64,000 nt of DNA, taken from contig CANMSA010000007.1 in NCBI GenBank assembly GCA_947500385.1, positions 116,929 to 180,928 on the forward strand, in the 5' to 3' direction. This document shows positions 1 through 64,000 of this stretch, one piece after another (within the stretch, counting starts at the first letter, position 1; every line of letters begins with the position of its first letter). Below the pieces are notes generated by a model. The model did no database searches. It saw only the letters and a list, made by a program, of their open reading frames with translations, and had not been told where the DNA came from. Made by a program: the position numbers and the translations under genes. Source of the DNA: an uncultured Flavobacteriaceae bacterium (GTDB lineage Bacteria > Bacteroidota > Bacteroidia > Flavobacteriales > Flavobacteriaceae).

Positions 1-33
1 TGATAATGAATTTGTGACCCAGTATAAGGTGAT

Positions 34-492
34 ATGAAGGTCATTACAGCACCAGAGGCGTTCGATTTTAAAGATGGCTACAGTATTTTTTTGGCGGGTA
101 GTATCGAAGGCGATACAGCGCAAAGATGGCAAGATATTGTTATTGAAAAATTGAAAAACAATCACGGAACACTGTTGAATCCAAGGAGAGCTGCCTGGGA
201 TGCAAGTTGGAAACAGGATATTGAAAACCCTGTATTTAAAGAACAGGTATGTTGGGAATTGGAAGCATTGGAAAAGGCTGATTTGATAGTGATGTATTTT
301 GATAAAAACACCAAATCTCCCATATCGTTATTGGAACTGGGCCTTTTTGCCAAGAGTAGGAAATTGGTAGTCTGCTGTCCGGATGGTTTTTGGAGAAAGG
401 GAAATGTAACCATTGTCTGTGAGCGGTATCACGTATCACAGGTTCAAAGTTTGGAAGAACTGATCTATGAGGTCAAAATGAAAATGGGATGA
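34..492 (+). CDS. Nucleoside 2-deoxyribosyltransferase-like protein
   Basis: Motifs IFLAGSI, NPRR, WELEALEKAD and SPISLLELGLFA are typical of this Rossmann-like family; first gene of a tightly coupled operon. Confidence 0.85.
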   Translation: MKVITAPEAFDFKDGYSIFLAGSIEGDTAQRWQDIVIEKLKNNHGTLLNPRRAAWDASWKQDIENPVFKEQVCWELEALEKADLIVMYFDKNTKSPISLLELGLFAKSRKLVVCCPDGFWRKGNVTIVCERYHVSQVQSLEELIYEVKMKMG

Positions 493-1043
493 AGTATTCA
501 TTAAAAACAGTAAAACAACGATTTGACACGAATGAAAACACGAAATTCCTTTTTTTTTAGGGAGATACCCCCAGTAAGGATGGTTCGATAACCAAAAGCT
601 GTCTCAGCCAATGGTGGCAGGCCCCTTTCATAAAAGAAGGTGAAACATATAAAACAGCGGAACATTTTATGATGGCCGAAAAGGCGCGTTTGTTTCACGC
701 GACGGACAGTAGAAAGGAGATTCTAGTGAGCACACATCCCGCGGAAGCCAAAAAAATGGGACGTAAGGTGAAGGGTTTTAATGCCAAGGTTTGGGACGAA
801 CACAAGCATGGTATCGTAAAAGAAGCGAATCTATTAAAATTCTCTCAGCATACACCGCTTAGGGATTTTTTAATAAAAACGGGGAGTAGAATACTGGTAG
901 AGGCTAGCCCGTTAGATAACATCTGGGGGATTGGATTGGCGCAAGACGACCCAAGGGCAAAGAATCCGCATCAATGGGAGGGTGAAAACCTACTCGGTTT
1001 TGCGCTGATGGAAGTGAGAGATCAACTAGTTAAGAACCGATGA
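489..1043 (+). pseudogene. NADAR (YbiA-like) protein with in-frame amber stop at 558-560
   Basis: ATG at 489 overlaps the upstream TGA. The frame reads MKYSLK...KFLFF*GDTPSKDGSITKSCLSQWW...TAEHFMMAEKA...EASPLDNIWGIG...GENLLGFALMEVR. TAG sits where the family has Trp (FFWG). The ORF track only shows 669-1043. Confidence 0.8.
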
Positions 1044-1558
1044 CAAAATATGCTGCACTCTTCGGAGGTTCCGGAAACAATAAACAATCAAAGGAATACC
1101 TAGAGACGATTGAGATTGGTTCTTTTTTAGCCAAACAAGGTTACATCGTAAAGAATGGCGGATATGGTGGTATGATGGAAGCCGTTTCGAAAGGAACCAC
1201 CGAATCGGGAGGCAAAGCGGTTGGGATTACCTGTAAACAAGTAGGTGCTGCTGAGGGAAACAAGTATTTGTCGGAAACGATTGTTACGGATAAGTTGTAT
1301 GAAAGACTGGAATTGTTAATTGAGAACACCACCATTTTTATTGTGCAGCGAGGAGGAATTGGAACCCTTTCGGAGGTGTTTTTAGTGTTGGATATCATCC
1401 GTAAAGAACCTGTAGGGCAAAGACCAAAAATGTACTTTGTCGGTGCTATTTGGCATCATTGTATTGATTCGTTAAAATCAACTTTAATACCTGCGAAAGA
1501 GCATGGTTTGTTCCAGATCGTAAAGGATTTGGCGGAACTACGGGAAAGAATTTTATAG
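1040..1558 (+). CDS. LOG/SLOG family protein
   Basis: ALFGGS, NGGYGGMMEAVSKG and GGIGTLSE motifs. Confidence 0.85.
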   Translation: MTKYAALFGGSGNNKQSKEYLETIEIGSFLAKQGYIVKNGGYGGMMEAVSKGTTESGGKAVGITCKQVGAAEGNKYLSETIVTDKLYERLELLIENTTIFIVQRGGIGTLSEVFLVLDIIRKEPVGQRPKMYFVGAIWHHCIDSLKSTLIPAKEHGLFQIVKDLAELRERIL

Positions 1559-1578
1559 GATTAAAGTACTATTAGGAA

Positions 1579-2121
1579 ATGGAGGAACAGCTTAAAAAAC
1601 GGATAAGTAAATTTTTAAGTTTGATATTAAGACATCAACCGGAAAAAATTGGTCTAACCCTAGATGAAAATGGATGGGCTGAGGTGGATGATATCCTTGA
1701 AAAATCAAAAGTATCATTCACCTATGAGGAGTTGGTCGAGGTAGTCAAAACAAATGACAAACAACGATTTGCGTTGAATGATGATCGGACCAAGATTCGG
1801 GCCAATCAAGGGCACTCACTTAACACCGTTGATTTAGACTTACAACCTGAAATACCACCCGCTTTTTTATACCATGGAACAGTAGCCAAGTTTATCCCTG
1901 AAATACGATTGCAGGGCCTAAAAAAAATGAGTAGGCAACATGTTCATCTAAGTGTGGATAGGGATACCGCTGCTAAAGTAGGGTCAAGAAGGGGCAAGCC
2001 CGTTATACTTTCTATCAGGGCTTTGGATATGCATAACAACGGACATCGGTTTTATAAATCGGAAAACGGCGTTTGGTTAACCGATAAAGTGATACCAGCT
2101 TTCATAAATTTTAAGGCATAA
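1579..2121 (+). CDS. kptA: RNA 2'-phosphotransferase (KptA/Tpt1)
   Basis: SKFLSLILRH, DKQRF, IRANQGHS, LYHGT, RQHVHLS and NGVWLT motifs. Confidence 0.95.
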   Translation: MEEQLKKRISKFLSLILRHQPEKIGLTLDENGWAEVDDILEKSKVSFTYEELVEVVKTNDKQRFALNDDRTKIRANQGHSLNTVDLDLQPEIPPAFLYHGTVAKFIPEIRLQGLKKMSRQHVHLSVDRDTAAKVGSRRGKPVILSIRALDMHNNGHRFYKSENGVWLTDKVIPAFINFKA

Positions 2122-2123
2122 TC

Positions 2124-2852
2124 TTGAAAAGGACACTAGTAATAGGGGATATTCACGGGGCTTTAAAAGCGCTGAAACAAGTGTTGGAAAGAGCCAAAAT
2201 AACCGGAAATGACAGACTGATATTTCTCGGTGACTATGTGGATGGTTGGAGTGAATCGTCGCAAACCATTCAATATTTAATTGCACTATCTGAAAAACAG
2301 GAATGTATTTTCATTTTAGGGAATCACGATTTATGGTGTAAGCTATGGTTGGAAAAAGGCGCCACAAATCCTATTTGGTTGGCCCATGGAGGTCAAGGAA
2401 CTATAGAAAGCTATATAAAAACAGGCTATCTAACCAGTGAGGTACATAGAGCCTTTTTTAGTCAATTGAAGAATTACTACCTAGATAATGACAACCGTCT
2501 TTTTGTACATGCAGGCTTTACTTCCATGCACGGAGTGGAGAAAGAACACAATGAAAATGATTTCTATTGGGACAGAACACTCTGGGAAGCGGCTAGGATA
2601 TTGAAGCATGTAAGCAAAGAGAAACGTTCGGAAATAGAAACTCGATTAGGTCTTTATAATGAAATCTATATTGGGCATACCCCAACCACAAATTATGAAA
2701 TCATGGAGCCAATAAATGCCATAAACCTTTGGAATGTAGATACGGGGGCGGCGTTTACCGGTAAGTTAACTGTGTTTGATGTAAACACAAAGGACTATTG
2801 GCAAAGTGACAAGGTAATGGAATTATATCCTATAGAAAAAGGGAGGAATTAG
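2124..2852 (+). CDS. Calcineurin-like metallophosphoesterase (PrpA/ApaH-like)
   Basis: GDIHG, GDYVD, GNHD, FVHAG, IGHTP and DTGA motifs; TTG start. Confidence 0.9.
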   Translation: MKRTLVIGDIHGALKALKQVLERAKITGNDRLIFLGDYVDGWSESSQTIQYLIALSEKQECIFILGNHDLWCKLWLEKGATNPIWLAHGGQGTIESYIKTGYLTSEVHRAFFSQLKNYYLDNDNRLFVHAGFTSMHGVEKEHNENDFYWDRTLWEAARILKHVSKEKRSEIETRLGLYNEIYIGHTPTTNYEIMEPINAINLWNVDTGAAFTGKLTVFDVNTKDYWQSDKVMELYPIEKGRN

Positions 2853-3107
2853 TTTACTTGGAATCCTTATCAAGACATGCCTAAATACAAGTACGGACAC
2901 TCTTTCATAAAATCTACTTTTACAGAATCTGCAAATTGAAGTTTGTACAATTAGTTTCCCAATTTATAAATCTGTACTCCTGATTTATAAGTGAGGCTCT
3001 TTGCCGTTTTACTTCTAACTAGTATTGTTTTAAATCTAAAAAAGAACGTGATGAGGTGTCATTTCGATGCTCGCTTCGCCGTTCTTTTTTCTAACAAACT
3101 GAAAGAA

Positions 3108-4814
3108 ATGAAACAGGTATTCACCACACTTTTATGCTGTATAGGTATCGCAGCTTTTTCGCAGGAGGCCCAAAAAAGACAAATTACTCCGGCCCAGATA
3201 GATGCGGTTTTTGCGCAATGGGATACACCGGACAGACCTGGAATAGCCGTAGGGGTGCTCAATGACGGGGAAATTGTATATACCAAGGGCTATGGGCAGG
3301 CCAATCTAGAGCATACCATCGCGATAAGCCCGGAAACGAGGTTCCATATTGGGGACTTGGCCAAGGAATTTACGGTGTATGCGCTGTTGTTGTTGGAACA
3401 AAGGGGGCAACTGTCCCTACAGGATGACGTGCGCAAGCATCTTCCGCAACTAGCGTCTTTAACACGACCGATTACCATTGAACAGTTAATGCATCACACG
3501 GGCGGTTTGAACAATGATGAAGTATCCAAGGCGTTGGCAGGTTGGCAAGCAGGGGATGTCTTTACGAAGGAACAAGCATATACCATGATACGCAACCAAG
3601 CAAAAGCGACCCCTAATAGCGGTAGTGTACAACGCCCCACGAATAGCGGATTTATGATCCTTGAAGACCTGATTGCCAAAGTAGGTGAAACTACCTATGG
3701 CGATTTTATAACGGAGGAGATTTTTAAACCGTTGAAAATGACCAGTTCTGTGTTCGACAGGGAAGGAGCGGTTATCCCGAACAAAGCACAGGGGTATTTT
3801 GCGCAGGGAGATGGTTTTATTCGGTCGGCAATGCATCCTTCCCAAAACATCGTTTCCGATGTGTATACCACGGTAAAAGATATGTGTTTTTGGGCAAAAG
3901 AGCTTGGAGATCCAAAAATCGGAACCGCAGAGATGGTCAAAAAATTCGATGCCTTGTCGGTCGTAGGCGAAGCAGAAGTCGCAGAAACCAATACTGCACT
4001 GTACACGGGCGGTCATCGCTATTGGAATCTTAGGGGTGCTAAAAAGTTGTATCATGTGGAGGTTGCCGGAGGCTATGCAAGCAAATTGATCCGCTATCCG
4101 GACTATGACCTCGCTGTGGTTATTATGGGAAATGACGGGGCTTACAACGGGTACGCAGGTACAGGAGCCAGTGCCCTTTATATTGAGGACTTTTTGGATC
4201 CTATGGTCACCGGGGCGGCGGCAACAACTAAATCCAAAAAATTATCAAAAAAACAATTGGTCGCGTTCGAAGGGGATTATTGGGACGCTGCCAACCATAC
4301 GAGCCGAAAGATCAGTGTTGTGAACGATACGTTGCGATATATGAGGGGCCCGGGAAATGAAAGTGCATTGGTGCCTTTGGCCAAGAATTCCTTTAAGATG
4401 ATAACAAATGCAACGGTCGTTGTAGAGTTCGATTCCGCCACTGACCCAAAGAATATGTCCGTGACCGTAGGGGACGACAAGTTCCATTTGACCGCCTATG
4501 ATTCGAATGCCCCCTGGACGAATAACTTACAGGCCTTTACAGGTACCTATTATGCCGAGGCCTTGGGTGCTTCCTATACGGTTGTTCTAGAGAACGGAAC
4601 CCTCGTACTCTCCCATCCAAGAGTAGGCATGGTTCAACTGGATCCAAGAGTTCCGAATCTATTTGCAGGTAATCGTAGGCATTTTGATTCCCTGGCATTT
4701 GAAAAAGATACCAATGGGACCGTTACCGGCTTTGCCTTGGCCACCTTTGGAGTTGCCGATATTTGGTTTCAAAAGGAAACGCCTTTGGGGAAAAATTTGG
4801 CAAAAACGAGGTAA
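3108..4814 (+). CDS. Secreted serine-hydrolase/beta-lactamase-family protein
   Basis: Signal peptide (MKQVFTTLLCCIG), PGIAVGV, LMHHTGGL and beta-lactamase-fold layout. The SxxK region reads GDLAK, so it may be inactive. An alternative upstream start is at 2991. Confidence 0.75.
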   Translation: MKQVFTTLLCCIGIAAFSQEAQKRQITPAQIDAVFAQWDTPDRPGIAVGVLNDGEIVYTKGYGQANLEHTIAISPETRFHIGDLAKEFTVYALLLLEQRGQLSLQDDVRKHLPQLASLTRPITIEQLMHHTGGLNNDEVSKALAGWQAGDVFTKEQAYTMIRNQAKATPNSGSVQRPTNSGFMILEDLIAKVGETTYGDFITEEIFKPLKMTSSVFDREGAVIPNKAQGYFAQGDGFIRSAMHPSQNIVSDVYTTVKDMCFWAKELGDPKIGTAEMVKKFDALSVVGEAEVAETNTALYTGGHRYWNLRGAKKLYHVEVAGGYASKLIRYPDYDLAVVIMGNDGAYNGYAGTGASALYIEDFLDPMVTGAAATTKSKKLSKKQLVAFEGDYWDAANHTSRKISVVNDTLRYMRGPGNESALVPLAKNSFKMITNATVVVEFDSATDPKNMSVTVGDDKFHLTAYDSNAPWTNNLQAFTGTYYAEALGASYTVVLENGTLVLSHPRVGMVQLDPRVPNLFAGNRRHFDSLAFEKDTNGTVTGFALATFGVADIWFQKETPLGKNLAKTR

Positions 4815-4857
4815 GGGGGTTTAGTTGTATACGCACCGAACAAGATCGTTCTAAATA

Positions 4858-5030
4858 CTAAAAAAATGCGCTAGTACGCTTCCTTTAAAGAAGGTGCCGG
4901 CGCATTCACTCCTTGTTTACGGAGAAAACCGCTTTGAGCTTTTTTACCGTGCCCCCCAGTTCTCGGAGACAGTTATCTTCTCCATATTTTCTATCTCCTT
5001 CAACTTGAAGCGTAGTTCGTTTTCCTAATT
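4858..5030 (-). pseudogene. Degenerate duplicate of slipin 3' end plus its terminator
   Basis: Aligns with 14073-14255. It decodes as ENELRFKLKEIENMEK..ITVS..GGTVKKLKAVFSVNKE versus slipin ENEMLFKLKEMEYVEKIAEKIGEITVSGNGGMVKQLKEIFAVNK, with a 21-nt deletion and a frameshift. The hairpin aatgcgc...gcgcatt is nearly identical. Confidence 0.85.
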
Positions 5031-5139
5031 TAGGTTCGCTATGAGGCTCTTCCCCATTCCATGGCTATGCAAAAAAATCCGCAATTGCCAAGACCAAATC
5101 AATCAATAGCAATGTAACCAAAGCATGGTTTCCATGCGC

Positions 5140-8100
5140 TTACTTAAGAATTAGCTTGCCCGTATGTCGCTTAGATTTGGTGATTACCTCAATAATGTAC
5201 ATTCCGGATGGTATTGAACTTAAATCTATTTCTAATGGCCTTTTTACGGAAGTATTGGCCATTTCATAAACCAGTCTGCCATTCATATCAAGAATGCGTG
5301 CCGCTAAAATAGTGGTTTCTTCCTTGGGTATTTCCAACTTCAAAATCCTGTTTTTATTTGGATTGGGATAGAATGTTAGTTTTTCAACACCACTGATATC
5401 CAATAGCGATTTGCCCGCATCATTATCACAAATATTACCTATTCCGTCATCATCTTTATCCGCTTGATCGGCGTTGGGAGTCGTGGGACAGTTGTCATTT
5501 ACATCAAATACGCCATCGCCATCGCTATCTTCACTTAGAAATTCAATAAAACCTTGACATAGCAATCTTTCAGAAAGCGCCCCTCCACAGCTATTGGTCT
5601 CATTATTATAACTTCCGGTGTTTACTGCTTGTTGTTCTGCTTGTAAAATGGTGTCACCTATTGAGATAAAATCTATTTGTAGGTTTTTGTCTTCACCATT
5701 TTCTTCAAGGGATCCATCTAGGAATTCGATTCGTATGGGCGCATTGGGTGTAGGAATGGTAAATTCGAATTGCTGATAGCTTTTGGTCACTTGTTGGGTG
5801 GCCCCAATTTGGGTATCCTCGACCAGTACGCGAAACATTTCTTTACCGCTGTCGCCTTTTGCCTTTACGACCAGTCTGTCACCGCCGGGCGTTCCAGAAT
5901 CTTGGGGATCCTGCAAAAAATATCCGGAAAAGGCGATTAGGTAACCCATAACTTCGATATCCGGTTCATTTACCCAGTGTTTATTGTATGCATCTATATA
6001 CGCCTTAGCAGGTGGGGGTACGTTGTCATTGTAATTGCTGTTGAGATAACTTCTGTCGTGCGAAGGGCCTTTGACCGGAAGCCCGCTAGGTGCAGCATCA
6101 CTAATACTAAAAGGCCTAAAATGCGGGGTTGTCACAGGAGAACTGCCTACACCGGTAATGAACACCTTGCCTAGCGCGTTTCTACCCAATAGGATATGAA
6201 ATTGATCTAGCGCTACATTCTTATATTTGATATCTCCTGTAATGTGATAAGCACCCATCAAAGTCCATGCTTTGTGAAGCATGTTTCCAATGGTATGCCG
6301 GTGCTCCCAATACTTCTCTGGCAATATATTGCCATAACCGTCCGAAGTATTTTGAGCCATGTAAGAACCAAGTTGCGCCTTCATCGCATTGATGATATCA
6401 TTTTTAATGGTAGCATTAACGGCCCTATTCTCAATAAGGCAATAGCGCTGCAGTACCTGTAAAAGATTCTCGATACGCATAGAATGTGTATTTGGGTTTT
6501 CTTCCGGGAAGGGATAATTTAGTTTGCTATAGCTGTTATAGATAGCAACAAATTTGTCGTGATATTTTTGTTCCCCTGTGTTGATATATAATTCCATGGA
6601 GAGCCAAAGGAAATCTTCCTCGTAGGTAAAGTCAAAACGATATGCCTCGACCGTATCCGCAGATCCTGTCCTTCCATTCGCGTTTAAAAAATCCCATGCT
6701 GCTATTGCCTTTTGCTGACAGCGATTCGCAAATGCTGTGTCGTAGTCTTTAAATACACGATTTGCTCTGGCCAATACGGCCCCTACTTTACCCGTGTTTG
6801 TGGAGTATACATCCCCGATCAGGTATTCCGTATGATCGTCTTGAGGGGGTACCCTGCTTGGATGACTGTCTTGAACTGGCCCAAGACCAATGGAAACACC
6901 GCCGTCATCGTTCATCATCTTTATCATCCAATCCAGCCCCCATTTTGCCTCTATCAACAAATCGGGCATACCGGAAATACGCTCATTTGAAGCTAAAGAA
7001 GAGGGGATTTCATCAAATTCACGGGGAAACAACTCTGCTATTTCCAACATTCTATTGACCGCCTGGGCATGGCTCATCGTCGATCTTCTGTAATCGCCTC
7101 CATTATGCCAGCCACCTTCAACATTTCTATTGTCCGCAATGTAGTTACCATCTACATATCGCTGTTTGCCGGCATGCAAGTGGCATTTAGGATGCCCTAC
7201 AACCTCATGTTGAACAGCATAACTACAACGGCTGGAATAGATCCCCCTCAACGAAGTACGGAACAACTCCTGGTACACTCGATCACCAATAACAAAAGCA
7301 GGAGAGGTTTGTTCATTTACCTTGACCCTGTACCTACCAGGGGTGGTAAAATCTGAAAAATCACCTTTGAAGACGTTTTCATTGGCGTATTTATCGTATT
7401 TGGAATCAGACATGTTTCCTGTAAACACTACGTTGTTATCAGTATCCAATAACTGGAAAGAAGCCGCTGAAAAATTGGTCCTAAAGTCTTTGGGATGTAA
7501 GGTTTCGTAACCTACTTGATTTACATGTATTTTGTCCGTCGCATTTCCTGTGGCATTGGAATCGCTTGATCTTGGGTCGTAATCGGTTTGTATGTTCAAA
7601 GGCGTATTACCGGCGTTTGCTATGGCATCCCATTTTACAAATTTGTAACGTGAAATTTGATTTGCCACTCCGTCGTGGGCCAAAAACATGCCTTTCGCGA
7701 AATCGCCTCCTAAATTCACGTTAGTAACATCAATACCATCTGTATTTTGAACATCGGTGAGAGCAAAGCTTTTGAGGTATTTGTTTTTTGCCTGACTATC
7801 TGCAAAGGTTCTTTCGAAAACCGCGTACTGATTTTTTCCCTGGACCGATGCTATTAAATATCCATTTCCCGAGTTTCCGTAATACAACGTTAACCCCTCC
7901 ACATCTGCAGCAAGGTTGGCATTACCGGAGACGGCAGCGACAGTCACTCTTTCATTCATAAGTACACCGTCGCCGTTGGTAGGGTACCGATAAATACCTT
8001 TGTCCTCAGCGGCGATGTAGATGACGTTTTTCTCGTCATCCGCCACAATTCCTTCAACTTCAGTTCCGTTGCCACTAACATCTATTACCGCTGTTACCCG

Positions 8101-8736
8101 TACCCCTTTGATACGGTCTTCTTCCGCACCGGACAGGTTGGGTTCCAATCGATATTGCGCTACTTTTCCCGCCTTATCACTAACAATAACGTAATGGATG
8201 TCTTTGGCTTTGTTATGGAACATGGCCAGGCCATAGGGGGCATCGCCTCCGGACAAGAAGCCATTTCCCAGCGCTATTTCACCGACTTTTTCTAGGGTAA
8301 CAAAATCGCCACTGGTATTCTTGTTAACCTTAAAAACATCTATTTCCTCGTCCGATCGGTTTGAAACGCATACAATATCCCAAAGTTGCTGACCGGTATC
8401 AAAGTTGTATTTGATATCAATGTTGTTATAGCGTTCGCCTTTTTCAAATAGATTGATTCCTTCTTGCCAAGTGCTTTGCCTTACTGATTTTCCATCCAAT
8501 TTAAAGGCGTAGATGCCGCCAACGTCCGTTTTACTTTTATTCACCCCCAAGACCACACTTTTGCTTGGTGTATTGGGGTGAATCCAGATACTGGGGTCAT
8601 CTGCCTTATCCCCATTTCCCAACATGGGTTCTGAGGTTATGGTTGGACTTATCACTGGAATGTTTTGCGCAAGTGCATTGCGGGACGCAAATAGCAATAG
8701 AAACAGTAAAATGGGGAGTGTATTTTTCGTATTCAT
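5140..8736 (-). CDS. T9SS-secreted fusion: beta-propeller phytase + Ig-like/GH9 domain + CBM-like domain + TSP3 repeat + CTD
   Basis: Phytase motifs ADDPSIWIHP, RYNNIDI, EVEGIVADD, DVEGLTLY, NTDGIDV. GH9 motifs IHVNQVGY, GGWHNGGDY, PHFRP, NEPDI. TSP3 repeat DSDGDGVFDVNDNCP. CTD FYPNP...SGMYII...KLILK. Confidence 0.85.
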   Translation of the reverse strand: MNTKNTLPILLFLLLFASRNALAQNIPVISPTITSEPMLGNGDKADDPSIWIHPNTPSKSVVLGVNKSKTDVGGIYAFKLDGKSVRQSTWQEGINLFEKGERYNNIDIKYNFDTGQQLWDIVCVSNRSDEEIDVFKVNKNTSGDFVTLEKVGEIALGNGFLSGGDAPYGLAMFHNKAKDIHYVIVSDKAGKVAQYRLEPNLSGAEEDRIKGVRVTAVIDVSGNGTEVEGIVADDEKNVIYIAAEDKGIYRYPTNGDGVLMNERVTVAAVSGNANLAADVEGLTLYYGNSGNGYLIASVQGKNQYAVFERTFADSQAKNKYLKSFALTDVQNTDGIDVTNVNLGGDFAKGMFLAHDGVANQISRYKFVKWDAIANAGNTPLNIQTDYDPRSSDSNATGNATDKIHVNQVGYETLHPKDFRTNFSAASFQLLDTDNNVVFTGNMSDSKYDKYANENVFKGDFSDFTTPGRYRVKVNEQTSPAFVIGDRVYQELFRTSLRGIYSSRCSYAVQHEVVGHPKCHLHAGKQRYVDGNYIADNRNVEGGWHNGGDYRRSTMSHAQAVNRMLEIAELFPREFDEIPSSLASNERISGMPDLLIEAKWGLDWMIKMMNDDGGVSIGLGPVQDSHPSRVPPQDDHTEYLIGDVYSTNTGKVGAVLARANRVFKDYDTAFANRCQQKAIAAWDFLNANGRTGSADTVEAYRFDFTYEEDFLWLSMELYINTGEQKYHDKFVAIYNSYSKLNYPFPEENPNTHSMRIENLLQVLQRYCLIENRAVNATIKNDIINAMKAQLGSYMAQNTSDGYGNILPEKYWEHRHTIGNMLHKAWTLMGAYHITGDIKYKNVALDQFHILLGRNALGKVFITGVGSSPVTTPHFRPFSISDAAPSGLPVKGPSHDRSYLNSNYNDNVPPPAKAYIDAYNKHWVNEPDIEVMGYLIAFSGYFLQDPQDSGTPGGDRLVVKAKGDSGKEMFRVLVEDTQIGATQQVTKSYQQFEFTIPTPNAPIRIEFLDGSLEENGEDKNLQIDFISIGDTILQAEQQAVNTGSYNNETNSCGGALSERLLCQGFIEFLSEDSDGDGVFDVNDNCPTTPNADQADKDDDGIGNICDNDAGKSLLDISGVEKLTFYPNPNKNRILKLEIPKEETTILAARILDMNGRLVYEMANTSVKRPLEIDLSSIPSGMYIIEVITKSKRHTGKLILK

Positions 8737-8958
8737 GATTTTATAGGATTAAGAAGGAGCGTATTTAATAGTTTTTAAGTAACCATAACACGGAATATTT
8801 GGGTGGGCGCTATATCAGAAAGCGCAAAATGAAAGGTCTACAGAAGCTATTGAAAAACTATCTTGGTTTGATATTTCAACAACTGTTTAGGGGGCTCTTT
8901 ATCGATAAAAACAAAAATGGGGCGGTAAACGATAGTTCACCACCCCCTATTATATTGT

Positions 8959-11900
8959 TTAATGCTGTATGATGAGTTTGCCACTTTCCTTATGGCCATT
9001 TAGGTCGACAACGGACAGTATGTATGTGCCATCTTTCAACTCGGATACATCGATACTCCTGCCTTCGAAGGTGGTAATCTGTTTCTGCAATGCTCCCGAA
9101 AGCGTATAAATGTTCACATAAAGAATGTCTTCTTGACTGTCCAAGGTCACGGTGCTTTGGGCCGGATTTGGATATAGCAGCAATTGCTTGGCCGCCACAT
9201 TTTCTGTTTGCAGCCTCGTACTACCATTGCCATTGCAACCCATAAATTCTATTTCGTTTAACTTGAGGTCTTTTTTGGTCCAGTTCTTCAGGTCGGTTAA
9301 TTCCTGGCCACCAATGGAAACACAATCAAAAGTGATGTTTTCGGGAAAAATGGTATTGCTATACCCTAAGAACCTGCTTTTAAGTCCTCCATCGGAGGCC
9401 ACGGTCCAGTTCCTAAATGTGATATTCCTGAATTTTGCACTTACCAAGCGCTCACCCGAATTTTTGCCTGGTTGCATCTTCAGGTCAAAAAGTCTTTTAT
9501 TTAGGTCTTTGTCTTCTACCCGTATATTTTCCAACAGAATATTTTCGATAACAGCGTCGGATTTCAGGCCTTGCAAATCAATGACATTTCCGCCCGATGT
9601 ATTGTTTACGTTGCCGCGATGGTAAAGGATATCGGCATCACGAACAACACAATTTTTTCCGCCTGCATAAGCGGTAAAAATAAAGGCAGAACCATTCCCG
9701 TCATTCCATGATGAAATGCGCCGTATCGTAACGTCGTCCATAGAGCTGGCAACATAGTAGCCATCATCTTGTGTTCGGGTGAAACAGTCTTCGACCAAGG
9801 CATAACCCGATACATGTATCCCATCTCCATTGGGGCGCCAACTCATGATCTTAACCCGGCGAATTTCATTAGGTGCGGCAGCTGTACCGTCACCAATGGT
9901 CAAGGAATGGTGCGAGGGGTCTTCAATGGTAATATCCTCGATCTTTAGATTGCTACTGCCTCTTAACCATTTAATTGCAGCTTGCGATTGTTTTGTTCCG
10001 TTGATAAACCTGGGTAAATGTGCACCTGAAAGGATCCCCAAGCCAAAAACTCTTATGTTGTTGTGTTCCACCTCTTTTTCAAACGTACCTTTCACAAAAG
10101 CACCATTGGCAAAGTAGTAGTCTACGCCATCCTTTACCTTGTAATTAAGTCCCATATTATGTGTCCCAGGTTTAAAAACTACCGTTTGTCCTGCAGTGAG
10201 ATTGGACGCTTTGGGCATGCCGGTACCAGGTTGTACTACAACGAGATTGTTCGTGGGGGCGTCGATAAACGGATTGGCAAAAATACCAAGGGTATTTTCT
10301 AATTGTGCCTTTCCTCCGGACAGTGGCACTACGGAAAGATAAGCTGTTTTCAGATATGCAGTGGTAGGCGCTTTCACGCGTATCTTGGCGACACGCTTGT
10401 CGTTTTCGGTTACATACTTGACCGCTGCTCCTTTTTTACTGGGACGGACCTCCAGGTTTGAAATATTGCCATTTTTCTTCACCACTTTCACCCATGCTCC
10501 TTGATTGCCAAACTCAAAATTCACATAACCCATCTTATACCCCCGTAAGAAGTGGTCACCCGTATTTGAATATCCAGGTTTGATGGTGTTGTTCTTCGCA
10601 AAGGTATGATGTACATGCGCCTCTTTGTAAGGGCCATTTTCATTGACCGAAACAAATACCTGATATTCATTTGATTTGGGTATATCATTGCGAGGTGGTA
10701 ATACCCTTATACTGCTTGTTTCGGTGTCATCTTCATCTTGTGAAGGGATGGTGATTGTTTCCTTGTTGGATGTCGCCACGGCTACCTCATTTAACATGGG
10801 TCTTACAACATACGTATACTCGGCATTAGGTTCCGGATTTGTGTCGGTAAATGTAAGCGTGTTTGCTGCAACGTCGCCAATATTGTCCACATCATCCCCC
10901 CTAAACCGACGAACACGATAGCCCGTTTCCCCTGCAACATCGCTCCAGTTTAAGGTTACACCACTTTCGGTATAGGTGGCCCTCAAATCGGTGATATTGG
11001 GAAGTGTTTCATCAACGGGGTCTGTATTGCATGAGATCATTGCATTGAACAGTCTATTACCCGCTTTCCTGATGGCAACGGCATCCCAATGAATGGGTTC
11101 ATTGTCAACTCTGGTAGTAAGATCAATGGTGCTGACATAAGAAGTGGTAGCAGCATTGTTCGAGGCATATTCCTGCATCGCACGGGCAACATCTAGGTCT
11201 AATTGCCCTGCAAATGTATAGGCCGGTTCCATCAAAACTACTTTCATCGAATTTGCCTGGCCGGGAAGTAAATTTTCAATATCGGCCTTTAGGTCGCTAA
11301 GCATAGTTCTCAGTAGCGCACGATATTGATTTTTGGACATTGCTTTATCCGCTTCGCCCTGTTGCCAGCCAAAACCGACCAGATTAATGGTTTTGTTGGC
11401 TTGCTTTAGTGCGGTTACTTCCCTGGTAATTCGCGCAAGAAAGTCGTCGTACATGCGTTCTCCTTTTTGCCAAATTTCAATAGAGGTTCCGCCAGAAGCC
11501 CCATTGATCAGGGCCAACTTTGTTTGTCCACAATCATATAGTTTGCGGGCCAGCGGTACGTGCATTCCATAATTTCTTACTTCAACCCCTGTATTTTTTA
11601 ATTTGTGTAGGTGGGGCGATAAAGCCTTAAAATCACCAATATTTCTCGAAACCCCGATTACATTGGAATTGTTGCTCAAAAGTACGCCCACATCCGTTTC
11701 GGCCGGGTGATTTCTGGGGACTCGTTCAGACCAAAGTGCCCTACCTCGCATATTTGACTGCCCTGCCAATAGTACAAGGTCATAAACCTCTGACGCTTTC
11801 TCCGTTTTATCCTGACTATAGTTTATGTTCGAGTCGGATAGGTTGATCATGGTTCCACCGTATGAGGCAGTATGCAGTTGGTTTTCCATTTCTGGTGTCG

Positions 11901-12024
11901 CATCAACTGGATTCCCTTTCGCGGTGGTCGTTTTTTTAGAAAAGGCGGTAGTGATACAAAATGCGCAGAGCGCTAGCAAAATGTTGGTTTTCAATTTTAT
12001 AAAGTAAGTGTCATTTTTTTTCAT
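8959..12024 (-). CDS. T9SS-secreted fusion: SGNH (SASA/CE6-like) esterase + FN3 + beta-helix glycosidase (GH28/GH49-like) + CTD
   Basis: LAGQSNM, WQQGEAD and DNEPIHW (SGNH). VTLNWSD...YRVRR...YTYVVRP (FN3). FKPGTH, NGDGIHV and TQDD (beta-helix). LYPNPA...GKLIIQ (CTD). Confidence 0.75.
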   Translation of the reverse strand: MKKNDTYFIKLKTNILLALCAFCITTAFSKKTTTAKGNPVDATPEMENQLHTASYGGTMINLSDSNINYSQDKTEKASEVYDLVLLAGQSNMRGRALWSERVPRNHPAETDVGVLLSNNSNVIGVSRNIGDFKALSPHLHKLKNTGVEVRNYGMHVPLARKLYDCGQTKLALINGASGGTSIEIWQKGERMYDDFLARITREVTALKQANKTINLVGFGWQQGEADKAMSKNQYRALLRTMLSDLKADIENLLPGQANSMKVVLMEPAYTFAGQLDLDVARAMQEYASNNAATTSYVSTIDLTTRVDNEPIHWDAVAIRKAGNRLFNAMISCNTDPVDETLPNITDLRATYTESGVTLNWSDVAGETGYRVRRFRGDDVDNIGDVAANTLTFTDTNPEPNAEYTYVVRPMLNEVAVATSNKETITIPSQDEDDTETSSIRVLPPRNDIPKSNEYQVFVSVNENGPYKEAHVHHTFAKNNTIKPGYSNTGDHFLRGYKMGYVNFEFGNQGAWVKVVKKNGNISNLEVRPSKKGAAVKYVTENDKRVAKIRVKAPTTAYLKTAYLSVVPLSGGKAQLENTLGIFANPFIDAPTNNLVVVQPGTGMPKASNLTAGQTVVFKPGTHNMGLNYKVKDGVDYYFANGAFVKGTFEKEVEHNNIRVFGLGILSGAHLPRFINGTKQSQAAIKWLRGSSNLKIEDITIEDPSHHSLTIGDGTAAAPNEIRRVKIMSWRPNGDGIHVSGYALVEDCFTRTQDDGYYVASSMDDVTIRRISSWNDGNGSAFIFTAYAGGKNCVVRDADILYHRGNVNNTSGGNVIDLQGLKSDAVIENILLENIRVEDKDLNKRLFDLKMQPGKNSGERLVSAKFRNITFRNWTVASDGGLKSRFLGYSNTIFPENITFDCVSIGGQELTDLKNWTKKDLKLNEIEFMGCNGNGSTRLQTENVAAKQLLLYPNPAQSTVTLDSQEDILYVNIYTLSGALQKQITTFEGRSIDVSELKDGTYILSVVDLNGHKESGKLIIQH

Positions 12025-12922
12025 GGGGAATATTTTGAATTCATGTTAATTTTTTGGGGTTTCTATCAACTTTTCAAACGGCTCTTTTACGCTATGATCC
12101 AGATGTACACCTGCCCGCCACTGGTGCGTTTTACCAAGGCTTGCCTTGAGTTTTACGCGTACGCTTGTATGCATGGGATTGTACCAAGGATGTTAGCGAA
12201 AATTTAGTTTTGGAAAGTGAATGCTACCTGTGAATGCCATGGTATCGCACCAGCTATTACAAAGCTGACATGAACACCAATAAGCATATCGGGGCATTTC
12301 TAAGCTATGGCGGCGGATCGGAGAAACGGCGCAGTAGCATCGATTGGAATACAAGAAAGATTTTTAAAAAAATCTGAAGTAAGTAGGTTCTACCACTAAG
12401 GCAACGTTCAATCATAACATGTATGTAATTTTGGGTTACTTAAAAAAATACATGTTGGTTTGGCCATATATTGATACGGTCATTGCTTGGGGCATTTTAA
12501 AAACAATGTACCCGTACCAAATATAAGAAGTGGTAAAAGTACTTGTAATTAGCTAGTTATAACTGCTAATTTGCAAATTTGGATAACAAATATGAAGACC
12601 GTTTGCATTAAAAACCAGGGTTTGGAAAACTGGTTTTTACGGATATTCCCTTATTCCATAAGCGATAGCAGATGAATTTGAAACAGCGGTAGTTACGTGT
12701 AGATCATGATTTTTTTGACCTTAAGGAAAGTACTAAAGAGATCACCAAAAGAAGGGTCTTGTTCTCAAAAACCAGGATTTCTTGCGATAATTAACCTATT
12801 TCAGTCATAATAACTGGCAAGTTTTGGTTCAAAATGCCAAGGTCGGCAGTAGTAAAGTCGGCTTACCCGAGATGGCACAAACTCAAAAAACCGAGACTAT
12901 CCATTTTAATTAAGCGATAACC

Positions 12923-14023
12923 CTAATAATTTAAAAATTGTTTTTTGTACTGATTCGGTGTCATTCCCGTAGCTTCCTTAAAATTGGCGTAGAAGCTCGA
13001 CTCTGATTTGAAACCACTGTCTATGGCAATGGAAAAAATTGTTAGATTTTGATTTTCAGATTTTTGCAATAACTTCTTGGCTTCTTCGATTCTTTTTTCT
13101 TTTATAAACTGGCTAAAGCTTTTCCCCAGTTCATCGTTCAAAAACTTTGACAATAAGTAGGGTCGAATATCGAGTTTTTGAGCCAGTTTATGTTCGTTAA
13201 GTTCTGTATCCAAATAGAGCTTTTTTTCATTTATCTGCTCCAACACAAGGGACATTTCTTCGGAGAGGGGGGGATTGTGAGCATTTAAACCAGTTTGAAA
13301 ATTAGGAAACCCGGCAAGTATACGCGGATATCTTATGAAGAGATAGATGCTAATAAAAAGTATGAAACAAGTAAATATGATATAATTGAGATGCGTTATC
13401 GGCCTTATCATCATTAACGAGCTCTTGGTAGTTATTAGTACCTCGCTTAGAATGGAGAAGAGTAGATTAAAAAAACTGATATAGGTAATCACCGCTAAAA
13501 AAATAATCAAGGTTTTGGGCCACGTCAAGAGTTTTCTGTATTTATTCTTAAAAGATGTTTTAGCCAAACGAAAATCCGGTAGAATCTTCAATAGCAAAAT
13601 TAATTTCCATCCAAAGACTACGATTAAACTTCCCTTATGTAGCCGCGTTCCGATGTAATCATGAAAATCAAGGTCGTTTTTAAAACAAACAAAACCCAAC
13701 AGCAATAAGGACCAAATAAGACAGGGTGCAAAAAGTATTCGATAATCTATGGTGAGATTTTTGTTGAATATCTTTTTTAAGTAAATATAAAGTAGGGTAG
13801 GAAGCAGTAGATCTAAAATATCGGGCACCACCAATAATTGTGGGGTATTAAACTTAACTTCTGTAAACCGCAAAACATATTGAAACGTGATATTAGTAGA
13901 TATCACAAAAAAGATAAATGACAAAAGGTAATTGCCATACCCCTTTTTTACTAGGGGGATTACAATACCAACCAATACACTTTGAATTATTCCCCAGATG
14001 AATAAGGCAATAGTCATCCTCAA
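12923..14023 (-). CDS. Membrane-anchored AraC-family transcriptional regulator
   Basis: About 7 hydrophobic N-terminal segments; C-terminal LAQKLDI...SFSQFIKEKRIEEAK...IAIDSGFKSESSFYANFK. Confidence 0.9.
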   Translation of the reverse strand: MRMTIALFIWGIIQSVLVGIVIPLVKKGYGNYLLSFIFFVISTNITFQYVLRFTEVKFNTPQLLVVPDILDLLLPTLLYIYLKKIFNKNLTIDYRILFAPCLIWSLLLLGFVCFKNDLDFHDYIGTRLHKGSLIVVFGWKLILLLKILPDFRLAKTSFKNKYRKLLTWPKTLIIFLAVITYISFFNLLFSILSEVLITTKSSLMMIRPITHLNYIIFTCFILFISIYLFIRYPRILAGFPNFQTGLNAHNPPLSEEMSLVLEQINEKKLYLDTELNEHKLAQKLDIRPYLLSKFLNDELGKSFSQFIKEKRIEEAKKLLQKSENQNLTIFSIAIDSGFKSESSFYANFKEATGMTPNQYKKQFLNY

Positions 14024-14081
14024 ATATAATCATCAAATATTAAAGGATTTAAATGAGGTTTAAATAGCATGACTAAAAAAA

Positions 14082-14124
14082 AATGCGCTAGTACACTTCT
14101 TTTTAAAGAAGGTGCCGGCGCATT
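14082..14124 (-). terminator. Intrinsic terminator of slipin
   Basis: AATGCGC...GCGCATT hairpin immediately after the stop codon, followed by a U-run on the minus strand. Confidence 0.75.
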
Positions 14125-14126
14125 CA

Positions 14127-15227
14127 CTACTTGTTTACAGCAAAAATCTCTTTTAACTGTTTGACCATACCTCCGTTCCCGGAGACGGTGATCTCACCAA
14201 TCTTTTCGGCGATTTTCTCCACATATTCCATCTCTTTCAACTTGAAGAGCATTTCGTTTTCTTCCATTAGTTTAGCGGTGTTCAGCAAACTTCGGGTAGA
14301 AGCGGTCTCTTCACGTCGTGTAATGGTATTGGCCTGTGCCTGTTTTTGTGCCACAAGCACTTGGTTCATGATAGCCTTCATTTCACCCGTTAAGATGACA
14401 TCTCGGATACCACAGTTCAGTACTTGTACGCCCAGGTCGGCCGCTGTTGTCTTGATTTCGGAAAATACCGCATCGGCGATGCGTTCCTTTCGCTCTAACA
14501 GCTCATCCAAGGTATAGGTGCCTATGTAGGCACGCAATACCAATTGAATGGCAACATACAACTGCTTTTCGTAGTCTTTGTTTTCCAACAAGGCCTTTTC
14601 AATAGCAACTATCTTATACCGGGTATAGCAGTTGATTCGAATAGCGGCCTTGTCCTTGGTCAACAATTCTTGCCCTGCGATTTCGAGTTGCAATTGTCGC
14701 ATATCGGCGCGTGCAATCTTTACCGAGGTATCGTTTTTCCAGAAGTGGTATACCCCACTGTCCAGAACCTTCACGAAGGTATCCTCGACCAGTAACAGCG
14801 CTTTTTCGTATGCCAAAATCTCCAATACACGAATGTAAGGGCGTAACAAAGGATGTCCTAGCAGCATTTTGCCAATGGGTTCGGTGATGTAGATTTTACT
14901 CAAATCGGCCATCACGAACTCATAATTGATCAATCCTTTCCAGAAAGCATATTTACCGGCTGCAAGCACTTTTTTCAAAGTCCCGTTTTCAGATACCAAT
15001 GCCAACTCCGCATCTTTTACCTCGATAACGTGTAACATTGCCTCCAAACCTTGGTCCTGTAGCAAAATCTCCAATGCTATCGGGGCCACAAAGGCTTTGG
15101 TGAGGTCGTATACCATCACCATGTTTCGTAGGCCTACCCAGTGTGTGCCTTGGGTAATAACGTTTTGGTAATCTCCATTTTTGAAGACCAAACCTACTTT
15201 TCCTGCATTGATTCGTACTCGTTTCAT
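14127..15227 (-). CDS. Slipin (SPFH/band-7) family protein
   Basis: GQELLTKDK, GIRDVIL and RREETASTRSLLNTAKLME motifs of the RtcB-associated slipin family. Confidence 0.9.
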   Translation of the reverse strand: MKRVRINAGKVGLVFKNGDYQNVITQGTHWVGLRNMVMVYDLTKAFVAPIALEILLQDQGLEAMLHVIEVKDAELALVSENGTLKKVLAAGKYAFWKGLINYEFVMADLSKIYITEPIGKMLLGHPLLRPYIRVLEILAYEKALLLVEDTFVKVLDSGVYHFWKNDTSVKIARADMRQLQLEIAGQELLTKDKAAIRINCYTRYKIVAIEKALLENKDYEKQLYVAIQLVLRAYIGTYTLDELLERKERIADAVFSEIKTTAADLGVQVLNCGIRDVILTGEMKAIMNQVLVAQKQAQANTITRREETASTRSLLNTAKLMEENEMLFKLKEMEYVEKIAEKIGEITVSGNGGMVKQLKEIFAVNK

Positions 15228-15630
15228 TATTCAAAATTTGTGTCCGCCAGTCGATTGACGGACGAACGGGTTAAACTATTTTCATTTATTATTAGTTGGT
15301 TTAATTCTCTTTTAAAAAACCGCAACTACAAATCATCTATTCGATACGGAAATATAGGTTTTCGAAGTTCGTTACGATTTGTTTTTCGGTATGCTTCGGT
15401 CGGTGTTGCCAATACTATGTATTGGTTTTTCCGAGGGAAGGATGTTCAAAAAAGAAATTGCCTTTCACATCAAAAATTCAGTATTTCAAAGTAGTTTCAA
15501 GACTGTTGATTCATCCGAAGAAAAACCAACCGACCTATACCTACGGTTTTTTGCCAATTATACGGAGTGACCGTCCGGTGGTCTTTTTACAAGTGACCTT
15601 CTTGTTCAGAATGGATTTCAAGTCCATATC

Positions 15631-15707
15631 CCACATTATGAGTGTGGTGCTCTACCAACTGAGCTAAGAGATCTAAAAAAAGTGACCTCTGCAGGAGTCG
15701 AACCTGC
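15631..15707 (-). ncRNA. Circularly permuted tRNA(CAT)-like module (T arm > closed acceptor stem > D arm > anticodon arm)
   Basis: Minus strand reads GCAGG-TTCGACT-CCTGC AGAGGTC-A CTTTTTTTA GATCTCT TA GCTC-AGTTGGTA-GAGC A CCACA-CTCATAA-TGTGG. AGAGGTC/GATCTCT form 7 bp, with the 3' half preceding the 5' half. Confidence 0.6.
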
Positions 15708-15710
15708 GCG

Positions 15711-15806
15711 TACTTCTGTTGTTCTAACCAGGCTGAACTACATCCCCATTTTTTGTGAAATGGTTTGTGGGGAAGGAGGGATTCGAACCCCCGACTTACA
15801 GATGTA
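15711..15806 (-). ncRNA. Circularly permuted tRNA-like (YrlA-topology) module lacking an anticodon loop
   Basis: TAC-A-TCTGT AAGTC GGGGG-TTCGAAT-CCCTC CTTCCCC [21-nt loop] GGGGATG TA GTTC-AGCCTGGTTA-GAAC A ACAGA-A-GTA. The acceptor stem has 6/7 pairs and the closing stem is 5+3 bp. Confidence 0.6.
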
Positions 15807-15932
15807 AGACCATTTTTTGGAAAACAGCCGAAACCTTCAAGTCAAGTTGCATATGAAGACCTAATACTTCTCAGTAAAACTTCACACAATAGTGCTATAC
15901 AGAAACACCCAACAAGACCCGCTTGATACTTT

Positions 15933-16082
15933 ATTCCCGCGAAAGCGGGAATCTTTTACGATTTCCCTATGCGAAGCGTAGGCCTCGCCAGGGAATCTTA
16001 TCTTTCAATGAACTTTAATAAACCTCGCAACACACCTTGTTGCTGCGAGGCACCCCCGCAAACCACAGCTTATGTGGTTTGC
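15933..16082. repeat. Cluster of four GC-rich palindromic hairpins (REP-like)
   Basis: attcccgc-gaaa-gcgggaat; ttccct...agggaa; cctcgca...tgcgagg; gcaaaccaca...tgtggtttgc. Confidence 0.55.
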
Positions 16083-16092
16083 ACTATATATT

Positions 16093-16435
16093 AAAAAGCG
16101 TACTGGGAATACCCACGCTTATGGACAAGCTTTCGTAGGAGTACGGCAAAAGCCTTCCCTACTTTTCCACGCGCTTTCCGTTGCTTTGGAAATCGCGTAC
16201 TTGTCCGATGCCAGATACATTGTAACCGTTCGGCGACTTAGACTCGGCCTGCATAGCGGCTTTGGCCGCGCTTTGCAATTACAGGGGTTGGCTCCCCCAC
16301 CGTTCATAGGTGTCCCCTTGCGGGGCGACCTACTAGAATGTTCACCGCATGGTATCGGTTTGCGACCGCTACCACCCCATATCTTGCAATGGGTTTAGGC
16401 AACTACTAGCTGCTACAATGCCCGAAGTCTTTTGC
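16093..16435 (-). ncRNA. Candidate large structured ncRNA B (~340 nt)
   Basis: No credible ORF. Hairpins CCCC-GCAA-GGGG, CGGT-CGCAA-ACCG and GCGGC-CAAA-GCCGC; long-range 7-bp pairs CATTGTA/TACAATG and GGACAAG/CTTGTCC; terminator-like 3' hairpin plus U-run. Confidence 0.6.
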
Positions 16436-16496
16436 TTTTCTGATGCTCCCGAATGAGCTAAGAGACTAATGGGTTGCTCTTGGGAATCGAACCCAA

Positions 16497-16890
16497 ACAA
16501 AAGGTTGGCTTAGAAGAAGGGCTTCGAGAATGGCTCCGTAGATTTTGGCCTACAAAATACCAACCTTCTTCTTGAGTGCCTCCCGGCACACGGTATGTGA
16601 AGCTACCGAACAGTTTCCTATCAGGTACCTCTGGTACTGCACCAAGCTCCGCTGGGTCGGATGCCCCATACGTAACCTAGTACTACAACTTTTCCTCTTG
16701 GTGTCTCCACCGCAAGCCTACACAATGTATCGGCTATAAGTCCCGAGGTTGCCTCAGCGGTCGCCCCCGGCGTATCGTGACTTATGTTGGTTGCTTGCTT
16801 ACCTGCACTACCTTCCGAAGAAGGCAGTCTCCGCCTGCGATGCCCGCATGCAGATTTATCCTTGTTACCAAGTTTATCTGAGGACGATAA
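16497..16890 (-). ncRNA. Candidate large structured ncRNA A (~400 nt)
   Basis: No credible ORF. ACTGCCTTC-TTCG-GAAGGTAGT, GGTG-GAGA-CACC, GTGCC-GGGA-GGCAC, ATAAGTC/GACTTAT and AGAAGAAGG/CCTTCTTCT helices. Confidence 0.6.
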
Positions 16891-16939
16891 GCCGCCCCGT
16901 CATTTACAAGAAATGACGATTTTATTAGAAGAAGCCCAT

Positions 16940-17070
16940 ATGGACTTCTCTATTTCAATGAACGTTCCTCTGAGGCCGACGCGCCATCTGGCCCATTCGC
17001 AAAAAATGTCCACTGGACATTTTCTTAACGCGCTGGCCTACCACAGCTCTTCCCTTTGAGCTAAAGAGGC
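16940..17070 (-). pseudogene. tRNA 5'-half remnant interrupted by a palindromic element
   Basis: GCCTCTT TA GCTC-AAAGGGAA-GAGC followed by the palindrome AAAATGTCCAGTGGACATTTT; no matching 3' acceptor strand. Confidence 0.5.
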
Positions 17071-17172
17071 ATTTTGTTAAAGCCCCACAACACTCCTTTG
17101 TTGTTGTGAGGCACTCCCGCAAACCTCTTTTTGAAAGGCTAGTTTTTAATTACACAACAAAATTGAATCATA

Positions 17173-17195
17173 ACTACGCAATGATTATGCGTAGT
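17173..17195. promoter_or_regulatory. Probable WYL-regulator operator, perfect palindrome ACTACGCA-N7-TGCGTAGT
   Basis: Same arms as at 40597-40619; lies just upstream of a minus-strand CAATTTTG -7-like element. Confidence 0.75.
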
Positions 17196-17219
17196 AAAAA
17201 TGTTTTCAAGACAATTGCT

Positions 17220-17714
17220 TTATACCGCCATGTCCGCACAGGACGAGCTTGCAAACGCAAACGGTTTTGCCTTAAAAACAAATCCCATTCCAAGGATATA
17301 GCCCATCGCTTCTTTTAGTGCCACATTCGATTCAAATTTGGGATCCGTATTAATATCGGCGTGCACTTCAAGCTCGACATTGTATTTGTCCAAAATGTGG
17401 CAGATTGCATAAGCTGTCTCGACGGACATGGCCACTTCTTTTAACATACGCTCTTTGATACTGATGTTAGTAGTGCCCTTTTGATTTTTGATAAACATAA
17501 AACCACCTTTACCTTCCCTAAGTATGACCACTACAGTAGCATAGGCAATGTAAGACTTGTAGGCTTGTGAATCGGACCCTACACAAATCTTAATTCGATA
17601 TCCTGCCTTTTGCTCCCTGACAATGGCCTGCTCAACCAGAGTTGTGATGGGCTGTTCAAAAACCTTCCCGTTAAAATTTCTCCATTTATTCACTGCTATT
17701 TTCATAATTTTCAA
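17220..17714 (-). CDS. Ribonuclease H-like YkuK (DUF458) family protein
   Basis: CVGSDSQ, LKEV, LEVHADIN and KP.AFA.SSCAD motifs; start probably at 17705 or 17714. Confidence 0.85.
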   Translation of the reverse strand: MKIMKIAVNKWRNFNGKVFEQPITTLVEQAIVREQKAGYRIKICVGSDSQAYKSYIAYATVVVILREGKGGFMFIKNQKGTTNISIKERMLKEVAMSVETAYAICHILDKYNVELEVHADINTDPKFESNVALKEAMGYILGMGFVFKAKPFAFASSSCADMAV

Positions 17715-17728
17715 TCATTTTTTTGTTT

Positions 17729-17827
17729 TGGAACATACTGGGATGGAACCCTTCGACTTTGCCCAGGACAGGCCCGGTACCTTTGGTACTTAAAACCAAC
17801 GTGCACACCTACTACACTGCTGTTCCC
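17729..17827 (-). pseudogene. tRNA-Leu(TAA)-like, degenerate, with REP-like insert in T arm
   Basis: GGGAACA...TTGGT-TTTAAGT-ACCAA...ATGTTCC-A; insert ccttcgactttgcccaggacagg on the + strand. Confidence 0.5.
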
Positions 17828-17832
17828 TTTTG

Positions 17833-17905
17833 GGTGACTTGAGAGATTCGAACTCTGTTCTTCGCTTTCACACAGCGATGTTTTACCACATAAACTAAAG
17901 TCACC
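17833..17905 (-). tRNA. tRNA-His(GTG)
   Basis: 8-bp acceptor GGTGACTT/AAGTCACC (G-1), anticodon arm TCGCT-GTGTGAA-AGCGA, T loop TTCGAAT. Confidence 0.75.
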
Positions 17906-17911
17906 ATGTTG

Positions 17912-17982
17912 TTCATCCGATAGGATTCGAACCTATACGACAAGAATCAAAGTCTTGTGTGCTCCCATTACACAACGGATGA
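17912..17982 (-). tRNA. tRNA-Gln(TTG)
   Basis: TCATCCG/CGGATGA; CAAGA-CTTTGAT-TCTTG; ATAGG-TTCGAAT-CCTAT. Confidence 0.85.
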
Positions 17983-18053
17983 ATTTTGTAGGCCTAAAAG
18001 GATTTATTCATGTCACTTCTATTGTTTTTTAACCGTATTCATGAATGCTCCTC

Positions 18054-18167
18054 ATTTGAACCCATACCACAAGGGTCGAAATGCTTTTCAGCATTCACGA
18101 ACTCCTTAATTTAATTAAACAAGGGCGTGAGCTAAACCTTGTATGCTAACCATTACATCACGGGTCT
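18054..18167 (-). pseudogene. tRNA-Arg(TCG) with 52-nt anticodon-loop insert and missing 3' end
   Basis: AGACCCG TG ATGT-AATGGTTA-GCAT A CAAGG TTT[52 nt]TTTCGAC CCTTG TGGT ATGGG TTCAAAT, after which the sequence diverges. Confidence 0.6.
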
Positions 18168-18184
18168 ATTTGCAAGCTTAACAA

Positions 18185-18256
18185 TCCCGAGACTTCGGGA
18201 GAACTCTTGCCTCAAGGGTAGAAACCTTACGTGCTATCCATTACTCTTTAGACTAC
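18185..18256 (-). pseudogene. Degenerate tRNA-Arg(TCT) with T-loop palindrome
   Basis: AAGG-TTTCTAC-CCTT, then GAG-TTC-[TCCCGAAGTCTCGGGA]; the 3' acceptor is lost. Confidence 0.5.
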
Positions 18257-18259
18257 TTT

Positions 18260-18335
18260 TGGTACTCCACCTTGGATTCGAACCAAGACTAAACAGGGCT
18301 TAAACCCGATGCCTCTTCCGTTGGGCTAGTAGAGC
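18260..18335 (-). tRNA. tRNA-Leu(TAA), short variable loop, CCA encoded
   Basis: GCTCTAC/GTGGAGT-A-CCA; loop TTTAAGC; CTTGG-TTCGAAT-CCAAG. Confidence 0.7.
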
Positions 18336-18451
18336 AGTGATAAAAGGAGAGCGATTCCCTTCGACTGTGCTCAGGATACACTTCTCTTCTGTTTTACTTT
18401 TTACAAAATTTCAAAAGAACTTACCGAATACAGCTATTTCCATTTTTTTAG

Positions 18452-18525
18452 TACAGGGAGAGCGATTCGAACGCTCAAATACCTGATTCTAAATCAGGAG
18501 CCTTTGCCATTTTGGCCATCCCTGC
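18452..18525 (-). tRNA. tRNA-Leu(TAG), short variable loop
   Basis: GCAGGGA/TCCCTGT; CCTGA-TTTAGAA-TCAGG; GAGCG-TTCGAAT-CGCTC. Confidence 0.8.
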
Positions 18526-18531
18526 AAATCG

Positions 18532-18615
18532 TTGAGGCATTAGTCCCGACACTTCGGGAGAACCTAAGACTCCCGTGTTAAAAGGACGGTACTCTACCAA
18601 CTGAGTTATACCTCA
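18532..18615 (-). pseudogene. tRNA-Lys(TTT) with 16-nt palindrome in T loop
   Basis: TGAGGTA/TGCCTCA; loop CTTTTAA; TTAGG-TTC-[TCCCGAAGTGTCGGGA]-CTAA. Confidence 0.7.
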
Positions 18616-18620
18616 CTTTG

Positions 18621-18702
18621 TACTCTGTAAGGCCCCGACGCTTCGGGGGAACCCCTGTTTCCTGATAGAAAGTCAGGCGTACTACCATTATACGAACAGA
18701 GC
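18621..18702 (-). pseudogene. tRNA-Glu(TTC) with 16-nt palindrome in T loop
   Basis: GCTCTGT/ACAGAGT; CCTGA-CTTTCTA-TCAGG; AGGGG-TTC-[CCCCGAAGCGTCGGGG]-CCTT. Confidence 0.7.
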
Positions 18703-18716
18703 AAAAGTCTGAGAAG

Positions 18717-18867
18717 TCCCGCATTAGCGGGACGACCTCCCGCTTCCAAAGCGGGCAAACAACTCCCGACACTTAGGTCGGTATCCTGACTTTCGCGATG
18801 GCGAAACGTCAGGACCCGTACCTTCCCGATAGACAGTCGGGTGCTCTAGGCTTTGAACTACGGTACT
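18717..18867 (-). pseudogene. tRNA-Asp(GTC) 5' part followed by a stack of palindromic inserts
   Basis: GTTC-AAAGCCTA-GAGC, CCCGA-CTGTCTA-TCGGG, ACGGG-T, then a ~50-nt double hairpin and two more palindromes; no 3' acceptor. Confidence 0.6.
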
Positions 18868-18870
18868 TTG

Positions 18871-18954
18871 TGGAAGTAGTAGTCCCGACACTTCGGGAGA
18901 ACCCTTAATTCCACATAGAAAGTGTGGCGTCTTAGCCGTTTGACCAACGTAGCC
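18871..18954 (-). pseudogene. Chimeric tRNA-Glu(TTC) with T-loop palindrome
   Basis: GGCTACG...CCACA-CTTTCTA-TGTGG AAGGG-TTC-[TCCCGAAGTGTCGGGA]-CTAC TACTTCC-A; the 3' strand does not pair with the 5' acceptor. Confidence 0.6.
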
Positions 18955-18959
18955 TTTTG

Positions 18960-19031
18960 CGGTTCATACGAGAATCGAACTCGTATCTCCCGAGAGACAG
19001 TCGGGAAGGATTGCCATTACCCCAATGAACC
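18960..19031 (-). tRNA. tRNA-Asp(GTC)
   Basis: GGTTCAT/ATGAACC-G; CCCGA-CTGTCTC-TCGGG; ACGAG-TTCGATT-CTCGT. Confidence 0.85.
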
Positions 19032-19039
19032 CAATTTTG

Positions 19040-19111
19040 TACACCTACTAGGATTCGAACCCGGACTGAAAGAGTAGAAGTCTTTAGTGCTATCCCTTAC
19101 ACCATAGATGC
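19040..19111 (-). tRNA. tRNA-Arg(TCT)
   Basis: GCATCTA/TAGGTGT; AAAGA-CTTCTAC-TCTTT; T loop TTCGAAT with one T-stem mismatch. Confidence 0.8.
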
Positions 19112-19117
19112 TTCTTG

Positions 19118-19199
19118 TGGGAATGATAGGATTCGAACCTATTAAGCCAAAGCACCAGTTTTACAGACTGGCTCAACCCTCCATCGTTGACGCATTCCC
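19118..19199 (-). tRNA. tRNA-Tyr(GTA)
   Basis: GGGAATG/CATTCCC; CCAGT-CTGTAAA-ACTGG; longer variable region; ATAGG-TTCGAAT-CCTAT. Confidence 0.85.
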
Positions 19200-19206
19200 T
19201 TTTTTG

Positions 19207-19279
19207 AGACAAGGACAGGATTCGAACCTGTAAAAAACAGATTTGCAGTCTGCCACCTTAACCATTCAGCCACCTTGTC
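19207..19279 (-). tRNA. tRNA-Cys(GCA)
   Basis: GACAAGG/CCTTGTC with U73; GCAGA-CTGCAAA-TCTGT; ACAGG-TTCGAAT-CCTGT. Confidence 0.85.
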
Positions 19280-19283
19280 TATT

Positions 19284-19434
19284 TGGCGGAGTTGAGCCCC
19301 AAGGCTTCGAGGGAATACCGACGCTTGGGTCGGTATCCTGACTTTCACGAACGTGAAACGTCAGGACCTCCACCGCCTCTGGTGCGGCCTTGTTTAGCAG
19401 ACAAGTGTAACAAACCAGTATTTACCTACTCTCC
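19284..19434 (-). pseudogene. tRNA-Ser(GCT) with composite hairpin insert in T loop
   Basis: GGAGAGT...CTTGT-CTGCTAA-ACAAG, long variable arm GCCGC/GCGGT, GGAGG-T-[~70-nt insert]-...ACTCC-G-CCA. Confidence 0.65.
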
Positions 19435-19443
19435 ATTTTTTTG

Positions 19444-19517
19444 TCTGAGAGACAGGATTCGAACCTGCAACCTCCTGCATCCAAGGCAGGTAAACCAAAC
19501 CATCGTTATCCTCTCAG
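19444..19517 (-). tRNA. tRNA-Pro(TGG)
   Basis: CTGAGAG/CTCTCAG; CCTGC-CTTGGAT-GCAGG; GCAGG-TTCGAAT-CCTGT. Confidence 0.85.
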
Positions 19518-19522
19518 TGTTG

Positions 19523-19610
19523 CGGAAGGAGTGGGGGTCGAACCCACACGAGGCGTTAACTCCTAACTGTTTTCAAAACAGCGACCACCACCAAATTGGT
19601 TTGCCCTTCC
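19523..19610 (-). tRNA. tRNA-Ser(TGA)
   Basis: GGAAGGG/TCCTTCC-G; GCTGT-TTTGAAA-ACAGT; long variable arm; GTGGG-TTCGACC-CCCAC. Confidence 0.85.
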
Positions 19611-19616
19611 ATCTTG

Positions 19617-19691
19617 TTGACCCGATGGGAATCGAACCCATGACCTCGACCTTAAAAGGGCCTTGCTCTAACCTGGCTGAGCTACGAATCA
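19617..19691 (-). tRNA. tRNA-Lys(TTT)
   Basis: TGATTCG/CGGGTCA; GCTC-AGCCAGGTTA-GAGC; loop CTTTTAA; ATGGG-TTCGATT-CCCAT. Confidence 0.85.
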
Positions 19692-19740
19692 ATATTTAAA
19701 TTTTACCCAATCCCTCTCTGAGGGTTTCAATGAACATCAT

Positions 19741-19774
19741 AAAAAAAGCGCCTCCTGTTCTGGGAGACGCTTTT
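19741..19774 (-). terminator. Attenuator terminator 1 (upstream of tRNA array)
   Basis: GCGTCTCC-CAGAACA-GGAGGCGC followed by T7. Confidence 0.75.
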
Positions 19775-19796
19775 GTATTGCTAGGCTTTATTTGAG

Positions 19797-19979
19797 TTAA
19801 ACCCATATATACTTCTCCCGTTTATTATTGTACAGTCTTTCTCCATAAAAATATAAACTCGATTTCGGTGAGTTTATCGGTGTGAGTGTATGTACCATTT
19901 CTTTTCTCATTTTTTCAAATTCGTAAGAACCCCAACAACGTTGATTTTTTTTCCTATGTGTATGTCGTTGTGTTTTCAT
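19797..19979 (-). CDS. Putative 60-aa leader peptide (MKTQRHTHRKK...KREKYIWV)
   Basis: Starts about 20 nt after a CATCTTTG element (20000-20007), ends just before terminator 1, and contains GGGAGA complementary to the terminator 5' arm. Confidence 0.5.
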   Translation of the reverse strand: MKTQRHTHRKKNQRCWGSYEFEKMRKEMVHTLTPINSPKSSLYFYGERLYNNKREKYIWV

Positions 19980-20220
19980 TTGTCTTTTTTTCGACAGGGC
20001 AAAGATGAAAACGATTTTTAAATTATACAAGAAAAAAATTAATTTAATTTATTGATAATCAAATAGTTAAATTAAAATATAGACAATAGAATCCCTGTCC
20101 GTCATAGTGCGGATTTTGAACATTTATTACAACTGTCTGTCTACCAATTGTTTTCTGTTTCAACTATGTTATTTTATTTGTTTGCTACTTTTCACATTTT
20201 ACTTTAAAAAATTCCACAAA

Positions 20221-20250
20221 AAAAAGCGCCCAATTGTAATTGGACGCTTT
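20221..20250 (-). terminator. Attenuator terminator 2
   Basis: AAAGCGTCCAAT-TACA-ATTGGGCGCTTT followed by a U-run. Confidence 0.75.
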
Positions 20251-20283
20251 CATTTTATCGCTTAATCGAGTTATTTCATAGAA

Positions 20284-20394
20284 TCAATTCTTGGATAAAG
20301 TCACATAGCGTCCGTTTCGCTCACTATATTCTGAGCGAAAATCGCAGAGCCAAAGCTCTTGTATTTGGATGATATGTAACTTTCTCGGTTTCAT
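20284..20394 (-). CDS. Putative 36-aa leader peptide (MKPRKLHIIQIQELWLCDFRSEYSERNGRYVTLSKN)
   Basis: Directly after a CATCTTTG element; contains GGACGCT (20307-20313) complementary to the terminator-2 5' arm. Not in the ORF track. Confidence 0.5.
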   Translation of the reverse strand: MKPRKLHIIQIQELWLCDFRSEYSERNGRYVTLSKN

Positions 20395-20471
20395 TTGCTG
20401 TACAAAGATGTAATTTTTAATGGTTACAACACCATGATTTGTTCCTTTTTGTTTAAGAAAGAGCTTTTTAC

Positions 20472-20975
20472 TTAGGGGATATCCGATTCTAACTTCCTTT
20501 TGATTCTACTTTCCTCCGCCTCAATAAAGAATATCTCGTCGTTGACATAGGTATTCTTTTTTGCTTCGCTCAAGTGTTTCAGTGACAGCTTGTAATTTTC
20601 AGTTGTTTCCAAAGCAAACGCCGAAACACAATATAAACTTGCTTTATCAATACCCTTAATGGTAAAACCAAAATTGATCAGTTTAAAGGCTCTCTCGATT
20701 TCATCTGCCCAAATTAAGTAGGTAGCATACATAGGATATACCTCTAAATAGTCGGTGCTGATAGCGATTACCCTATCAAAACAGTCAAAAGCTTTGGCAT
20801 ATTGATTCAAGTTTTTTGCGTATACCTCTCCAAGCATACATAGTACCGCACAGTAATTTTCGTTGTAAGAAAGGGCGTAATTTAGCGATTCACACACGTC
20901 AATCCAATCAACGCAAGGGCCATTCATCGCTTCTTTGGCCTTTAAGTAATAGGTGTCTGCTATCGTTAGTTCCAT
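20472..20975 (-). CDS. TPR-like protein (paralog 2)
   Basis: LTIADTYYLKAK...LNYALSY; helical TPR-like pattern; close paralog of 21556-22086. Confidence 0.8.
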   Translation of the reverse strand: MELTIADTYYLKAKEAMNGPCVDWIDVCESLNYALSYNENYCAVLCMLGEVYAKNLNQYAKAFDCFDRVIAISTDYLEVYPMYATYLIWADEIERAFKLINFGFTIKGIDKASLYCVSAFALETTENYKLSLKHLSEAKKNTYVNDEIFFIEAEESRIKRKLESDIP

Positions 20976-21056
20976 AGTTGTTTTCTTAATTGGCTTTTAG
21001 TTTTGCCGTTTAGCCTTACATTTTTAATGCTCGTCTTGATCTTTAGAGTCGTTTCC
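20966..21056 (-). pseudogene. Degenerate duplicate of prfH 3' end
   Basis: Aligns with 22077-22168; ends QLRKQLWN* versus prfH QLRKQQWD* and overlaps the TPR start in the same way. Confidence 0.7.
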
Positions 21057-21210
21057 TCACTAAACCGGAATAAGATGTAGGCTTTGCAAGCGCAATTGAT
21101 TTCCCAACAGTTGAGCAAAGCTACTGTTGAATGGGAGTCATCTCGATTTCTTTGTATTGATGTCATGAAAGACTATCGATCACTATTATTTGAACACTGG
21201 TCAGATTTGT

Positions 21211-21447
21211 TTAATCAAAAGAGGCTTGCAACTTTTTAAGTCTATTCAACTCGCCAATGTTAGGGGGCAATTTGGTAAGCTTGTTTCCTCTCAGGTCTAG
21301 ATTCTTTAATGATTGAATTTCTTTGATTTTTGGCATCAACTGAATAAGATCTTCATTTGTAAGTTCCAAACTTGTAAGAGCCAACGTATTGCTCCATTGC
21401 TCTTTTGCTGTCCTTATCAATCGTTCTGCCTCGGTAATGTTTCCCAT
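21211..21447 (-). pseudogene. Truncated leucine-rich-repeat protein fragment
   Basis: LKNLDLRGNKLTKLPPNIGELNRLKKL, stopping after about two repeats (78 aa). Confidence 0.65.
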
Positions 21448-21555
21448 ATATCTACTTGTTTGTTAGTAAGTATGGGAAAGGGGTAGTTTCCCCCAACGAA
21501 AAGTAGAAACAATTAGGTTTGGGAGCTTCAGTGCCCTGCTGTGCGGGCATCAACC

Positions 21556-22086
21556 TTATTTTCGAAGTTTCTTTTTTTGTCTTTTGGAAGCAGGCTTCTT
21601 ATCCAATTTCAACTTTTTTTTGATTCGCTTTTCCTCTCCTTCGATAAAAGAAAAGTAGTCTTCGTTAAAAGAGTACTTTTTGGACTTCTTCAGATATTTC
21701 AGAGCAATTTGATAGTGCTCTTGGGTTTCCGCGGCATAGGCGGAAAGCCACAACAGACTGCCTTTTGATACGCCCTTTAGGGTCAATGCAAAAGCGATTA
21801 GATTTGTCGCTCTTTCAATTTCATCTGCCCAGATCAAGTATAAGGTGTACATGGGATAAACGTCCAAGTAATAGTTGTCTAAGGCGATTACTTTATCAAA
21901 ACATTCGAAAGCTTTCTCATATTGATGTAAGTTTCTGGCATACACGCTACCAAGAAGGCAAAGTGCCGCACAATGATTTTCGTCATAGGACAGGGCATAG
22001 TTTAACGATTCGCATACTTCGTCCCAGTCATAGCCGCGCGCGGCCTTGGCCTTTAAGTAGTAGGTGTCTGCTATGGTTAGTCCCAT
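21556..22086 (-). CDS. TPR-like protein (paralog 1), coupled to prfH
   Basis: MGLTIADTYYLKAK; TPR-like helices; Lys-rich tail; overlaps the prfH stop. Confidence 0.8.
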   Translation of the reverse strand: MGLTIADTYYLKAKAARGYDWDEVCESLNYALSYDENHCAALCLLGSVYARNLHQYEKAFECFDKVIALDNYYLDVYPMYTLYLIWADEIERATNLIAFALTLKGVSKGSLLWLSAYAAETQEHYQIALKYLKKSKKYSFNEDYFSFIEGEEKRIKKKLKLDKKPASKRQKKKLRK

Positions 22087-22769
22087 TGTTGTTTTCTTAG
22101 TTGGTTTTTTAGTTGTTGCCGTTTTGGCCTGTATTTTTTAAGTGTTTTTTGAGGTTTAAAGTCGGTACCTTTAAAAATACGAACAGGATTTCCACGCTGT
22201 AAATCCAAATGATTTTCCCATTGATCGGTCATCCTGCTTTTTAATTGCGCTAGGTTGGCTTCCTTCACCTTTTCCTTCAACCGAGCGATAGCCAATTTTT
22301 TATTTTGATGTTGAGAACGACTGTCCATCACTACTACCTGAACGCCCGTTGGGGTATGAATGGCGCGAACAGCGGAGTTTACTTTGTTCACATGCTGTCC
22401 TCCTGGACCCTTGCTCCGCATGGTCTGAAATGAGATTTCTTTTTCAGTTACCTCCATGGTCTGCGTCATTTTTAATTCGAAAGCGCCGATGAACCAGTTT
22501 TTCCGTTTATGATGTTTTCGAAATCTCGAGGTGCCGATCCATTGAATGGTACCCAGCCAAGTTGCTAAAAAAGTAGCTAGGTCCTTCCCTTTTAAGCAAA
22601 TTGTAACCGATTGTACAGTGCCGTTTTGGGTGCCTTTTTCCTGATGTAGGATGCTATGCTGAATACCTGCTTTTTTGGTTTCCTGCAAGAATAGTTTAAG
22701 TACTTGGGCAACCACCCAACCACATTCCGAGGGCCCTCTACCAGCTGTTATCTGTAGTATTTTTTCCAT
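22077..22769 (-). CDS. prfH: Peptide chain release factor H
   Basis: LQITAGRGPSEC, WIGTS, RKNWFIG and GPGGQHVNKVNSAVRA..PTG (GGQ); adjacent to rtcB. Confidence 0.93.
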   Translation of the reverse strand: MEKILQITAGRGPSECGWVVAQVLKLFLQETKKAGIQHSILHQEKGTQNGTVQSVTICLKGKDLATFLATWLGTIQWIGTSRFRKHHKRKNWFIGAFELKMTQTMEVTEKEISFQTMRSKGPGGQHVNKVNSAVRAIHTPTGVQVVVMDSRSQHQNKKLAIARLKEKVKEANLAQLKSRMTDQWENHLDLQRGNPVRIFKGTDFKPQKTLKKYRPKRQQLKNQLRKQQWD

Positions 22770-22859
22770 GGTTTTTTTTAGTATTTAGTAGTAGGTACTG
22801 AGTACAAAGTATTTTATCATACCTCCTTTGTCCTTCATACTCATATCTCACTACACTTT

Positions 22860-24251
22860 TCACTTATTCATTCGTACTATTTTAGGCGTAAAGGTTCCGA
22901 GTACCTCTACCAACTCTTGTTGATTCGCCATGACCTTCTCAATGTTTTTGTACGCCATGGGCGCTTCGTCGATACCTCCACCAATAAGGGTGACCTCGTG
23001 TTTTTGCAACTGCTTCTTGATCTCACTTTTGGTAAAAGTCTCTTTGCACTTTCGTCTTGAAAAAAGACGCCCGGCGCCATGGGAGGCAGAATTTAAACTT
23101 GTTGTATTTCCCAAACCCCTTACGACATAACCCGGCGCGGTCATGGAGCCGGGAATAATTCCCAGTTCACCTTTTGCCGCCGGAGTCGCTCCTTTTCGAT
23201 GCACGATACACTCCTTGCCGTTCAACTCCTGTTTCCAGGCCAAGTTGTGATGGTTCGCTATTTTGAACAATGGCTTTACACCTAAAAGTTTGGCCAATCT
23301 TGTGTGAATATTATCATGACAAGCGGTTGCATAATCTCCCGCTAAGTTCATGGCCAACCAATATTCCTGTCCGTCATGGGTATCCAAATCGAGCCAAGCA
23401 AGATGCTGTACATGTTTGGGCAGTGGGCATTGCTTTGTTGCCAAATAAGTATAGTGTTTCGCTATTTTGGCGCCCAGACCTCTAGAGCCACTATGCGACA
23501 AAATCCCAAGGTATTCCCCTGGTTTTAAACCCCATTCGTTCTGAAGGTCGGTAATGGAAACACTACCGAATTCCACAAAGTGATTGCCTCCACCGGAAGT
23601 ACCCAATTGTTTGTAGGCGGTATCCTTTAGACTTTTAAGTCGAGGGATGTTTTTAAATTCGTCCCGTTCAAAGATTTCATGATCATGCTTTATGGAATGC
23701 GTCTCGCGCATACCGAACTTGGTATGTTCGGAAAGCATGTTTGCCAATTGATGCTTCTTTCCTTTAAGGTAGGAAACCGCAATTGGATAAACGGTCAAAC
23801 ACATACTACAGCCAATATCGACTCCGACCCCATAGGGGATGACCGCATTATGGGTCGCCAACACCCCTCCGATCGGTAGGCCATACCCGCTATGTGCATC
23901 GGGCATCAATGCCCCCGCCACAGAAACCGGTAGTTTTAAAGCATCGTACAATTGATACTTCGCTTGCTGTTCAATTTCATTTTCACCATATATCTGAAAA
24001 GGGGCACGCACTTTTTTGAGTTCCTGTTTTTTAACGATGACCGGGTCTAACAAACTTTCGGCAATCTTTCCCCATACCCCATCACCTTGATAGTCTTCTG
24101 GGTGCAACAATACTTTTTTAGCTACGGTCAATACCTGCTCCTTTTTCATTCGCTTGTGGTATCGGTTGATCTGCCCCAAGGTAATGTTGATACTGTTGTT
24201 CTTTGGAAAACCTAATTTGATCAGGTCCTTTCCGCTTAATTTCTTTCCCAT
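22860..24251 (-). CDS. rtcB: RNA ligase RtcB (PrfH-linked type)
   Basis: PDAHSGYGLPIGG, GVDIGC, GTSGGGNHF, HSGSRG, HHN, HRKGAT, PGSM, SHGAGR and DEAP motifs. Confidence 0.95.
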   Translation of the reverse strand: MGKKLSGKDLIKLGFPKNNSINITLGQINRYHKRMKKEQVLTVAKKVLLHPEDYQGDGVWGKIAESLLDPVIVKKQELKKVRAPFQIYGENEIEQQAKYQLYDALKLPVSVAGALMPDAHSGYGLPIGGVLATHNAVIPYGVGVDIGCSMCLTVYPIAVSYLKGKKHQLANMLSEHTKFGMRETHSIKHDHEIFERDEFKNIPRLKSLKDTAYKQLGTSGGGNHFVEFGSVSITDLQNEWGLKPGEYLGILSHSGSRGLGAKIAKHYTYLATKQCPLPKHVQHLAWLDLDTHDGQEYWLAMNLAGDYATACHDNIHTRLAKLLGVKPLFKIANHHNLAWKQELNGKECIVHRKGATPAAKGELGIIPGSMTAPGYVVRGLGNTTSLNSASHGAGRLFSRRKCKETFTKSEIKKQLQKHEVTLIGGGIDEAPMAYKNIEKVMANQQELVEVLGTFTPKIVRMNK

Positions 24252-24357
24252 GATACAATGAGATATTAGATGTTAGACCGAAGACCTAAGAGGTCTCCGG
24301 AGATACTATTTTTCTTGAATGTTGTTTCGAAAAGAGCTGCTCTAAAAACTGAGGCAT

Positions 24358-24389
24358 AAAAAAGTCCGAAAGCGTACGGCTTCGGACTT
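24358..24389 (-). terminator. Attenuator terminator 3 (upstream of rtcB)
   Basis: AAGTCCGAAG-CCGTACGC-TTTCGGACTT followed by a U-run. Confidence 0.75.
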
Positions 24390-24411
24390 GCTATCATAAT
24401 CTAGTACAGAT

Positions 24412-24495
24412 TTATGTATTTGAGAAGTCCTGAAGCGACACGAAAGAGGCACCTGGTACCTTTTGTGCAATCTGATGTCTGTTTATGAAAGTCAT
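24412..24495 (-). CDS. Putative 27-aa rtcB leader peptide (MTFINRHQIAQKVPGASFVSLQDFSNT)
   Basis: Downstream of a TAGATTTG promoter element (~24534-24541); contains CTTC-A-GGACTT complementary to the terminator-3 5' arm. Confidence 0.55.
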   Translation of the reverse strand: MTFINRHQIAQKVPGASFVSLQDFSNT

Positions 24496-24740
24496 ACTAC
24501 TTCAGTTAAAAACGTGTGTGTTTAATTTCGATGCAAATCTAAAATGCTTTTTTGGATTTACCAAATAAAAATCAATTTAATTAATTGATTATCAATTAAT
24601 TATGATTAAAATTAGACATGAGAATTCCGGTCCGTTTTAGAACGGATATCAGCATATTTAACGAACCTGCTGTTTATCAAATGATTAGCTTTCAATTAGC
24701 ATTCTTTGAGAATTTGGATGACTACCAAAAAAATTACATA

Positions 24741-24768
24741 AAAAAAGCGCCCAATTTCTTGGACGCTC
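24741..24768 (-). terminator. Attenuator terminator 4
   Basis: AGCGTCCAA-GAAA-TTGGGCGCT followed by a U-run; near-identical to terminator 2. Confidence 0.75.
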
Positions 24769-24795
24769 TAGTCTTGTATCGTTTTCTAATAGTTT

Positions 24796-24861
24796 TTACC
24801 CATCAATATGATGCAATCCCAGCTTTTCAGCGCCCGGTATGTGAGTAAAATAATTTAGCAT
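24796..24861 (-). CDS. Putative 21-aa leader peptide (MLNYFTHIPGAEKLGLHHIDG)
   Basis: Contains GGGCGCT (24829-24835) complementary to the terminator-4 5' arm. Confidence 0.45.
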   Translation of the reverse strand: MLNYFTHIPGAEKLGLHHIDG

Positions 24862-24917
24862 GTATGGTTTTTTATAAGGTACTTTTAAAATTTAACTATT
24901 GAAATGTGGTATGGCAC

Positions 24918-25208
24918 CTATAATATTTCTATTACCTTACCATACACATTTTTAGTCCATCCGTTAATTCTTCCATGGTTGTTACCAATTAACAAGCCAC
25001 GTTTGTTATTCTTTCCTTTTACAAGGTGTGTAAATACATTTCCACGTACTTTACAATAAACAATGTCACCTACCTCACAATCTTCCCCAGCGATGGGCGC
25101 AATACGCACCGGCTGTTTAGATTTGAGTAAGGGCAACATAGAATTCCCGGGTTCTTTTGAAATGATGGTTTTTCCATCATTGAGTTTTTGAATTTTCCAA
25201 TTCATCAT
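24918..25208 (-). CDS. Small S24/S26 peptidase-fold-like protein
   Basis: GNSMLP followed by VGDIVYCK...FTHLV...GNN resembles LexA/signal-peptidase boxes; no transmembrane anchor. Confidence 0.55.
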   Translation of the reverse strand: MMNWKIQKLNDGKTIISKEPGNSMLPLLKSKQPVRIAPIAGEDCEVGDIVYCKVRGNVFTHLVKGKNNKRGLLIGNNHGRINGWTKNVYGKVIEIL

Positions 25209-25393
25209 TTCTAATTTTAAAAGTTATGTACAGCGATAGTACTGTACATGTCCCTCAAAATTTTCAAAAAAACAATTTTCAATGAACTGTTGCAAAGATG
25301 CGGATTATATAGCAACCTTCAAAAAAATAGGGTCTTCATGGTCGATTTCTTAGACAAAGCTCCTGCTTTTTAATTCAATTATTGCCAGTTACG

Positions 25394-25424
25394 ACGAATT
25401 CTAGTTTATCTCCAACGAATTCTA
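25394..25424 (+). promoter_or_regulatory. Putative LytTR box (ACGAATTCTA direct repeat, 21-bp period)
   Basis: ACGAATTCTA-N11-ACGAATTCTA upstream of 25489; the same motif occurs at 27954-27984. Confidence 0.65.
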
Positions 25425-25488
25425 AAAGCACTACATACTCCCAGGAGGTCACCGTTACATTTGACAAAAATAACAATGAACTAAAACC

Positions 25489-27648
25489 ATGATTATGAAA
25501 CTACTATATACGTTTTTTCTATTTTGTACCGCTGCATTGAGCTATGCTCAGGAAGGTGACAGTCCGTATTTATTGGTAACTACCCAAGACGCTGTAATTC
25601 CTTTAAAGGCCTCGAAGACCAATGTACAAATCTCCGGTGCCATTGCGCATGTTCAAATTACCCAAGTATATCAAAACCTGGGAACTTCGGCGATTGAGGC
25701 CAAGTATGTGTTTCCGCTTTCTATCCATGCGGCCGTACATAAAATGCAAATGACCATAGGAGATCGTATCGTGAATGCCAAGATATTTGAAAAGCAAACA
25801 GCACAAAAAGTATACGAGACCGCCTTGAGCGAAGGGAAACGTGCTGCTAAATTGGATCAAGATCGGCCGAATGTATTTCAAATGAATGTGGGCAATATTA
25901 TGCCGCGAGATGAAATTACCATCGCAATCTTCTACACTGAAATGCTGGTGCCGGTAAACGGACAGTACCAATTTGTAGCTCCTTCGGTCGTTGGGCCGCG
26001 CTTTACCGGAGAACGTTCTGGGAATACAGATAGTTTTAACATGCCCTATACCGCCAAGGGCATAGCGGACACTTTTGATTTTGACATGACGGTTTTCATA
26101 AACGCCGGTATGCTAATTCAAAGTATTACCAGCACAAGTCATATCGTAGCGTTGAGGTATCCCGATGCTAAGACTGCCGAGGTGTTTTTATCCAAAAACA
26201 ATAAAAACCCGGCTAACAGGGATTTCATCCTCAACTATAACCTTCGGGGAAACAAAATACAATCGGGATTGCTCTTGTATGAGGACAAAGATGAACACTT
26301 CTTCACCTATCAAATGGAACCGACAAAAAATGTTGTTTTGGAGGATATTCCAAGCAGGGAGTACCTATTTATTGTAGATGTCTCAGGTTCCATGAACGGA
26401 TATCCATTGGAAGTATCCAAAGAACTCATGCGAAACTTGCTTTGTAACCTACGGCCTACAGATACGTTTAACGTGCAGTTGTTTGCTTCAAGTGCTACGG
26501 TTTTCAGTACGACGCCCGTAGAAACGAATGAGCAGAATATCGAAGCGGCCATTCGCTTTCTTTCTGAAGGTCAGGGAGGCGGGGGTACCCAATTGCTGAA
26601 TGCCTTACAGGAGGCATACAAGTTGCCACGAAAAGACCCCAGCAATGCCCGTTCTATGGTTGTCATTACCGATGGTTATGTAAGTGTAGAAAAGGAGGCT
26701 TTTGAGCTGATCAAAAACAACTTAGATCAGGCCAATGTATTCACTTTTGGTATTGGCTCTAGTGTAAATCGATACCTGATCGAAGGCATGGCCAAAGTGG
26801 CCAATAGTGAATCTTTTATTGCAACTTCGATGGGAGAGGCGAATGGGGTCGCCAAGAAATTTGCAACATACATTTCAACACCCTTGTTGACACAGGTTAA
26901 AATTGAGTCACAAGGTTTTGAGATGTATGACATGGCACCAAGCAGTATCCCCGACGTTTTTGCGGCAAGACCTGTGGTGGTGCATGGCAAATATCGTGGT
27001 AAAGCCCACGGTAAAATTATTATTACCGGGTATCAGGGGGCTAAAAAGTTCAGACAAGAATTTAAGGTTGCACATGGCCACCTTAGCAAAGCGAACAAGG
27101 CATTGCCTTATTTATGGGCAAGACAACGAATAGCCGAATTGGGCGACTATCATAAAATTTTCAATGAGGATGTAAGGGATCGTGTGATTGCACTGGGCCT
27201 GAAATACAATTTGGCCACCGACTATACCTCGTTTGTTGCCGTTGATGAAGTAGTCGCAAACAAAAATGGTTCAATAAGCACGGTGAAACAACCCTTGCCG
27301 ATGCCTCGTAATGTAAACAATTTAGCGGTCGGGGCAGCGGGCGAAGTGAGGGAGCGCACAACATACAAACCATCCTTTAACATTGCATTTAATGAAAACC
27401 TTGACAAAACCACCAAAAGAAAAATCACGATGGAATTCAAAACAATCTATACAAAATTGGTAAACGACTATTTGGAGAAGTACAAAGGCCTACGGATAAA
27501 ATTCGATAAAAATGGCCAAATCGTCTGTGTCGAAAAAATGGAAAAAGGTCAGTGGGTTTTAGATAGCGGATTAATGGATGAATTTGATGCATTTTCAACG
27601 AGAAGAATGCGCTTGGACAAGGAAGTGATTTTGACATTGAAAAAATAG
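25489..27648 (+). CDS. Secreted VIT + vWA domain protein
   Basis: Signal peptide; VIT (VQISGAIAHV.ITQ.YQN...EAKYVFPL); vWA MIDAS DVSGSM, GGGT and ITDG. Confidence 0.9.
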   Translation: MIMKLLYTFFLFCTAALSYAQEGDSPYLLVTTQDAVIPLKASKTNVQISGAIAHVQITQVYQNLGTSAIEAKYVFPLSIHAAVHKMQMTIGDRIVNAKIFEKQTAQKVYETALSEGKRAAKLDQDRPNVFQMNVGNIMPRDEITIAIFYTEMLVPVNGQYQFVAPSVVGPRFTGERSGNTDSFNMPYTAKGIADTFDFDMTVFINAGMLIQSITSTSHIVALRYPDAKTAEVFLSKNNKNPANRDFILNYNLRGNKIQSGLLLYEDKDEHFFTYQMEPTKNVVLEDIPSREYLFIVDVSGSMNGYPLEVSKELMRNLLCNLRPTDTFNVQLFASSATVFSTTPVETNEQNIEAAIRFLSEGQGGGGTQLLNALQEAYKLPRKDPSNARSMVVITDGYVSVEKEAFELIKNNLDQANVFTFGIGSSVNRYLIEGMAKVANSESFIATSMGEANGVAKKFATYISTPLLTQVKIESQGFEMYDMAPSSIPDVFAARPVVVHGKYRGKAHGKIIITGYQGAKKFRQEFKVAHGHLSKANKALPYLWARQRIAELGDYHKIFNEDVRDRVIALGLKYNLATDYTSFVAVDEVVANKNGSISTVKQPLPMPRNVNNLAVGAAGEVRERTTYKPSFNIAFNENLDKTTKRKITMEFKTIYTKLVNDYLEKYKGLRIKFDKNGQIVCVEKMEKGQWVLDSGLMDEFDAFSTRRMRLDKEVILTLKK

Positions 27649-27953
27649 GAAACAAACATTTTAGTTAGTGTTTAGTTTGTAGGGGGCCCCGCGAGGGGGA
27701 AGAAGGCCTGTGAGTATCGTACGATCTTGCAGGTTTTTCTTTTTTTAGTAAAACCCCATTTTAAAAGACTGTATTTCCAGCGGAACCAAAATGCAGGGTT
27801 GAACCAACTCCGACCGATAGCGTTAGGGTTTGGTTGAATGCTTCTCCCGATAGTCCGTATTTCGGTGGGTTTTGGTTAAAGGTTTGCTCAGTAAGAAAGG
27901 TCTTCTGTGCTTCAAAAACAGCACTGTCAACAGAGCGAATAGGCAGGTTTACG

Positions 27954-27984
27954 ACGAATTCTAGTTTAGACCCTACGAATACTA
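27954..27984 (+). promoter_or_regulatory. Putative LytTR box (second copy)
   Basis: ACGAATTCTA-N11-ACGAATACTA; the 20-mer ttacgacgaattctagttta is identical to 25389-25408. Confidence 0.65.
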
Positions 27985-28056
27985 GAACAGCCACTAAAAC
28001 ACCCTATGTCTATAGTAGCTTTAGGGTATGAAAACAACAACAACAAAAACAAACAC

Positions 28057-28620
28057 ATGAAAAATAGCATTCTTTTAGTATTCACATTTTGCATTTTAAC
28101 GGTGCAAGCACAGGAATTTAAAACAACGGAAAAATATGCTTTGGCCAATGAACGGTCCACTGGGCAAGAAGAGGAAGGGAGCGCGCTCATAGATGTGATG
28201 GTCTCCTCAGATACCAGCAACCCCGTAGCGACTATTAAAATTGATGAATTGGAATTGTTCGAGGGCATCCAAATAACCGTGCTCCCGAATCCCGGTCTGG
28301 AAAAAATCACGGAAATTCTTAAGGTAACCGTAGAATACGCCGCCTGTTGTTCAGGTACACAAACATATTACTTTTTGGTAAGCGATGAACAGGAATTTAC
28401 CGAGTTGCCACTCTTGGAAAATGTGTATTGCGATACGACCCTGGCGGATACACATTACATTTTTCCAAGTCAGGAATTTGGTAGGGAAGGTACTGTTCTG
28501 CAAGCTGAACTGCATTACACCGAAAAATATACAATTAAAGACATCAAAGTACTTCAAAGCTTTGTTTGGAACGATGATGACTTTGATTACGAAGACGCCA
28601 TCACGGCAAATGAACGCTAA
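28057..28620 (+). CDS. Secreted hypothetical protein
   Basis: MKNSILLVFTFCILTVQAQ signal peptide; acidic; YAACCSG motif. The ORF track starts at 28006. Confidence 0.7.
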   Translation: MKNSILLVFTFCILTVQAQEFKTTEKYALANERSTGQEEEGSALIDVMVSSDTSNPVATIKIDELELFEGIQITVLPNPGLEKITEILKVTVEYAACCSGTQTYYFLVSDEQEFTELPLLENVYCDTTLADTHYIFPSQEFGREGTVLQAELHYTEKYTIKDIKVLQSFVWNDDDFDYEDAITANER

Positions 28621-28658
28621 GCAAGTTCAATATTTAATAACCCTTAAAATTTAATAGT

Positions 28659-29561
28659 ATGAAAAATTTAAGAAAAAGTGCTTTGATCCTATGCCTATTT
28701 GCATTCTCAAAAATGTTCGCTCAATCTGCCCCAGAGGTGCAATTCGAAACCGTACCAGATGAAACCCCGGTACATGAACTTTCGTATAAACATCTGTTGG
28801 CACATAAGGTGTACCTTCGGGAAAAGCCCTCCTTAAAAGGAAAGAGAGTAGCGGTTTTAGACATTGGCACCAAATTGGTACTGCGCGAAAAAAGCTTATA
28901 CGATACCGAAATCAATGGTATAAAAAGTAATTGGTACCGAGTAAATGCAGCAGGCCAAACCGGGTGGGTTTGGGGCGGAATGATTGCTCAAGAAGCCTTT
29001 GGAAGTGAAGCGGATTATAAGGTGAAATTTGTATATGGTTATGAAAGTAGTACCGTTAACGAGCAGGGTGTTGTCGAGACCAAGTACCAATTAAGGGCTT
29101 TTAAAAATGGGGTACAGTTAGATAAAATTGTACTTGACGGTCTTGTAATTGCTCCTTCTGAAATCAAGAATATCGGAAATAAGGGCATTTTTAATGTAGA
29201 AGATATTATCACACTCGGTTTGGAAGATCCCATTAGCGGAGATGAAATTGGAAAGAGCTATGTCTTCTGGAACAACGGTACGTTCACGAACATTGCCAAT
29301 TTGATCGATTATGCCGATGCTTCCTATGCGAAGAGCGAGACCTTTGTTTTTCCTTCCGACATGTTGGGAATCAAAAGCACCATTAAGCTGAAAACCGTGA
29401 TTTTAGATAAGAAGGCGACCGTTGGGGATGCCTTGGTCGATGGGAATAAGAAGTATCGTACACGGTTTTATACTTGGAACGGATATAAACTTTCCTTAAA
29501 AGCGGAGACACCTACCATGTCTAAAAATGTGGTCGCCAGTAATACGAATGCCAACTTCTAA
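28659..29561 (+). CDS. Secreted bacterial SH3-domain protein
   Basis: Signal peptide; VYLREKPS...WYRV...GWVWGG SH3b pattern. Confidence 0.8.
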   Translation: MKNLRKSALILCLFAFSKMFAQSAPEVQFETVPDETPVHELSYKHLLAHKVYLREKPSLKGKRVAVLDIGTKLVLREKSLYDTEINGIKSNWYRVNAAGQTGWVWGGMIAQEAFGSEADYKVKFVYGYESSTVNEQGVVETKYQLRAFKNGVQLDKIVLDGLVIAPSEIKNIGNKGIFNVEDIITLGLEDPISGDEIGKSYVFWNNGTFTNIANLIDYADASYAKSETFVFPSDMLGIKSTIKLKTVILDKKATVGDALVDGNKKYRTRFYTWNGYKLSLKAETPTMSKNVVASNTNANF

Positions 29562-29570
29562 AAAAACTGT

Positions 29571-30611
29571 ATGAAAGCGCACTATCGCATTGCCTTCGTT
29601 TTAGTGTTGATCATAGGCTGCAACGAGCCGTTTTCGAAAATACCGGAAGCGGCTCTTGCCGTGCCTTGTAAAATGGAGCAACCCAGGGAATCGGTCGTTT
29701 TTATAACAGGTTTCGATGAAGGGGAAAATGCCTACTATACCAGCGCGGAAACGTATTTTTCAGAGCAGGGGATACGTATAGTCAATGATTTATTTTCCCT
29801 TGAAGAAATCATCACCTGGATAAACCGCGAAGGAGCAGGCCAAACAAATTTTGACGAAATACATATTGTGAGCCATAGCAATGCCTGGTTGGGAATGGCT
29901 CTAAAAACAACGAATCACGGTCAACGAATCCGATTGAAAACCCTGCTAGATGTCAGAAAACACAAGAAGATACCCGCCCTGAACAAAGGCGTTGATGGTG
30001 ACACAAAAATTATCTTCCATTCTTGTGGGTTGGGAGAACATATGGCCCTGCTGCAAGAGCTAAAGAGCATTTTTACCACAACGGGCTCCCCGACGCTCTA
30101 TGCATCCTCCTATTTTAATGTCTTTGGCGGAAAATTTGCGGCCCATTACTTGGCCAAACCGTATTATGTTTATTACCCGACCGCAGAATCGCCGGGACCC
30201 GCCCGGCTTTCAAAAGAATTTACCACTGCCTACCCCGATATCAACATCGATTGGTTTGCCGCCATCAAGACCAGGAGAGAGACCGTACTTGGAGGTTCCT
30301 ATAGTTTTAAATTCAACATCCCCATAGAATGGGAGTTTGCCTTTGAAACCGCCACCGAGGTTCCAATCTTGGACGATAGGGAAGCGATCATGGATTGGGT
30401 CTCTGAATCGCCAGAAATGTCCGAAGTGCTTCTTGAGTTGAACATCCCACTGGAAAAATACCGTTGGAGAACGGAAATCGAAGGTCGAAAACTAAGAATA
30501 AAAGGGAAAACCACTGTGCTTAGCGTGTTGGCACCTATTTTGCAAGATGCCGATAAGCAAGAGTACCGGGTTGCCAAGTTAAACGACCGTTCTATTTATC
30601 AAAAAGTATAA
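29571..30611 (+). CDS. Hypothetical lipoprotein with possible caspase-fold His/Cys dyad
   Basis: Lipobox IIGC; IHIVSHS and IIFHSCG motifs resemble DUF4347/CHAT-like folds. Confidence 0.55.
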   Translation: MKAHYRIAFVLVLIIGCNEPFSKIPEAALAVPCKMEQPRESVVFITGFDEGENAYYTSAETYFSEQGIRIVNDLFSLEEIITWINREGAGQTNFDEIHIVSHSNAWLGMALKTTNHGQRIRLKTLLDVRKHKKIPALNKGVDGDTKIIFHSCGLGEHMALLQELKSIFTTTGSPTLYASSYFNVFGGKFAAHYLAKPYYVYYPTAESPGPARLSKEFTTAYPDINIDWFAAIKTRRETVLGGSYSFKFNIPIEWEFAFETATEVPILDDREAIMDWVSESPEMSEVLLELNIPLEKYRWRTEIEGRKLRIKGKTTVLSVLAPILQDADKQEYRVAKLNDRSIYQKV

Positions 30612-30633
30612 CAGTAAATTTGTGAGGGAAATT

Positions 30634-32118
30634 ATGAAAACAAACAAACAGGTATTTCTAGTATTCGTACTATTTATTTTTATTTCAGTATGCGGAACAT
30701 CCCAAAAAGTAGCCCAAAATGAGGACAAGGACGACTGGGTTCAATATCTCTTCCAAGATTACATCGGAGAGAAGCCAAGTGCAAGTTTCATCGTCATTAA
30801 AGATGGCAACATCAAGGCTTGCCAGAGTTTTGGATATGCCGACCTGGAAAACAAGATTTTAGCCACCTGTGAAACCAACTATCGGCTAGCCTCCGTTACC
30901 AAACAGTTTACTGCAATGGCAGTTTTGATCTTAATTGACCAAGGAAAATTGGCGTATCATACAAAGCTGCCCGAAATAATCCCTGAGTTTCCTGACTATG
31001 GAAAAGAGATTACCGTTAAAGATTTATTGACACATCGCTCCGGTTTGCAAGACTATGTCAAACTATATCCCAGAGATGCCGAAAAACAACTAGTCGACAA
31101 AGAGGTACTGAACCTGCTTGTAAAACAAGACAGCCTTTTATTTCCTGCAAACTCTAACTACAAATACAGCAACTCGGGCTACGCCGTTTTGGCTATGATC
31201 ATAGAACGGGTAACTGGCAAAACATTTACTGAGTTTATGAATAACGAAATTTTTGAGAAAATCGGGATGACGAGCAGCACGGTGTACGAAAAGGAAACCT
31301 CCATAAAAAACCGTGCTTTTGGATACAAATTTAATGACACCATCTATGAAAATAAAGACCAAAATACCTGGTCGGCCATTCAAGGGGATGGCGGGGTGTA
31401 TTCGTCTGTTAGCGAGTATGTACATTGGGATCGAAGCTTGTACGATGAAACGCTCATAAGTTCAAGCTTGAGAGATGACGCTTTTTCGGCTTGGGACGAA
31501 CATGGAAAAACGGAAGAAGAAGGCTATGGTTTTGGCTGGCAAATTGACATAAGAAATAATAGAAAGTATGTAATGCATGGGGGTGCCTCTACAGGTTTTC
31601 GAAATTATGTGGTACGTATTCCTTCAGAGAAGATCTCCGTGGCTATTTATACCAATACGGCCGATTATCGCACGGGTTCCCTAAGACGTAAAGCGTTCTT
31701 TTTGGCAAGTTTATATTCGGATGGGCAAGTGCCTTTACCCCTTGATATGGTGCTGGAGCGCGAAATTCATACAAACGGAAGCGGCAATATAACGAATTAC
31801 TATAAGGCCCTGACCAACCTGCAGCACCGGTATGAAACGGATACATCGGACCTGGTCTCACTAGGCTTTCGTTATTTAAACAAAAAAGAAAACGCAAATT
31901 GCTTGAATGTATTTACTTTTATTAAAACGCAATTTCCAGACTACTTTGGTGGTTATTTTGGGTTGGCACAGTATTATCGAACGAATGGAAATAACGAAAA
32001 AGCGATTGAATATTATAAAAAGATTCCGGAATTGGCAACGAGTAAAGAGCAACGCTTGATCGACTATTCGAAGCGAACAATTAAAGAATTAAGTGAGAAA
32101 ATCGGCAATCGGCACTAA
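30634..32118 (+). CDS. Serine hydrolase (class C beta-lactamase family) with C-terminal TPR
   Basis: LASVTKQF (SxxK), YSNSGY, HGG.STGF; TPR-like tail. Confidence 0.9.
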   Translation: MKTNKQVFLVFVLFIFISVCGTSQKVAQNEDKDDWVQYLFQDYIGEKPSASFIVIKDGNIKACQSFGYADLENKILATCETNYRLASVTKQFTAMAVLILIDQGKLAYHTKLPEIIPEFPDYGKEITVKDLLTHRSGLQDYVKLYPRDAEKQLVDKEVLNLLVKQDSLLFPANSNYKYSNSGYAVLAMIIERVTGKTFTEFMNNEIFEKIGMTSSTVYEKETSIKNRAFGYKFNDTIYENKDQNTWSAIQGDGGVYSSVSEYVHWDRSLYDETLISSSLRDDAFSAWDEHGKTEEEGYGFGWQIDIRNNRKYVMHGGASTGFRNYVVRIPSEKISVAIYTNTADYRTGSLRRKAFFLASLYSDGQVPLPLDMVLEREIHTNGSGNITNYYKALTNLQHRYETDTSDLVSLGFRYLNKKENANCLNVFTFIKTQFPDYFGGYFGLAQYYRTNGNNEKAIEYYKKIPELATSKEQRLIDYSKRTIKELSEKIGNRH

Positions 32119-32158
32119 AATGGTTTTCCTAGTAAGATCAAAAATTAAAGCGAAATAG

Positions 32159-35100
32159 TTGACACGACATCTGAAATATTTGTTTCCCATACTGTGCTTT
32201 TTTATGGCAAGGCAATTGGGCGCGCAAAACAGTCAGCTGCGTTCTTACACCATAGAGGACGGTTTACCACAGTCGCAGGTGTATGATCTTTTGCAGGATG
32301 ATATGGGGTATTTGTGGTTGGGGACCCAAGGGGGCGGCCTAGCAAATTTCGATGGGGATACTTTTGAAGTATGGAACGAAAGTGACGGCCTTCTTTCAAA
32401 TTACATCCATGCATTGCACGCCTCGCACGATTCTTTGTTTGTAGGAACTAGAAGGGGCCTCTCCATCAAAACAAAGAGTAGGTTCGCAAACTTTAAGTCC
32501 CCGCAAATAATACAGTTTTGTCCTTCAAAGAATGGCATTTATGTAGCGACAAAGAAAGGAGTATATATTTTCTCGCACCATGGGCAGTTGAACAAGATCG
32601 CCCTTCATCCGGAAATAGATGTGAGTGAGGTCAATGCCATTCTTTTTGATGGAAATTATTACTGGCTGGGAACCAATAACGGACTTTGGCGACTTAGCGC
32701 ATTGAGCACTACTGCAACGGAAATACGTAGAATGGCAACTGAAAATTTCACTGCGGTAATAGAACACCAAGGCCAGATACTGGCGGCAACGTTTGATGAC
32801 GGAGTACATATTATTGATAGCAAAAACCCCGAGGACCGGTTTTTAATGCCAGAACCACCACGAGTCAATGCGATGTCTATCCATCAAGGCGACCTCTGGA
32901 TAGCAACGGACGACAATGGTATCGTGATCGTTGAAACGGAAAAATATGCCGAAGTAAAACGACTGAATGCAGCAAACGGACTAGCTACACCACACATTCG
33001 AAAAATAGTTAGTGATAATCGGGATAATCTTTGGATCGCCACTTCGGGTGGAGGTCTCTACAAATATTTCCAAAACAACTTTAAACACTACGACAAGCGT
33101 ACGGGTTTAAAGGGGAACCGTGTTTACGCGGTGCACAGCACCCAGGAGGGCATATGGTTATCACATTCGGAGAAGGGCCTTACTAGAATAGATTCCTCTG
33201 GGATTCATCCGCTTCAAAATGAAGATCCTTTTTTTGATGTAAAGATCAAGACCATTACAAGTGACGCAAAAGACAACCTTTGGGTGGGTTCCGATAATCG
33301 GGGCATCCTATTTCGGGAGACGAAAATGGTCGATAGTCTGGTATATAGTGCAAGTAGCACTTTTCAGATTAGCGTTGACACTATTTCGAAAAAGGTTACT
33401 AAAAACTACCTAATCGATGAAAGCAAAGGGTTCCCCTCCGATTGGATTCGAAAGTTGGTCGTTGATGATGCTGTTGTATGGGCCGCTACCTATGCAAGTG
33501 GAATCGTACAATTCAGCTACGATTCGGATCGGGATAGCCTTACGGTCCGAAAAGTTTTTGGGAAACGCGATGGTATATCCGATTTGCTGATAAAAGACTT
33601 TGTAAAAGATTCAAAAGAGAGGTTTTGGTTCGCAACCCAAAACGGACATTTGGGGTATATTAAAGATTCAAAAGTAACAAGGGTCGAGACCCAATTGGAA
33701 GGACAAACGGGTATTGGGACCTTATTGTTTCATAACGACCAGTTATTTCTGGGAACCTCCGGGAAGGGTATTTGGTTCGCAGACCTTGAAGACCCCTCGA
33801 ATTTTAAACGCTTAAAAGGTGCAAAAAAAGGCTCCTCTAATAACATCTACCAGCTTGTATTCGACGATCAAGGGTACTTATGGGCAGGGACGGAGCGCGG
33901 AGTGGATAAAATAGAACTAAATGCCGCGAACGAAATCATAGACGTATATCACTTTGGTCGAAATGATGGTTTTCTGGGTATCGAAACCTGTTTGAATGCG
34001 GTAGATAAGGATACCAAGGGAAATCTTTGGTTCGGGGCGATTTACGGGTTGACCCAGCACGTGCCTTCTGAGAATACCAAGATTACAGTGCCGCCCAAGG
34101 TGTATTTTACAGGCTTGGAAGAGGGCTATAAAAAGATAGATTCCCTTGACCTTAAGGATTGGACGAACAGTGACAAAGTATTGCAGCTAACGCCTACCCA
34201 AACGCAGTTGGGATTTTCCTTTAGAACGGTCGACTTAGATCACCCTACCGAAATTGAATACCGCACCAAATTGGATGCCTCCGACTGGAGCCCATGGATA
34301 AAGGAACGGAAACAAAATTTTGCGGGACTTGCTTTTGGTGCCCATACTTTTTCCGTACAATCTAGAAATCATAGATGGGAGAAAAGCGACCCGATCCATT
34401 TTCAATTTTTTATTGATAGTCCATTGTATCAAAAAGATTGGTTTCGATGGACGGTCTTGAGTTTGGCAGTGCTTTTATTGCTGGGAATCGGTTGGTGGTA
34501 CATTCGAAAGATCAAGGCAAAAAATAAAGCGGCACAAGCACATTTGGAAACACAAAACTATCTACTGACCTTGGAACAAAAAGCGCTGCGCCTGCAAATG
34601 AATCCCCATTTCATCTTTAATGTACTCAATGGCATAAAAGCGATGGCAAGCAGCAAACCCGAGAAGATGAATACGACTATCAATAGTTTTGCCGTTTTGC
34701 TACGCGATACGCTTCACAATTCACGAAAGGAAACCATTAGTTTGGCAGATGAAGTGCGCACATTGGAACACTATATTGCTGTTGAAAAGCTGATGGCTCC
34801 CGAAGCGTTCGACCATCAGATTGTTATGGCAACAACACCCGGCGCCGAGGAGATTTTGATTCCCCCGATGTTGATCCAACCCTTTGTTGAAAATGCCATT
34901 CGGCACGGTATTTTGAAAGGAGAGAGGCACGGTATCCTTGAAATTGGATTCCATACCTCCCAGACCCATCTGAAGTGTAGTATTACCGACAATGGCCTGG
35001 GGATTTTTAAATCGCAAACTGAAAAGGTGAAAACCGACCACCAATCAATGGCCTTGGTAGTGACCAAAGAAAGACTCATTTCTATCGCAGGAACCGATAC

Positions 35101-35188
35101 CTTGCAGATGGTAGAAATCGAAAAAGAAGATGGGACTGTTGCCGGAACGAAGATTAGCTTTGAAATTCCTTTGTTAACCGATTATTAA
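32159..35188 (+). CDS. LytS-type sensor kinase with beta-propeller and Y_Y_Y domains
   Basis: Repeated GYLWLGT propeller units, one TM helix, LQMNPHFIFN.LN, IQPFVENAI.HG and DNG.G. Confidence 0.92.
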   Translation: MTRHLKYLFPILCFFMARQLGAQNSQLRSYTIEDGLPQSQVYDLLQDDMGYLWLGTQGGGLANFDGDTFEVWNESDGLLSNYIHALHASHDSLFVGTRRGLSIKTKSRFANFKSPQIIQFCPSKNGIYVATKKGVYIFSHHGQLNKIALHPEIDVSEVNAILFDGNYYWLGTNNGLWRLSALSTTATEIRRMATENFTAVIEHQGQILAATFDDGVHIIDSKNPEDRFLMPEPPRVNAMSIHQGDLWIATDDNGIVIVETEKYAEVKRLNAANGLATPHIRKIVSDNRDNLWIATSGGGLYKYFQNNFKHYDKRTGLKGNRVYAVHSTQEGIWLSHSEKGLTRIDSSGIHPLQNEDPFFDVKIKTITSDAKDNLWVGSDNRGILFRETKMVDSLVYSASSTFQISVDTISKKVTKNYLIDESKGFPSDWIRKLVVDDAVVWAATYASGIVQFSYDSDRDSLTVRKVFGKRDGISDLLIKDFVKDSKERFWFATQNGHLGYIKDSKVTRVETQLEGQTGIGTLLFHNDQLFLGTSGKGIWFADLEDPSNFKRLKGAKKGSSNNIYQLVFDDQGYLWAGTERGVDKIELNAANEIIDVYHFGRNDGFLGIETCLNAVDKDTKGNLWFGAIYGLTQHVPSENTKITVPPKVYFTGLEEGYKKIDSLDLKDWTNSDKVLQLTPTQTQLGFSFRTVDLDHPTEIEYRTKLDASDWSPWIKERKQNFAGLAFGAHTFSVQSRNHRWEKSDPIHFQFFIDSPLYQKDWFRWTVLSLAVLLLLGIGWWYIRKIKAKNKAAQAHLETQNYLLTLEQKALRLQMNPHFIFNVLNGIKAMASSKPEKMNTTINSFAVLLRDTLHNSRKETISLADEVRTLEHYIAVEKLMAPEAFDHQIVMATTPGAEEILIPPMLIQPFVENAIRHGILKGERHGILEIGFHTSQTHLKCSITDNGLGIFKSQTEKVKTDHQSMALVVTKERLISIAGTDTLQMVEIEKEDGTVAGTKISFEIPLLTDY

Positions 35189-35204
35189 AGAAGAATAAAA
35201 CCGT

Positions 35205-35954
35205 ATGCTTACAGCGATTATCATAGAAGACATGTACGACGCCTTGGCGCTTTTAAGGAAGGATATCGAAACAAGACATCCTGAAATTGAGATTATTGCT
35301 ACGGCCCAAAGTGTGGTGGAAGCGGCCAAAGTACTACGAAAACAACAACCGGATATCCTTTTTCTGGATATCATGCTCGGGGATGGTACCGGTTTTGATA
35401 TTTTGGAGATTTTTCCAGAATTGAAATCAAAGATTATTTTTGTGACCGCCAGCGATGAGTTTGCGATTCGGGCGTTTAAATTTGCGGCGATCGACTATGT
35501 GTTGAAACCCTATACCCATAACGATTTGAGCATGGCCATTGCACGTGCAAAAGAACAATTACGTCCTGGTGAAGAGCGTTTGCGGATCTTGAAGGATACC
35601 ATAGCCGCCCCGGAACAAAAACCCGATAAGATTTCGCTACATACCTTGGACCAAATTATTATCGTAAGCCTAGACGATATTGTGCGTTGTGAATCGGATA
35701 GCAACAATACTATTTTTCACCTTCAAGACAAGCGGAAGATATTCGTGACTAAAACGTTAAAGTATTTCTCCGATATGCTGACAGGGTATGATTTTCTACG
35801 AATACACCAAAGCCACTTGGTCAACTTACAATGCATCAGCGCTTATATGAAGACGGACGGTGGTTACCTCCTGCTCAAAAACGGGGAAAATGTACCCGTA
35901 TCGGTACGTAAGAAGGCCGAGATCATTGAGATTTTAGATCGGATGCATCGGTAG
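35205..35954 (+). CDS. LytTR-family response regulator
   Basis: REC (FLDIML; AIDYVLKP) plus LytTR (FLRIHQSHLVN; PVSVRK). Confidence 0.93.
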   Translation: MLTAIIIEDMYDALALLRKDIETRHPEIEIIATAQSVVEAAKVLRKQQPDILFLDIMLGDGTGFDILEIFPELKSKIIFVTASDEFAIRAFKFAAIDYVLKPYTHNDLSMAIARAKEQLRPGEERLRILKDTIAAPEQKPDKISLHTLDQIIIVSLDDIVRCESDSNNTIFHLQDKRKIFVTKTLKYFSDMLTGYDFLRIHQSHLVNLQCISAYMKTDGGYLLLKNGENVPVSVRKKAEIIEILDRMHR

Positions 35955-36074
35955 TTCTTACCCATAACAATGCCGTCTAGGTTAAACCCTATTTCCCTAA
36001 ACGAAACGACCGCTTCCCTCATTATAGGTTGTTTTCTGGTTTATATGCTACTAGTTTTGAGGAAAACATAATGT

Positions 36075-37187
36075 ATGAAAACAACTTCAACGAGCATCCT
36101 ATTACTGTATTTGTCCTTAGTAATAATGGGCTGTAAAAAAGGGTCTTCTGTTATGGGGAATCATGCAATCGTTCCCGAGGAGATTGTGCAACTCGATGAC
36201 ATCAGGATCCATGATCCTAAAACTGTTGAAAATCTTAGTCTTTTTGTACTTACAGGCAAGGAAAGAGTGCTGGGAAAAAGATACCACACCTTGGCAGAAG
36301 CGATGGATGCCAAGGCCGTGACGGTTAGGGAAACCGGTGCTGTTAACGAACTCTCGATCGATAATAATGGTACGGACTACATATTCATCCATTCTGGGGA
36401 TATTGTGAAGGGAGGAAAACAAGATCGAACCATTAGTCATGATATTATAGTCGCGCCCAATACCAAAGACATGCCGTTGGCAAGCTTTTGTGTAGAGCAG
36501 GGTAGGTGGCAACAACGCGCCGAGGAAGAGGTAGTCGCCTTTAGTTCGAATACCAAAATGCTCTCGTCAAGAGACCTAAAATTGGCTGCCAAACATGAAA
36601 GCGATCAAGGAAAAGTATGGAGCAAGGTTTCGGAACAAAAGGCTTACTTGAATGAAAAACTATCGAAAAGAAAAGGCTATGCCGTAGACGTTGCAGCAGC
36701 GCAGTCTGCCAGCAGCCTGCAATTGGCTTTGGAGAACGAAGAACTTGAAAAGAGCAAGGATTCTATTTACGAACTCGTAAAGGATTTGATCGACACCCCG
36801 GATGCGATCGGTTACGCCTATGCCATTAACGGGGAAATTTATGGAGTAGACGTATACAACAATCGGCAGCTTTTTGCCGATTTATGGGATAGAATAGTGG
36901 AATCGCTGATCGTAGAGGCCATTAGTAAAGAGGGGGAAGAAAAAAGCGCGGATAAAACAAAAAAGGAAGTACTTGCCTATATGAAGTCTGTAAAGGAAAC
37001 GGATAAAAAGACAACAAAAAAACTTAATACGATTACCAATTTTAAAACCATTGAAAACGAAAAGGGCAGCATTGTATTCTCCACCGAAGATTTGGAAGAA
37101 AAAAAATGGATTCACAAAAGCTATATGCAAATAGATACCGCTGCAGTTGCCCAAAATGAAAGCCCTTTGTTGAACGCACGCCATTAA
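36075..37187 (+). CDS. Lipoprotein with ARPP-1 (DUF6569)-like domain
   Basis: Lipobox IMGC; V.ETG.VNEL.I.N...GDIVKGGKQDRTI...FCVEQGRW...Q..VW motifs. Confidence 0.75.
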   Translation: MKTTSTSILLLYLSLVIMGCKKGSSVMGNHAIVPEEIVQLDDIRIHDPKTVENLSLFVLTGKERVLGKRYHTLAEAMDAKAVTVRETGAVNELSIDNNGTDYIFIHSGDIVKGGKQDRTISHDIIVAPNTKDMPLASFCVEQGRWQQRAEEEVVAFSSNTKMLSSRDLKLAAKHESDQGKVWSKVSEQKAYLNEKLSKRKGYAVDVAAAQSASSLQLALENEELEKSKDSIYELVKDLIDTPDAIGYAYAINGEIYGVDVYNNRQLFADLWDRIVESLIVEAISKEGEEKSADKTKKEVLAYMKSVKETDKKTTKKLNTITNFKTIENEKGSIVFSTEDLEEKKWIHKSYMQIDTAAVAQNESPLLNARH

Positions 37188-37227
37188 TATAATAGCGCCA
37201 GTTAGATTTGATAACCAGCGCTGTTGC

Positions 37228-38706
<1,479 letters not shown>

Positions 38707-38735
38707 TCATGATTCCGGTACAAACTTCCTACTTA

Positions 38736-38758
38736 TTCGCGCAATGATTTTGCGTAGT
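38736..38758. promoter_or_regulatory. Probable WYL operator, imperfect (TTCGCGCA-N7-TGCGTAGT)
   Basis: One arm is identical to the 17173 and 40597 sites; followed on the minus strand by GAAGTTTG, upstream of the second rtcB. Confidence 0.65.
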
Positions 38759-38763
38759 TGGGT

Positions 38764-39828
38764 TTATTGCTGTTTTTCGTTATAGAATTCTTGCCTAACA
38801 CTCGCCAAGAGACTATTTGCAAGCGTTAAGTTAGGGCGATCCTTCAAGTGAGACTTTCGGAATATAATTTCTAACTCGGCTCTTAGTAATTCAGCTTTTT
38901 CAACCAATTCTTCATATTCCAATTCCGCATTTTTTACGGCCAGTAAAAAATCCCTATCCGATCTACGAACTATTATCTTGCTTTGTTCTCCTATTTCCTT
39001 TGCCATATGCAACAAGCGAAACGTATGCATCATGTTTTTGGCATCGTAGTTCTTACTGTGCGAAACATTACTTTTATAGCGTTCATTATTTCTTTTTTCA
39101 ACCCAAGACCAATATTCCTTATACTTTTTGCAATACGATGAGTATCCATCTACGTTGAAATACAGCAGTGCAATGGGTACCTCTGATTTGGGTATGGAAC
39201 TGAGACATACCTCATTTGCATGCGCCCTAGCGATTCCGTTGTACCCCATGGTAGTATCGTAGAAAAGATTGTAGCAATCTTTCATATGACTGATTTTTGC
39301 CAATCCGCAATGGTTGATTTCTAAACCCTCTTGATGTAAAAATGTTTTTAACGGCATGGCGCGTTTTTCTGTTCTTACAAAACAAAAATCGACTACAGAC
39401 CTTCGCTCTTTTTCAACAGGGTTCACGATTTTCTTTTTGAGCCCTCTCGCCTTTTTAATTTGCGTAAAAGCGTAGTTCGCAAAGGTGTCCTTACACAATT
39501 TCGAAAGAAAGTATTCGGATTTCAATTTGTCAAAGAGAGGATGTTTCTGCAGAACACAATCCTCAGGAATGCTTAATAGTTCAAGGATATTGGGATTGTT
39601 CTTTGCTAGTAACTCCACGAACTTTTTAAGCTCATAGTATACGATGTCGTTGGTCTCATTGTTTATTTGACCTACATATTCCAATGAATAATACTTTTCC
39701 TTTGGCAGTACAAAAACTCCACGAATATCGGTATCAGAGGAAGCGGTAGCAAGGCCATATGCTCTGCTACCGCTAATACATTCAAATAGGATGTTTCCCG
39801 AAGCCTTTAGCTCTTTGATTGTTTTCAT
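38764..39828 (-). CDS. Pol-beta-superfamily nucleotidyltransferase
   Basis: GSRAYGLA...SDTDIRGVF, NNPN.LELL and YDAKNMMH..RLL motifs. Confidence 0.88.
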   Translation of the reverse strand: MKTIKELKASGNILFECISGSRAYGLATASSDTDIRGVFVLPKEKYYSLEYVGQINNETNDIVYYELKKFVELLAKNNPNILELLSIPEDCVLQKHPLFDKLKSEYFLSKLCKDTFANYAFTQIKKARGLKKKIVNPVEKERRSVVDFCFVRTEKRAMPLKTFLHQEGLEINHCGLAKISHMKDCYNLFYDTTMGYNGIARAHANEVCLSSIPKSEVPIALLYFNVDGYSSYCKKYKEYWSWVEKRNNERYKSNVSHSKNYDAKNMMHTFRLLHMAKEIGEQSKIIVRRSDRDFLLAVKNAELEYEELVEKAELLRAELEIIFRKSHLKDRPNLTLANSLLASVRQEFYNEKQQ

Positions 39829-40565
39829 TTTGTTATCGTATTGTATAAAAAGCTATTCATTCGTTCACTATCGGGCCTTCCTCCTAAAAGGGATTTGGCG
39901 TACTTTTCATTCACCTCTAGAACAGAGTTTATTAGTTCTATTACCATCTCATTTCTAGCGTGAAGATAGCATTCATTTTTTTTTGATTTAACAGCCATCA
40001 AGTTTCTTATTTCGTCTGCCTCATCCCTTTTTACAAGAGATAACATCTTGCTAAGAACGACAGGTGGCATCGTATTGTGTTCAAGTATCCACTTGCCTGC
40101 TAAAGCGGTTCGCAGTGCGTAAAAGAGACTCTTTAGCTTTACCATATCATCGGTCAGTGTCGCTCTATGTTTTTTGCCCATACTTAAGTAATGATACATA
40201 GCGGCCACAGGAGAAAAACACTCTTTGGCGATTGCTCTAAGCTCTTCTATGGAGTGGCTTTCTCCCATGTATGTGATAGGCGAGAACAAATGTTCTATTG
40301 CTGATACGTTCGACTTTTTGAGTAGGCGCAATTTTTTTCGAAGTTCCCAACCGACCGCGTCAAAATCACCATCCATAAAGTTTATTGTATCCTTTTTTTC
40401 CGAGATCGATAGATACCACTCCAGAGGCGGAGTATATAGAAACCGTACATCGTAATCACTGTCCGGCGATGCGAACCCCCAAGCCCTACTACCAGATTCG
40501 CAAGCGAACAATATATCAACATTTTTATCGGTAGCAAGTGCCTTTAGCTTTGTGTGTATCATCAT
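39825..40565 (-). CDS. Pol-beta-superfamily nucleotidyltransferase (YcgL-like)
   Basis: ESGSRAWGFASPDSDYDVRF, GWELRK and K..FYALR motifs. Confidence 0.9.
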   Translation of the reverse strand: MMIHTKLKALATDKNVDILFACESGSRAWGFASPDSDYDVRFLYTPPLEWYLSISEKKDTINFMDGDFDAVGWELRKKLRLLKKSNVSAIEHLFSPITYMGESHSIEELRAIAKECFSPVAAMYHYLSMGKKHRATLTDDMVKLKSLFYALRTALAGKWILEHNTMPPVVLSKMLSLVKRDEADEIRNLMAVKSKKNECYLHARNEMVIELINSVLEVNEKYAKSLLGGRPDSERMNSFLYNTITK

Positions 40566-40596
40566 TTCTAAATTTATAATACAAACTTGAAAACGA

Positions 40597-40619
40597 ACTA
40601 CGCACTTATTTTGCGTAGT
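40597..40619. promoter_or_regulatory. Probable WYL operator ACTACGCA-N7-TGCGTAGT
   Basis: Perfect palindrome in the 92-bp gap between the divergent WYL gene and the NTase-NTase-rtcB operon. Confidence 0.8.
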
Positions 40620-40657
40620 AAAATACTATTTTTATTTTCACCGTAAATACTTTTAAA

Positions 40658-41671
40658 ATGGCCCTCAATAAAAACGCCCTAATTCGTTACAAGACCATCG
40701 ATAAATGTCTGCAAAACAACTACCGCCAATGGACCTTGGACGATCTGATCCAGGCCTGTTCCGATGCCCTTTATGAGTATGAGGGAAGGGATGTAAACGT
40801 AAGCAAACGCACCATACAGTTAGATATTCAACTCATGCGGAGCGATAAATTGGGGTACAATGCCCCGATAGAGGTCTATTCCAAAAAGTACTATCGTTAT
40901 GCCGATGAGGGTTTTTCCATCACCAACATTCCCATAACGGAAAACGATATGGACGTACTGTCGGAAACGGTGGAGATGTTGAAACAGTTCAAGGATTTTT
41001 CACTGTTTTCGGAACTAGGCGGAATTATTCAACGGTTGGAAGATACCGTGTATACCGAGAAGACCCACCAAGCATCGATTATCCATTTAGATAAAAATGA
41101 AAACCTCAAAGGCCTGCACTGGTTAGATGAATTGTATCGAGCCATCCAGAAAAAGGTAGTATTGGACATTACCTATCAATCTTTTAAGGCTTCCAAACCC
41201 AACGTAATCAAATTTCATCCTTGTTTGCTAAAAGAGTTTAACAATCGTTGGTTTTTGATAGGAATGGGCAGAAAAGGCAGGGGCGTGGTAAACCTAGCGC
41301 TGGACCGTATCATATCCGTTGATTATGATTTTAAAACCGATTATAAAGATTTTGAGTTTAATGCCGACACTTTTTACAAAGACGTAGTGGGAGTTACCGT
41401 AAACCAAGGGGAGCGACCCTCAGATATAAAACTTTGGATAGATAGGCATAATGCACCCTATGTACTTACAAAACCATTACATCATTCGCAGTATGTTGAA
41501 AAAGAGCATGAAGACGGGAGCGTTGAGGTAATGATAAAAGTAAAAATCAATTTTGAATTGGAACGTTTGCTACTTGGTTTTGGAGAAGCCTTGGAGGTAT
41601 TGAAACCAGAGCGGTTGCGGAAGAGGGTTTCAACGAAATTGGCCAAAGCGGTCGCTATGTATCAAGACTAA
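40658..41671 (+). CDS. WYL-domain transcriptional regulator (HTH-WYL-WCX)
   Basis: RY..IDKCL, RTIQLDIQ.MR..LGYNAPI HTH; LKEFNNRWFLIG...ALDRI WYL core; C-terminal WCX. Confidence 0.92.
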   Translation: MALNKNALIRYKTIDKCLQNNYRQWTLDDLIQACSDALYEYEGRDVNVSKRTIQLDIQLMRSDKLGYNAPIEVYSKKYYRYADEGFSITNIPITENDMDVLSETVEMLKQFKDFSLFSELGGIIQRLEDTVYTEKTHQASIIHLDKNENLKGLHWLDELYRAIQKKVVLDITYQSFKASKPNVIKFHPCLLKEFNNRWFLIGMGRKGRGVVNLALDRIISVDYDFKTDYKDFEFNADTFYKDVVGVTVNQGERPSDIKLWIDRHNAPYVLTKPLHHSQYVEKEHEDGSVEVMIKVKINFELERLLLGFGEALEVLKPERLRKRVSTKLAKAVAMYQD

Positions 41672-41744
41672 GGGTTTTAAAATAGTTTCTTAGCTGAGTA
41701 TCCATTAGTTTTATTCTTTCTTTACACATTCCAATAACATAACA

Positions 41745-42692
41745 ATGACCCAACAATCCCTTCTAGACTGCCACGCCCGTATCAAGCCCTATATTCACAA
41801 CACCCCCGTGCTATCTTCCCGTTTGATCAACAAGGAGGTAGGGGCCGAAGTATTCTTTAAGTGCGAAAATTTTCAACGCGCCGGGGCCTATAAAATGAGG
41901 GGTGCCACCAATGCTATTTTACAGCTTACTGCCGAAGAACGCGAAAAAGGGGTCGTAACCCATTCCTCGGGGAATTTTGCCCAAGCGGTTTCCCTTGGAG
42001 CGCAGAGCCTAGGGGTTACCGCCCATATTGTAATGCCTACCTCGGCACCCCAGGTAAAAAAAGTGGGTGTTTTGGAGTATGGGGGGCTTATATATGAATG
42101 CGCCCCTACCCTGGAAGCGCGTCAATCAATGGCCGATACGATTGCTCGTGATACCGGAGCCACTTTTCTACATCCTTCCAATCAATTGAATGTCATTATT
42201 GGGCAGGGAACGGCTGCGATGGAACTGCTGCAAGATACCCCCAATTTAGAAGCGATTTTTTGCCCTGTGGGCGGTGGTGGACTTGTGGCCGGATCGGCCC
42301 TGGCGGCCCATTATTTTGGAACCGACTGCAAAGTCTTTGGGGGCGAACCCTTCGCCGCAGACGATGCCTATCGTTCTTTGCAAAGTGGAACCTTGGAAGG
42401 GAACGAATCGACCAATACCATTGCCGACGGACTAAGAACCACCTTGGGCGATGTGAATTTCCCAATCATACAAAAACATGTTTCGGGTATTATTCGGGTC
42501 ACTGAAGAAGAAATTGTTGCTGCGATGCGTTTGGTGTGGGAACGAATGAAGATCATTATAGAACCTTCTAGCGCCGTTACGGTTGCCGCCTTGCTTCGAG
42601 ATCGAGGGGTTTTTCAAAATCAAAAAGTGGGAATCATTATTTCGGGTGGTAATGTAGATTTGGCTAACTTGCCCTTTCATGCGTCGCTTTAA
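41745..42692 (+). CDS. PLP-dependent Ser/Thr dehydratase or racemase
   Basis: KCENFQRAGAYKMRGA, SSGNFAQA, PVGGGGL and ISGGNVD motifs. Confidence 0.92.
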   Translation: MTQQSLLDCHARIKPYIHNTPVLSSRLINKEVGAEVFFKCENFQRAGAYKMRGATNAILQLTAEEREKGVVTHSSGNFAQAVSLGAQSLGVTAHIVMPTSAPQVKKVGVLEYGGLIYECAPTLEARQSMADTIARDTGATFLHPSNQLNVIIGQGTAAMELLQDTPNLEAIFCPVGGGGLVAGSALAAHYFGTDCKVFGGEPFAADDAYRSLQSGTLEGNESTNTIADGLRTTLGDVNFPIIQKHVSGIIRVTEEEIVAAMRLVWERMKIIIEPSSAVTVAALLRDRGVFQNQKVGIIISGGNVDLANLPFHASL

Positions 42693-43815
42693 GAAAATAC
42701 TTAAAAAAATGGGATGGTTCTTTTTAGGGTTAGTGGTATTTATAACCATTGCCACGATACTTTTTATGGGTTTAAGCCCACAATTTGGAGGGACTCCCAC
42801 CAAGACTGAAAAAGAGCGGTACGCCCGATCTGAGAACTATAACGATGGGGTTTTTATAAACAAAGACAACGTTCAAATGGAAATGGGTTTGGGGAAAATG
42901 TACAAAGGTTTAAAAGGCTACTTTGGCCCCACTCCCAATACACAGCCCGATATGGACGTAAGGGTTCAAAAAATTGATTCCATTGCCATTGCCGATTATG
43001 AAGGGCCGACACGGATGATGTGGTTTGGACATTCGGCCTTTTTACTTCAAATAAGCGGGAAGAACCTATTGATCGATCCCATGTTCGGAAAGGTGCCGGC
43101 ACCACACCCGTGGTTGGGAAATAATCGTTTTAGCGCTGAATTGCCCATTGAAGTCGAGAAATTGCCCAAGATTGATGCGGTGCTCTTTTCGCATGACCAC
43201 TACGATCATTTGGATTATGAATCCATTCAACTGATCAAGGGGAATGTAGGCGTTTTTTATGTGCCCTTGGGCGTAGGGCCGCATTTACGGGCCTGGGGGG
43301 TAGCCGACAGTGCCATTGTTGAGCTCGATTGGTGGGAAGAAGCAGCATTCGAAGACTTACAGTTCGTATGCACCCCGGCACAACACTTTTCGGGCCGTGG
43401 ATTTCGGGATCGCGGAAAGACCTTGTGGAGTTCTTGGGTAATTGCCTCAGCTACTGAAAATATTTTCTTTAGTGGAGATAGTGGATATGGTGAACATTTT
43501 AAGGAAATCGGAAGGCAATATGGGCCGTTTGATTTTGCCATGATGGAGTGTGGCCAGTACAACGAGTTGTGGAAAGAAATTCATATGATGCCCGAAGAAA
43601 CCGCACAGGCCGGAGTTGACGTTGGGGCAAAAATGATGATGCCCATTCACTGGGGTGCCTTTAAGTTGGCTATGCACCCTTGGACCGAACCGGTGGAAAG
43701 GGTCACTAAAAAAGCGACCGAACTGGGCTTGCCGGTAACGGTGCCCGAAATCGGTGCGCCCATTTATCTGAACCCGGAACAACTCTCAAACGAAACTTGG
43801 TGGGAAAACTTCTAA
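42679..43815 (+). CDS. MBL-fold metallo-hydrolase (RomA-like)
   Basis: WFGHS, SHDHYDHLD, PAQHFSGR, GDSGY and PIHWG motifs. Confidence 0.92.
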   Translation: MRRFKKILKKMGWFFLGLVVFITIATILFMGLSPQFGGTPTKTEKERYARSENYNDGVFINKDNVQMEMGLGKMYKGLKGYFGPTPNTQPDMDVRVQKIDSIAIADYEGPTRMMWFGHSAFLLQISGKNLLIDPMFGKVPAPHPWLGNNRFSAELPIEVEKLPKIDAVLFSHDHYDHLDYESIQLIKGNVGVFYVPLGVGPHLRAWGVADSAIVELDWWEEAAFEDLQFVCTPAQHFSGRGFRDRGKTLWSSWVIASATENIFFSGDSGYGEHFKEIGRQYGPFDFAMMECGQYNELWKEIHMMPEETAQAGVDVGAKMMMPIHWGAFKLAMHPWTEPVERVTKKATELGLPVTVPEIGAPIYLNPEQLSNETWWENF

Positions 43816-44094
43816 GGCTATGGTCTATGGCAATCAGTATACAATGTTCATTGAACAATTAACAGTAGTCAGTAAGCAGTAATCAGTGTTCAATGAACAG
43901 TAAGCTCTGAGTAAATGCTTAGCCTATTTTACAACGGGCATCATACATCAGACCTTTTTTACTTGAACTTGATTCTTGAACTTTTTGAGTCTTACGTCTT
44001 TCAGCGTAGCGGTCTTTTGTCTTTGCTCCATAAACAAGGTCTCGACTCCGAAAACAGTTGGCAAACAAAAGTAATCAGTAAGCAGTGCATAGTT

Positions 44095-44140
44095 TTGAAC
44101 TTGAACTTGAACTTGAACTTGGTTCTTGTTCTTGAACTTG
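44095..44140. repeat. (TTGAAC)n hexamer microsatellite
   Basis: ttgaacttgaacttgaacttgaacttgg plus degenerate copies; intergenic. Confidence 0.7.
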
Positions 44141-44173
44141 CCCTGTAGTCGAATTTGATGCTTGCGTTTGAAT

Positions 44174-44602
44174 TTAGTTTTGTAACAAGGCCTCGGCCCT
44201 TTCGATACTTCCGTTCATTTTTTCCTTCACCTCGTTCATCTTCGCTTGATCCTCGTTCAGTAGTTGTTTCTTCTCTTCTGATAAAGGTTCTCCGTTCATG
44301 ATTTCCCCAGAGTTGAAATGATTTCCAAATTCCATCATCCAATCCATCATCGATTTATTGGCATCCTTTAAATCCCGAATCGCATCTTGATAGGTGGTAT
44401 CTGCGGACTCCGGATCAATTTTAGCTTCCAATTTTGAGATAAGGCTGTTGATATTGTTCATTTTGGGCATCACCTCGTCATGTACGGCCATCACCTGTTC
44501 CATTTGAGAAGGGCTTTCGGTTTCTGCAGCTTCTTTTTTTTCTTTACAGGAGGCAATGGCTAGCAACAAGGCTGCCATTACTATGTATGTGAGTTTTTTC
44601 AT
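44174..44602 (-). CDS. Hypothetical lipoprotein
   Basis: Lipobox IASC; V.AVHDEVMPKM...M.DWM helical family. Confidence 0.85.
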   Translation of the reverse strand: MKKLTYIVMAALLLAIASCKEKKEAAETESPSQMEQVMAVHDEVMPKMNNINSLISKLEAKIDPESADTTYQDAIRDLKDANKSMMDWMMEFGNHFNSGEIMNGEPLSEEKKQLLNEDQAKMNEVKEKMNGSIERAEALLQN

Positions 44603-44712
44603 GTTCTGTTTTTTTCAAAAGTAGTTAGTAAGACCCGGATTTCAAACCCTAAAACGGTATTGAAATAGGCCGGCTAATTTGATTTTGCCAACCGTACCGG
44701 GTCGCTACCTTG

Positions 44713-45621
44713 CTATTTTTCGGAATCTTCAAACTCCGCAATGATAGGTTCCAGACCTATATCATACATTTTTTGGGTCATAAAACGCACCAAGGGATCG
44801 GCTTTCTCACTTGATCCGCCTTGGAAGGGCGGTTGTGGATCGTATTCCAAATTCAACATTACATACTCAGCATAATTACGTCCCATGATATGATCTACCA
44901 AGGCCAAACTCATATCAATACCTGCGGAAACCCCTGCGGAGGTCCAGTACTTCCCATCATGGGTGTATCGCTCGTTCACAAACGTAGCTCCGTATCCTTT
45001 GAGTTTTTCCGATGCCCGGTACCAATTGGTGGTGGCCTTTTTTCCTTCTAGAAGTCCGGCTGCGCCCAGGATCCAAGCGCCTGTGCATACACTAGTGGTA
45101 TAGGTGCTGTGTTGATCAATAGTTTTGATCCACCTTAGAAGCTCTTGGTCTTTACTTGCCCTATAGGTTTCTGCAGTACCCCCTGGAACGACCAGGATGT
45201 CTAGTTGTTTCACTTCCGATAAGGTAGTGTCGACTTGGGTAGTGAGTCCGTTATTACTTTTTACCAGCCCTTTTTCCTTGGCAACAAAAAAAGTTTTGGC
45301 GGGGTACATACCACTCCATACCGCATGGGGTCCCATCGCGTCTAGGCTGAAATAACCATCGTACAATAAAATCCCTATAGTCAGAATCGTGTCACGAACG
45401 GGTTCGTACATCAATTGCATCAGTTCGGTATGTGACAAACGTTCCAGTTCTTCGACCGTATAGGCGGTACCATTTGATTTTAGGTTTCTCGCGGTTTTTG
45501 TGTGTTCGACCAGGTTTTCGGGGTGTTGGTTTTTAGGAGTTGCTATGGAATGGTTGTCAATGCAAGAACCCGAGCAATAACAGCAGAAAATAATCAATAA
45601 CATATTTTTCATAGTAATCAT
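44713..45621 (-). CDS. DJ-1/PfpI family protein (exported)
   Basis: LVVPGG, SVCTGAWILG, TSAGVSAGID and EYDPQPPF motifs. Confidence 0.9.
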   Translation of the reverse strand: MITMKNMLLIIFCCYCSGSCIDNHSIATPKNQHPENLVEHTKTARNLKSNGTAYTVEELERLSHTELMQLMYEPVRDTILTIGILLYDGYFSLDAMGPHAVWSGMYPAKTFFVAKEKGLVKSNNGLTTQVDTTLSEVKQLDILVVPGGTAETYRASKDQELLRWIKTIDQHSTYTTSVCTGAWILGAAGLLEGKKATTNWYRASEKLKGYGATFVNERYTHDGKYWTSAGVSAGIDMSLALVDHIMGRNYAEYVMLNLEYDPQPPFQGGSSEKADPLVRFMTQKMYDIGLEPIIAEFEDSEK

Positions 45622-45626
45622 TTTTT

Positions 45627-46649
45627 TTAAAGGGCGTATTGTAACCCGATCGTCAGTGTTTCCTGATTTTTTAATTGAAAGCCTGTGAGATCTTGGTATA
45701 AGGGATAGCCAAATTCAAAACCAAAACGCAAGTTTTTAAGCCCCCCTGTAGGCAGGTAACAGTTGAACCCTAAACCACCATTTAGGATGCTTCCCCCGCT
45801 GTTGTTCGTATCGGCGGTAATGACCATCATGGGGTTGAGGTTGGGGTCTGCCCCGTCAATTTCGCCAACCCGAACCCCTTTTAAAGTGGCCCCCAAACTG
45901 AAACGATCGCCAAGCTTTAGACCAACCCATTGATTCAGGGCGTATCGATTTCCCAAGGTGTAGTTCCTATTGTTTTCACCAAGGCGGATCGTGCCCGATA
46001 CTTGAACCCCGTATGAAAGTATAGGCCCTTGAAACAAATAAGTGACCGCGAGCTGTGTATCGAACGTACCACTTCCAATTTGCATCGGATAGGGTAGTTC
46101 TACGTTATTTGGCGCAGAGGCCGGGGTGACATCTTCTTCCGATATACTTCCGGTCGGAAGGCTTACGCCTACTCTAGCATGTACTACTTGCTCCTTTTTG
46201 TTCCATAGTTTATACATCGCCGAGAGCGTAACATCTCCCAAACCGTTTGTTTTGGTGGTAAAAGTTCCGCCCATTCGGGTAATATGATCCATTGACATGC
46301 CGAGGTAGTGGAACATGGCCATTACTGTAAGGCGATCGCTAGGGGCGTACATGGTTCCCAGCATGTGCATGTTCATTGGCATTTGCGTAGGGGTCACTAT
46401 GTACTCTTCAAGAGCATTATCGAAAGATACATCGTTGCTACCTTGTTTTAACTCTTCCATGTTCATATACATGTAACGGTAAGAGAACATCCATTCCCCC
46501 TGGCCATGCATATGATCTCCCATTATCGAGATAGGGGCATGTCCGTCAGGTCTTCCGGCGGACCATTTTTCAGTGTTTTCGTCCATATTTTCTTGAGCGC
46601 ATAGCGCAATGCTGGCCATTACCAAAATGGCCGTGATATATTTTGTCAT
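45627..46649 (-). CDS. Outer-membrane beta-barrel 'transporter', probably metal-related
   Basis: Signal peptide, RPDGHAPISIMGDHMH, Met/His-rich segments and aromatic C-terminus. Confidence 0.75.
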   Translation of the reverse strand: MTKYITAILVMASIALCAQENMDENTEKWSAGRPDGHAPISIMGDHMHGQGEWMFSYRYMYMNMEELKQGSNDVSFDNALEEYIVTPTQMPMNMHMLGTMYAPSDRLTVMAMFHYLGMSMDHITRMGGTFTTKTNGLGDVTLSAMYKLWNKKEQVVHARVGVSLPTGSISEEDVTPASAPNNVELPYPMQIGSGTFDTQLAVTYLFQGPILSYGVQVSGTIRLGENNRNYTLGNRYALNQWVGLKLGDRFSLGATLKGVRVGEIDGADPNLNPMMVITADTNNSGGSILNGGLGFNCYLPTGGLKNLRFGFEFGYPLYQDLTGFQLKNQETLTIGLQYAL

Positions 46650-46722
46650 AATCGTTATAGTTTAAATAATAGGTACTGCTCCTCACCCTTTAAAAAAGAG
46701 GAGCGTAAAAAAGAAAAGAAAT

Positions 46723-47106
46723 CTAGGCTGCGCTGTTCGGAGGGTCAAGGTCGTTCCTAACAAACAGATAGGTATAATTAGCTTGATAGGTGAAATTGTT
46801 TGCTGTTCTTGGTGCGTTGTCTTTTGAACGGTTTAGATTGAGAATAGCTACAAAACCGATAGGGTACTCCTCCATGACAATGGGTGGCAAATTTTGTCTT
46901 TTTTCCTCGTGCTGTTCATTGAGTTTTTGCATCAAGTAACACTTCCCTTCACAAGCCAGTTCAGGCTTCTCCTTATTGATGCATAGAAATTCCGCTATGT
47001 AGTCTTGATGTACTACATATTCCAAAAGGGGCATTACCGGCCGTAGCATGGCCAGAAGATAGAGCAAAACAAAAAGCAACGCCCAGAACGATTTCAAGTA
47101 GCACAA
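46723..47106 (-). CDS. Hypothetical membrane protein
   Basis: N-terminal TM; YIAEFLCINK.KP.L.C.GKCYL motif common upstream of Bacteroidota metal-uptake OMPs. Confidence 0.8.
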   Translation of the reverse strand: MCYLKSFWALLFVLLYLLAMLRPVMPLLEYVVHQDYIAEFLCINKEKPELACEGKCYLMQKLNEQHEEKRQNLPPIVMEEYPIGFVAILNLNRSKDNAPRTANNFTYQANYTYLFVRNDLDPPNSAA

Positions 47107-47189
47107 TTTTTACAAAGGTAGTATAGGTTTTTGTAAGAGGGCTTTTTGAAACCCTAAAAAAGCATCACTTTTGCACAAAACTTTGTAGA

Positions 47190-48062
47190 TTGAACGATTA
47201 CCGGAAAAAGTGGCTCTACCTGTTCATCCTTGCATTGATTTGGGGCTCTTCTTTCATCCTGATCAAAAAATCACTTTTGGGAATGAAACCGCTTCAAGTG
47301 GGTGGGCTACGGATTGTTTTTGCTTCCTTATTTTTATTTCTTTTTGGGTTAAAGAGCATGCGGTCATTGACTCTGAGCGATTGGAAATGGTTGGGGATGG
47401 CCGGATTGCTGAGTAGTTTCTTTCCTCCTTTTTTGTTTGCGGTTGCGCAAACCGAGCTTGATAGTGGCATTACGGCTATCTTTAATTCAACAGTGCCCTT
47501 GATGACCACCTTGGTGGGTATTGTACTGTTTGGCCTTGTCATTACGAAAAAACAAACGGTCGGGGTATTTGTCGGCTTGTTTGGTACGGTGGCGCTCATT
47601 GTGGCGGGTATGGAACTTACCACCGATCAAAATTACTGGTATTCCCTTCTTATCCTAATCTCGGCTTTGGGATATGCCTTGAATATCAATATCATTAAAG
47701 CAAAACTGTCACATTTGAGTCCGCTGACCGTAACCACAGGAAGCTTTGGGGTCGCTTTTCTGCCCGCTTTGGGATTGGTGGCGTATTCCGGATTCTTCAA
47801 CGAAATAGGGGATAGCCCAAAAATGCTAACCGCCCTCTGGTATCTTTTGGCATTGGCAATTTTGGGAACGGCTATCGCCAACGTATTTTTTAACAATCTT
47901 ATCAAAGTTTCGAGCCCCGTTTTTGCAGCTTCCGTCACCTATCTGATTCCGTTGGTCGCGATTCTTTGGGGGGTTTGGGATGGTGAGCTCATAAATGTGT
48001 ATCAATTAATGGGGGGTCTTATTATTCTGTTGGGAGTCTGGTTGGTGAACAAGAAGAAGTGA
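47190..48062 (+). CDS. EamA/DMT family transporter
   Basis: 10 TM segments; LIWGSSF and SVTYLIP..A..WG. Confidence 0.92.
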   Translation: MNDYRKKWLYLFILALIWGSSFILIKKSLLGMKPLQVGGLRIVFASLFLFLFGLKSMRSLTLSDWKWLGMAGLLSSFFPPFLFAVAQTELDSGITAIFNSTVPLMTTLVGIVLFGLVITKKQTVGVFVGLFGTVALIVAGMELTTDQNYWYSLLILISALGYALNINIIKAKLSHLSPLTVTTGSFGVAFLPALGLVAYSGFFNEIGDSPKMLTALWYLLALAILGTAIANVFFNNLIKVSSPVFAASVTYLIPLVAILWGVWDGELINVYQLMGGLIILLGVWLVNKKK

Positions 48063-48192
48063 TAGCTCCCCGAGGCGGGTGCTATTCGTTTGAGACCCTG
48101 ATACCGTTTTTTTTTGCATTCGTTCGCATCAAACTGTAACAATTGCACTGTATGCGTATCTTTAAGTAAAATCAATCATAAAATAGTGCAAA

Positions 48193-48951
48193 ATGAAAAA
48201 AGTATTTTTAACAGGAATAATAATGTCGTTCATGGTTGCAGGGATACAAAACCTACAGGCGCAAGCAGTGGCCGTTTCGGTAAAATCGTTTGAAAAGGTA
48301 ATTGTGAGCCCGCATATAGAGGTAACCTTGAAAGAAGGGGACGAGGAATCGGTTGTGATCAATGATTCGAAAGTTTCAAAAGATAAGTTGAATTTTGAGG
48401 TAGAGGGCAAAACCTTGCGAGTATACCTCGATGACGCAAGGGTACTGACCAAGACTGAAAAAGTGAACAATCGTAACTACAAAGGGCGAAAGTCTATTTA
48501 CAATGGAACCATTGCCACCCTTACCATCACGTTCAAGAAACTAAAGAACCTTTCAGTGCGTGGTGAGGAGCGCATCCGAGTGGCAAGCGCTCTAAATCTC
48601 AAAGACATGAAGCTGAGTATTTACGGGGAATCAAAAGTATATTTTGACGACCTTACCGCTGAAGATTTAAGAGTGGCCATCTACGGGGAAAGCTATTTGG
48701 AAATTACAGATGGTTCTGTAAATCACCAAGTGTACCGGGCCTATGGTGAGAGTGAGGTGAATGCATCGGAAATACGCAACAAATCTACCAAGATTACCGC
48801 CTATGGCGAAAGCAATTTTAGGGTAAAAGTATCTGACCGTCTTAAGGTCACCTGTTTCGGGGAAGCTACGATTAACTACGCGGGCAGTCCGGAAGTAAGT
48901 AAGGGTATTGTGATCGGGGAAGCGGAAATTCGAAAAGTAAGCACGCTTTAG
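48193..48951 (+). CDS. DUF2807 / head GIN domain protein
   Basis: Signal peptide; repeated YGES beta-helix units. Confidence 0.85.
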   Translation: MKKVFLTGIIMSFMVAGIQNLQAQAVAVSVKSFEKVIVSPHIEVTLKEGDEESVVINDSKVSKDKLNFEVEGKTLRVYLDDARVLTKTEKVNNRNYKGRKSIYNGTIATLTITFKKLKNLSVRGEERIRVASALNLKDMKLSIYGESKVYFDDLTAEDLRVAIYGESYLEITDGSVNHQVYRAYGESEVNASEIRNKSTKITAYGESNFRVKVSDRLKVTCFGEATINYAGSPEVSKGIVIGEAEIRKVSTL

Positions 48952-49094
48952 TACACAAAAAAACATAGAAGCCGACTAGGGCTAAATTTTTTCGACCGGA
49001 AGTGGTTTCATTTAGAACCCGCTTCCGGTTTAACATTTATAATTGGGTAAGATGCAGTTAGTTACGTATCTTATAGGAACAATCACAAAATTTC

Positions 49095-49556
49095 TTGGAA
49101 ATGAAAAAGTTTACCCTTCCAATTCGCTTCGGAATCGCGGTCAGCGGTTCATTAATTGTTTATTTTTTGATGCTTTCGCTACTAGACTTACATACGAACA
49201 TCTTTTTTAGTTTGTTTAATGGTGTGATAACCGGTTTCGGCATCTATAAGGCCATACACTACTTTCGTCGCGAAGATCCCGAGGGTTTTGATTATGGGAA
49301 GGGCTTTTCAGTCGGCCTTGTTACCGGCTTTGTGGGAACCTTGATTTTTACAACTTTTTTTGCACTGTACTGTACCGAGATCAATCCCGAATTCATGAAA
49401 CAGATTTCAACGGCCTGGTTTAGTTCTTTTGAGCGTTTTGAGGCCATTTTATTCTTTACCGTTGCCGTCATGGGTTTTGCTACGACCCTGGTGTTGACGC
49501 TCTCTTTTATGCAGTTGTTCAAGGTGAGCAATAATTTGAACAAAAAATCAGCCTAA
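49095..49556 (+). CDS. DUF4199-like membrane protein
   Basis: 4 TM segments; Y.KGF.VG..TGF motif. Confidence 0.75.
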   Translation: MEMKKFTLPIRFGIAVSGSLIVYFLMLSLLDLHTNIFFSLFNGVITGFGIYKAIHYFRREDPEGFDYGKGFSVGLVTGFVGTLIFTTFFALYCTEINPEFMKQISTAWFSSFERFEAILFFTVAVMGFATTLVLTLSFMQLFKVSNNLNKKSA

Positions 49557-49654
49557 AAACCTGCAAAATCACTTGTAGATTCGGCATTTAGCAGTATATT
49601 TGCATCCGCTTATTGAAAACAGTAAGTGTTACTAATAAACTAATTATACACGCT

Positions 49655-50350
49655 ATGTATGCAATTGTAGAGATGGCAGGGCAGCAATTTAAAGTTGCGA
49701 AAGACCAAAAAGTGTATGTTCACCGTTTGCAAACGGAAGAAGGTAAAAAAGTCGTTTTTGACAATGTACTTCTTTTGGACGACGGCAAGAACGTTACTAT
49801 TGGCGCCCCAGCTATAGACGGTGCGGCCGTAGAGGCCAAAGTCGTTAAGCACCTTAGAGGTGACAAAGTAATCGTCTTCAAAAAGAAAAGACGTAAAGGT
49901 TACAAAAAGAAAAACGGACATCGCCAGTCTTTGACAGAAATCGTTATCGAGAGCATCGTGGCGAAGGGTGCCAAGAAAGCGGCCCCTGCAAAAGCGGCAA
50001 AACCAAAGGCTGAAAAACCAGCTCCGAAACCAAAGGCGGCAGCCAAACCTGCGGTAGAAAAAGCGGCTCCGGCCCCGGCGAAAAAGGCACCAGCCAAAAA
50101 AGCCAAAGCGGACGATTTGAAAAAAATCGAAGGAATAGGTCCTAAAATCGCTTCAACCTTGGTAGAAGCGGGGATTGAAACTTTTGCTAAATTGGCAAAG
50201 ACCGATGCTGCGAAAATTTCCGAAATCATCTCGGAAGTGCGTGGGAACCACGTAACCGACACTTGGCCGGCACAAGCTAAATTAGCTGCTGAAGGTAAGT
50301 GGGACGAGTTGAAAAAATGGCAAGATGAATTAGATGGTGGTAAAGCCTAA
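49655..50350 (+). CDS. rplU: 50S ribosomal protein L21 with C-terminal extension
   Basis: MYAIVE.AGQQFKV...KKKRRKGY.KKNGHRQ; Ala/Lys/Pro linker and DDLKKIEGIGPK HhH-like domain. Confidence 0.97.
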   Translation: MYAIVEMAGQQFKVAKDQKVYVHRLQTEEGKKVVFDNVLLLDDGKNVTIGAPAIDGAAVEAKVVKHLRGDKVIVFKKKRRKGYKKKNGHRQSLTEIVIESIVAKGAKKAAPAKAAKPKAEKPAPKPKAAAKPAVEKAAPAPAKKAPAKKAKADDLKKIEGIGPKIASTLVEAGIETFAKLAKTDAAKISEIISEVRGNHVTDTWPAQAKLAAEGKWDELKKWQDELDGGKA

Positions 50351-50392
50351 TCGCTTTATTGCACAAGTATAACAAGATAAAACCGTAACAAA

Positions 50393-50653
50393 ATGGCACA
50401 CAAAAAAGGTGTAGGTAGTTCTAAGAACGGTAGAGAATCAGAATCGAAACGCTTAGGAGTTAAGATTTTTGGCGGCCAAGCGGCCATCGCTGGTAATATT
50501 ATCGTACGACAACGTGGTACAAAACACAATCCAGGAGAGAATGTGTATGCCGGAAAAGACCATACTTTGCATGCAAAAGTTGATGGCCTTGTAAAGTTTG
50601 AAAAGAAAGCAGGAGGAAAATCCTATGTTTCTATCGAGCCTTTCGAAGCGTAA
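50393..50653 (+). CDS. rpmA: 50S ribosomal protein L27
   Basis: [24 protein letters not shown]. Confidence 0.98.
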
Positions 50654-50676
50654 TAGAATCACTTTCTGTACAGTTT

Positions 50677-50711
50677 AAAAGCCCCTTTCCAACGTTGGAA
50701 AGGGGCTTTTA
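50677..50711. terminator. Bidirectional intrinsic terminator
   Basis: aaaagcccctttccaac-gttggaaaggggctttt between convergent genes. Confidence 0.85.
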
Positions 50712-50718
50712 AATTGTA

Positions 50719-51264
50719 CTACTTTTCCAAAATGTCCCGAATGATCTTTAAATGATGCTCGGTGTGTATTTTGACAAAGCGCTTAGCCTGCCCCTTATCG
50801 AGCATTTTGAAATAGGGATGTTCAAAATGGGCCTTCTCATCGAGTCCTTCGATAGATCGTAGTTTTACGCGTGCCATTTCCAATTGCAGCAGCAGGTCCT
50901 CGGGGGTAATAATTGCAGGTGGTCGAACCGCTTTGGGAGATTGTGCCACTCCTCGAGGAATATACCCCAGGGTAAAACAGTAGAATCGGCTTGCACTAAA
51001 ACTGTGTTCAAAATTCTGGGGGTTCGAAACGGTAAGTGCGTCACAAATACTGTTCACTACCTTTAGGCTATGGTCTAAATGCCATGCTACAGGCACATGG
51101 GAAACCGCTTGATTACGGGCCGCTCGTTTTGGCAGATGCCTTTCGATCTCTAAGAGCGACTCCTCTAAAAACCCTGCACTATCTATGGAATTTTGTTGGT
51201 GCACCATATAACCGGTTATGGCTGCTAAAAGTACCACAAATCCCCATCTTCTTGAACGTCGCAT
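50719..51264 (-). CDS. DinB/DUF1569-like protein
   Basis: WHLDHSL...HPYF..L......FV.IHTEHHLKII; start uncertain. Confidence 0.75.
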   Translation of the reverse strand: MRRSRRWGFVVLLAAITGYMVHQQNSIDSAGFLEESLLEIERHLPKRAARNQAVSHVPVAWHLDHSLKVVNSICDALTVSNPQNFEHSFSASRFYCFTLGYIPRGVAQSPKAVRPPAIITPEDLLLQLEMARVKLRSIEGLDEKAHFEHPYFKMLDKGQAKRFVKIHTEHHLKIIRDILEK

Positions 51265-51436
51265 TATAAGATGCTCTTTAGATCGGTCTTTGGACCGGTG
51301 CTCCAGCCCCACCATAGTTTTGGTTTCATGCGACTTAATATTGAATCCGAAAGTGGATTTAGAAGGTGATCTAGCTCTGTGTTCGATTGTTTTGTATTCT
51401 TTTTAGTAACCTTGCTCATATCAAAATGCTTTAAGA

Positions 51437-53821
51437 TTAAAACTGAAAACGATAACCAAAATCCGGGAAGAACCCTATTTGGTCCACTTGATCTACATTG
51501 TTGGTCAAGCGGTTGTACTGGCGGGCAAAAACGTTCTCATTGGCAGTAACATTCTGTAAATCAAAATAAAACTGATGGGAGCGTTTTTTCTGCTTGCTAT
51601 TGAGTTTAATTCCAAACTTCAGATCCCAGCGAAAATATGGGTCATACTGCTGACTGTAGGCCTGGTCTTCGAAACGTACTTCAAAACCGGCTTGTTGGGA
51701 GGCTTCCAGGTTCACGGGGGTAAAATAACGCCCTCCGGCCGTCGTGAGTCGTGTATCAACAAAAAATACATTTTGTTGTGCTTTCCCGATTTTAAACTCT
51801 TTCCCGGCCAAGAGATTAACAACGTAACCATTGTTAAACGGGGAATTTCGTTCAATACCATCACTACCGCTGTACTTGCTATCAAAGAAAGAGCCGGTAA
51901 GTAAACCGTAATACCCTTTGTTAAAGAACCGCTCGAGGGTGAGCTCTATTCCTTGATTGTAGCCGGTACCTTCATTGACCAGTGAAACGCGATCGTTTTC
52001 GAAACCAAAATCGGCCCCTTCGGTCAATGTTGAGTAACTTGAGGAGAACGCTTCTACACCAGCGCGATCAATAGCTTGATAGTAGACTTCAATTTTACCC
52101 CGCCAGTTGTTGGATAATTTTACATCATATCCCAAAACATAATGGTTACTCCTTGTAAAATCGAGTTCCTTGTTGGTTTGTACCAATTGCCCGTTTACCT
52201 CTTCGTTTAAGAACAAGGTCGGCAATGGTAGTTGCTGTTGGTGCAGCCCATAGCCGAAATTTAAAGAATGGTTCGGTGCTAATTGGTAGGCGACCGCTGC
52301 TCTGGGTTCTAGCGCAAATTGGTCGTTGAGATTGCTGTATTGTGCATGAACACCGGCATTGAAAGTCAGTTTTTCGGTAATGCGAAACCGCCCTTGTACA
52401 TAGGGTTGAAAAAGCAAAACATTTTCATCGATATCTCGAAAGGTGAAAAAATCCGGATCACCGTCACCATCTAAATCCTGCTGTTCATTTCGGTCCCGTA
52501 GTAAACTCTCCACTTGAAAACTCTCAAGAAGTACCCCTACTCTCAAGGTAGCCTTGCTGCTAAGTTTCGAGTTGAACAAGGAGGAGAAAGTCAATCGGGT
52601 CTCCGTGTTTTCTGCTTCCGTGAATTGTATGATTCGTTCTTGAGGGGTATCTTTTTCAATAAATCGGTCTACATTAAAATCGTTACCGGAAAAAGAGCCG
52701 GCTACAAGGGTTCTTAAAAAAGAATTATCGCTTAAACCAATGTTATGCTTAAGGCCGACTACCCCAAAGCGAGATTCGGCAAGGGTGTTTTCATCTTCGG
52801 CCGAGAAAAGATCATCGGGATCAATATCATTTCCTAAAAATTCAATATCAGAGTTTCCAATGATTCCAAAAAGGGAAAAATTACCCAGCTTTCCTTTCCC
52901 GAAGTTTATGTTATAGGAAACGTCACTATAATTGGGAGTAGCAGAAGTACCTCCTGCTCCGATTCCAAGAATGCTAACCAGAGAATAGCGCCCTGCGACC
53001 AGAAAAGAACCGTTGTTTTTTCCCAATGGCCCTTCGGCCATCGCCTCAACACCTGTAAAAATGCCGGTTTGCAGTGTAAACTCATAATCATCCGAGTTTC
53101 CGTTTCGAAAACCGAGATCAAAAACCCCGCCCAAGGCATTTCCATATTCGGCAGGAAATGCCGATGTTAAAAAATCGGAGCTCTTTAACATGTTAGGGTT
53201 AAGGGCCGAAACTGGGCCGCCAGTGGTACCGGCCGTGGCAAAATGATTGGGGCTGGGGATCGGAATACCTTCCAGACGCCATAACAATCCTGTAGGGGAG
53301 TTCCCCCGTACAACAATATCGTTGCGACTATCGTCGGGAGAGGAAACACCGGCAAAATTGGCCGCTAAACGGCCCACATCACTTCGCCCTCCAGAAAACC
53401 GTGTTACCTCTTCCAGGCCAAATTGTCTGGTAGATACGGTGGCCATTTTGTTCAATGGTCGGTCTTTGTTCGTATTGCCCGTAAGTACCACTTCATCTAG
53501 TTGATTAAAGGCTTCGGTGAGCGCTACATTTAAGAAAACGTCTTTTCCCGATGTCACCTCAATATTCGGAATGGTAAACGACTCAAACCCAATATAGCTT
53601 ACACGAACCGCTTGACGCCCGACCGGAACATCATTTAGGATAAAACGACCGTTCTCATCGGTCACCACTCCTTTGGCTTCCGAGCTGTCTAACAATTCTA
53701 TTGTAGCCCCCAATAACGGACTTTCCGATTGTTTGTCAATGACCAACCCTTTCACCGTGCCGCTTTGTGCAAAAGCATTTAAACCAAGTAAGGCAAGGGC
53801 AAAAAAAAGTACTTTTTTCAT
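51437..53821 (-). CDS. TonB-dependent receptor with carboxypeptidase-like N-domain
   Basis: G.V.D......L.GA, RNDIVVRGNSP plug, PAEYGNALGGV and terminal YRFQF. Confidence 0.92.
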   Translation of the reverse strand: MKKVLFFALALLGLNAFAQSGTVKGLVIDKQSESPLLGATIELLDSSEAKGVVTDENGRFILNDVPVGRQAVRVSYIGFESFTIPNIEVTSGKDVFLNVALTEAFNQLDEVVLTGNTNKDRPLNKMATVSTRQFGLEEVTRFSGGRSDVGRLAANFAGVSSPDDSRNDIVVRGNSPTGLLWRLEGIPIPSPNHFATAGTTGGPVSALNPNMLKSSDFLTSAFPAEYGNALGGVFDLGFRNGNSDDYEFTLQTGIFTGVEAMAEGPLGKNNGSFLVAGRYSLVSILGIGAGGTSATPNYSDVSYNINFGKGKLGNFSLFGIIGNSDIEFLGNDIDPDDLFSAEDENTLAESRFGVVGLKHNIGLSDNSFLRTLVAGSFSGNDFNVDRFIEKDTPQERIIQFTEAENTETRLTFSSLFNSKLSSKATLRVGVLLESFQVESLLRDRNEQQDLDGDGDPDFFTFRDIDENVLLFQPYVQGRFRITEKLTFNAGVHAQYSNLNDQFALEPRAAVAYQLAPNHSLNFGYGLHQQQLPLPTLFLNEEVNGQLVQTNKELDFTRSNHYVLGYDVKLSNNWRGKIEVYYQAIDRAGVEAFSSSYSTLTEGADFGFENDRVSLVNEGTGYNQGIELTLERFFNKGYYGLLTGSFFDSKYSGSDGIERNSPFNNGYVVNLLAGKEFKIGKAQQNVFFVDTRLTTAGGRYFTPVNLEASQQAGFEVRFEDQAYSQQYDPYFRWDLKFGIKLNSKQKKRSHQFYFDLQNVTANENVFARQYNRLTNNVDQVDQIGFFPDFGYRFQF

Positions 53822-54059
53822 GATCCAGAATTTTTTAGATACTCAAAGATGTAGGGTTATACCCCGGTGTACAATGTTGAAGAAAGGGAAATGGGAATTG
53901 CCGTTTTGAACTGTTGTATTAGCGATTGAAACGAATGTGACGGGTTCATTGGCAATGTTTTCAGATCAGTGTCGATTCTTTACGGTTCAATGGCGAATAT
54001 GACAATACAAAGTTGGCGGATAGGTAAATTTGTTCACATTTACATACTTTTACCCTAGT

Positions 54060-55142
54060 ATGGATAAAATCATTAAAAATAAGGCGTTGCGGAAGTTCGG
54101 TTTTCGGCTATTGGTCGTGATGTTAATATTCTTTGGGGTAAAACTTACGATTGCGCATGATAACGAAGAGGGGCTGTTTAGCCCTGCTTCCCTGTTTTAT
54201 TTTGCCTCTGCCTTTTTGTTGGTGATCCATACATGGGAGGTGAACGATTGGCTTGTTAAGAGACAATTAAAAAAACCGAACGGGCTTGATATTCCGGGGA
54301 GTTTAACCGTAATAGCGGGTACTTTTGCTTTTTTGGCACCGGTTGCGGCAGGGGTTTACTACGTGGGCCTTTACCTATTGGATGATATATGCCAAATACC
54401 GGCAGCGGATAAGGGACTTCAGTTTAGAATCGATTGGTTACGGGCAATGCTACTTGGTTTCGGTATTATGGTATTTAATATTTTGTACTTTTCCGTGAAG
54501 CAGAAAAAAGACCTTGAGCAGCAAATGACCTTGTTGCAAAAAGAGGTGATGACTTCCAAATACAAATCCCTAAAGAACCAGATCAGTCCACATTTTTTAT
54601 TTAATAGTTTGAATACGCTTACCTCGTTAATGTATGAAGATCGCGATCTGGCGTCTGATTTTGTGACGCGCTTGGCATCGAGCTATCGCTATATTTTGGA
54701 CAATAAGGAAGAAGATGTCGTAAGCCTGGAGAAAGAACTGAATTTTCTCGATTCTTTTATCTTTATGATGAACGTACGTCATTCGGATGCTATTTCTATT
54801 GAAACGAATATTGGGGTACCCCCGTTGGAATATTGTATTCCTACCTTATCCTTACAGATGCTGGTCGAAAATGCCATGAAGCATAATTTTTTCTCAAAAG
54901 AACAACCCATGTATATTAAGGTATATACCGTTGGTAAAATAGCGCTGGTGGTTGAAAATACCTTGCGGAAACGAGAACCCCTGACCGAGACTACGCAACT
55001 GGGAATTGCCAACATTCAAAAACGGTATACCTTTTATACCAATCAAGAAGTGACTATTGAAGATGATAACGGCCTTTTTAAGGTAACCATGCCGCTTTTG
55101 CATAAAAAGGCGATGAATAGTCCCTTATTAACAGTCTCGTAA
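54060..55142 (+). CDS. LytS-type histidine kinase
   Basis: 4 TM segments; LKNQISPHFLFNSLN and LQMLVENAMKHN. Confidence 0.9.
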   Translation: MDKIIKNKALRKFGFRLLVVMLIFFGVKLTIAHDNEEGLFSPASLFYFASAFLLVIHTWEVNDWLVKRQLKKPNGLDIPGSLTVIAGTFAFLAPVAAGVYYVGLYLLDDICQIPAADKGLQFRIDWLRAMLLGFGIMVFNILYFSVKQKKDLEQQMTLLQKEVMTSKYKSLKNQISPHFLFNSLNTLTSLMYEDRDLASDFVTRLASSYRYILDNKEEDVVSLEKELNFLDSFIFMMNVRHSDAISIETNIGVPPLEYCIPTLSLQMLVENAMKHNFFSKEQPMYIKVYTVGKIALVVENTLRKREPLTETTQLGIANIQKRYTFYTNQEVTIEDDNGLFKVTMPLLHKKAMNSPLLTVS

Positions 55143-55162
55143 CCCTATAAACAGTCTAGAAG

Positions 55163-55921
55163 TTGAAAGCAGTCATAGTTGAAGATGAACACATTGCGTC
55201 GCGGCGGTTGGCACGACTTATTCAAGGGCTTGCCCCGGAAATTGAAGTGGTTGCCCAACTTACGTCGGTAGAAAGTGGTTTGAAGTGGTTCGGTGAGAAC
55301 ATGCTTCCGGATCTAATTTTTCTTGATATTCAGTTAAACGATGGTTACGGGTTTGATATTTTAGATCAATTGGAAGAACATCCCCCCATCATATTCACAA
55401 CGGCATATAATGAATATGCCATCAGGGGATTTAAATACAACGGGTTGGATTACCTCCTCAAACCCATAGATAAAAACGATTTGCGTACCGCCTTGAACAA
55501 ATTTCAGAAAACCGTTGACCGCGGATCCGAAGTCTGGGGAGATCAAAAGTTGGAGCAGATCCGTGATTTGTTCAAGAAAGAATACAAACATCGTTTTATG
55601 GTGAAGGTAGGGAATCAATTCAAGTCATTTAATGTGGGTGATATTGCCTATTTTAAATCGAACGAAGGACTCATTTTTCTGCATGCCCATAACGGAAAGT
55701 CTTTTCCGGTGGAGTATACCATCGATCAATTAGAGGAAATTTTGGATCCGGTACAGTTTTTCCGAATCAATCGAAAATTTATGATATCGGTAAAAGCGGT
55801 GGAAGAAATTCATAGTTATTTCAACAGCCGTTTGCTTTTAAAACTGCTTCCAAAAGAAGAAGAACAAGTAATCGTATCGCGCGAACGCACGGGAAATTTT
55901 AAACGTTGGTTGGATCTTTGA
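55163..55921 (+). CDS. LytTR-family response regulator
   Basis: FLDIQL.DG, DYLLKP, FFRINRK and VSRER motifs. Confidence 0.93.
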   Translation: MKAVIVEDEHIASRRLARLIQGLAPEIEVVAQLTSVESGLKWFGENMLPDLIFLDIQLNDGYGFDILDQLEEHPPIIFTTAYNEYAIRGFKYNGLDYLLKPIDKNDLRTALNKFQKTVDRGSEVWGDQKLEQIRDLFKKEYKHRFMVKVGNQFKSFNVGDIAYFKSNEGLIFLHAHNGKSFPVEYTIDQLEEILDPVQFFRINRKFMISVKAVEEIHSYFNSRLLLKLLPKEEEQVIVSRERTGNFKRWLDL

Positions 55922-55987
55922 ACTTATAGCACAAAATAAATTAAACAAACTGGTCTAATTTAATAGATCTTTTATATATTTGTTCCC

Positions 55988-56569
55988 ATGGGATACAAAT
56001 ACAACAAAGAGGATATACTTGACGTGGGGTATGATGTGCTACGCAGAAACGGGTATCACAGTGTTGGAATCAATCAAGTATTAAAGGAGTCGGGTATCCC
56101 CAAGGGCTCTTTTTATAATTTTTTCGAGTCAAAGGAAGACTTCGCGCGGCAAGTAATAGAACGGTATGGATGCTCTAACCTGACATGGATGCAAGGATTT
56201 TTTGAAGATAGCAAGCGTTCTCCCCTCGAATCATTGAAGGCGTTTTATGCGTATATGATCAAAGTAAATGAAGAAGATGCGTATTCAGGAGGATGCCTGG
56301 TGAATAACATGAGCATGGAGATTGGCCGTAACAACGATTTATTGGCCTCGGAGACGAACCAGCAATTTATAGGTTGGTTAAACGTATTGGCCGCGGTTGC
56401 ACAAAAGGGACAGGAGCAGGGAGAGATTACCAAAAAGTACTCGCCACTTGAATTGGCAGAATACCTGCATGCAGGATTCTATGGTACCTTGTCCCGAAGT
56501 AAGGTAACACGTTCCAGAGTTTACATGGATACTTGGTATGAGATGACTTTTGAATTCATCAGTGTATAA
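55988..56569 (+). CDS. TetR/NemR-like transcriptional regulator
   Basis: GY..VGINQVL...GIPKGSFYNFF.SKE and GGCLV.N. Confidence 0.92.
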   Translation: MGYKYNKEDILDVGYDVLRRNGYHSVGINQVLKESGIPKGSFYNFFESKEDFARQVIERYGCSNLTWMQGFFEDSKRSPLESLKAFYAYMIKVNEEDAYSGGCLVNNMSMEIGRNNDLLASETNQQFIGWLNVLAAVAQKGQEQGEITKKYSPLELAEYLHAGFYGTLSRSKVTRSRVYMDTWYEMTFEFISV

Positions 56570-56621
56570 TTTTTTTCTTTATAAAGTAAACAGAACAGTC
56601 TAATTATTTAAATACTATCCA

Positions 56622-57515
56622 ATGAAGTATGTATCAAAATCACTATTCGTGGTATCGCTCGCTTTGTTACTTTTTTCCTGTAAAGCAGTAGATCTACGTA
56701 CAGATGCCTTGTTAAACAAGACGATCGACAACCCGGAAGAGCAGGGTAGAACGCTTTTGACAGCATCAAAAAAAGCAATGGGTTATGACCTTTTGGAGCA
56801 AACCGAAGTATATGAAACGAAGGCCGTATTCACTTGGAACCCCGTATGGCTAGTAATGCCTATGAACGCTTTTCCTGGAAACAATAAGAAAGAGCTGCAG
56901 CTGCGATTGGCGACCAATAGCTTTGATGGGCAGGTAGAATACATGGAAGGTCGAAAGAAAGGAACTATTCAAGGATTGCAATCATGGGAAGGGTATAAAA
57001 CCAGCGTTCAGGGCAATAAGTTAAAGCGGCATGAGCATGATCGTTACATTTGGGGCCTCGCAACGTATCATTACCTCTTGGAAGCACCGATGCATTTACC
57101 AAATGCAGAGATTGTGCGCTATGCCGGCAAAAAAGAACTTGACGGTATCGACTATGATGTTGTATTTGTGAGCTGGGGAAGCGAAGCACCCAATAAAACC
57201 TACGATCGTATGCTGGCGTACATCAATCCCAATACGCAATTTATAGACCTGCTAGAGGTTACCATCAACGATTTCTTTATTACAATGCCCAAAGGGTTGC
57301 AGCATGCCACTGCCCGTTATAAAAGGGAAAAGACAAACATCGGCACCTACCTGCCGAGTAAAGTAACCATTCAATTCAAAGCGCCCAAAGCACCGGATGG
57401 GGAGGGAGTATATCACTTTTCACTGTCAGACTACAGGTTTGATTCTTTTAATAAAAAGAAGCTGTACCCCATTACAGGTCTACAGACATATGGTTTCTCC
57501 AAACCCTCAAAATAA
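56622..57515 (+). CDS. Hypothetical lipoprotein
   Basis: Lipobox LFSC; long clean ORF downstream of TetR. Confidence 0.8.
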   Translation: MKYVSKSLFVVSLALLLFSCKAVDLRTDALLNKTIDNPEEQGRTLLTASKKAMGYDLLEQTEVYETKAVFTWNPVWLVMPMNAFPGNNKKELQLRLATNSFDGQVEYMEGRKKGTIQGLQSWEGYKTSVQGNKLKRHEHDRYIWGLATYHYLLEAPMHLPNAEIVRYAGKKELDGIDYDVVFVSWGSEAPNKTYDRMLAYINPNTQFIDLLEVTINDFFITMPKGLQHATARYKREKTNIGTYLPSKVTIQFKAPKAPDGEGVYHFSLSDYRFDSFNKKKLYPITGLQTYGFSKPSK

Positions 57516-57977
57516 GGGTATATCGCAGGAGATCGAAAAAAGTTTGAAACTTTTTCTTTTCAAGTTACATTATGATGAGACGATATTCGAATCTTAAATA
57601 CCGTAGGTTAATGAAGAATCGATAGAGGGCGCGCTCCTCTTTTTATTGGTAAACATGTACAACCTTTTATCCTTGACCAAACCGTGTTTCCGGTCTTTCA
57701 TCGGTGCAGCACTTGCTTGTCCATGATGTGGGGGGGAATTGTAAAATCGCACAATGGTATAAAGTGCTCTTAGAGGTGGCCTCAATAACGGTACGAATAC
57801 GGTTATAAGACGAACTACCGATTTTACCGGACGGCATGTTGTAAGGACGATCTTGAGGGACGAAAGGCCGCTTCAAATGCACTTTATCGATTTGTTCGTA
57901 CACTTCGTCAGCTTTACGTAAGAATTTCCTTGGTAAAGGGGTTGTTATAGTCCCAAATGATACCAAACCAAACCCGC

Positions 57978-58379
57978 ATGAAACTAAACGTTATTGTAAT
58001 AGACGATTCCCCTATTCAACTTTTGATCGCTTCAAAATTGATACAAAAAAACGAATGTTTAACTCTGCTAGGTTCCTATACAAACCCCACCTTGGGGCTG
58101 GCTGCCGTGAATAGTATGGATGTTGACATTGTTTTACTGGATGTCGAAATGCCAAAAATGGATGGCTTTTCGTTCAAAAAGGGTATTAACAAAGAAGTTC
58201 CTGTGATAATGAATTCTACTAGAAGTTCATTTAAAAGTGAAGCCTTGCGTTCTGGAGTCATGGACTTTTTGTGCAAACCTTTGAACGCTACCAAACTGGG
58301 CAGTGCCGTTTCAAAAATTATCGCGGTTTGTTCACATAAGAGCTATCCACCAAATGTGTTTCCGGCAATTGCCAGTTAA
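57978..58379 (+). CDS. Stand-alone receiver (CheY-like) protein
   Basis: VIDD, LLDVEMPKMDG and DFLCKP motifs. Confidence 0.85.
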   Translation: MKLNVIVIDDSPIQLLIASKLIQKNECLTLLGSYTNPTLGLAAVNSMDVDIVLLDVEMPKMDGFSFKKGINKEVPVIMNSTRSSFKSEALRSGVMDFLCKPLNATKLGSAVSKIIAVCSHKSYPPNVFPAIAS

Positions 58380-58699
58380 TCACTCGATTGTTCATACTTG
58401 GGTAGATCTGTAAAAAACGTTTTGTCGCTACTCTTGATCAATTGCCCCTTCGAAATTCTTTTCTATTGTTGGTCGTTATGCCCCGTTTTCTGCTTACTAC
58501 TGGCTAAACTATTGTAAGAGTCCCTTATTGTAGGGGGCATTGCTGTGGAACAAAGTATGCCTTTATTTTACTTATAAAGGCCATACTTACCAAGCCGGTA
58601 ACTTCCCCCATTACTTTTTCGGTAAGCTGGCCTAAAAAGACCTATTTTGAGTTTGGCTTCATCTATCACTTTCGCGCTTATCAGAAACCGAAAACCCCT

Positions 58700-58888
58700 T
58701 TAGGCGGTCAGTGCTTCGATTGCGGCACTAGGCGCGTCGCGTATGACGGCTTTAATGCCTTGTAAACATGCTTTTTTGGTAGCATATCGTTCACTTGTTG
58801 CGATGATCGCACCATTTTCTTGAGCGTATAAGTTGAACATATATTGGCCATCGTTTGTTTTTTCGACAACAAATTTCGGGTAATCCAT
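58700..58888 (-). CDS. YegP/DUF1508 family protein (single domain)
   Basis: GQY.FNL.A.NG.IIATSERY.TK..C..GI..V. Confidence 0.85.
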   Translation of the reverse strand: MDYPKFVVEKTNDGQYMFNLYAQENGAIIATSERYATKKACLQGIKAVIRDAPSAAIEALTA

Positions 58889-58984
58889 GGTGGGCGTTTA
58901 AGGTAATAATTGCCAAACCTATAACCATTCAGGAATTTGACCTTGCGGAAATCCGCAGTATTGAAAACAAATTTGAAGAATTCT

Positions 58985-59653
58985 TTAAATGAGCCCCAAA
59001 CTGGTGGCCATATGTACTAGTTGATGGGAGTTTTTAGCGTCGAAAGTGTCACGAAGTTTACTTACGTTGGCCTCTATGGAGCGTATACTGTTCGGATTGG
59101 TACCGTTGGCTTTGAAATGGGCGCTTATCTCACTTTGCTTAAATCCGTTGGCGAGTAAGCGCAATAGCTGTTGCTCGTAATCACTGAGTTCCAATACGTT
59201 TTTTTGACTTAGGACCGCCGTGGCCACTGGGCAGGTAAATCGTTGGTCAATAAATAGGGTATTCAATGCATTTTCGAGCTCCTTGAGGCCATTGAGTCCC
59301 TTGCATACATACCCATCTACCCCTTGTTTCTCCATCAAATTTTGAATAGTGGAACGCTTGTCGATGACGCTAAATACTACAACTTTTAGGTCGGGTTGTG
59401 CCTTTTTTGCCGCTTTTATCAAGGCTTCGCCGCTTTTTAGCTTACTTTTTCGGTGGGGATTTACAAACGAAAGATCACTTATCAAAAGTTGATAGGGTTG
59501 TTTGTCAAATTGGGCCTTTTTAATTTTTAATAGCGCATCGTCACAATATTGCGACTGGCCAATAGTATGTACGCCAATGGATTTTAGCTTCGTTACGACG
59601 CCAAAATTGTTACTATCAGTATCTTCCGCAACCAAAACCTTGTTAAAATTCAT
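58985..59653 (-). CDS. NarL-type response regulator (REC + HTH)
   Basis: LVAED, ISDLSF and YVCK; C-terminal L.LLANG..QSEI...SKLR..F.AKN. Confidence 0.88.
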   Translation of the reverse strand: MNFNKVLVAEDTDSNNFGVVTKLKSIGVHTIGQSQYCDDALLKIKKAQFDKQPYQLLISDLSFVNPHRKSKLKSGEALIKAAKKAQPDLKVVVFSVIDKRSTIQNLMEKQGVDGYVCKGLNGLKELENALNTLFIDQRFTCPVATAVLSQKNVLELSDYEQQLLRLLANGFKQSEISAHFKANGTNPNSIRSIEANVSKLRDTFDAKNSHQLVHMATSLGLI

Positions 59654-59663
59654 GGGGCTAGTT

Positions 59664-61514
59664 TTAAATGGGAAATGTTATTTTAACCGTAAGTCCCTTT
59701 TCAGGTACCGAGTCAAAATTAAAACTTCCGTTTAGGTTTTGAATGCGGTTTTCCACATACCTCAGCCCGTTTCCCCAAGTTCCAGAATCATTTTCAAAGC
59801 CTATACCATTGTCATTGTAATTGAGTTCCATGCTTTTTTTGGTCTTTCCAAAAGTGATTCCCACGAAAGTGGCTTTGCTATATTTGCGCATATTGGTCAT
59901 CAATTCTCGAACGATCCAGAACAGTTGTATTTTTTTTTCTTTGGGAAGTATATCCCAAAAACCGGGCTCTAGCTGAGTGGTAATTATCTTGATCGAATCG
60001 TTTCCGTAGGAATTTAACAACTCGATCAACTCATTGCCATAAGAAACATCGGTTTTTATAGGGGTATGCTCTTTGGAAATATCCCTTGCTTTTTGATACA
60101 CTTTGTCAAGCCCTTCCAGAACCATAAACCCAGTATCATCCCTTAGAAAGGTAGGATCGTTCTTTATTTGGGTCATGAGATAAAAAATGTCATTTCCCAA
60201 TTCATCATGAATTTTTTTGGCTACCCGTATTTCGGTGGTATACTCGGTCTCCATTCTGGTGCGTTTTCGTTGCTGGTTTTTTTGGTAGACCACAAAACCG
60301 ATAGCGAAAAGTGAAAGCACCAATCCGGCAAGGTAGATGGTAATTTGTAGGTCTTTTTCGGCTTTTTGCGCTTTTAATAAAAGATTGTCGTTGGCAAGTG
60401 CGTCATTGTCATATTTGGTGACGGCGTAGATACTTCTTATTTTTTGTTGTGTTCGGGCTAATTGATTTTGAGTTTGGGAATATAGAATTGCCTCCTCACC
60501 CAGATCCAACGCCATTCTTTTTTTTAAGGGGATGACAAGATCTAAAGTTTCTAGTATAGACACATTGTTCTTGAGTTCCTTGGCATTCTTCAAGGCTTCC
60601 AAAGCATGATGCAATGCCTTTTCGGCGTTCTTTTGGAAGTAATATTTTGAAAAATTTGTATGGCTCGAAATAAGGCCGGAAATCGATTTTATTTGGTTGC
60701 GTATGGCCAAAGATCTTGTCATCAAAGATTCACTTTGTTTGTTATCCGGGTCTTGAAGCCAAAGTGCCTTGCCCAGATTATTCAAAAACATCGCTTGCTC
60801 TCCACTATTGGGTTCGACCGCGGCATCGGAAAGTAGGTTTTGAAAAAGGGATATGCCTTGGTCATATTCTTTTTTTAGTACCAAGATGTTGGCGCGCGTA
60901 TTTTGATACGTACGAATGTCTTTGGCAGATATGCTGCTGGAGCCTTCTATCAATTTCATGACACGATTGCTCCAATTTAAAGCTTCTTCATATTCATTTT
61001 GCTCTTTGAAAACAACAGAAATTGTATGGCTTAGTCCTGCAATTTTATGGGTGTCCGAAGGTGGTTTCAGAAAGCTTAGACCATTTAGGGCGGTGGTTTG
61101 GCTCCCTGTCAGGTCCCCAAGCGTTTTCTGAATATTGGCCATCGATCTGAGCATACTACCGGTCATGGTGCTGTCAGATATTGCCAGGTAGATTTTATAG
61201 GCCTCATTGTAATAGTCAAAGGCAGGTTCATAGTTTTGCAGTTCCATGTTGTAATAACCCAATCGAAAGTAAGACTTTGCACGAATCATCGTGTCATTTT
61301 CTATGATTGAAAAACGGAGTAATTTTTCCGTAAGGGCAATTGCACTATCATACTGTTTTCTTTTTGCGATTTTTTTGATTTTGATATCGATTGAATCGGT
61401 GAAAGAAAAATTTGGGACACTACTGTTTTCCTGACTCGGCAGCACCTGTTTTTTACATGCGATTGGGACAAGTATTAAAACAAAGAAGAGGGATAATGCG
61501 AAAAGGTGCTTCAT
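59664..61514 (-). CDS. TPR-containing sensor histidine kinase (lipoprotein signal)
   Basis: PIAC lipobox, TPRs, TM helix, IHDELGN, RELMTNM.KYS, DNGIGF and GNGL. Confidence 0.9.
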   Translation of the reverse strand: MKHLFALSLFFVLILVPIACKKQVLPSQENSSVPNFSFTDSIDIKIKKIAKRKQYDSAIALTEKLLRFSIIENDTMIRAKSYFRLGYYNMELQNYEPAFDYYNEAYKIYLAISDSTMTGSMLRSMANIQKTLGDLTGSQTTALNGLSFLKPPSDTHKIAGLSHTISVVFKEQNEYEEALNWSNRVMKLIEGSSSISAKDIRTYQNTRANILVLKKEYDQGISLFQNLLSDAAVEPNSGEQAMFLNNLGKALWLQDPDNKQSESLMTRSLAIRNQIKSISGLISSHTNFSKYYFQKNAEKALHHALEALKNAKELKNNVSILETLDLVIPLKKRMALDLGEEAILYSQTQNQLARTQQKIRSIYAVTKYDNDALANDNLLLKAQKAEKDLQITIYLAGLVLSLFAIGFVVYQKNQQRKRTRMETEYTTEIRVAKKIHDELGNDIFYLMTQIKNDPTFLRDDTGFMVLEGLDKVYQKARDISKEHTPIKTDVSYGNELIELLNSYGNDSIKIITTQLEPGFWDILPKEKKIQLFWIVRELMTNMRKYSKATFVGITFGKTKKSMELNYNDNGIGFENDSGTWGNGLRYVENRIQNLNGSFNFDSVPEKGLTVKITFPI

Positions 61515-61567
61515 CCCTCTAAGTTACTAAAAATGACTACTATTCTTGGGTCCGGTATTTTGAATAG

Positions 61568-61720
61568 TTAGTTGTCGGGATTGTCGTCACTGTCGTTGTC
61601 TTCTCCCTCGGTTGCTTGGGTTTCGTAAAGGAGTTCGCTTTCAGAAGCAGTGTCGTCGGTACAAGAAAACAAAAGTATGTTGAGTAGTATGGCCCCAAAG
61701 ACCACGATTATTTTTCGCAT
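61568..61720 (-). CDS. Small 50-aa acidic lipoprotein (not in ORF track)
   Basis: MRKIIVVFGAILLNILLFSC-TDDTASESELLYETQATEGEDNDSDDNPDN; lipobox LFSC; directly upstream of the TPR kinase. Confidence 0.75.
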   Translation of the reverse strand: MRKIIVVFGAILLNILLFSCTDDTASESELLYETQATEGEDNDSDDNPDN

Positions 61721-62086
61721 GTTTTTTGGTTTAAAAATTTGACAATAGGGTCACTGTCCGGATCTTCGGCCGATACGATTTTCGGGTGAGCTGACCCGTG
61801 AAAAATGAGAGCGTGCGCATCGCTTTTGGTGGGAAGTAGAAATCGTGTTTGCAGTAACGTTCAGTAACTTCCCGTAGACTATCAGTTGATTGCAATGTGG
61901 ATTTCCGCAATGACCGATGTAGGACTTTTCTTTAATTGCATAGGAAAGCGTTCATTGGCCACAACACAAATGAATGAAGAGTAAAAAGGGATTCATGGAG
62001 AGAAGAAGGAAAAGAGTTTCCGGAAAAAAGCTTCCGTAAAATTTCCATCAAGAATACTGTTATTCACCTCTAAAAGAACACTAACC

Positions 62087-62824
62087 ATGTCAGTAGAAGT
62101 TTTGATAAAGGCATTCGAAAAAGCAAAAATGGATGTGGGATCAGACAAAAAGACGCATCTGTCTACCTACCTATCAGACGTGCTTCAAGAAGAATACAAC
62201 TATACGATCGGCGAAAGGCGATTACGGGATTACTATACCAATTATAAAAATGGCACACATTCTGGTCACGAAGATTTGAAGCCAAAACTCATTGAATGTT
62301 TTTGTCGGTATTTGGGTTATCAAAACTATGCCGCATTTGTTACCAGAAATAGTGCCGGGAGCCATAAGGAACCCTATACTGAAAGTTTTTCGAGAAGTTA
62401 TAGAAGCCCTACAATGGTAATGGCCGACCATACTGACTTTAAATCAAGAAGGAAATATAAAAAGTTTTTGATCGTGTTTGTTGCGGGCATTGCGGGGAGT
62501 GTTTCGTACACGGCATTTGTAAAGGGGGAACATGAGTGCATGGTTTGGGTAAAAGACCATTACGAGAAAAGTGTTTGTGATGGGCAGCAGGGAGAGATTG
62601 CATTGAGAAAGACTATTTTGGATAAACTCAGAAAAGTACAGGTGTGCGATACCACTACTTTCTTTAAAAACAGTGAGCCCGTAATATGGTATGATAGGGT
62701 TGGCAATGAATATGAGTATTTTACTTTTTATGGCCTACACCCTGTTACCGGTAAAACACTTCGCCCGATTACCCAAACTATTATTGATGAGCAGATAAAG
62801 GCTTGTGGCGACCTTGAGGAGTAA
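62087..62824 (+). CDS. Hypothetical protein (N-terminal helical domain, one TM, periplasmic domain)
   Basis: Y.ISER.L..YY-like N-terminus, TM, and CM.W..DHY...WY...YE.FT..G.HP motif. Confidence 0.8.
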   Translation: MSVEVLIKAFEKAKMDVGSDKKTHLSTYLSDVLQEEYNYTIGERRLRDYYTNYKNGTHSGHEDLKPKLIECFCRYLGYQNYAAFVTRNSAGSHKEPYTESFSRSYRSPTMVMADHTDFKSRRKYKKFLIVFVAGIAGSVSYTAFVKGEHECMVWVKDHYEKSVCDGQQGEIALRKTILDKLRKVQVCDTTTFFKNSEPVIWYDRVGNEYEYFTFYGLHPVTGKTLRPITQTIIDEQIKACGDLEE

Positions 62825-62893
62825 GATCCGGTGCTAGGAGTGCAGGATTCCAGGGGGCATTTTTTTATTTAAACATCTCAAACACAACAAAAC

Positions 62894-63349
62894 ATGATGA
62901 CCAAATCTACCAAGCAAAGTATTTTGATCTCTTACGTGATCGGTCTTCCAATGGGGCTTTTATTCCTTGGAGCAGTTATGTTTCTACCGGCCCTACTATA
63001 TAAAGAGGAACCACCCAACCTACGAATACTGGTTCCGTATGGAAAAGCAATTTTTGGGTTGGTCATAGCTTTCATCATAGTGTTATGGTTTGGAGGGGTC
63101 TTGGCCGAGAAAAGTATCCGAAAAGGGAGTTCGGTACTAATGACATCTTTTAAATTTTCGGTGGTGGTCAATCTTACTGTTTGGGCCGTATTTTCGATTA
63201 TAGCGTTTTTCAATAAAGACAAAGGTTATGTATTTTTGATGCTCCCTTTTATAGCCTTCATAGGTTGCACGGTTCTTACCACCATAACGATTGGGTTCTT
63301 CATTGCCTATCGCATTAAACGGATCGTTTTGGAATCCTCGAATGAATAA
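62894..63349 (+). CDS. Hypothetical 4-TM membrane protein
   Basis: Four hydrophobic segments; plausible start. Confidence 0.7.
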   Translation: MMTKSTKQSILISYVIGLPMGLLFLGAVMFLPALLYKEEPPNLRILVPYGKAIFGLVIAFIIVLWFGGVLAEKSIRKGSSVLMTSFKFSVVVNLTVWAVFSIIAFFNKDKGYVFLMLPFIAFIGCTVLTTITIGFFIAYRIKRIVLESSNE

Positions 63350-63439
63350 TATGCCGGTAAAAGGCAAGATGGAGTAAAACAATTTGATAAAATAGGGTTA
63401 TATTTCCCTGTGCTAACGCCTGCGTATCTACCATTTGAC

Positions 63440-64000
63440 ATGCCTCTAAAATACATCACATTCATTTTTGCCTTTTTATGGCCAGGACCTGCATACACCC
63501 TTGCATTTGATACCAAACCTGATGTAACCAGTTATACGTTGACCATTGAGCCCAGAATTGATCAGGGGGATCTGAGCGGTGCCGTCATTATTGATTTTGA
63601 GCTTGACAAAAATGCGGAATCTGTAATCTTTGCCGCAGGGAATCTTGTAATCGATACGGTGGTCGGTGCCCATGTTTTAGGTTTTAGAAAAACGGGGGCA
63701 GACCTGATCCTTGATTTGGCAAAAAGAACGGGAACCGCAAACAAGGTAACCATTACCTATCACGGCACCCCTCGGAAGGGGCTTTTGTTTGATGCAGATA
63801 ATGGCCTGGCCTATACGGTGTATCATACAAGTCAATGGATGGTTTGTAACGATTCGCCTGATGACAAAGCCTTGTTCAATCTCGATTTGGTAGTTGCAAT
63901 GGATCAACGTTGCGTGGCCAGCGGTGTGCTGTTCGATAAGGCTCGGGAGCATACCAAGGTATGCTATTCCTTTCGACAAACGTACGAAAGTCCCACCTAT
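63440..64000 (+). CDS. M1-family aminopeptidase, N-terminal part (runs off window)
   Basis: Open frame from ATG 63440: MPLKYITF...PDVTSYTLTI...ITYHGTP.KGL.F...W.VCND.PDDKA.F.L...VASG. Confidence 0.75.
   Translation, partial: MPLKYITFIFAFLWPGPAYTLAFDTKPDVTSYTLTIEPRIDQGDLSGAVIIDFELDKNAESVIFAAGNLVIDTVVGAHVLGFRKTGADLILDLAKRTGTANKVTITYHGTPRKGLLFDADNGLAYTVYHTSQWMVCNDSPDDKALFNLDLVVAMDQRCVASGVLFDKAREHTKVCYSFRQTYESPTY

Follow-up and report, generated by a model that had tools for sequence, protein, structure and literature searches.

Gene, RNA and control modules of a flavobacterial RNA-repair locus that may respond to damage of the translation machinery

The closest known systems to the locus described here are RtcB-PrfH, the Band-7/b7a-tRNA systems and the TrcR regulon of Anabaena. 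RtcB-PrfH(-CT), whose PrfH-CT subfamily is described in PMC12829566, is biochemically characterised and stands for ribosome rescue plus repair (PMC9304027, PMC12829566). The association of RtcB with Band-7, a tRNA-like RNA and RlaP goes back to Burroughs and Aravind (2016), as quoted in bioRxiv 10.1101/312249. In Anabaena, co-regulation of a tRNA array with rtcB and slipin was shown experimentally (PMC8421152, PMC10272220): TrcR represses the array, rtcB (77-fold) and slipin (42-fold) together, and inhibitors of translation induce them.

Gene and RNA content of the locus

The window, that is, the whole stretch of 64 kb that was analysed, belongs to the ordinary chromosome of a Maribacter/Zobellia-like flavobacterium, and the locus does not lie in a prophage; no phage or integrase genes were found among the Pfam-scanned ORFs of the window. 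An earlier note on this DNA had placed slipin, YkuK, TPR proteins, PrfH, two RtcBs, two Pol-beta nucleotidyltransferases and a WYL protein in it, with a KptA/NADAR/LOG operon about 11 kb away. Pfam and NCBIfam searches recovered all of these where they had been placed, and the KptA operon was found 11.3 kb from the Band-7 gene. The genes and RNAs are as follows.

669-2852, plus strand: operon of NADAR, LOG-SLOG, KptA/Tpt1 and metallophosphatase (Pfam)
14127-15227, minus strand: Band-7/SPFH (slipin-like) protein (PF01145, 1.8e-24)
15590-15840, minus strand: two tandem permuted tRNA-like modules, YrlA-like/band-7-associated tRNA (weak tRNA, YrlA and tmRNA matches)
15840-16097, minus strand: conserved hairpin region
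16098-17150, minus strand: GOLLD-like large structured RNA (core 16098-16965)
17220-17705, minus strand: YkuK/DUF458 RNase H-like protein at the 3' end of the array (PF04308, 3.6e-33)
17727-19691, minus strand: tRNA array (ARAGORN, Rfam)
20472-20975 and 21556-22086, minus strand: two weak-TPR paralogues (TPR matches ~1e-3)
21211-21447, minus strand: LRR fragment between the TPR paralogues (LRR_14, 1.8e-7)
22077-22769, minus strand: PrfH with a basic C-terminal tail, PrfH-CT subfamily (TIGR03072 equivalog, 239 bits)
22860-24251, minus strand: RtcB1, RNA ligase paired with PrfH (PF01139, 5e-83, full length)
24918-25208, minus strand: small S24-peptidase-like ORF with a GNSMLP motif, upstream of the rtcB1 control region (Peptidase_S24, weak, E 0.024)
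25489-35954, plus strand: inserted block of ~11 kb outside the system (Pfam matches)
36075-37187, plus strand: ARPP-1 domain protein, recurrent RtcB2 neighbour (PF20208, 4e-63)
37228-38664, minus strand: RtcB2, divergent RtcB RNA ligase (PF01139, 2.4e-36)
38764-39828, minus strand: RlaP nucleotidyltransferase 2, Pol-beta (PF10127, 1.2e-28, residues 10-127)
39825-40565, minus strand: RlaP nucleotidyltransferase 1, Pol-beta (PF10127, 3.8e-69)
40658-41671, plus strand: HTH-WYL-WCX regulator, divergent from the RlaP-RtcB2 operon (Pfam WYL 2.6e-10, WCX 3.8e-14, HTH_11 weak)

RtcB1 has orthologues of 74-89% identity in 80 Flavobacteriaceae species and scores 145 bits against the NCBIfam model 'release_rtcB', below the cut-off of 272; the TIGR03072 cut-off that applies to PrfH is 167 bits. 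The best PDB match of PrfH is 9mor_A (E 3.9e-85), an entry annotated as peptide chain release factor H, which we take to be the PrfH of C. gingivalis. A single TPR gene is the norm among relatives, and the window has two paralogues. According to a terminator scan, the rtcB1-prfH-TPR transcription unit ends at 20251-20222, and the S24-peptidase-like ORF has a separate one of its own at 24769-24744. Many relatives carry a copy of this ORF (76-95% identical) upstream of rtcB1.

The tRNA array had been counted as 19 genes. This number was confirmed only in part: ARAGORN found 11 intact tRNA genes at 17832-19691 on the minus strand (Lys, Ser, Pro, Cys, Tyr, Arg, Asp, Leu, Leu, Gln and His), but the other eight to nine units (Ser-GCU, two Glu, Asp, a Pro fragment, Lys, Arg, a Gln/Arg hybrid and Phe) are degenerate, being truncated or carrying insertions or broken acceptor stems, and are seen only via homology to intact tRNAs of related arrays. 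That nearly half of the array is degenerate suggests relaxed selection on tRNA function. The ncRNAs of the earlier note could be identified as a GOLLD-like RNA and a tRNA mimic of the YrlA/b7a-tRNA kind. The former matches the full RF02032 model (1-416; 124 bits, E 9e-34) and has the signature motifs, but this divergent sequence falls below the gathering score of 150; its linker holds a tRNA-like fragment. Six GOLLD homologues align over ~900 nt with compensatory changes in 71 of 259 predicted pairs, and the consensus structure of the tRNA mimic, built from 19 loci, has such changes in 28 of 41 pairs. GOLLD, the tRNA-like RNA and the band-7 leader all appear on metatranscriptome contigs of close relatives, but the adjacent mRNAs do not. 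When the Band-7 translation was read, no obvious N-terminal membrane segment was seen.

RtcB2, which likely starts with the ATG at 38631, matches PDB RtcB structures at 1e-12 and carries the HGAGR histidine motif. Its orthologues (72-83% identical) are located 2-6 kb upstream of rtcB1 in relatives, and in six relatives RtcB2 is adjoined by the ARPP-1 gene. RlaP 2 consists of an N-terminal RlaP domain and a C-terminal extension; proteins of the RlaP family add 1-2 NMP to the 3'-OH ends of RNA (PMC12776372). The inserted block encodes a secreted VIT-VWA protein, an SH3 protein, a beta-lactamase-fold protein and a histidine kinase/LytTR response regulator pair. It was ruled out as part of the system: only L006 and L068, the two closest relatives, have it, and in the other relatives the RtcB2 and RtcB1 modules abut.

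Recurrence of the modules in Flavobacteriaceae

We surveyed 80 species-level genomes of Flavobacteriaceae from ~20 genera; downstream modules were counted in the 69 loci with a full downstream flank and WYL/RtcB2 in 65 loci upstream. The pair rtcB1-prfH was present in all 80 genomes with prfH directly 3' of rtcB1, and a TPR gene followed prfH in 73 of the 80 loci. Among the 69 loci, a tRNA array was found in 25, Band-7 in 31 (28 of these with the tRNA-mimic RNA), YkuK in 10 and GOLLD in 4, and 31 had rtcB1-prfH-TPR alone, without array or Band-7. Of all 80 loci, 32 have Band-7 downstream of rtcB1-prfH and in the same orientation. GOLLD occurred overall in 6 of 81 genome loci and in one metagenome locus and is an optional member of the tRNA-mimic/Band-7 unit. 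RtcB2 and WYL were adjacent and just upstream in 32 of 65 loci, and RlaP was present in 13. Arrays of 5-19 tRNAs in similar order occupy the same site in 26 relatives, and across Bacteroidota, a YkuK clade (≥65% identity) is nearly always found behind a tRNA array.

The clustering of RNA-repair, tRNA and ncRNA modules is far beyond chance, and dozens of species-level genomes from ~20 genera share the order and strand of the modules. The synteny check across Flavobacteriaceae that the earlier note had proposed thus found the modules linked in many genera; since they are syntenic, its counter-scenario of components unlinked in relatives fails. Its single 27-kb super-locus was borne out as regards this synteny, but not as one block, since ~11 kb are an unrelated insert and occupancy is patchy. 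The locus is modular, and given the patchy occupancy, most of its parts are dispensable accessories, possibly gained and lost by horizontal transfer.

Candidate control elements and a proposed damage response

The claim of two control layers was upheld, since leader-ORF attenuators (rtcB1 and array) and a palindrome common to the WYL-side and GOLLD/Band-7 promoters are visible in the sequence. The elements are as follows.

17173-17195: palindrome ACTACGCA-N7-TGCGTAGT, copy 2, followed by a TAnnTTTG-like box
19741-19979, minus strand: leader ORF 2 plus terminator region
19774-19744, minus strand: terminator of the tRNA-array leader, just before the first tRNA (terminator scan)
19797-19979, minus strand: leader ORF 2, 60 codons here and ~40 in relatives
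19982-20317, minus strand: candidate operator/promoter block, copy 2, upstream of the tRNA array, homologous to 24518-24836 (motifs at 20041-20101)
24357-24505, minus strand: predicted four-segment attenuator of rtcB1
24412-24495, minus strand: leader ORF 1, 27 codons, MTFINRHQIAQKVPGASFVSLQDFSNT
24518-24836, minus strand: candidate operator/promoter block, copy 1, upstream of rtcB1
40597-40619: palindrome copy 1 in the WYL/RlaP1 intergenic region, candidate WYL operator

Block copy 1 contains a CGGACCGG..ATTCTCAT hairpin region and a AATTGATAATCAATTAATTAAATT palindrome at 24574-24634, and these motifs occur at only two sites in the 64-kb window, there and at 20041-20101. In an nhmmer search, 51 of 80 loci had the block ahead of rtcB1. 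At the level of sequence, the presence of a homologous candidate block before rtcB1 and before the tRNA array is new evidence for integration.

Upstream of rtcB1, at least 53 of 81 loci have, once per locus, a leader ORF of 26-28 codons that ends with xGxxxxxL(R/Q)DF. In the predicted attenuator, segment 1 (T/CGAAGT) is immediately 5' of the ATG of this ORF, segment 2 (GCTTCRGGACTTC) lies over its L-R/Q-D-F codons, and segments 3 and 4 form an intrinsic terminator at 24389-24362, with which the terminator scan concurs. In an alignment of 38 rtcB1 leaders, pairing was 92% for the terminator state and 93% for the antiterminator state, compared to at most 54% in slid-partner controls, and compensatory changes were observed (CG/UA 29:6, GC/AU 28:5, CG/UA 27:3). 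In 15 of the 18 array-bearing relatives examined, leader ORF 2 (xYLQHI..RSPK..) stops ~30 nt short of the terminator. Its pairing, read by eye, is GGGAGA/TCTCCC here and GGAAGG/CCTTCC or GGAGA/TCTCC in relatives, and in the alignment of the relatives the antiterminator strand changes in step with the terminator. The rtcB1 unit and the array unit each have a conserved leader ORF with a predicted terminator/antiterminator switch that compensatory changes support; these switches, like the palindrome described next, are further new sequence evidence for integration.

The palindrome ACTACGCA-N7-TGCGTAGT has only two copies in the 64-kb window (0 expected) and 51 matches across the loci versus 0.4 expected from shuffles, nearly all of them in WYL/RlaP/RtcB2 promoters or at the start of the ncRNA/Band-7 unit. 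In relatives the WYL start is ~37 nt away from it, and RlaP1 or RtcB2 follows 55-125 nt downstream; in the window and in all five GOLLD-bearing relatives of the 80-locus set, it lies 60-120 nt upstream of GOLLD. The region of copy 2 is a candidate promoter/operator of the GOLLD/tRNA-mimic/Band-7 unit, and position alone makes the palindrome a candidate target of the WYL protein. In the KptA operon, neither the operator-block motifs nor the palindrome is present, and only 5 of 80 relatives have KptA or NADAR at a distance of 10 kb or less from the locus. This operon is only loosely linked to the locus, and its place in the integrated system of the earlier note was not supported.

We consider it fairly probable that the locus is a modular response to damage of the translation machinery, with four transcription units in two predicted regulons. 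The first regulon would comprise leader ORF 1, attenuator and rtcB1-prfH-TPR in one unit and leader ORF 2, attenuator, tRNA array and ykuK in the other; both would start behind the homologous blocks with a short, presumably translated leader whose 3' end lies over the antiterminator strand. In the trp-like switch that we infer, ribosomes reaching the leader stop codon would mask the antiterminator, and the terminator would form; ribosomes stalled in the leader would allow the antiterminator to form and transcription to read through. Such stalls might arise when the 16S decoding centre is cleaved, when tRNAs are cleaved or depleted, or when elongation is inhibited. Homology suggests that PrfH-CT would free peptides from damaged or non-stop ribosomes and that RtcB1 would religate cleaved 16S rRNA; if Anabaena is a guide, the array may provide spare tRNAs or decoys. 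YkuK is a nuclease-fold protein tied to tRNA arrays. The second regulon would consist of the WYL regulator with rlaP-rlaP-rtcB2 and of GOLLD, tRNA-mimic RNA and band-7, with the same palindrome over the putative -33 region of both promoters. The WYL protein may repress both units until a damage signal is sensed; RlaP and RtcB2 could then heal and seal broken tRNAs, with the Band-7 protein and the tRNA-like RNA as a possible scaffold or cofactor.

Alternative explanations and comparison with known systems

It is unlikely, though the best-surviving alternative, that array, YkuK and GOLLD are a horizontally transferred cassette, ultimately of phage or mobile-element origin and functionally separate from RNA repair, which inserted between prfH-TPR and band-7 either several times or a single time followed by losses, with GOLLD present only as a companion of tRNA arrays. 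GOLLD and long tRNA arrays are known to travel together in phages and horizontally acquired arrays; however, the GOLLD region gave zero matches to 50,697 phage records, and no homing endonuclease, integrase or phage genes were found near array and GOLLD among the window ORFs. The distribution of array and GOLLD is patchy, and the array/YkuK/Band-7 module is also found without nearby RtcB, for example in Chryseobacterium, but wherever an array is present in these loci, its site and strand are constant. The window's array looks like two fused array lineages, partly pseudogenised, and a hairpin motif is duplicated on both flanks of GOLLD, as if GOLLD had been inserted. On the other hand, 24 of the 25 arrays of relatives come with a second copy of the rtcB1 block and their own conserved leader attenuator, and GOLLD always stands behind the palindrome that it has in common with the WYL-RlaP/RtcB2 promoter.

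Slightly less probable again is that the leaders are protein- or ligand-binding RNA elements, riboswitch-like instead of ribosome-sensing, with incidental ORFs. The conserved peptide motif could indeed reflect RNA constraints alone, since the conserved residues are exactly those encoded by paired segments (xPGx by the inner hairpin and LRDF by segment 2); moreover, the segments are almost invariant, and therefore the covariation rests on few positions. Nevertheless, ORF length and spacing are kept in at least 53 loci (the start codon follows segment 1 by 4-5 nt, and the stop codon follows segment 2 by 9-15 nt), the frame stays open despite a highly diverged, AT-rich N-terminal half, and the third base of the Arg codon varies synonymously. 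In addition, leader 2 is unrelated to leader 1, yet has the same ORF-over-antiterminator layout, and the leader regions matched no Rfam family. That the region is an island of independent RNA-metabolism and defence genes without common regulation or pathway, clustered via shared selection or recombination hotspots, is very improbable, for its varying composition between genomes, the unrelated 11-kb block inside it in the window and the few genomes with a nearby KptA operon are set against an order and orientation conserved in ~20 genera, two motif sets each common to two transcription units and found nowhere else in 64 kb, and an Anabaena regulon that ties the same gene classes together.

The proposed modular damage response, which we prefer, would be assembled mostly from known parts. 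The earlier note had known of no description of the combination; its parts have been described, as RtcB-PrfH, as the RtcB, Band-7, tRNA-like RNA and RlaP set in the quoted account, and as the Anabaena array set. The location of GOLLD beside RNA-repair genes provides a testable clue to GOLLD function. The tRNA-mimic RNA of the window resembles YrlA/b7a-tRNA and is likewise found beside a Band-7 gene. The Anabaena regulon has the same gene classes as the locus described here, but there they are dispersed on the genome, and its array, although horizontally acquired, is nonetheless co-regulated with rtcB and slipin.

Gene content and conservation of the rtcB1-prfH neighbourhood

The proteins assigned by the earlier note to an RNA-damage response super-locus were all identified by Pfam and NCBIfam. 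Besides Band-7 and YkuK, they comprise two weak-TPR paralogues, PrfH, RtcB1, RtcB2, two RlaP nucleotidyltransferases and an HTH-WYL-WCX regulator; a NADAR/LOG/KptA/metallophosphatase operon was identified upstream.

Protein-coding features of the window
14127-15227, minus strand: Band-7 gene (PF01145, 1.8e-24, Pfam)
17220-17705, minus strand: YkuK gene (Pfam/NCBIfam scan)
22077-22769, minus strand: prfH
22860-24251, minus strand: rtcB1
25489-35954: block between the two RtcB modules, encoding a VIT-VWA protein, an SH3 protein, a beta-lactamase-fold protein and a histidine kinase/LytTR pair
37228-38664, minus strand: rtcB2, found with the two RlaP genes and a divergent WYL gene

Maribacter and Zobellia are nearest by similarity, with RtcB1 89% identical. 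Among the ~55 larger ORFs scanned with Pfam across the window, no phage, integrase, Ro/TROVE, RtcA or RtcR/sigma-54 activator domain was found, and the remaining larger ORFs are ordinary chromosomal genes. Ribosomal protein L21 (49613-50350, plus strand) has a C-terminal helix-hairpin-helix extension of ~130 aa (HHH_5, 5.6e-9). A nucleoside 2-deoxyribosyltransferase-like gene (34-492, plus strand; PF15891, 5e-36) lies directly ahead of the NADAR/LOG/KptA/metallophosphatase operon, which adds to the nucleotide/ADP-ribose processing flavour of that operon.

The synteny survey across Flavobacteriaceae that had been proposed was carried out by scanning one genome per species for RtcB1. It gave 80 loci (RtcB1 identity, 74-89%) from Maribacter, Zobellia, Cellulophaga, Aquimarina, Kordia, Winogradskyella, Bizionia, Lacinutrix, Tamlana, Flavivirga, Flagellimonas, Tenacibaculum, Polaribacter, Lutibacter and Flavobacterium, among others. 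Loci were annotated by tblastn, ARAGORN and nhmmer; 69 had the full downstream flank, and upstream features were counted over 65.

Occurrence of the modules among the Flavobacteriaceae loci
prfH directly downstream of rtcB1: 80/80
TPR gene downstream of prfH: 73/80
tRNA array of at least 5 genes, same strand and site: 25/69
Band-7: 31/69
tRNA-like RNA accompanying Band-7: 28/31
YkuK: 10/69
GOLLD RNA: 4/69
RtcB2, same strand, 2-6 kb upstream: 32/65
Divergent WYL gene: 32/65
RlaP: 13/65
ARPP-1: 6 loci

The rtcB1-prfH pair is present at all 80 loci, and the other modules recur. Since gene order is conserved while module content varies, the super-locus is real as a conserved neighbourhood, modular rather than uniform: 31 of the 69 loci carry rtcB1-prfH-TPR and no further module. 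The KptA/NADAR/LOG operon, which had been counted as an integral part, has no motifs in common with the locus, and KptA or NADAR lies within 10 kb of it in only 5 of the 80 relatives; this part of the claim is not supported. Overall, what the earlier note had observed was confirmed in part and its interpretation supported in part.

The 11-kb block that splits the RtcB modules in the window was otherwise found only in the two closest relatives, and the ancestral layout was therefore one with the modules contiguous. The VIT-VWA protein of this block was considered as a vault- or Ro-like RNA-repair partner and rejected, because its N-terminus reads as hydrophobic and signal-peptide-like and because the block is so narrowly distributed. 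Some genomes have an RtcB2-type ligase gene immediately behind a YkuK, Band-7 or TPR gene (L086, 7569; L137, 8470-9653; L061, 13073), so that the two RtcB modules can take other orders; at the last of these loci, the palindrome described below lies 118 nt upstream of the ligase gene. The TPR gene behind prfH is duplicated in the window (20472-22086, minus strand), with an LRR-repeat fragment (21211-21447) between the copies, and in one relative, L068. Upstream of rtcB1, a 96-aa ORF (24918-25208, minus strand) with a GNSMLP motif gives a weak Peptidase_S24 match and has no HTH domain; it occupies this place in many genera, is 76-95% identical and is better conserved than RtcB.

PrfH (230 aa) scored 239 bits against the TIGR03072 equivalog (cut-off, 166.65) and matched PDB PrfH structures with E values of 3.9e-85 (9mor_A, the best) and 2e-41. 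The entry 9mor_A (peptide chain release factor H, 231 aa) is taken here to be the PrfH of Capnocytophaga gingivalis; the alignment with it spans residues 2-225. With its length inside the range of 225-250 aa and a basic C-terminal helix (tail KPQKTLKKYRPKRQQLKNQLRKQQWD), the window protein is, as judged from sequence, a member of the Flavobacteriia PrfH-CT subfamily. RtcB1 (PF01139, 5e-83) ends 90 nt ahead of prfH on the same strand and reached 145 bits against NCBIfam TIGR03073 "release_rtcB", under the cut-off of 272. PrfH and RtcB rescue and repair colicin E3-cut ribosomes (PMC9304027), and the PrfH-CT subfamily rescues non-stop ribosomes too (PMC12829566). By analogy with E. coli and C. 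gingivalis, the pair in the window would release peptides on damaged ribosomes and ligate cleaved 16S rRNA (PMC9304027, PMC12829566). RlaP extends RNA 3' ends by 1-2 nucleotides; its proposed role is to replace, ahead of ligation, those that "smart" ribotoxins have cut away (PMC12776372).

A shared control block, leader ORFs and the tRNA array

A block of ~300 nt occurs twice in the window, upstream of rtcB1 (copy 1) and upstream of the tRNA array (copy 2). It contains a terminator, a hairpin-containing box and the palindrome AWTTGATWATCARTWAATTAAATT, and its two signature motifs were found nowhere else in the window. In relatives, the second copy accompanies 24 of the 25 arrays. Each copy is followed by a short ORF, leader 1 or leader 2.

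Control elements upstream of rtcB1 and the array
24518-24836: block copy 1
24495-24412: leader 1, a 27-codon ORF downstream of block copy 1
Segment 1 of leader 1: CCGAAGT, 4-5 nt 5' of the ATG
Segment 2 of leader 1: GCTTCGGGACTTC, the LRDF codons
24389-24362: segments 3 and 4 of leader 1, an intrinsic terminator (terminator scan)
19982-20317: block copy 2
19774-19744: terminator of leader 2 (terminator scan)

At least 53 of 81 loci have a single ORF of 26-28 codons that ends in xGxxxxxL(R/Q)DF; its N-terminal half is highly diverged. In an alignment of 38 leaders, the state with helices 1:2 and 3:4 was 92% paired and the alternative 2:3 state 93%, against at most 54% in slid controls. Compensatory changes were seen in all three helices (CG/UA, 29:6; GC/AU, 28:5; CG/UA, 27:3), and the third base of the Arg codon, which varies freely, falls on a bulge. 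Leader 1 is thus a short conserved ORF over mutually exclusive antiterminator and terminator helices upstream of an operon, and its predicted layout is that of a trp-type attenuator. A ribosome that reaches the stop codon would cover segment 2 and favour the terminator; a ribosome stalled earlier would leave segment 2 free for the antiterminator.

Leader 2 is unrelated in sequence: it is an ORF of ~40 codons (xYLQHI..RSPK..) whose 3' end spans a purine-rich strand, GGAAGG, GGAGA or GGGAGA. As read by eye, this strand complements the 5' arm and loop of the terminator (CCTTCC, TCTCC or TCTCCC) and covaries with them. An automated search for perfectly complementary antiterminator strands ahead of the array terminator came up empty in most cases. 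Since the pairing overlaps stem and loop and was read by eye, the evidence is weaker than that for leader 1, and leader 2 may follow the same attenuation logic.

ARAGORN found 11 tRNA genes, all on the minus strand at 17832-19691 and none elsewhere in the 64 kb, and Rfam agrees. The gaps between them hold 8-9 more units, each of which matches, along part of its sequence and with 85-98% identity, an intact tRNA of a related array.

Degenerate units of the array
Ser-GCU with a 60-nt insertion
Two Glu
Second Asp
Pro fragment
Second Lys
Second Arg-UCU
Gln/Arg hybrid
Phe with an insertion

The 19 tRNA genes reported earlier therefore hold as a count of recognisable units, not of intact genes. All units lie within 2 kb, with spacers of 4-8 nt between adjoining intact genes. 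Arrays of relatives, whose occurrence is patchy, have 5-19 genes in the similar order Lys-Ser-Pro-Ser-Asn-Cys-Tyr-...-Leu-Leu-Arg-Gln-His-Phe, and in the window array two such lineages appear to have fused. Its attenuator architecture suggests that the array may be silent in normal growth and induced by translational stress.

In several units the sequence past GGTTC (T-loop) is swapped for a 16-nt hairpin, YCCCGAAGYGTCGGGR; some of the acceptor stems are broken and others intact. The hairpin lies at 18198-18896 and 19329 in the window (minus strand; six copies) and at 13779-14636 in a Maribacter relative, L007 (six copies), and was absent from the rest of the 80 loci. Its stem shows compensatory changes (TCCCGA/TCGGGA vs. 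CCCCGA/TCGGGG). Gene conversion, a tiny mobile hairpin and a functional variant are all possible origins. An archaeal-type intron spliced via RtcB is unsupported, given the broken acceptor stems and the restriction to two genomes.

Genes for YkuK proteins at least 65% identical to that of the window almost always have, 30-450 nt upstream, an array of 4-19 tRNAs on their own strand. The pairing also occurs in Chryseobacterium, Chitinophagales and many metagenome contigs (L082, 7975-10486; L084, 9036-10486; L086-L107; L137), where Band-7 is often found beyond YkuK. Near the genes of a YkuK clade of lower identity there are no tRNAs. These positions suggest that the clade of the window is an array-dedicated RNase H-fold protein. 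In Chryseobacterium paridis (L082, 10511-12781 and 15447-15934), behind array and YkuK come genes for a cREC_REC ("cyclic-phosphate processing receiver") protein and a DinB_2 protein, two RNase T genes and then Band-7, which is preceded by a tRNA-like match and by a match of 37.9 bits (gathering score, 42) to Flavo-1 RNA, a family without known function. In a Bizionia-like genome (L031, 17568-18562), an ORF with the sequence EKVHGAN sits between array/YkuK and GOLLD; by eye the sequence looks like motif I of Rnl2-type RNA ligases, and the ORF would then be a candidate for an extra RNA-repair enzyme in that slot.

The WYL-associated palindrome and the structured RNAs

A second palindrome, ACTACGCA-N7-TGCGTAGT, was found twice in the window, beside the WYL gene and ahead of GOLLD.

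Palindromes and structured RNAs of the window
40597-40619: palindrome between the WYL and RlaP1 genes (intergenic region of 92 bp), 39 nt upstream of the former
17173-17195: palindrome 25 nt past ykuK, directly ahead of GOLLD
16098-16572, minus strand: GOLLD match
15590-15840, minus strand: tandem tRNA-like RNA (tRNA mimic), ahead of the Band-7 gene

With one mismatch per arm allowed, 51 copies were found in the 80 loci, compared to 0.4 in shuffles. Almost all lie at one of two sites. At the first, ~37 nt separate the palindrome from the WYL start, and 55-125 nt separate it from RlaP1 or RtcB2 downstream; the second is ~730-1100 nt upstream of band-7, directly past TPR or YkuK, where the ncRNA unit starts. 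At both kinds of site, the palindrome has on its 3' side a TAnnTTTG-like box, which is the -7 promoter element of Bacteroidota. Moreover, a palindrome of this type precedes GOLLD by 60-120 nt in the window and in all five GOLLD-bearing relatives. From these positions we infer that the WYL protein binds the palindrome; its WYL and WCX domains were significant and its HTH match was weak (E, 0.14).

The GOLLD (RF02032) match was obtained at a relaxed threshold with 124.2 bits (E, 9e-34 to 5e-33; gathering score, 150), and the matches in relatives likewise all fall under the gathering score. It spans model positions 1-416 and lacks one hairpin; present are the P1 stem, AAAGCAAAAG, both pseudoknot strands, the CGCAA loop, GUGGAAA..GGGAA and GUAUUC.CA. 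The RNA has a conserved core of ~870 nt within ~1050 nt, and six flavobacterial copies align over ~900 nt with compensatory changes in 71 of 259 predicted pairs. Besides the four of the 69 loci, GOLLD is present in the window, in the relative L027 and in a metagenome locus, L088. The array ends 577 nt upstream of it, and the linker contains a tRNA-like fragment, GGGTTCGATTCCC, and a D-arm-like one, TAGCTCATTCGGGAGC. A hairpin motif, GTTTGCGGGRGTGCCTCRCARCAACA...GTGTTGYGRGG, is found on both flanks (17080-17135 and 16025-16075, minus strand), and relatives lacking GOLLD have a single copy of it; it looks as if GOLLD had been inserted into the ncRNA region with duplication of its flank.

GOLLD has been described from phages, from prophages and from tRNA arrays gained by horizontal transfer, and it forms a 14-mer nanocage without known function (PMC12286853); one report, as cited in other papers, places it in Mycobacterium tRNA arrays (Morgado 2020). 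A prophage context for the window was rejected: the GOLLD region had no blastn match in 50,697 phage records, and the sole viral contig with a YkuK relative (36% identity) had neither tRNAs nor GOLLD.

At 15603-15838 (minus strand), weak tRNA, YrlA and tmRNA-like Rfam matches were obtained (YrlA, 27-36 bits; gathering score, 69). The consensus fold of this tRNA mimic from 19 loci has two tandem modules, each with a T-arm, a closed acceptor-like helix and a D-arm, and module 2 has an extra anticodon-like arm with CAU; compensatory changes were found in 28 of 41 pairs. By this predicted fold, the RNA has the layout of the YrlA tRNA-like domain and matches the band-7-associated tRNA of Burroughs and Aravind, as far as their 2016 family definition is quoted in bioRxiv 10.1101/312249. 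A Band-7 gene thus stands with a covariation-supported tRNA-like RNA near RtcB. In two metatranscriptomes of close relatives, contigs cover, thinly, GOLLD, the tRNA-like RNA and the band-7 leader and not the neighbouring protein genes, weak evidence that both RNAs accumulate.

Predicted regulons and relation to known systems

As to function, where we infer throughout, the locus is best read as a modular one for stress response, made up of two predicted regulons. The first, regulon A, would be controlled by attenuators and comprise rtcB1-prfH-TPR and, in a second unit, the array with ykuK; regulon B, controlled by palindrome and WYL protein, would comprise rlaP-rlaP-rtcB2 and GOLLD with tRNA mimic and band-7. 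The chief competing view takes array, YkuK and GOLLD for a transferred cassette functionally unconnected to repair. The patchy distribution, the decay of the window array and the occurrence of array/YkuK(/Band-7) without nearby RtcB-PrfH in Chryseobacterium and Chitinophagales speak for such a cassette, and an ancient mobile origin is possible. However, insertion site and strand are fixed, mobility genes are absent, the rtcB1 control block is duplicated ahead of an array with its own attenuator, and the palindrome precedes GOLLD, all of which speaks against the cassette.

A more daring version of the two-regulon reading, which we consider rather unlikely to hold in full, makes GOLLD a regulated effector of the response to RNA damage or ribosome stress and not an RNA of phages alone: it would be under WYL control together with a Y-RNA-like tRNA mimic and with Band-7 as a scaffold, its targets would be tRNAs, ribosomal subunits or ribotoxins, with RtcB, PrfH and RlaP repairing the damage meanwhile, and a stalling leader-peptide switch would govern repair genes and spare tRNAs. 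GOLLD was discovered in 2009, and its function was still called unknown in a cryo-EM paper of 2025 (PMC12286853). If the wiring is true, GOLLD gains a physiological context, a candidate regulator and candidate partners (Band-7, tRNA mimic, RtcB and tRNA array). Here it occurs in named Flavobacteriaceae isolates, at least one of them a named type-like strain, in which simple genetics and pull-downs would become possible. Among cultured carriers, Winogradskyella luteola WHY3 has all modules and GOLLD with them, Flavivirga amylovorans KACC 14157 has array, YkuK and Band-7, and array and Band-7 are found in Zobellia uliginosa or a Maribacter strain. Likewise, RtcB-PrfH of Flavobacteriia would be switched on via a leader peptide, with the ribosome itself as the sensor.

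RtcB-PrfH, Band-7/b7a-tRNA systems and stress-induced tRNA arrays are kinds already known. Three features of the sequence appear new: GOLLD inside such a locus behind a WYL-associated candidate operator, conserved leader-ORF attenuators ahead of rtcB1-prfH and tRNA array, and a YkuK clade tightly tied to tRNA arrays. Like RtcB2-PrfH of E. coli ATCC 25922 and PrfH-CT of C. gingivalis, rtcB1 and prfH are adjacent on one strand and PrfH exceeds the TIGR03072 cut-off; with C. gingivalis it also shares the basic C-terminal tail typical of Flavobacteriia. Unlike those pairs, the pair in the window has a leader-ORF attenuator ahead and a conserved TPR gene behind, and is physically joined to tRNA array, GOLLD, tRNA mimic, Band-7 and a second RtcB module. 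A text search of the PrfH-CT paper (PMC12829566) found no mention of a TPR gene, gene neighbours, a leader or regulation.

The proposed attenuation resembles the trp type in its four segments with mutually exclusive 1:2, 2:3 and 3:4 pairings, in the short ORF over segment 2 and in the intrinsic terminator ahead of the structural genes. Unlike in trp, no single regulatory codon occurs in runs, the signal would be general ribosome stalling and not shortage of a single amino acid, and one unit has as its structural genes an RNA ligase and a rescue factor, the other a tRNA array.

In Anabaena PCC 7120, TrcR represses a tRNA array of 26 genes together with rtcB and a slipin gene, and inhibitors of translation induce them (PMC8421152, PMC10272220). 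With the window, this TrcR regulon has three components in common: a long array of tRNA genes, an RtcB and a protein of the slipin/Band-7 type (alr0740 in Anabaena). The Anabaena genes are, unlike those of the window, scattered over megaplasmid and chromosome, and an RHH repressor acts on direct repeats at the -10 box, whereas the window has apparent attenuation and the WYL-associated palindrome. GOLLD, YkuK/DUF458 and WYL have no mention in these papers, and PrfH, RlaP and leader attenuators none in the passages available (PMC8421152, PMC10272220). If the wiring is true, the stress link between array, RtcB and slipin extends to another phylum with the parts physically joined, which would argue for a general association, not one peculiar to cyanobacteria.

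With Band-7/b7a-tRNA and Ro-YrlA systems, as far as the sources at hand describe them, the window has in common RtcB near Band-7, a tRNA-like RNA in YrlA layout and RlaP nearby; it differs in that the RNA is a tandem of two permuted modules and that GOLLD and array lie between ligase and Band-7. Unlike Salmonella rsr-yrlBA-rtcBA, the window has no Ro/TROVE protein, no RtcA and no RtcR/sigma-54 control, and membership in the Ro-Y RNA or RtcR-regulated rtcBA systems was rejected because of these absences.

Our literature search found no paper mentioning GOLLD and RtcB together. Like GOLLD of phages and Mycobacterium, the flavobacterial RNA is large (~900-1050 nt), has the conserved 3' domain motifs and adjoins a tRNA array with a tRNA-like linker fragment. 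Unlike them, it falls under the Rfam gathering threshold and misses one model hairpin; unlike phage GOLLD, it is chromosomal, with no phage genes nearby. What sets it apart from both is its place within an RtcB-PrfH/Band-7 locus, behind a palindrome that it has in common with the WYL-linked RNA-ligase operon.

Follow-up and report, generated by a model that had tools for sequence, protein, structure and literature searches.

Two tRNA-like units, each with its arms in a circularly permuted order, lie in series on the minus strand (15802-15631) of the window, by which we mean the whole 64,000-nt stretch of uncultured Flavobacteriaceae DNA that was analysed. The 2 units probably make up the core, a mimic of tRNA, of a long and stable non-coding RNA that lies directly upstream of a slipin/Band-7 gene, in an RNA-repair locus linked to RtcB. 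The analysis shows how this RNA is built, that it is conserved and expressed, and to which genes it is linked. In our best reading, it is the Bacteroidota form of a predicted Band-7-associated tRNA-like RNA, and a tRNA mimic that is not chargeable.

Structure and covariation of the two tRNA-like units

The two-unit region is made up of the following elements.

15715..15802 (-): tRNA-like unit 1 (YrlA-type), closed by an anticodon-type stem, without an anticodon loop
15708..15714 (-): linker AGTACGC between unit 1 and unit 2 (from a parsed table of 65 sequences)
15631..15707 (-): tRNA-like unit 2, with its permutation at the variable loop and a complete CAU anticodon arm

Each unit reads T arm, acceptor hairpin, D arm, and in both the 3' half is encoded ahead of its own 5' half, as is expected of a permuted tRNA gene. 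Unit 1 opens with TCTGT (15802-15798), a variable loop AAGTC and the T arm (15792-15776; GGGGG TTCGAAT CCCTC). Its acceptor hairpin pairs CTTCCCC (15775-15769) with GGGGATG (15747-15741) across a 21-nt loop, with 6 of 7 pairs formed and one U.U, and is followed by TA (U8 and A9), the D arm (15738-15721), A26 and ACAGA (15719-15715). In unit 2 the T arm (15707-15691) precedes AGAGGTC (15690-15684), a 10-nt loop and GATCTCT (15673-15667), which form 7 of 7 pairs including one G.U; TA (U8 and A9), the D arm (15664-15649), A26 and an anticodon arm, CCACA CTCATAA TGTGG (15647-15631), complete the unit. The modules keep the nucleotides that support the L shape of tRNAs, namely U8, A14, G15, G18G19, Y48, G53 and the T-loop UUCGAAU. 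The final base of the linker was a pyrimidine in all 65 parsed sequences, and may act as position 48 of unit 2. An initial annotation of this DNA had described the T arm, acceptor, D arm order twice in a row, with unit 1 closed by an anticodon stem lacking a loop and unit 2 carrying a full CAT arm; our parse agreed with it on each of these points, and relatives showed strong covariation in the same layout.

These relatives were collected with a search pattern that is impossible for an ordinary tRNA, which returned 98 stretches from species-representative genomes. Together with 6 loci fetched earlier, they yielded 80 loci with the full architecture, and about 75 Bacteroidota species from several orders carry the same layout. 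Among those of the 80 loci whose record titles were read, all were from Bacteroidota, save one metagenome-assembled genome labelled Candidatus Peribacteria (L037) and one unclassified (L078). The RNA of the window has 2 modules and that of some genera has 3. The 21-nt acceptor loop of unit 1 includes a 17-nt insertion that only this genome has; in relatives the acceptor loops are mostly of 0-5 nt (mostly 0-8 nt for unit 1). Unit 1 is without an anticodon loop in all relatives, and the loop of the unit 2 anticodon arm differs among related genera, being CUUUUAA, CUCAUAA or others (triplet UUU in 12, CAU in 9 and UUG in 1). The modules have no free acceptor end and therefore could be neither charged nor used in decoding.

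Covariation was assessed on a fixed-anchor alignment of 59 distinct relatives with 500 shuffles. We observed that 94.0% of paired cells were complementary, versus 68.0% after shuffling, a value that none of the 500 shuffles reached, and that the covariation score was 0.732, versus 0.216 for shuffled partners and ≤0.20 when partners were slid. The initial annotation had proposed a check of homologous loci for covariation in the permuted acceptor stems, and there all 14 acceptor-hairpin pairs varied on both sides. For unit 1, a mean of 6.25 of 7 acceptor positions were paired versus 3.52 for the partner shuffle, with 55 distinct strand pairs in 65 sequences. For unit 2, the permuted register gave 6.36 of 7, with 3.72 expected under the null; the ordinary tRNA register, already suspected of being degenerate, gave 2.77 of 7, with 2.71 expected, which is chance. 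RNAalifold, applied to 20 sequences, found the same stems unprompted, along with a long-range helix that closes a 3' domain. Folding of the single sequence recovered most stems, with a z of -1.29 that is by itself not significant. The YrlA-like circular permutation, with a closed acceptor between T arm and D arm, is real and under selection. Its presence in about 75 species contradicts the contrary case, in which relatives would carry ordinary tandem tRNAs at this site and the permuted register would not be kept.

A longer structured RNA and its transcripts

The 2 units are the middle of a conserved structured RNA of the minus strand that spans roughly 16050-15305, rather than the self-contained unit of ~235 nt that had been proposed. 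Its other parts are listed here from 5' to 3'.

15933..16050 (-): 5' conserved region (MAFFT alignment, 15 relatives)
15850..15930 (-): conserved block ATATCAAGC.GGTCTTGTTGGGTGTTTCTG, then hairpin P1 (alignments, RNAalifold)
15808..15829 (-): 5' hairpin P2, GGCTGTT, loop TTCCAAAA, AATGGTC (columns 99-105 with 114-120)
15611..15627 (-): hairpin H3, ATGGA CUUGAAA UCCAU, stem conserved and loop variable
15580..15598 (-): hairpin H4, GGUC, 11-nt loop ACUUGUAAAAA, GACC (columns 353-356 with 370-373)
15563..15577 (-): hairpin H5, CGGA CGGUCAC UCCG (CAGC..GCUG and AGCC..GGCU in relatives, by eye)
15315..15551 (-): 3' domain (RNAalifold, 20 sequences; columns 405-425 with 632-652)

The 5' region contains a covarying hairpin at 16023-16050, a conserved motif, AAAGTTCATTGAAA, and a second covarying hairpin, ATTCCCGC/GCGGGAAT, at 15933-15952; in the MAFFT alignment of 15 relatives complementarity of both was kept while their sequences varied among species. 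A 40-nt stretch at ~15960-16000 was present only in the window and in locus L001. P1 (15888-15873 with 15868-15850; RNAalifold columns 36-51 with 57-75) showed some two-sided changes, and P2 (15829-15823 with 15814-15808) covaried in relatives as GGCTAT/ATAGCC, GATTGTT/AACAATC and AATCAT/ATGATT. On the 3' side of the units, H4 (15598-15595 with 15583-15580) covaried as GACCA..UGGUC and UGAUCA..UGAUCA. The 3' domain is closed by a helix between 15551-15531 and 15335-15315, the 3' strand of which ends in a U-run; it encloses hairpins at 15530-15505 and 15425-15409, and exhibited two-sided changes (A-U to G-C at 406/651 and C-G to A-U at 411/646).

H3, which was missing from 4 of the 20 aligned Flavobacteriaceae (L015, L042, L069 and L084), has the look of an anticodon arm whose loop, CUNNAAA, is of 7 nt. 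The tRNA model of Rfam takes it as a degenerate T arm, in a weak match to 15603-15673 (32.2 bits, threshold 29; 42-45 bits in L004 and L005). We rejected this ordinary register of unit 2 with H3 as T arm, in view of the chance level of its acceptor pairing. ARAGORN called no tRNA at the two-unit region, which by both measures lacks the cloverleaf of an ordinary tRNA gene or pseudogene. To read the region in the usual tRNA style is therefore wrong, and the RNA is far larger than a tRNA.

Two further claims about this region were not borne out. A helix between TGGTCTT (15812-15806) and AAGACCA (15585-15579), thought to enclose the whole unit, is complementary in this single sequence and is not conserved, because each strand sits in its own local hairpin (TGGTC in P2 and GACC in H4); the leader heptamer varies among relatives (TGGTCTC, AGCCACC, TGATTAC, CGATCAC and others) while GGTC..GACC is fixed. 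Tandem duplication had been argued from a repeated AGGTCACTT, the copies of which fall in two unrelated, separately evolving elements. One copy is the unit 2 acceptor strand, different in nearly all relatives, and the other belongs to a 3' hairpin; as a duplication scar the repeat was therefore rejected, and it looks like chance.

Expression was read from assembled contigs and not from strand-resolved reads, and the depths given here therefore prove neither where the RNA begins and ends nor which strand it comes from. Sphingobacterium RNA-seq contigs contained a 525-620-nt version of the RNA at a depth 10-40 times that of the next gene. In 3 of 4 Sphingobacterium runs this was a discrete contig (L050, from 4250, 4320 or 4346 to 4871) at a depth of 172-311, where the slipin ORF had 2-17; in the remaining run a single contig spanned the RNA and the slipin ORF. 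In a Zobellia-like run the depth was 52-230 over the RNA versus 10-15 over the ORF. The abundant contigs from these 2 sources speak against the expectation, raised as a possible objection to the initial annotation, that no stable RNA would be detected. Marine metatranscriptome contigs of relatives covered window positions 15358-15654. By eye, a promoter-type match to TTTG-N21-T.CTTTG was seen right before the Sphingobacterium contig start (L050, ~4212-4244).

Neighbouring genes

The genes considered here are the following.

14127..15227 (-): slipin/SPFH (Band-7) gene, 366 aa (Pfam Band_7, E 1.8e-24)
22077-22769 (-): PrfH release-factor homologue (NCBIfam TIGR03072 prfH, 239 bits versus a cut-off of 167)
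22860-24251 (-): RtcB RNA ligase (Pfam RtcB, E 5e-83)

The slipin gene, which starts at 15227, ~350 nt beyond the two-unit region as first reported, was found downstream of the RNA and on the same strand in all 58 loci that could be tested, with a median of 508 nt between the junction of the unit 1 D arm with the unit 2 T arm and the slipin ATG. This steady protein neighbour, present in place of Ro60, had not figured in the initial annotation. By eye, no membrane segment was seen in the slipin protein. Its AlphaFold model, which was used for a Foldseek search, is of moderate confidence (pLDDT 64.8), and a resemblance to vault protein is therefore a lead and not a result.

The RtcB-PrfH pair lies 6.3-8.4 kb upstream of the RNA element on the same strand. 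Among the 80 fetched stretches, RtcB was found in at least 26, either upstream with PrfH or right after slipin, and none was found within 10 kb in L003 or L005; the link to RtcB that the initial annotation had supposed is supported by the genes around the RNA. We also confirmed that the window has no Ro60/TROVE gene, since no such domain was found in any ORF of ≥150 aa in the 64 kb.

A GOLLD RNA and an 11-tRNA array are encoded just upstream, the array being 2 kb away on the same strand, and a VIT-vWA protein is encoded nearby. The architecture was found also without a nearby tRNA gene (L005, L050). PADLOC returned no defence-system model for slipin, a TPR protein, orf167, an RNaseH-like protein, VIT-vWA, RtcB or PrfH. 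Two patterns of the element gave 0 matches in viral contigs, and a BLAST search of a phage collection with 15300-17300 matched only 35-45 nt of tRNA-Met genes.

Related RNAs, alternative explanations and a proposed role

In 2016 Burroughs and Aravind put forward a Band-7 protein adjacent to RtcB and, to go with it, a predicted 'band 7-associated tRNA', as cited in the relevant passage of a preprint (bioRxiv 10.1101/312249); in 2018 that passage reported the RNA as experimentally unvalidated and 'strongly resembling an authentic tRNA' (bioRxiv 10.1101/312249). Our literature search found no later study of the predicted RNA, and Rfam contains no family for it. Likened by that brief description, the 2 RNAs share an adjoining Band-7/SPFH gene, RtcB in the neighbourhood and a resemblance to tRNA. 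In contrast to an authentic tRNA as described there, the ordinary tRNA reading has no covariation support here, and the fold consists of 2-3 permuted modules within a 500-750-nt RNA with extra 5' and 3' domains. To the prediction of 2016, in the form in which the preprint gives it, we add a covarying fold, expression and strict linkage to slipin.

We know of no tRNA mimicry by Y RNAs outside a partnership with Ro60. YrlA, a tRNA-mimicking Y RNA of Ro60/Rsr, occurs in Salmonella and in >250 bacteria and phages (PMC4201824). Unit 1 shares its permutation with YrlA (anticodon-stem strand, variable loop, T arm, acceptor hairpin, D arm, anticodon-stem strand), with canonical T- and D-loop nucleotides and an RtcB neighbourhood; the permuted tRNA-like domain closed by an anticodon-type stem is that at 15802-15715. 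The Rfam YrlA model (RF02553) matched the window twice, at 29.7 and 27.5 bits (best E 3e-4), and relatives at 32-50 bits, all under the gathering threshold of 69. These matches span model positions ~20-89 (20/23-89 or 30-81), which is the tRNA-like part only, and stop short of the Ro60-binding terminal helix (positions ~1-22 and 90-114), which was not found. Locus L004 gave the sole full-length alignment, with flanks that were mismatched and of low confidence and were without the Ro-binding helix. The proposed likeness to YrlA thus held for the tRNA-like part (27-30 bits) and not for membership in the family (threshold 69). Further differences from YrlA are that no Ro60 gene is nearby and slipin is the neighbour, that the modules are in tandem, the last having a complete anticodon arm, and that the host RNA is several times longer. 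With Rfam models at permissive thresholds, no other YrlA-like element was found in 15300-64000, a segment that includes a second RtcB locus.

Cyanidioschyzon merolae and some other algae have circularly permuted tRNA genes that yield ordinary tRNAs through a circular intermediate. The elements studied here likewise place the 3' half ahead of the 5' half, but differ in their closed acceptor hairpin, their unconserved anticodon and the lack of any sign of tRNA maturation. GOLLD and ROOL are large ornate RNAs near tRNA islands, and in some GOLLD members a linker region holds tRNAs (PMC12286853). They resemble the present RNA as long, multi-domain, abundant RNAs of unknown function beside a tRNA array. 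Unlike them, it is chromosomal, is tied to slipin instead of to phage genes and gave no pattern match in the viral contigs searched; neither the GOLLD nor the ROOL model matched 15300-16097 in sequence or structure.

We think it rather unlikely that the RNA instead acts in cis as the leader of a slipin(-rtcB) mRNA, with modules that would sense, for example, tRNA-nuclease cleavage, a modification enzyme or a protein that binds tRNA, and would control read-through past the U-run. Such a leader would account for the constant position of the RNA, immediately ahead of slipin and in its orientation, for the long-range helix and U-run 80-90 nt ahead of the ATG, which are terminator- or attenuator-like, and for the Sphingobacterium run with a single contig through the ORF, set beside 3 others that fall 10-40 fold at L050:4871. 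Yet the RNA has ≥500 nt with many conserved domains and is much commoner than the ORF, as is typical for a stable RNA product, and no alternative anti-terminator pairing came to light, short of a systematic search. Salmonella Y RNAs are also encoded within an operon, rsr-rtcBA, according to the section of the preprint concerned with them (bioRxiv 10.1101/312249), and read-through therefore cannot separate a leader from a stable RNA. A true YrlA-type Y RNA, with its Ro60 (Rsr) partner encoded elsewhere in the genome, is improbable. The topology of unit 1 is exactly that of the YrlA tRNA-like domain, YrlA is the top non-tRNA Rfam match, and YrlA occasionally adjoins Band-7 genes, as the same source mentions in passing (bioRxiv 10.1101/312249); against this, scores of 27-50 bits remained below 69 and covered model positions ~20-89 alone, the L004 alignment had poor flanks and no Ro-binding helix, the window encodes no TROVE protein and the steady neighbour gene is slipin.

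The initial annotation had also offered permuted pre-tRNAs that need RtcB-type ligation. In the form considered here, permuted or split pre-tRNA genes would give products that RNase P/Z cleaves and RtcB ligates into a working tRNA(CAU) or tRNA(UUU). The order of halves, the presence of all tRNA elements in unit 2, a nearby RtcB gene and acceptor loops that in some loci start A-CC(A), such as CGAGACC-ACCA-TTTTA in L006, would fit such genes. We nevertheless judge this very improbable: most acceptor loops of relatives leave no room for a discriminator or CCA tail, unit 1 always lacks an anticodon loop and the unit 2 triplet differs between related genera, no joined form was found in the Sphingobacterium and Zobellia-like contigs, and the modules sit inside a larger conserved RNA. 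By these observations the free ends, CCA and fixed anticodon of a mature tRNA are absent. That the units are functionless, decaying remnants of tandem tRNAs at the edge of the neighbouring array can be set aside with near certainty, even though the 11-tRNA array is only 2 kb away, upstream and in the same orientation, and tandem tRNAs are a known source of false YrlA-like matches (PMC4201824). The architecture occurs in ~75 species of several Bacteroidota orders with compensatory changes in every acceptor pair, it is highly expressed, and it is present in L005 and L050 with no tRNA gene nearby; the chance-level pairing of the ordinary register, together with the covariation, already refutes decay.

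Returning to a stable tRNA-mimic RNA of a repair locus, we suggest, by analogy with Ro60 and YrlA, that it would bind the Band-7 protein and serve in repair. The RNA, partly read through into the slipin/Band-7 gene, would bind an oligomer of the Band-7 protein through its non-tRNA 5' and 3' domains. Its tRNA-shaped modules, with a single anticodon-type loop exposed (UUU, Lys-like, or CAU, Met/Ile-like), would offer a tRNA surface to RtcB or other repair enzymes, to modification enzymes or to tRNA-cutting toxins, and the particle might help to repair the translation apparatus by serving as scaffold, tether or bait. A bolder version, which we hold as speculative and doubtful as a whole, is that of a phylum-wide large ornate RNA of Bacteroidota, ~0.5-0.8 kb and uncharacterised before, built as a chain of 'domain-swapped' tRNA mimics in which the 3' acceptor strand belonging to one unit is base-paired to the 5' strand of the unit after it. 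Such an RNA might assemble with the slipin/SPFH protein (no obvious membrane segment, N-terminal beta repeats, an SPFH domain and long helices), with VIT-vWA and RtcB encoded nearby, into a vault-like or Ro-like particle, where the Lys- or Met-type anticodon loops could be baits or sensors for anticodon nucleases and so couple tRNA damage to repair.

The prediction of 2016 has become concrete and testable, with a defined covarying fold, evidence of abundant expression in 2 lineages and strict linkage to one gene in ~75 species; candidates for experiments include such sequenced strains as Sphingobacterium multivorum NCTC11343 and Zobellia uliginosa C3R17. Should the RNA assemble with the SPFH protein into a particle that acts together with RtcB/PrfH, this would be a second, independent bacterial use of tRNA-shaped RNAs as handles for translation repair.

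Two permuted tRNA-like units and their covariation

The minus-strand segment 15802-15631 contains two units, in each of which a T arm leads into the 3' acceptor strand, a loop connects this to the 5' acceptor strand, and U8-A9 and a D arm follow. In unit 1, TCTGT (15802-15798) pairs with ACAGA (15719-15715) as the closing stem, and there is no anticodon loop; a 7-nt linker separates this unit from unit 2, the 3' end of which is a complete anticodon arm, CCACA CUCAUAA UGUGG (15647-15631). By direct reading, both units carry the nucleotides of tRNA folding, U8, A14, G15, G18G19, pyrimidine 48 and G53, and their T loops are UUCGAAU or UUCGACU. ARAGORN called no tRNA at the double module and 11 tRNAs on the same strand at 17832-19691. 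The Rfam tRNA model gave a marginal match at 15603-15673 (32.2 bits; threshold, 29), and the YrlA model gave two sub-threshold matches (29.7 and 27.5 bits against 69), both confined to its tRNA-like part.

Homologues of the downstream slipin led to six related loci, all six of which have the double module ~450-550 nt upstream of slipin and show, by eye, compensatory changes. Next, one genome for each species was searched for AGAACRACAGN{9,16}GGTTCGANTCC, a pattern in which the end of the D arm is followed by the T loop at a spacing too short for any ordinary tRNA. The scan yielded 98 stretches; together with the six earlier loci, this gives 80 loci with the complete architecture, the other 24 being chance matches. 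Because a few of the 80 come from contigs that were retrieved twice, about 75 loci are distinct. Those with a checked taxon label are all from Bacteroidota (many Flavobacteriaceae genera, Sphingobacterium, Cyclobacteriaceae, Cytophagales, Marivirga, Reichenbachiella, Fluviicola and Bacteroidales), except L037, from a MAG labelled Candidatus Peribacteria, and L078, from an unclassified MAG. Some genera have three modules; in Aquimarina algicola, for example, the third is an inserted Leu(UAG)-like unit with a long variable arm, and in Sphingobacterium it is an additional upstream unit. The anticodon-type loop of unit 2 is always of the canonical 7 nt, and is Lys-like (CUUUUAA) in 12 sequences and Met/Ile-like (CUCAUAA) in 9.

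Invariant T loops and D arms served as anchors, and stems were taken at set distances from them; the alignment was therefore not fitted to structure. The acceptor hairpins paired at 6.25 of 7 positions in unit 1 and 6.12 of 7 in unit 2, compared with 3.52 and 3.25 with shuffled partners; ~55 different acceptor strand pairs occur among 65 sequences. In a gapless alignment of 72 columns and 59 distinct sequences, 94.0% of cells were paired against 68.0% in shuffles (0/500 shuffles reached 94.0%), and covariation was 0.732 against 0.216 when shuffled and <=0.20 when partners were slid by 1-3 columns. Changes on both sides were seen at 6 of the 10 T-stem pairs and at all 14 acceptor pairs, the latter being the check in homologous loci that the initial annotation had proposed for its YrlA-like order, T arm, closed acceptor and D arm, twice in a row; that order is present in relatives, with covarying acceptor hairpins. 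RNAalifold recovered the same stems from full-length sequences without prior input. We also tried the ordinary tRNA register of unit 2. This register, which underlies the Rfam tRNA match, takes ATGGA-CUUGAAA-UCCAU as the T arm. It was rejected, as its acceptor paired at 2.77/7, the level of the null (2.71), versus 6.36/7 in the permuted register (null, 3.72).

Other features of the initial annotation were not shared by relatives. The 21-nt loop of unit 1 exists, but 17 nt of it are an insertion unique to this genome. A helix of TGGTCTT with AAGACCA, proposed to enclose the whole unit, is not conserved, and each strand has its own covarying local hairpin: TGGTC forms the 3' side of a 5' hairpin (15829-15823 with 15814-15808), and GACC closes a 3' hairpin (15598-15595 with 15583-15580) whose loop has 11 nt. 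The repeat AGGTCACTT had been read as a trace of duplication, yet one copy lies in an acceptor strand that differs in almost every relative and the other in the unrelated 3' hairpin.

The larger RNA, its neighbourhood and its expression

The double module lies within a far longer RNA. Upstream, sequence conservation and hairpins that covary continue to ~16050; downstream are more hairpins and then a long-range helix (15551-15531 with 15335-15315), which closes a 3' domain of ~215 nt and has a U-run at its end. Slipin (14127-15227, minus strand) follows. Features of the window are as follows.

Features of the window
34-2852, plus strand: cluster of nucleoside 2-deoxyribosyltransferase-like, SLOG/LOG-like, Tpt1/KptA RNA 2'-phosphotransferase and calcineurin-like phosphoesterase genes
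15933-15952: strong GC-rich hairpin, ATTCCCGC GAAA GCGGGAAT
16098-16572, minus strand: GOLLD RNA (Rfam model 1-416, full; 124.2 bits, E 2e-33, below threshold 150)
17220-17714, minus strand: RNaseH-like PF04308 (DUF458) gene, between tRNA array and GOLLD
17832-19691, minus strand: 11-gene tRNA array, separating RtcB-PrfH-TPR from the RNA
25489-27648, plus strand: VIT and vWA protein gene, divergent, adjoining RtcB
36075-37187: ARPP-1 gene, near the second RtcB
37228-38664: second, divergent RtcB
38764-40565: two RlaP nucleotidyltransferase genes, beside the second RtcB
40658-41671: WYL-WCX regulator, beside the second RtcB

On the minus strand, the 15933-15952 hairpin belongs to the RNA's conserved 5' region and covaries; on the plus strand it is followed by a T-run and looks like a terminator. 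Five related loci (L084, L003, L046, L004 and L010) have another conserved element of ~200 nt, ...GGAAGAGCTGTGG...GCAGAAGCACCGAAA...GTGCCAGTTCGAATCTGGCAAG, with a T-arm-like hairpin at its end; it lies ~150-350 nt upstream of unit 1, in the place of GOLLD or a tRNA in the window.

The minus-strand order is RtcB, PrfH (TIGR03072, 239 bits), a TPR protein and small ORFs, 11 tRNAs, the PF04308 protein, GOLLD, the RNA and slipin. Slipin follows the RNA in 58/58 loci with sufficient downstream DNA, and RtcB is present in at least 26 of the 80 fetched stretches, where it lies either upstream together with PrfH or (in Sphingobacterium, for example) immediately downstream of slipin. Even close relatives differ in the tRNA array between RtcB and the RNA, which has 0 to 19 genes; counts in related loci L001-L006, whose slipins are 73-95% identical to that of the window, are 8, 19, 2, 11, 0 and 13. 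Two additional sub-threshold tRNA-like matches lie at 17729-17826 and 18639-18702. The GOLLD here is chromosomal in a flavobacterium, between a tRNA array and a Band-7-associated RNA; L001 shares it (121 bits) and most other relatives do not have it. Of the relatives, only L002/L067 and L026 have the PF04308 gene, at 85-90% identity. No adjoining tRNA-like RNA was detected at the second RtcB system (37228-41671), and the 34-2852 cluster is possibly another module acting on RNA ends or ADP-ribose. Window proteins bear Por_Secre_tail domains and the named slipin homologues are from Flagellimonas, Maribacter and Aquimarina; the host is a marine flavobacterium.

Expression was judged from assembled contigs, which do not place strand or exact RNA ends. 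In 3 of the 4 Sphingobacterium RNA-seq runs examined, a discrete contig (L050:4250/4320/4346-4871) had a depth of 172-311, against 2-17 on the slipin ORF, which starts ~40 nt past the contig end. In the fourth run a single contig covered RNA and ORF, and some read-through therefore occurs. A Zobellia-like run gave depths of 52-230 on the RNA and 10-15 on the ORF, and marine metatranscriptome contigs of relatives cover window positions 15358-15654 and not the ORF.

The slipin protein

Within residues 1-160, slipin opens with 2-3 tandem beta-strand repeats, G-x-hydrophobic...G-x-Y-x-F-W. The structural model, of only moderate confidence overall and with a pLDDT of ~88 over residues 1-110, predicts beta repeats at the N terminus, an SPFH domain and long helices. 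Classical stomatins have a hydrophobic membrane hairpin, whereas by eye we saw no such hairpin or segment in this slipin. Foldseek matches of the model were topped by stomatin, HflK/C and prohibitin; major vault protein (MVP) matched over a greater length but more weakly. In Maribacter (L005), the VIT-vWA gene is directly beside the RNA-slipin pair; together, a VIT-vWA protein, an SPFH protein and a structured RNA tentatively recall the vault particle, through the shoulder domain of MVP and the VIT-vWA part of vault PARP.

Nature of the RNA

The RNA is real, conserved, expressed and structured. Covariation excludes decayed tandem tRNAs. Permuted pre-tRNAs matured by RtcB would account for the order of the arms, but are unlikely given acceptor loops of mostly 0-5 nt, an anticodon that varies among sequences and the lack of an anticodon loop in unit 1. 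A true Ro60-bound YrlA is likewise improbable: scores are sub-threshold, the Ro-binding helix is absent and no Ro60/TROVE gene was found in the 64-kb window, as the initial annotation had stated. A cis-acting leader of slipin is possible, and the position of the RNA immediately upstream of that gene, the U-run at its end and the read-through in one run are in its favor.

Rfam has no model of this RNA, and our literature search found no experimental study. According to the Discussion of bioRxiv 10.1101/312249, a 'band 7-associated tRNA' beside Band-7 genes in RtcB neighbourhoods was predicted by Burroughs and Aravind (2016), and YrlA occasionally adjoins Band-7 genes; the same text states that validation of all this was lacking. 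The RNA fits the former description, while adding to it a series of permuted modules that lack free acceptor ends, set within a long multi-domain RNA. It belongs to the YrlA/Band-7-associated tRNA-mimic kind, rather than being categorically new. Because of that fit, and of the modules without free acceptor ends, the RNA is most likely a tRNA mimic with the slipin/Band-7 protein as its partner, in a repair module linked to RtcB. By analogy with Ro60 and YrlA, it would bind slipin, and the pair may serve in RtcB-linked repair; more speculatively, the 7-nt anticodon-type loop would suit factors recognizing such loops, anticodon nucleases among them.

Follow-up and report, generated by a model that had tools for sequence, protein, structure and literature searches.

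A probable full-length GOLLD RNA below the annotation threshold

Does the GC-rich region within an RNA-repair and tRNA-array locus of an uncultured Flavobacteriaceae bacterium encode a new class of RNA? A sequence-only reading had placed a large, ornate noncoding RNA on the minus strand at 16093-16890 and proposed a new class, with a diverged GOLLD-like RNA as its fallback. We analysed the region within its surrounding stretch of 64,000 nt (contig CANMSA010000007.1 of GenBank assembly GCA_947500385.1; hereafter the window), and it was the fallback that our results bore out. The minus strand of 16926-16093 is very probably a full-length divergent GOLLD RNA. Its gene would be an accessory to a chromosomal island of tRNA-array and RNA-repair genes, with a putative promoter of its own under a palindrome shared with a WYL regulator. 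The GOLLD family, reportedly described by Weinberg and colleagues in 2009, is known already; what is new here is a divergent member from a marine Flavobacteriaceae subclade, not a new RNA class. Its main parts are as follows.

~16093-16926, minus strand: GOLLD RNA, conserved element of ~800-830 nt, noncoding
16098..16572, minus strand: conserved 3' domain of GOLLD (RF02032 match and covariation helices 16-36)
16574..16897, minus strand: 5' domain of GOLLD (model R1 and covariation helices 2-15)
16896-16784, minus strand: canonical 5'-terminal subdomain of ~113 nt, with closing helix, GUCnUCArAUAAA, GNRA hairpin, GGAUAAA and two hairpins

When Rfam was searched in E-value mode, the GOLLD model RF02032 matched 16098-16572 on the minus strand with 124.2 bits (E 2.1e-33), in an alignment that spans all 416 positions of the model (1-416). 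Six relatives gave full-model scores of 111-147 bits (E 1e-28 to 1e-39; six loci, L003 not scanned), and sister variants scored 95-130 bits. The window RNA stays short of the 150 bits that Rfam sets as gathering score for RF02032, a working cut-off for annotation and not a structural feature, and a scan at default thresholds is silent there. Default annotation thus misses this GOLLD because 124 bits falls just under the curated cut-off. Its E-value lies below the 1e-5 by which GOLLD homologs were accepted in PMC12286853. The sequence-only reading had suggested an Rfam scan and held that a strong hit to a known family would remove the novelty; such a hit is essentially what we obtained, sub-threshold in bits and overwhelming in E-value. 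The same reading had seen no match to RNase P, tmRNA, group I/II introns or rRNA, and none of these models, nor that of ROOL, has an Rfam match within 16093-16926 at E <= 10.

The 5' domain of GOLLD is less conserved than the 3' domain and lies outside the Rfam model. It was compared with a covariance model, R1, built solely from 10 bona fide phage GOLLD 5' ends from IMG/VR. R1 matched 16784-16896 over its full length with 50.1 bits (E 5.7e-11), which covers only the first ~113 nt of the 5' domain and leaves ~210 nt. Across 1.28 Mb of other (control) loci R1 had zero matches, and on loci retrieved by pattern or 20-mer and lacking GOLLD it stayed at <=20 bits, the GOLLD status of these loci being mostly untested at sub-threshold level. 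The 5' motif is common to 19 IMG/VR contigs, and 11 of the 17 that were scanned at the gathering threshold carry GOLLD at 153-323 bits. Judged by these covariance models, both halves of the RNA are GOLLD, with the canonical terminal subdomain at the 5' end and the conserved domain in the 3' half. Using sequence only, an nhmmer profile of the clade had no significant match to GOLLD env-38 set among 2000 shuffles; it takes structure-aware models to connect the clade with canonical GOLLD. Clade-specific 20-24-mers and an env-38 24-mer each had 0 matches in IMG/VR, and blastn in distant mode left the window RNA unmatched among 50,697 phage genomes. The whole marine Flavobacteriaceae clade and the sister variants fall just below the Rfam cut-off, so that Bacteroidota contain more of this family than is annotated.

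The window RNA resembles described GOLLDs in its size (~0.8 kb), its separate 5' and 3' domains with the 3' domain aligned to the whole model, and its 5' closing helix followed by the GUCnUCArAUAAA/GNRA-hairpin/GGAUAAA motif and two hairpins. It also shares the variable interior linker, the terminal hairpin with a GUAUUCnCA loop and the adjoining tRNA array. It differs in that the stretch upstream of the RF02032 match measures ~325 nt as opposed to ~400 nt in env-38 and phage GOLLDs, in an additional 5' hairpin, in the loss of one RF02032 hairpin (kept in L096), in an expansion of the region of the model's large internal insertions, and in a linker that holds a permuted tRNA-like unit. Moreover, its gene is chromosomal, placed downstream of a WYL-type operator in a Flavobacteriaceae island and not in a phage. 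The nanocage structure of GOLLD was solved in 2025 by cryo-EM of env-38 and S. agalactiae GOLLD, and the monomers of these other GOLLDs build 10- to 14-mer RNA-only nanocages with the linker pointing inward (PMC12286853, PMC12990946).

Conservation of the fold and boundaries of the RNA

GC content is 0.49-0.53 over 16050-16950 compared to 0.33-0.40 in the flanking genes, and the overlapping open reading frames of the window (all of 55-108 aa) are broken by stops or frameshifts in homologous loci, which excludes protein-coding readings. The region 16093-16926 is noncoding, in agreement with the raised GC and lack of a credible reading frame pointed out before. Folding of the minus strand gave a minimum free energy of -307 kcal/mol (z = -3.98 against 20 dinucleotide shuffles). 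Metatranscriptome contigs, assembled from relatives and 85-99% alike, cover 16203-16908; contigs of relatives covered neither the flank 15906-16107 nor 16916-17218, which includes the possible leader described below.

A structural alignment of eight sequences (the window and relatives), whose loci are merely 78% identical, was folded with RNAalifold. The resulting fold has 229 pairs, with 97.6% of 1822 pair cells paired across the eight sequences. As many as 88 of the 229 pairs are altered on both sides, with 150 double-sided changes overall, compared to 35.4 +/- 3.8 double-sided pairs in the shuffle control (0 of 500 shuffles reached 88) and 10-14 when pairing partners were slid by 1-3 columns. 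Most helices of the 3' domain (16-36) carry double-sided changes and have 92-100% of their cells paired, except for the isolated single pair of helix 20 (75%). On the evidence of this alignment the GOLLD fold has been kept by compensatory evolution, and the proposal that the minus strand encodes a large, ornate noncoding RNA of two domains gains support from the collection of homologs and covariation analysis that had been suggested along with it. Apart from a pseudoknot discussed below, all helices named in that proposal, listed first here, were recovered by RNAalifold on the eight homologs.

16828-16820/16815-16807, minus strand: 9-bp stem with UUCG loop
16711-16700, minus strand: GAGA hairpin
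16591-16574, minus strand: GGGA hairpin
16785-16779/16742-16736, minus strand: long-range helix
16572-16564/16520-16512, minus strand: long-range helix
16420-16412/16226-16218, minus strand: long-range helix
16206-16199/16130-16123, minus strand: long-range helix
16093..16120, minus strand: terminal hairpin (16120-16096), last of the RF02032 model, loop GGGUAUUCCCAGU, then UUUUU
16898..16918, minus strand: clade-specific 5' hairpin (GUCAUUU/AAAUGAC), helix 1, 8 pairs of which 5 compensatory

The terminal hairpin corresponds to Rfam model positions 397-416 and shows G-C to A-U compensation in four of eight sequences (helix 36). Homology among relatives stops at this hairpin and its U-run, which likely form the 3' end and terminator. 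RNAalifold alternatively paired the 5' and 3' ends in a closing helix (16897-16893/16100-16096). This helix shows one-sided changes only and was set aside, the RF02032 terminal hairpin being preferred because of its compensation. At the other end the earlier limit of 16890 proved slightly too short: the conserved element reaches ~16926 and includes the covarying hairpin 16918-16898, which was not found in the canonical phage GOLLDs compared. A pseudoknot had also been proposed between 16429-35 and 16146-52. The two strands are perfect 7-mer complements in the window (GCAAAAG/CUUUUGC), but the 3' partner is not conserved in the homolog alignment and the pseudoknot was rejected.

A tRNA-like unit between the two domains

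The suspected tRNA-like remnant between the two domains turned out to be real and to lie inside the GOLLD linker.

16422..16511, minus strand: variable interior linker with a degenerate circularly permuted tRNA-like unit
16496-16480, minus strand: T-arm, followed by a short closed acceptor-like segment
16458-16445, minus strand: D-arm, after the acceptor-like segment

From the alignment of sequence and fold, the linker is seen to join the two GOLLD domains and to carry the T-arm/D-arm unit. In the window this unit has no anticodon arm and only three of seven acceptor pairs in canonical register, and neither ARAGORN nor RF00005 of Rfam called a tRNA at 16422-16511. The corresponding units of L081 and L082 possess an anticodon arm, and both were called as tRNA by ARAGORN after in-silico un-permutation; these complete permuted tRNAs have the stop-codon-reading anticodons UCA and UUA. 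Ordinary tRNAs occupy the linker position in the sister variants L087, L088 and L093, and the linkers of L096 and L091 are without any tRNA-like unit.

Functional molecules arise by processing from circularly permuted tRNA genes and from two-piece tmRNA genes. The window unit follows their gene order: the T-arm and the 3' strand of the acceptor come first, the 5' strand and the D-arm second, and a short loop closes the acceptor. Unlike them, it is degenerate and embedded in a larger RNA. The presence of tRNAs inside the GOLLD linker has already been described (PMC12286853, PMC12990946), and in a GOLLD of a Mycobacterium tRNA array J13/15 contains a tRNA-Phe (Morgado et al. 2020, as cited in PMC12990946). 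As far as that citation describes it, the Mycobacterium case is alike in lying within a bacterial tRNA array and in having a tRNA element in a single-stranded linker; it differs in phylum, and its element is described simply as tRNA-Phe, in contrast to the degenerate order of T-arm, closed acceptor and D-arm seen here.

Genomic island and putative promoter

The gene order around the RNA is RtcB-PrfH, tRNA array, YkuK-like gene (for a protein of RNase H fold), GOLLD and slipin, which confirms the placement in an RNA-repair and tRNA-array locus. ARAGORN identified 11 tRNAs at 17832-19691 on the same strand as GOLLD, and a tRNA cluster is likewise found in L082 and L089. Searches of Pfam and NCBIfam identified RtcB, PrfH (TIGR03072, 239 bits), RNaseH_like, Band_7, WYL/WCX and RlaP, with two RtcB ligases encoded near GOLLD. 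Further neighbours are T9SS cargo, L21 and TonB receptors, and T9SS sorting domains occur among the window proteins. The best relatives of the YkuK-like protein are Dokdonia and Psychroserpens-like (79-85% identity) and, along with the sorting domains, point to Flavobacteriaceae. Among 50 proteins scanned in the 64-kb window, none was a phage structural protein, an integrase or a lysis protein. Direct repeats (D14, D16) flank the GOLLD RNA, and degenerate tRNA-like pieces surround the region.

The slot of GOLLD between the tRNA array/YkuK and slipin is kept in L082, L089, L086, L092 and L003, which belong to several genera. Besides the window, GOLLD was present in just 1 of 14 species-representative Flavobacteriaceae islands, and it is therefore dispensable for the island. 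We infer that it is an accessory module, optional here in a chromosomal island where spare tRNAs occur with slipin and with RtcB-PrfH for ribosome repair.

Upstream of the RNA we found the palindrome and -7-like element that had been reported there; these and the regulator gene are located as follows.

17173..17195, minus strand: operator-like palindrome ACTACGCA-N7-TGCGTAGT, one of two window copies
17147..17165, minus strand: putative Bacteroidota promoter core, -7-like box CAATTTTG (17165-17158), then TAATTA (17152-17147)
16927..17146, minus strand: possible leader, with a repeat-unit hairpin (17125-17085) and the conserved element GCCTCTTTAGCTCAAAGGGAAGAGCTGTGG (17072-17043)
40658..41671, plus strand: regulator with WYL and WCX domains (Pfam WYL 2.6e-10, WCX 3.8e-14)

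The two copies of the palindrome in the window (17173-17195 and 40597-40619) compare to 0.01 expected by chance. The first is separated by ~25 nt from the stop codon of the preceding YkuK-like gene and by ~250 nt from the conserved RNA downstream; the second is in the promoter region from which the WYL/WCX and RlaP genes diverge. Related palindromes occur upstream of GOLLD in L003, L089, L096 and L082, and in relatives they also precede tRNA arrays, TPR genes and RtcB genes. The layout of palindrome, 9-10 nt, TAnnTTTG-like box, 4 nt and TAATTA is conserved at ~10 sites in related loci, and the consensus of the -7-like box is what we take to be the general Bacteroidota sigma-A promoter pattern. 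The leader element GCCTCTTTAGCTCAAAGGGAAGAGCTGTGG recurs in the leader of L089 and downstream of GOLLD in L003 and L082. An ortholog of the WYL/WCX protein is encoded directly beside the tRNA-array island in L001, L004, L005 and L008. As is expected of a WYL regulon, the operator is common to the regulator's own promoter and to the region upstream of GOLLD. The WYL/WCX protein is thus a candidate repressor acting on the palindrome, and WYL control of GOLLD appears plausible from the shared operator.

Alternative explanations

A new class of large ornate noncoding RNA, unrelated to described families, would fit the silence of Rfam at gathering thresholds, the empty blastn search against phage genomes and the failure of the clade nhmmer profile to find env-38. 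We regard it as extremely improbable given the full-length RF02032 match (E 2e-33, and 1e-28 to 1e-39 in the tested relatives), the recognition of the 5' end by a model built from bona fide GOLLDs only, and an architecture like that of GOLLD, in which a tRNA-bearing interior linker lies between two domains and a tRNA array adjoins. That the structure is a relic without RNA function, left in decayed tRNA-array, repeat or mobile-element DNA, is hardly credible either: the flanking direct repeats, the degenerate tRNA-like pieces around the RNA and the degenerate embedded unit would be in line with decay, whereas 97.6% of 1822 pair cells are held over eight loci at 78% identity with 150 double-sided changes, the RNA boundaries are conserved, and related sequences appear in RNA libraries.

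The RNA might also be an ordinary phage- or prophage-borne GOLLD, the cargo of an integrated phage and not part of a host stress regulon. Most described GOLLDs are located in phages or prophages (PMC12286853), the closest relatives of the 5' motif outside the clade are IMG/VR contigs with tRNA arrays and tmRNA, and the sporadic occurrence of GOLLD among islands suggests horizontal gain. This origin is nevertheless improbable, as the 50 proteins scanned in the 64-kb window included no phage structural protein, integrase or lysis protein, genes for T9SS cargo, L21 and TonB receptors lie nearby, the tRNA array/YkuK-slipin slot is kept across several genera, and clade-specific 20-24-mers have no IMG/VR match. 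A location of GOLLD in phages or prophages is in any case frequent but not obligatory, and GOLLD outside prophages is already documented (PMC5737381). We think it very unlikely that the product is instead the embedded or flanking tRNA-like pieces, with the GOLLD body serving merely as a processing scaffold. The linker tRNAs or tRNA-like units in L081, L082, L087, L088 and L093 and the two RtcB ligases nearby would suit such a precursor; against it stand the window unit with its missing anticodon arm and poor acceptor stem, the absence of any unit in L096 and L091, and ~700 nt of scaffold under strong structural selection.

Possible function and comparison with other tRNA-array loci

Taking the RNA as a divergent GOLLD of a host island, its gene context suggests a role in the RNA-damage response. 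It would be transcribed from its own promoter at ~17150, which would be overlapped by the operator palindrome common to the promoter of the WYL/WCX regulator, and damage to translation or RNA might turn it on along with the spare tRNAs and the RNA ligases. Since the palindrome is common to the GOLLD and WYL promoters, we propose that GOLLD is co-induced with the spare tRNAs and RNA ligases. From the conserved operator-promoter shared with the WYL regulator follows a testable prediction, namely joint induction of GOLLD and the tRNA array when RNA or translation is damaged, and the island context thereby offers a regulatory handle on GOLLD function.

A comparable regulon is known from Anabaena, where one repressor, TrcR, and its operator control the silent long tRNA array (trn L-array), rtcB and slipin, with induction on impaired translation (PMC8421152, PMC10272220). 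The window likewise has a tRNA array, RtcB, slipin and a shared operator, but the Anabaena regulator is a ribbon-helix-helix protein acting on direct repeats, in contrast to the WYL/WCX protein and palindrome implicated here, and no GOLLD is reported there (PMC8421152, PMC10272220).

Among other RNAs of such loci, YrlA is a Y RNA-like, tRNA-mimicking molecule of ~110 nt that needs Rsr and is encoded in Salmonella in rsr-yrlBA-rtcBA, and a parallel to Y RNAs beside RtcB operons had been drawn for the present region. The parallel is weak. A tRNA-mimicking noncoding RNA beside RtcB is a shared trait, and YrlA-like matches do occur, but these are sub-threshold (27-45 bits, gathering score 69) and lie downstream of GOLLD with none inside, and an Rsr/TROVE gene was not found among the larger open reading frames of the window. 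With the matches outside 16093-16926, a Y RNA reading of the GOLLD region was rejected. ROOL (RF03087) is also a large ornate cage-forming RNA near tRNA islands; it is unrelated in sequence and fold, and had no Rfam match at E <= 10 in 15300-20100.

As for what a cage might do, our preferred guess is that it presents or sequesters tRNAs, ribosomal particles or modules of tRNA shape, either keeping them in protected storage or offering them as a decoy to nucleases directed at tRNA. A more far-reaching reading, which we consider unlikely, takes GOLLD as a host-encoded, WYL-repressed component of the translational-stress/RNA-repair response whose cage interior carries the circularly permuted tRNA, complete in L081 and L082. 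GOLLD would then store a latent (suppressor) tRNA and release it, or would act as a tRNA-shaped decoy for anticodon nucleases. For a latent tRNA, the permuted unit would be cut out and re-joined by the co-encoded RtcB, and its acceptor loop would be opened by RNase P/Z. Linkers of the window type show that embedded tRNAs can be circularly permuted, which bears on the idea of tRNA-shaped cargo in the cage interior.

A sub-threshold clade of the GOLLD family

Our analysis identified the window RNA as a full-length member of the GOLLD family of about 800-830 nt. At gathering thresholds, Rfam searches of the window returned tRNAs only. In E-value mode, the GOLLD covariance model RF02032 matched 16098-16572 (minus strand) over model positions 1-416 of 416 with 124.2 bits and an E-value of 2.1e-33, which is below the curated cut-off of 150 bits. 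Six relatives (all full-length ones except L003) scored 111-147 bits, each over the full model, and the whole clade therefore lies just below the cut-off. Since RF02032 covers the conserved 3′ domain alone, the 5′ part needed its own test. The published GOLLD env-38 starts with GUCGUCAAAUAAA, followed by a GAAA-capped hairpin and GGAUAAAG (Supplementary Table 4, PMC12286853); at the equivalent place the window RNA carries GUCCUCAGAUAAA, a GUAA-capped hairpin and GGAUAAAU. A degenerate pattern of this motif retrieved 19 IMG/VR contigs. Eleven of the 17 scanned at gathering thresholds encoded a GOLLD (153-323 bits), the motif preceding its 3′ domain by about 280-400 nt, and L114, one of the two contigs outside that scan, has a GOLLD of 252 bits. 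A covariance model (R1), built from ten phage 5′ ends only, taken among these motif-retrieved GOLLDs, aligned end to end with 16784-16896 of the window (50.1 bits, E 5.7e-11) and also matched the seven full-length relatives (48-52 bits) and the partial homolog L084 (50.9 bits). R1 reached at most 20 bits on pattern- or 20-mer-bearing loci without GOLLD (mostly untested at sub-threshold level), and gave no match at E < 0.29 against 1.28 Mb of other Bacteroidota loci. With RF02032 matching at the 3′ end and R1 at the 5′ end, both domains are therefore GOLLD. A profile search using primary sequence only found no link between the clade and env-38; their relationship is an ancient one, retained at the level of structure.

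An earlier, sequence-only reading of the locus had proposed a new ncRNA class, with a diverged GOLLD as its fallback. The significant matches in both domains reject the former and bear out the latter: what is new is a sub-threshold clade within an already known family, not the RNA class itself. Four sister variants (L087:5376-5829, L088:6226-6684, L093:9797-10245 and L091:256-664) likewise score under the Rfam cut-off (95-130 bits) and have the exact 20-mer of the window in their 5′ motif. These variants are located in dense tRNA arrays, and tmRNA-like matches were also seen on the L087 and L093 contigs.

Structure and covariation

The GC content is 0.49-0.53 over 16050-16950 vs 0.33-0.40 in adjoining genes. 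The overlapping ORFs (55-108 aa, both strands) are each broken by stops or frameshifts in homologous loci and the region is therefore non-coding. The minus strand alone folds at -307 kcal/mol (z = -3.98 relative to dinucleotide shuffles). The comparison drew on seven homologs: L003, obtained from a genome scan for which the neighbouring YkuK-like protein was the query, and six obtained from a metagenome scan with a conserved 20-mer. The eight sequences, alignable from about 16926 to about 16093, share a mean identity of 78%, and RNAalifold predicted 230 pairs, with compensatory changes in 84. Covariation statistics were computed on a lightly curated consensus structure of the same eight sequences, in which standard pairs make up 97.6% of 1822 pair cells. 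The GOLLD fold of the window RNA is under strong structural selection: both sides change in 88 of 229 pairs vs 35.4 +/- 3.8 in shuffles (0 of 500 reach 88), and controls with partners slid by 1-3 columns gave only 10-14 such pairs. The raised-GC structured noncoding region of the earlier reading is confirmed, and the helices it had listed all recur in place in the consensus, except for a pseudoknot (16429-35/16146-52) that is perfectly complementary in the window but has a 3′ partner not conserved in homologs. RNAalifold also joins the extreme 5′ end GGGCG (16893-16897) to the 3′ end CGCUU (16096-16100), competing with the terminal hairpin; changes in this pairing are one-sided only.

Compared to canonical GOLLD, the clade has an additional covarying 5′ hairpin (16918-16898) and a shorter 5′ domain. 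Relative to the RF02032 model it has lost one hairpin, which is kept in the relative L096, and is expanded where the model has large internal insertions. Peripheral helices of GOLLD are known to vary, and this variation alters cage stoichiometry (PMC12990946).

A permuted tRNA in the linker

The tRNA-like remnant noted earlier does exist, as a degenerate permuted unit in the long unpaired linker of the Rfam model (window 16422-16511). In cryo-EM structures this linker is disordered and lies towards the cage interior, and some GOLLDs carry tRNAs there (PMC12286853, PMC12990946). Three sister variants (L087, L088 and L093; 95-103 bits) have ordinary linker tRNAs, namely Ile-GAU, one with an 8-nt anticodon loop (L088, given by ARAGORN as 'ttag') and Lys-UUU. 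In the clade the order is that of a circularly permuted tRNA: T-arm, a self-closing acceptor-like segment of 20-23 nt, then D-arm. Four relatives, with three different sequences, form 6/7 acceptor pairs in the canonical tRNA register, and L092 forms 7/7 in a register shifted by one position. The anticodon arm is also kept in two relatives, whose units gave no ARAGORN call in native order and the following calls after in-silico un-permutation:

L081:~1215-1320, minus strand, permuted linker tRNA, called as tRNA(UCA)
L082:~2390-2500, minus strand, permuted linker tRNA, called as tRNA(UUA)

Both anticodons read stop codons. The permuted unit would most simply have arisen by duplication of an embedded tRNA in tandem, with the outer halves of the pair then being lost. 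The window unit is a decaying version, without anticodon arm and with 3/7 acceptor pairs (5/7 in a shifted register), and in L096 the unit is gone entirely.

Genomic neighbourhood

Genes around the window GOLLD, in order of transcription
22860-24251, GOLLD strand, RtcB
22077-22769, GOLLD strand, PrfH (TIGR03072, 239 bits)
21556-22086 and 20472-20975, minus strand, two paralogous ~170-aa TPR-like proteins (weak TPR signal only, no curated family)
19691-17832, GOLLD strand, tRNA array (11 tRNAs called by ARAGORN)
17714-17220, GOLLD strand, YkuK-like RNase H-fold protein, between array and GOLLD
15830-15603, minus strand, degenerate tRNA-like pieces, between GOLLD and slipin
15227-14127, GOLLD strand, slipin/SPFH protein

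A scan of 50 proteins from across the 64 kb detected neither phage nor integrase genes; T9SS cargo, ribosomal protein L21 and TonB-dependent receptors are among the further neighbours. Related Flavobacteriaceae share a conserved module of tRNA array and YkuK, with which the WYL regulator, a second RtcB, RlaP nucleotidyltransferases and slipin are clustered. GOLLD is an optional module of this island, missing from 13 of 14 species-representative Flavobacteriaceae islands. Several relatives have it in the corresponding slot, past the array and YkuK and ahead of slipin (L082, L089, L003), ahead of slipin and RtcB (L086) or immediately ahead of RtcB (L092). The TPR-like paralogs are conserved between PrfH or WYL and the array in L003, L004, L005, L008 and L086, often with the palindrome described below upstream of them.

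Putative operator and promoter, and transcription

The palindrome ACTACGCA-N7-TGCGTAGT, which had been noticed both here and beside the WYL gene, indeed occurs twice in the window vs 0.01 copies expected by chance:

17173-17195, between YkuK stop and GOLLD
40597-40619, divergent promoter of the WYL/WCX gene (40658-41671) and the RlaP-RlaP-RtcB operon

It is also found upstream of GOLLD in L003, L089, L096 and L082, upstream of tRNA arrays, TPR genes and RtcB genes in relatives, and at the WYL promoter of L001. At most of these sites, a TAnnTTTG-like box that matches the Bacteroidota -7 promoter element comes 9-10 nt after the palindrome, with TAATTA usually 4 nt further on. This arrangement is conserved at the sequence level and puts the putative operator on top of the promoter spacer, a position that would suit a repressor; we infer binding of the WYL protein to the palindrome, the transcription start and induction. 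The combination of (T)ACGCA-N7-TGCGTA, TAnnTTTG and usually TAATTA was seen in L001, L003-L008, L011, L013, L082, L086, L089 and L096. Across genera the palindrome marks the WYL/RtcB divergent promoter, TPR genes, tRNA arrays, the post-YkuK unit and RtcB-RlaP, and together with the promoter box it has the look of an operator-promoter design used throughout a regulon.

Coverage by metatranscriptome contigs (85-99% alike) extends over 16203-16908 and the tRNA-like pieces downstream, and is absent at 15906-16107 and 16916-17218. As assembled contigs, these go no further than to suggest that relatives of the RNA are transcribed with ends near the conserved boundaries.

Potential function

GOLLD RNAs self-assemble into RNA-only cages with the linker inside (PMC12286853, PMC12990946). 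A close functional precedent is known from Anabaena, in which a single repressor, TrcR, keeps a long tRNA array, rtcB and a slipin gene silent unless translation is impaired (PMC8421152, PMC10272220). Upon RNA or translation damage by toxins, phage or antibiotics, GOLLD would be de-repressed along with spare tRNAs and RNA/ribosome repair enzymes. Our preferred guess, which we still consider rather unlikely to be correct, is that the cage serves to store, shield or display tRNA-shaped modules, or to bind tRNAs or ribosomal particles; it might be a protected reserve, or a decoy against tRNA-directed nucleases. The value of the locus lies in its regulatory context and permuted linker tRNA rather than in the RNA class.

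Additional features of the locus

Direct repeats lie on both sides of GOLLD (15992-16064 and 16942-17125), consisting of a hairpin unit, GTTTGCGGGrGTGCCTCrCArCAACAArG...GTGTTGyGrGG, plus a CATTGAAA segment; the repeats could represent modules for processing or termination, or cassette-insertion scars. A conserved element, (G)CCTCTTTAGCTyAAArGGAAGAGCTGTGG (window 17043-17072, minus strand), resembles a tRNA 5′ half and matched no Rfam family. It lies in the GOLLD leader of the window and L089 (~3975-4010) and downstream of GOLLD in L003 and L082. The mosaic of tRNA-like pieces at 15603-15830 (minus strand), downstream of GOLLD, starts with a T-arm and CTTCCCC, then GGGGATG and a D-arm, the permuted order once more, followed by a weak tRNA with CAU anticodon (32 bits). 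Sub-threshold YrlA (Y RNA-like) matches occur in this region (27-30 bits) and at the equivalent position in relatives (42-45 bits; L089:5384-5451, L082:1419-1528), the gathering cut-off being 69; no Rsr/TROVE gene was found among the larger ORFs of the window. Beyond its 11 ARAGORN tRNAs, the array region (17729-19000) shows several weak tRNA-like matches (17-26 bits), and a hairpin repeat, CCCGACACTTCGGGAGAACC, is present between array tRNAs in four copies (18172-18903). Two further RNA-repair or NAD-linked clusters were seen in the window, one at 34-2852 (nucleoside deoxyribosyltransferase-like protein, NADAR, SLOG/LOG protein, Tpt1/KptA RNA 2′-phosphotransferase and metallophosphoesterase) and one at 36075-41671 (ARPP-1, second RtcB, two RlaP proteins and WYL/WCX).
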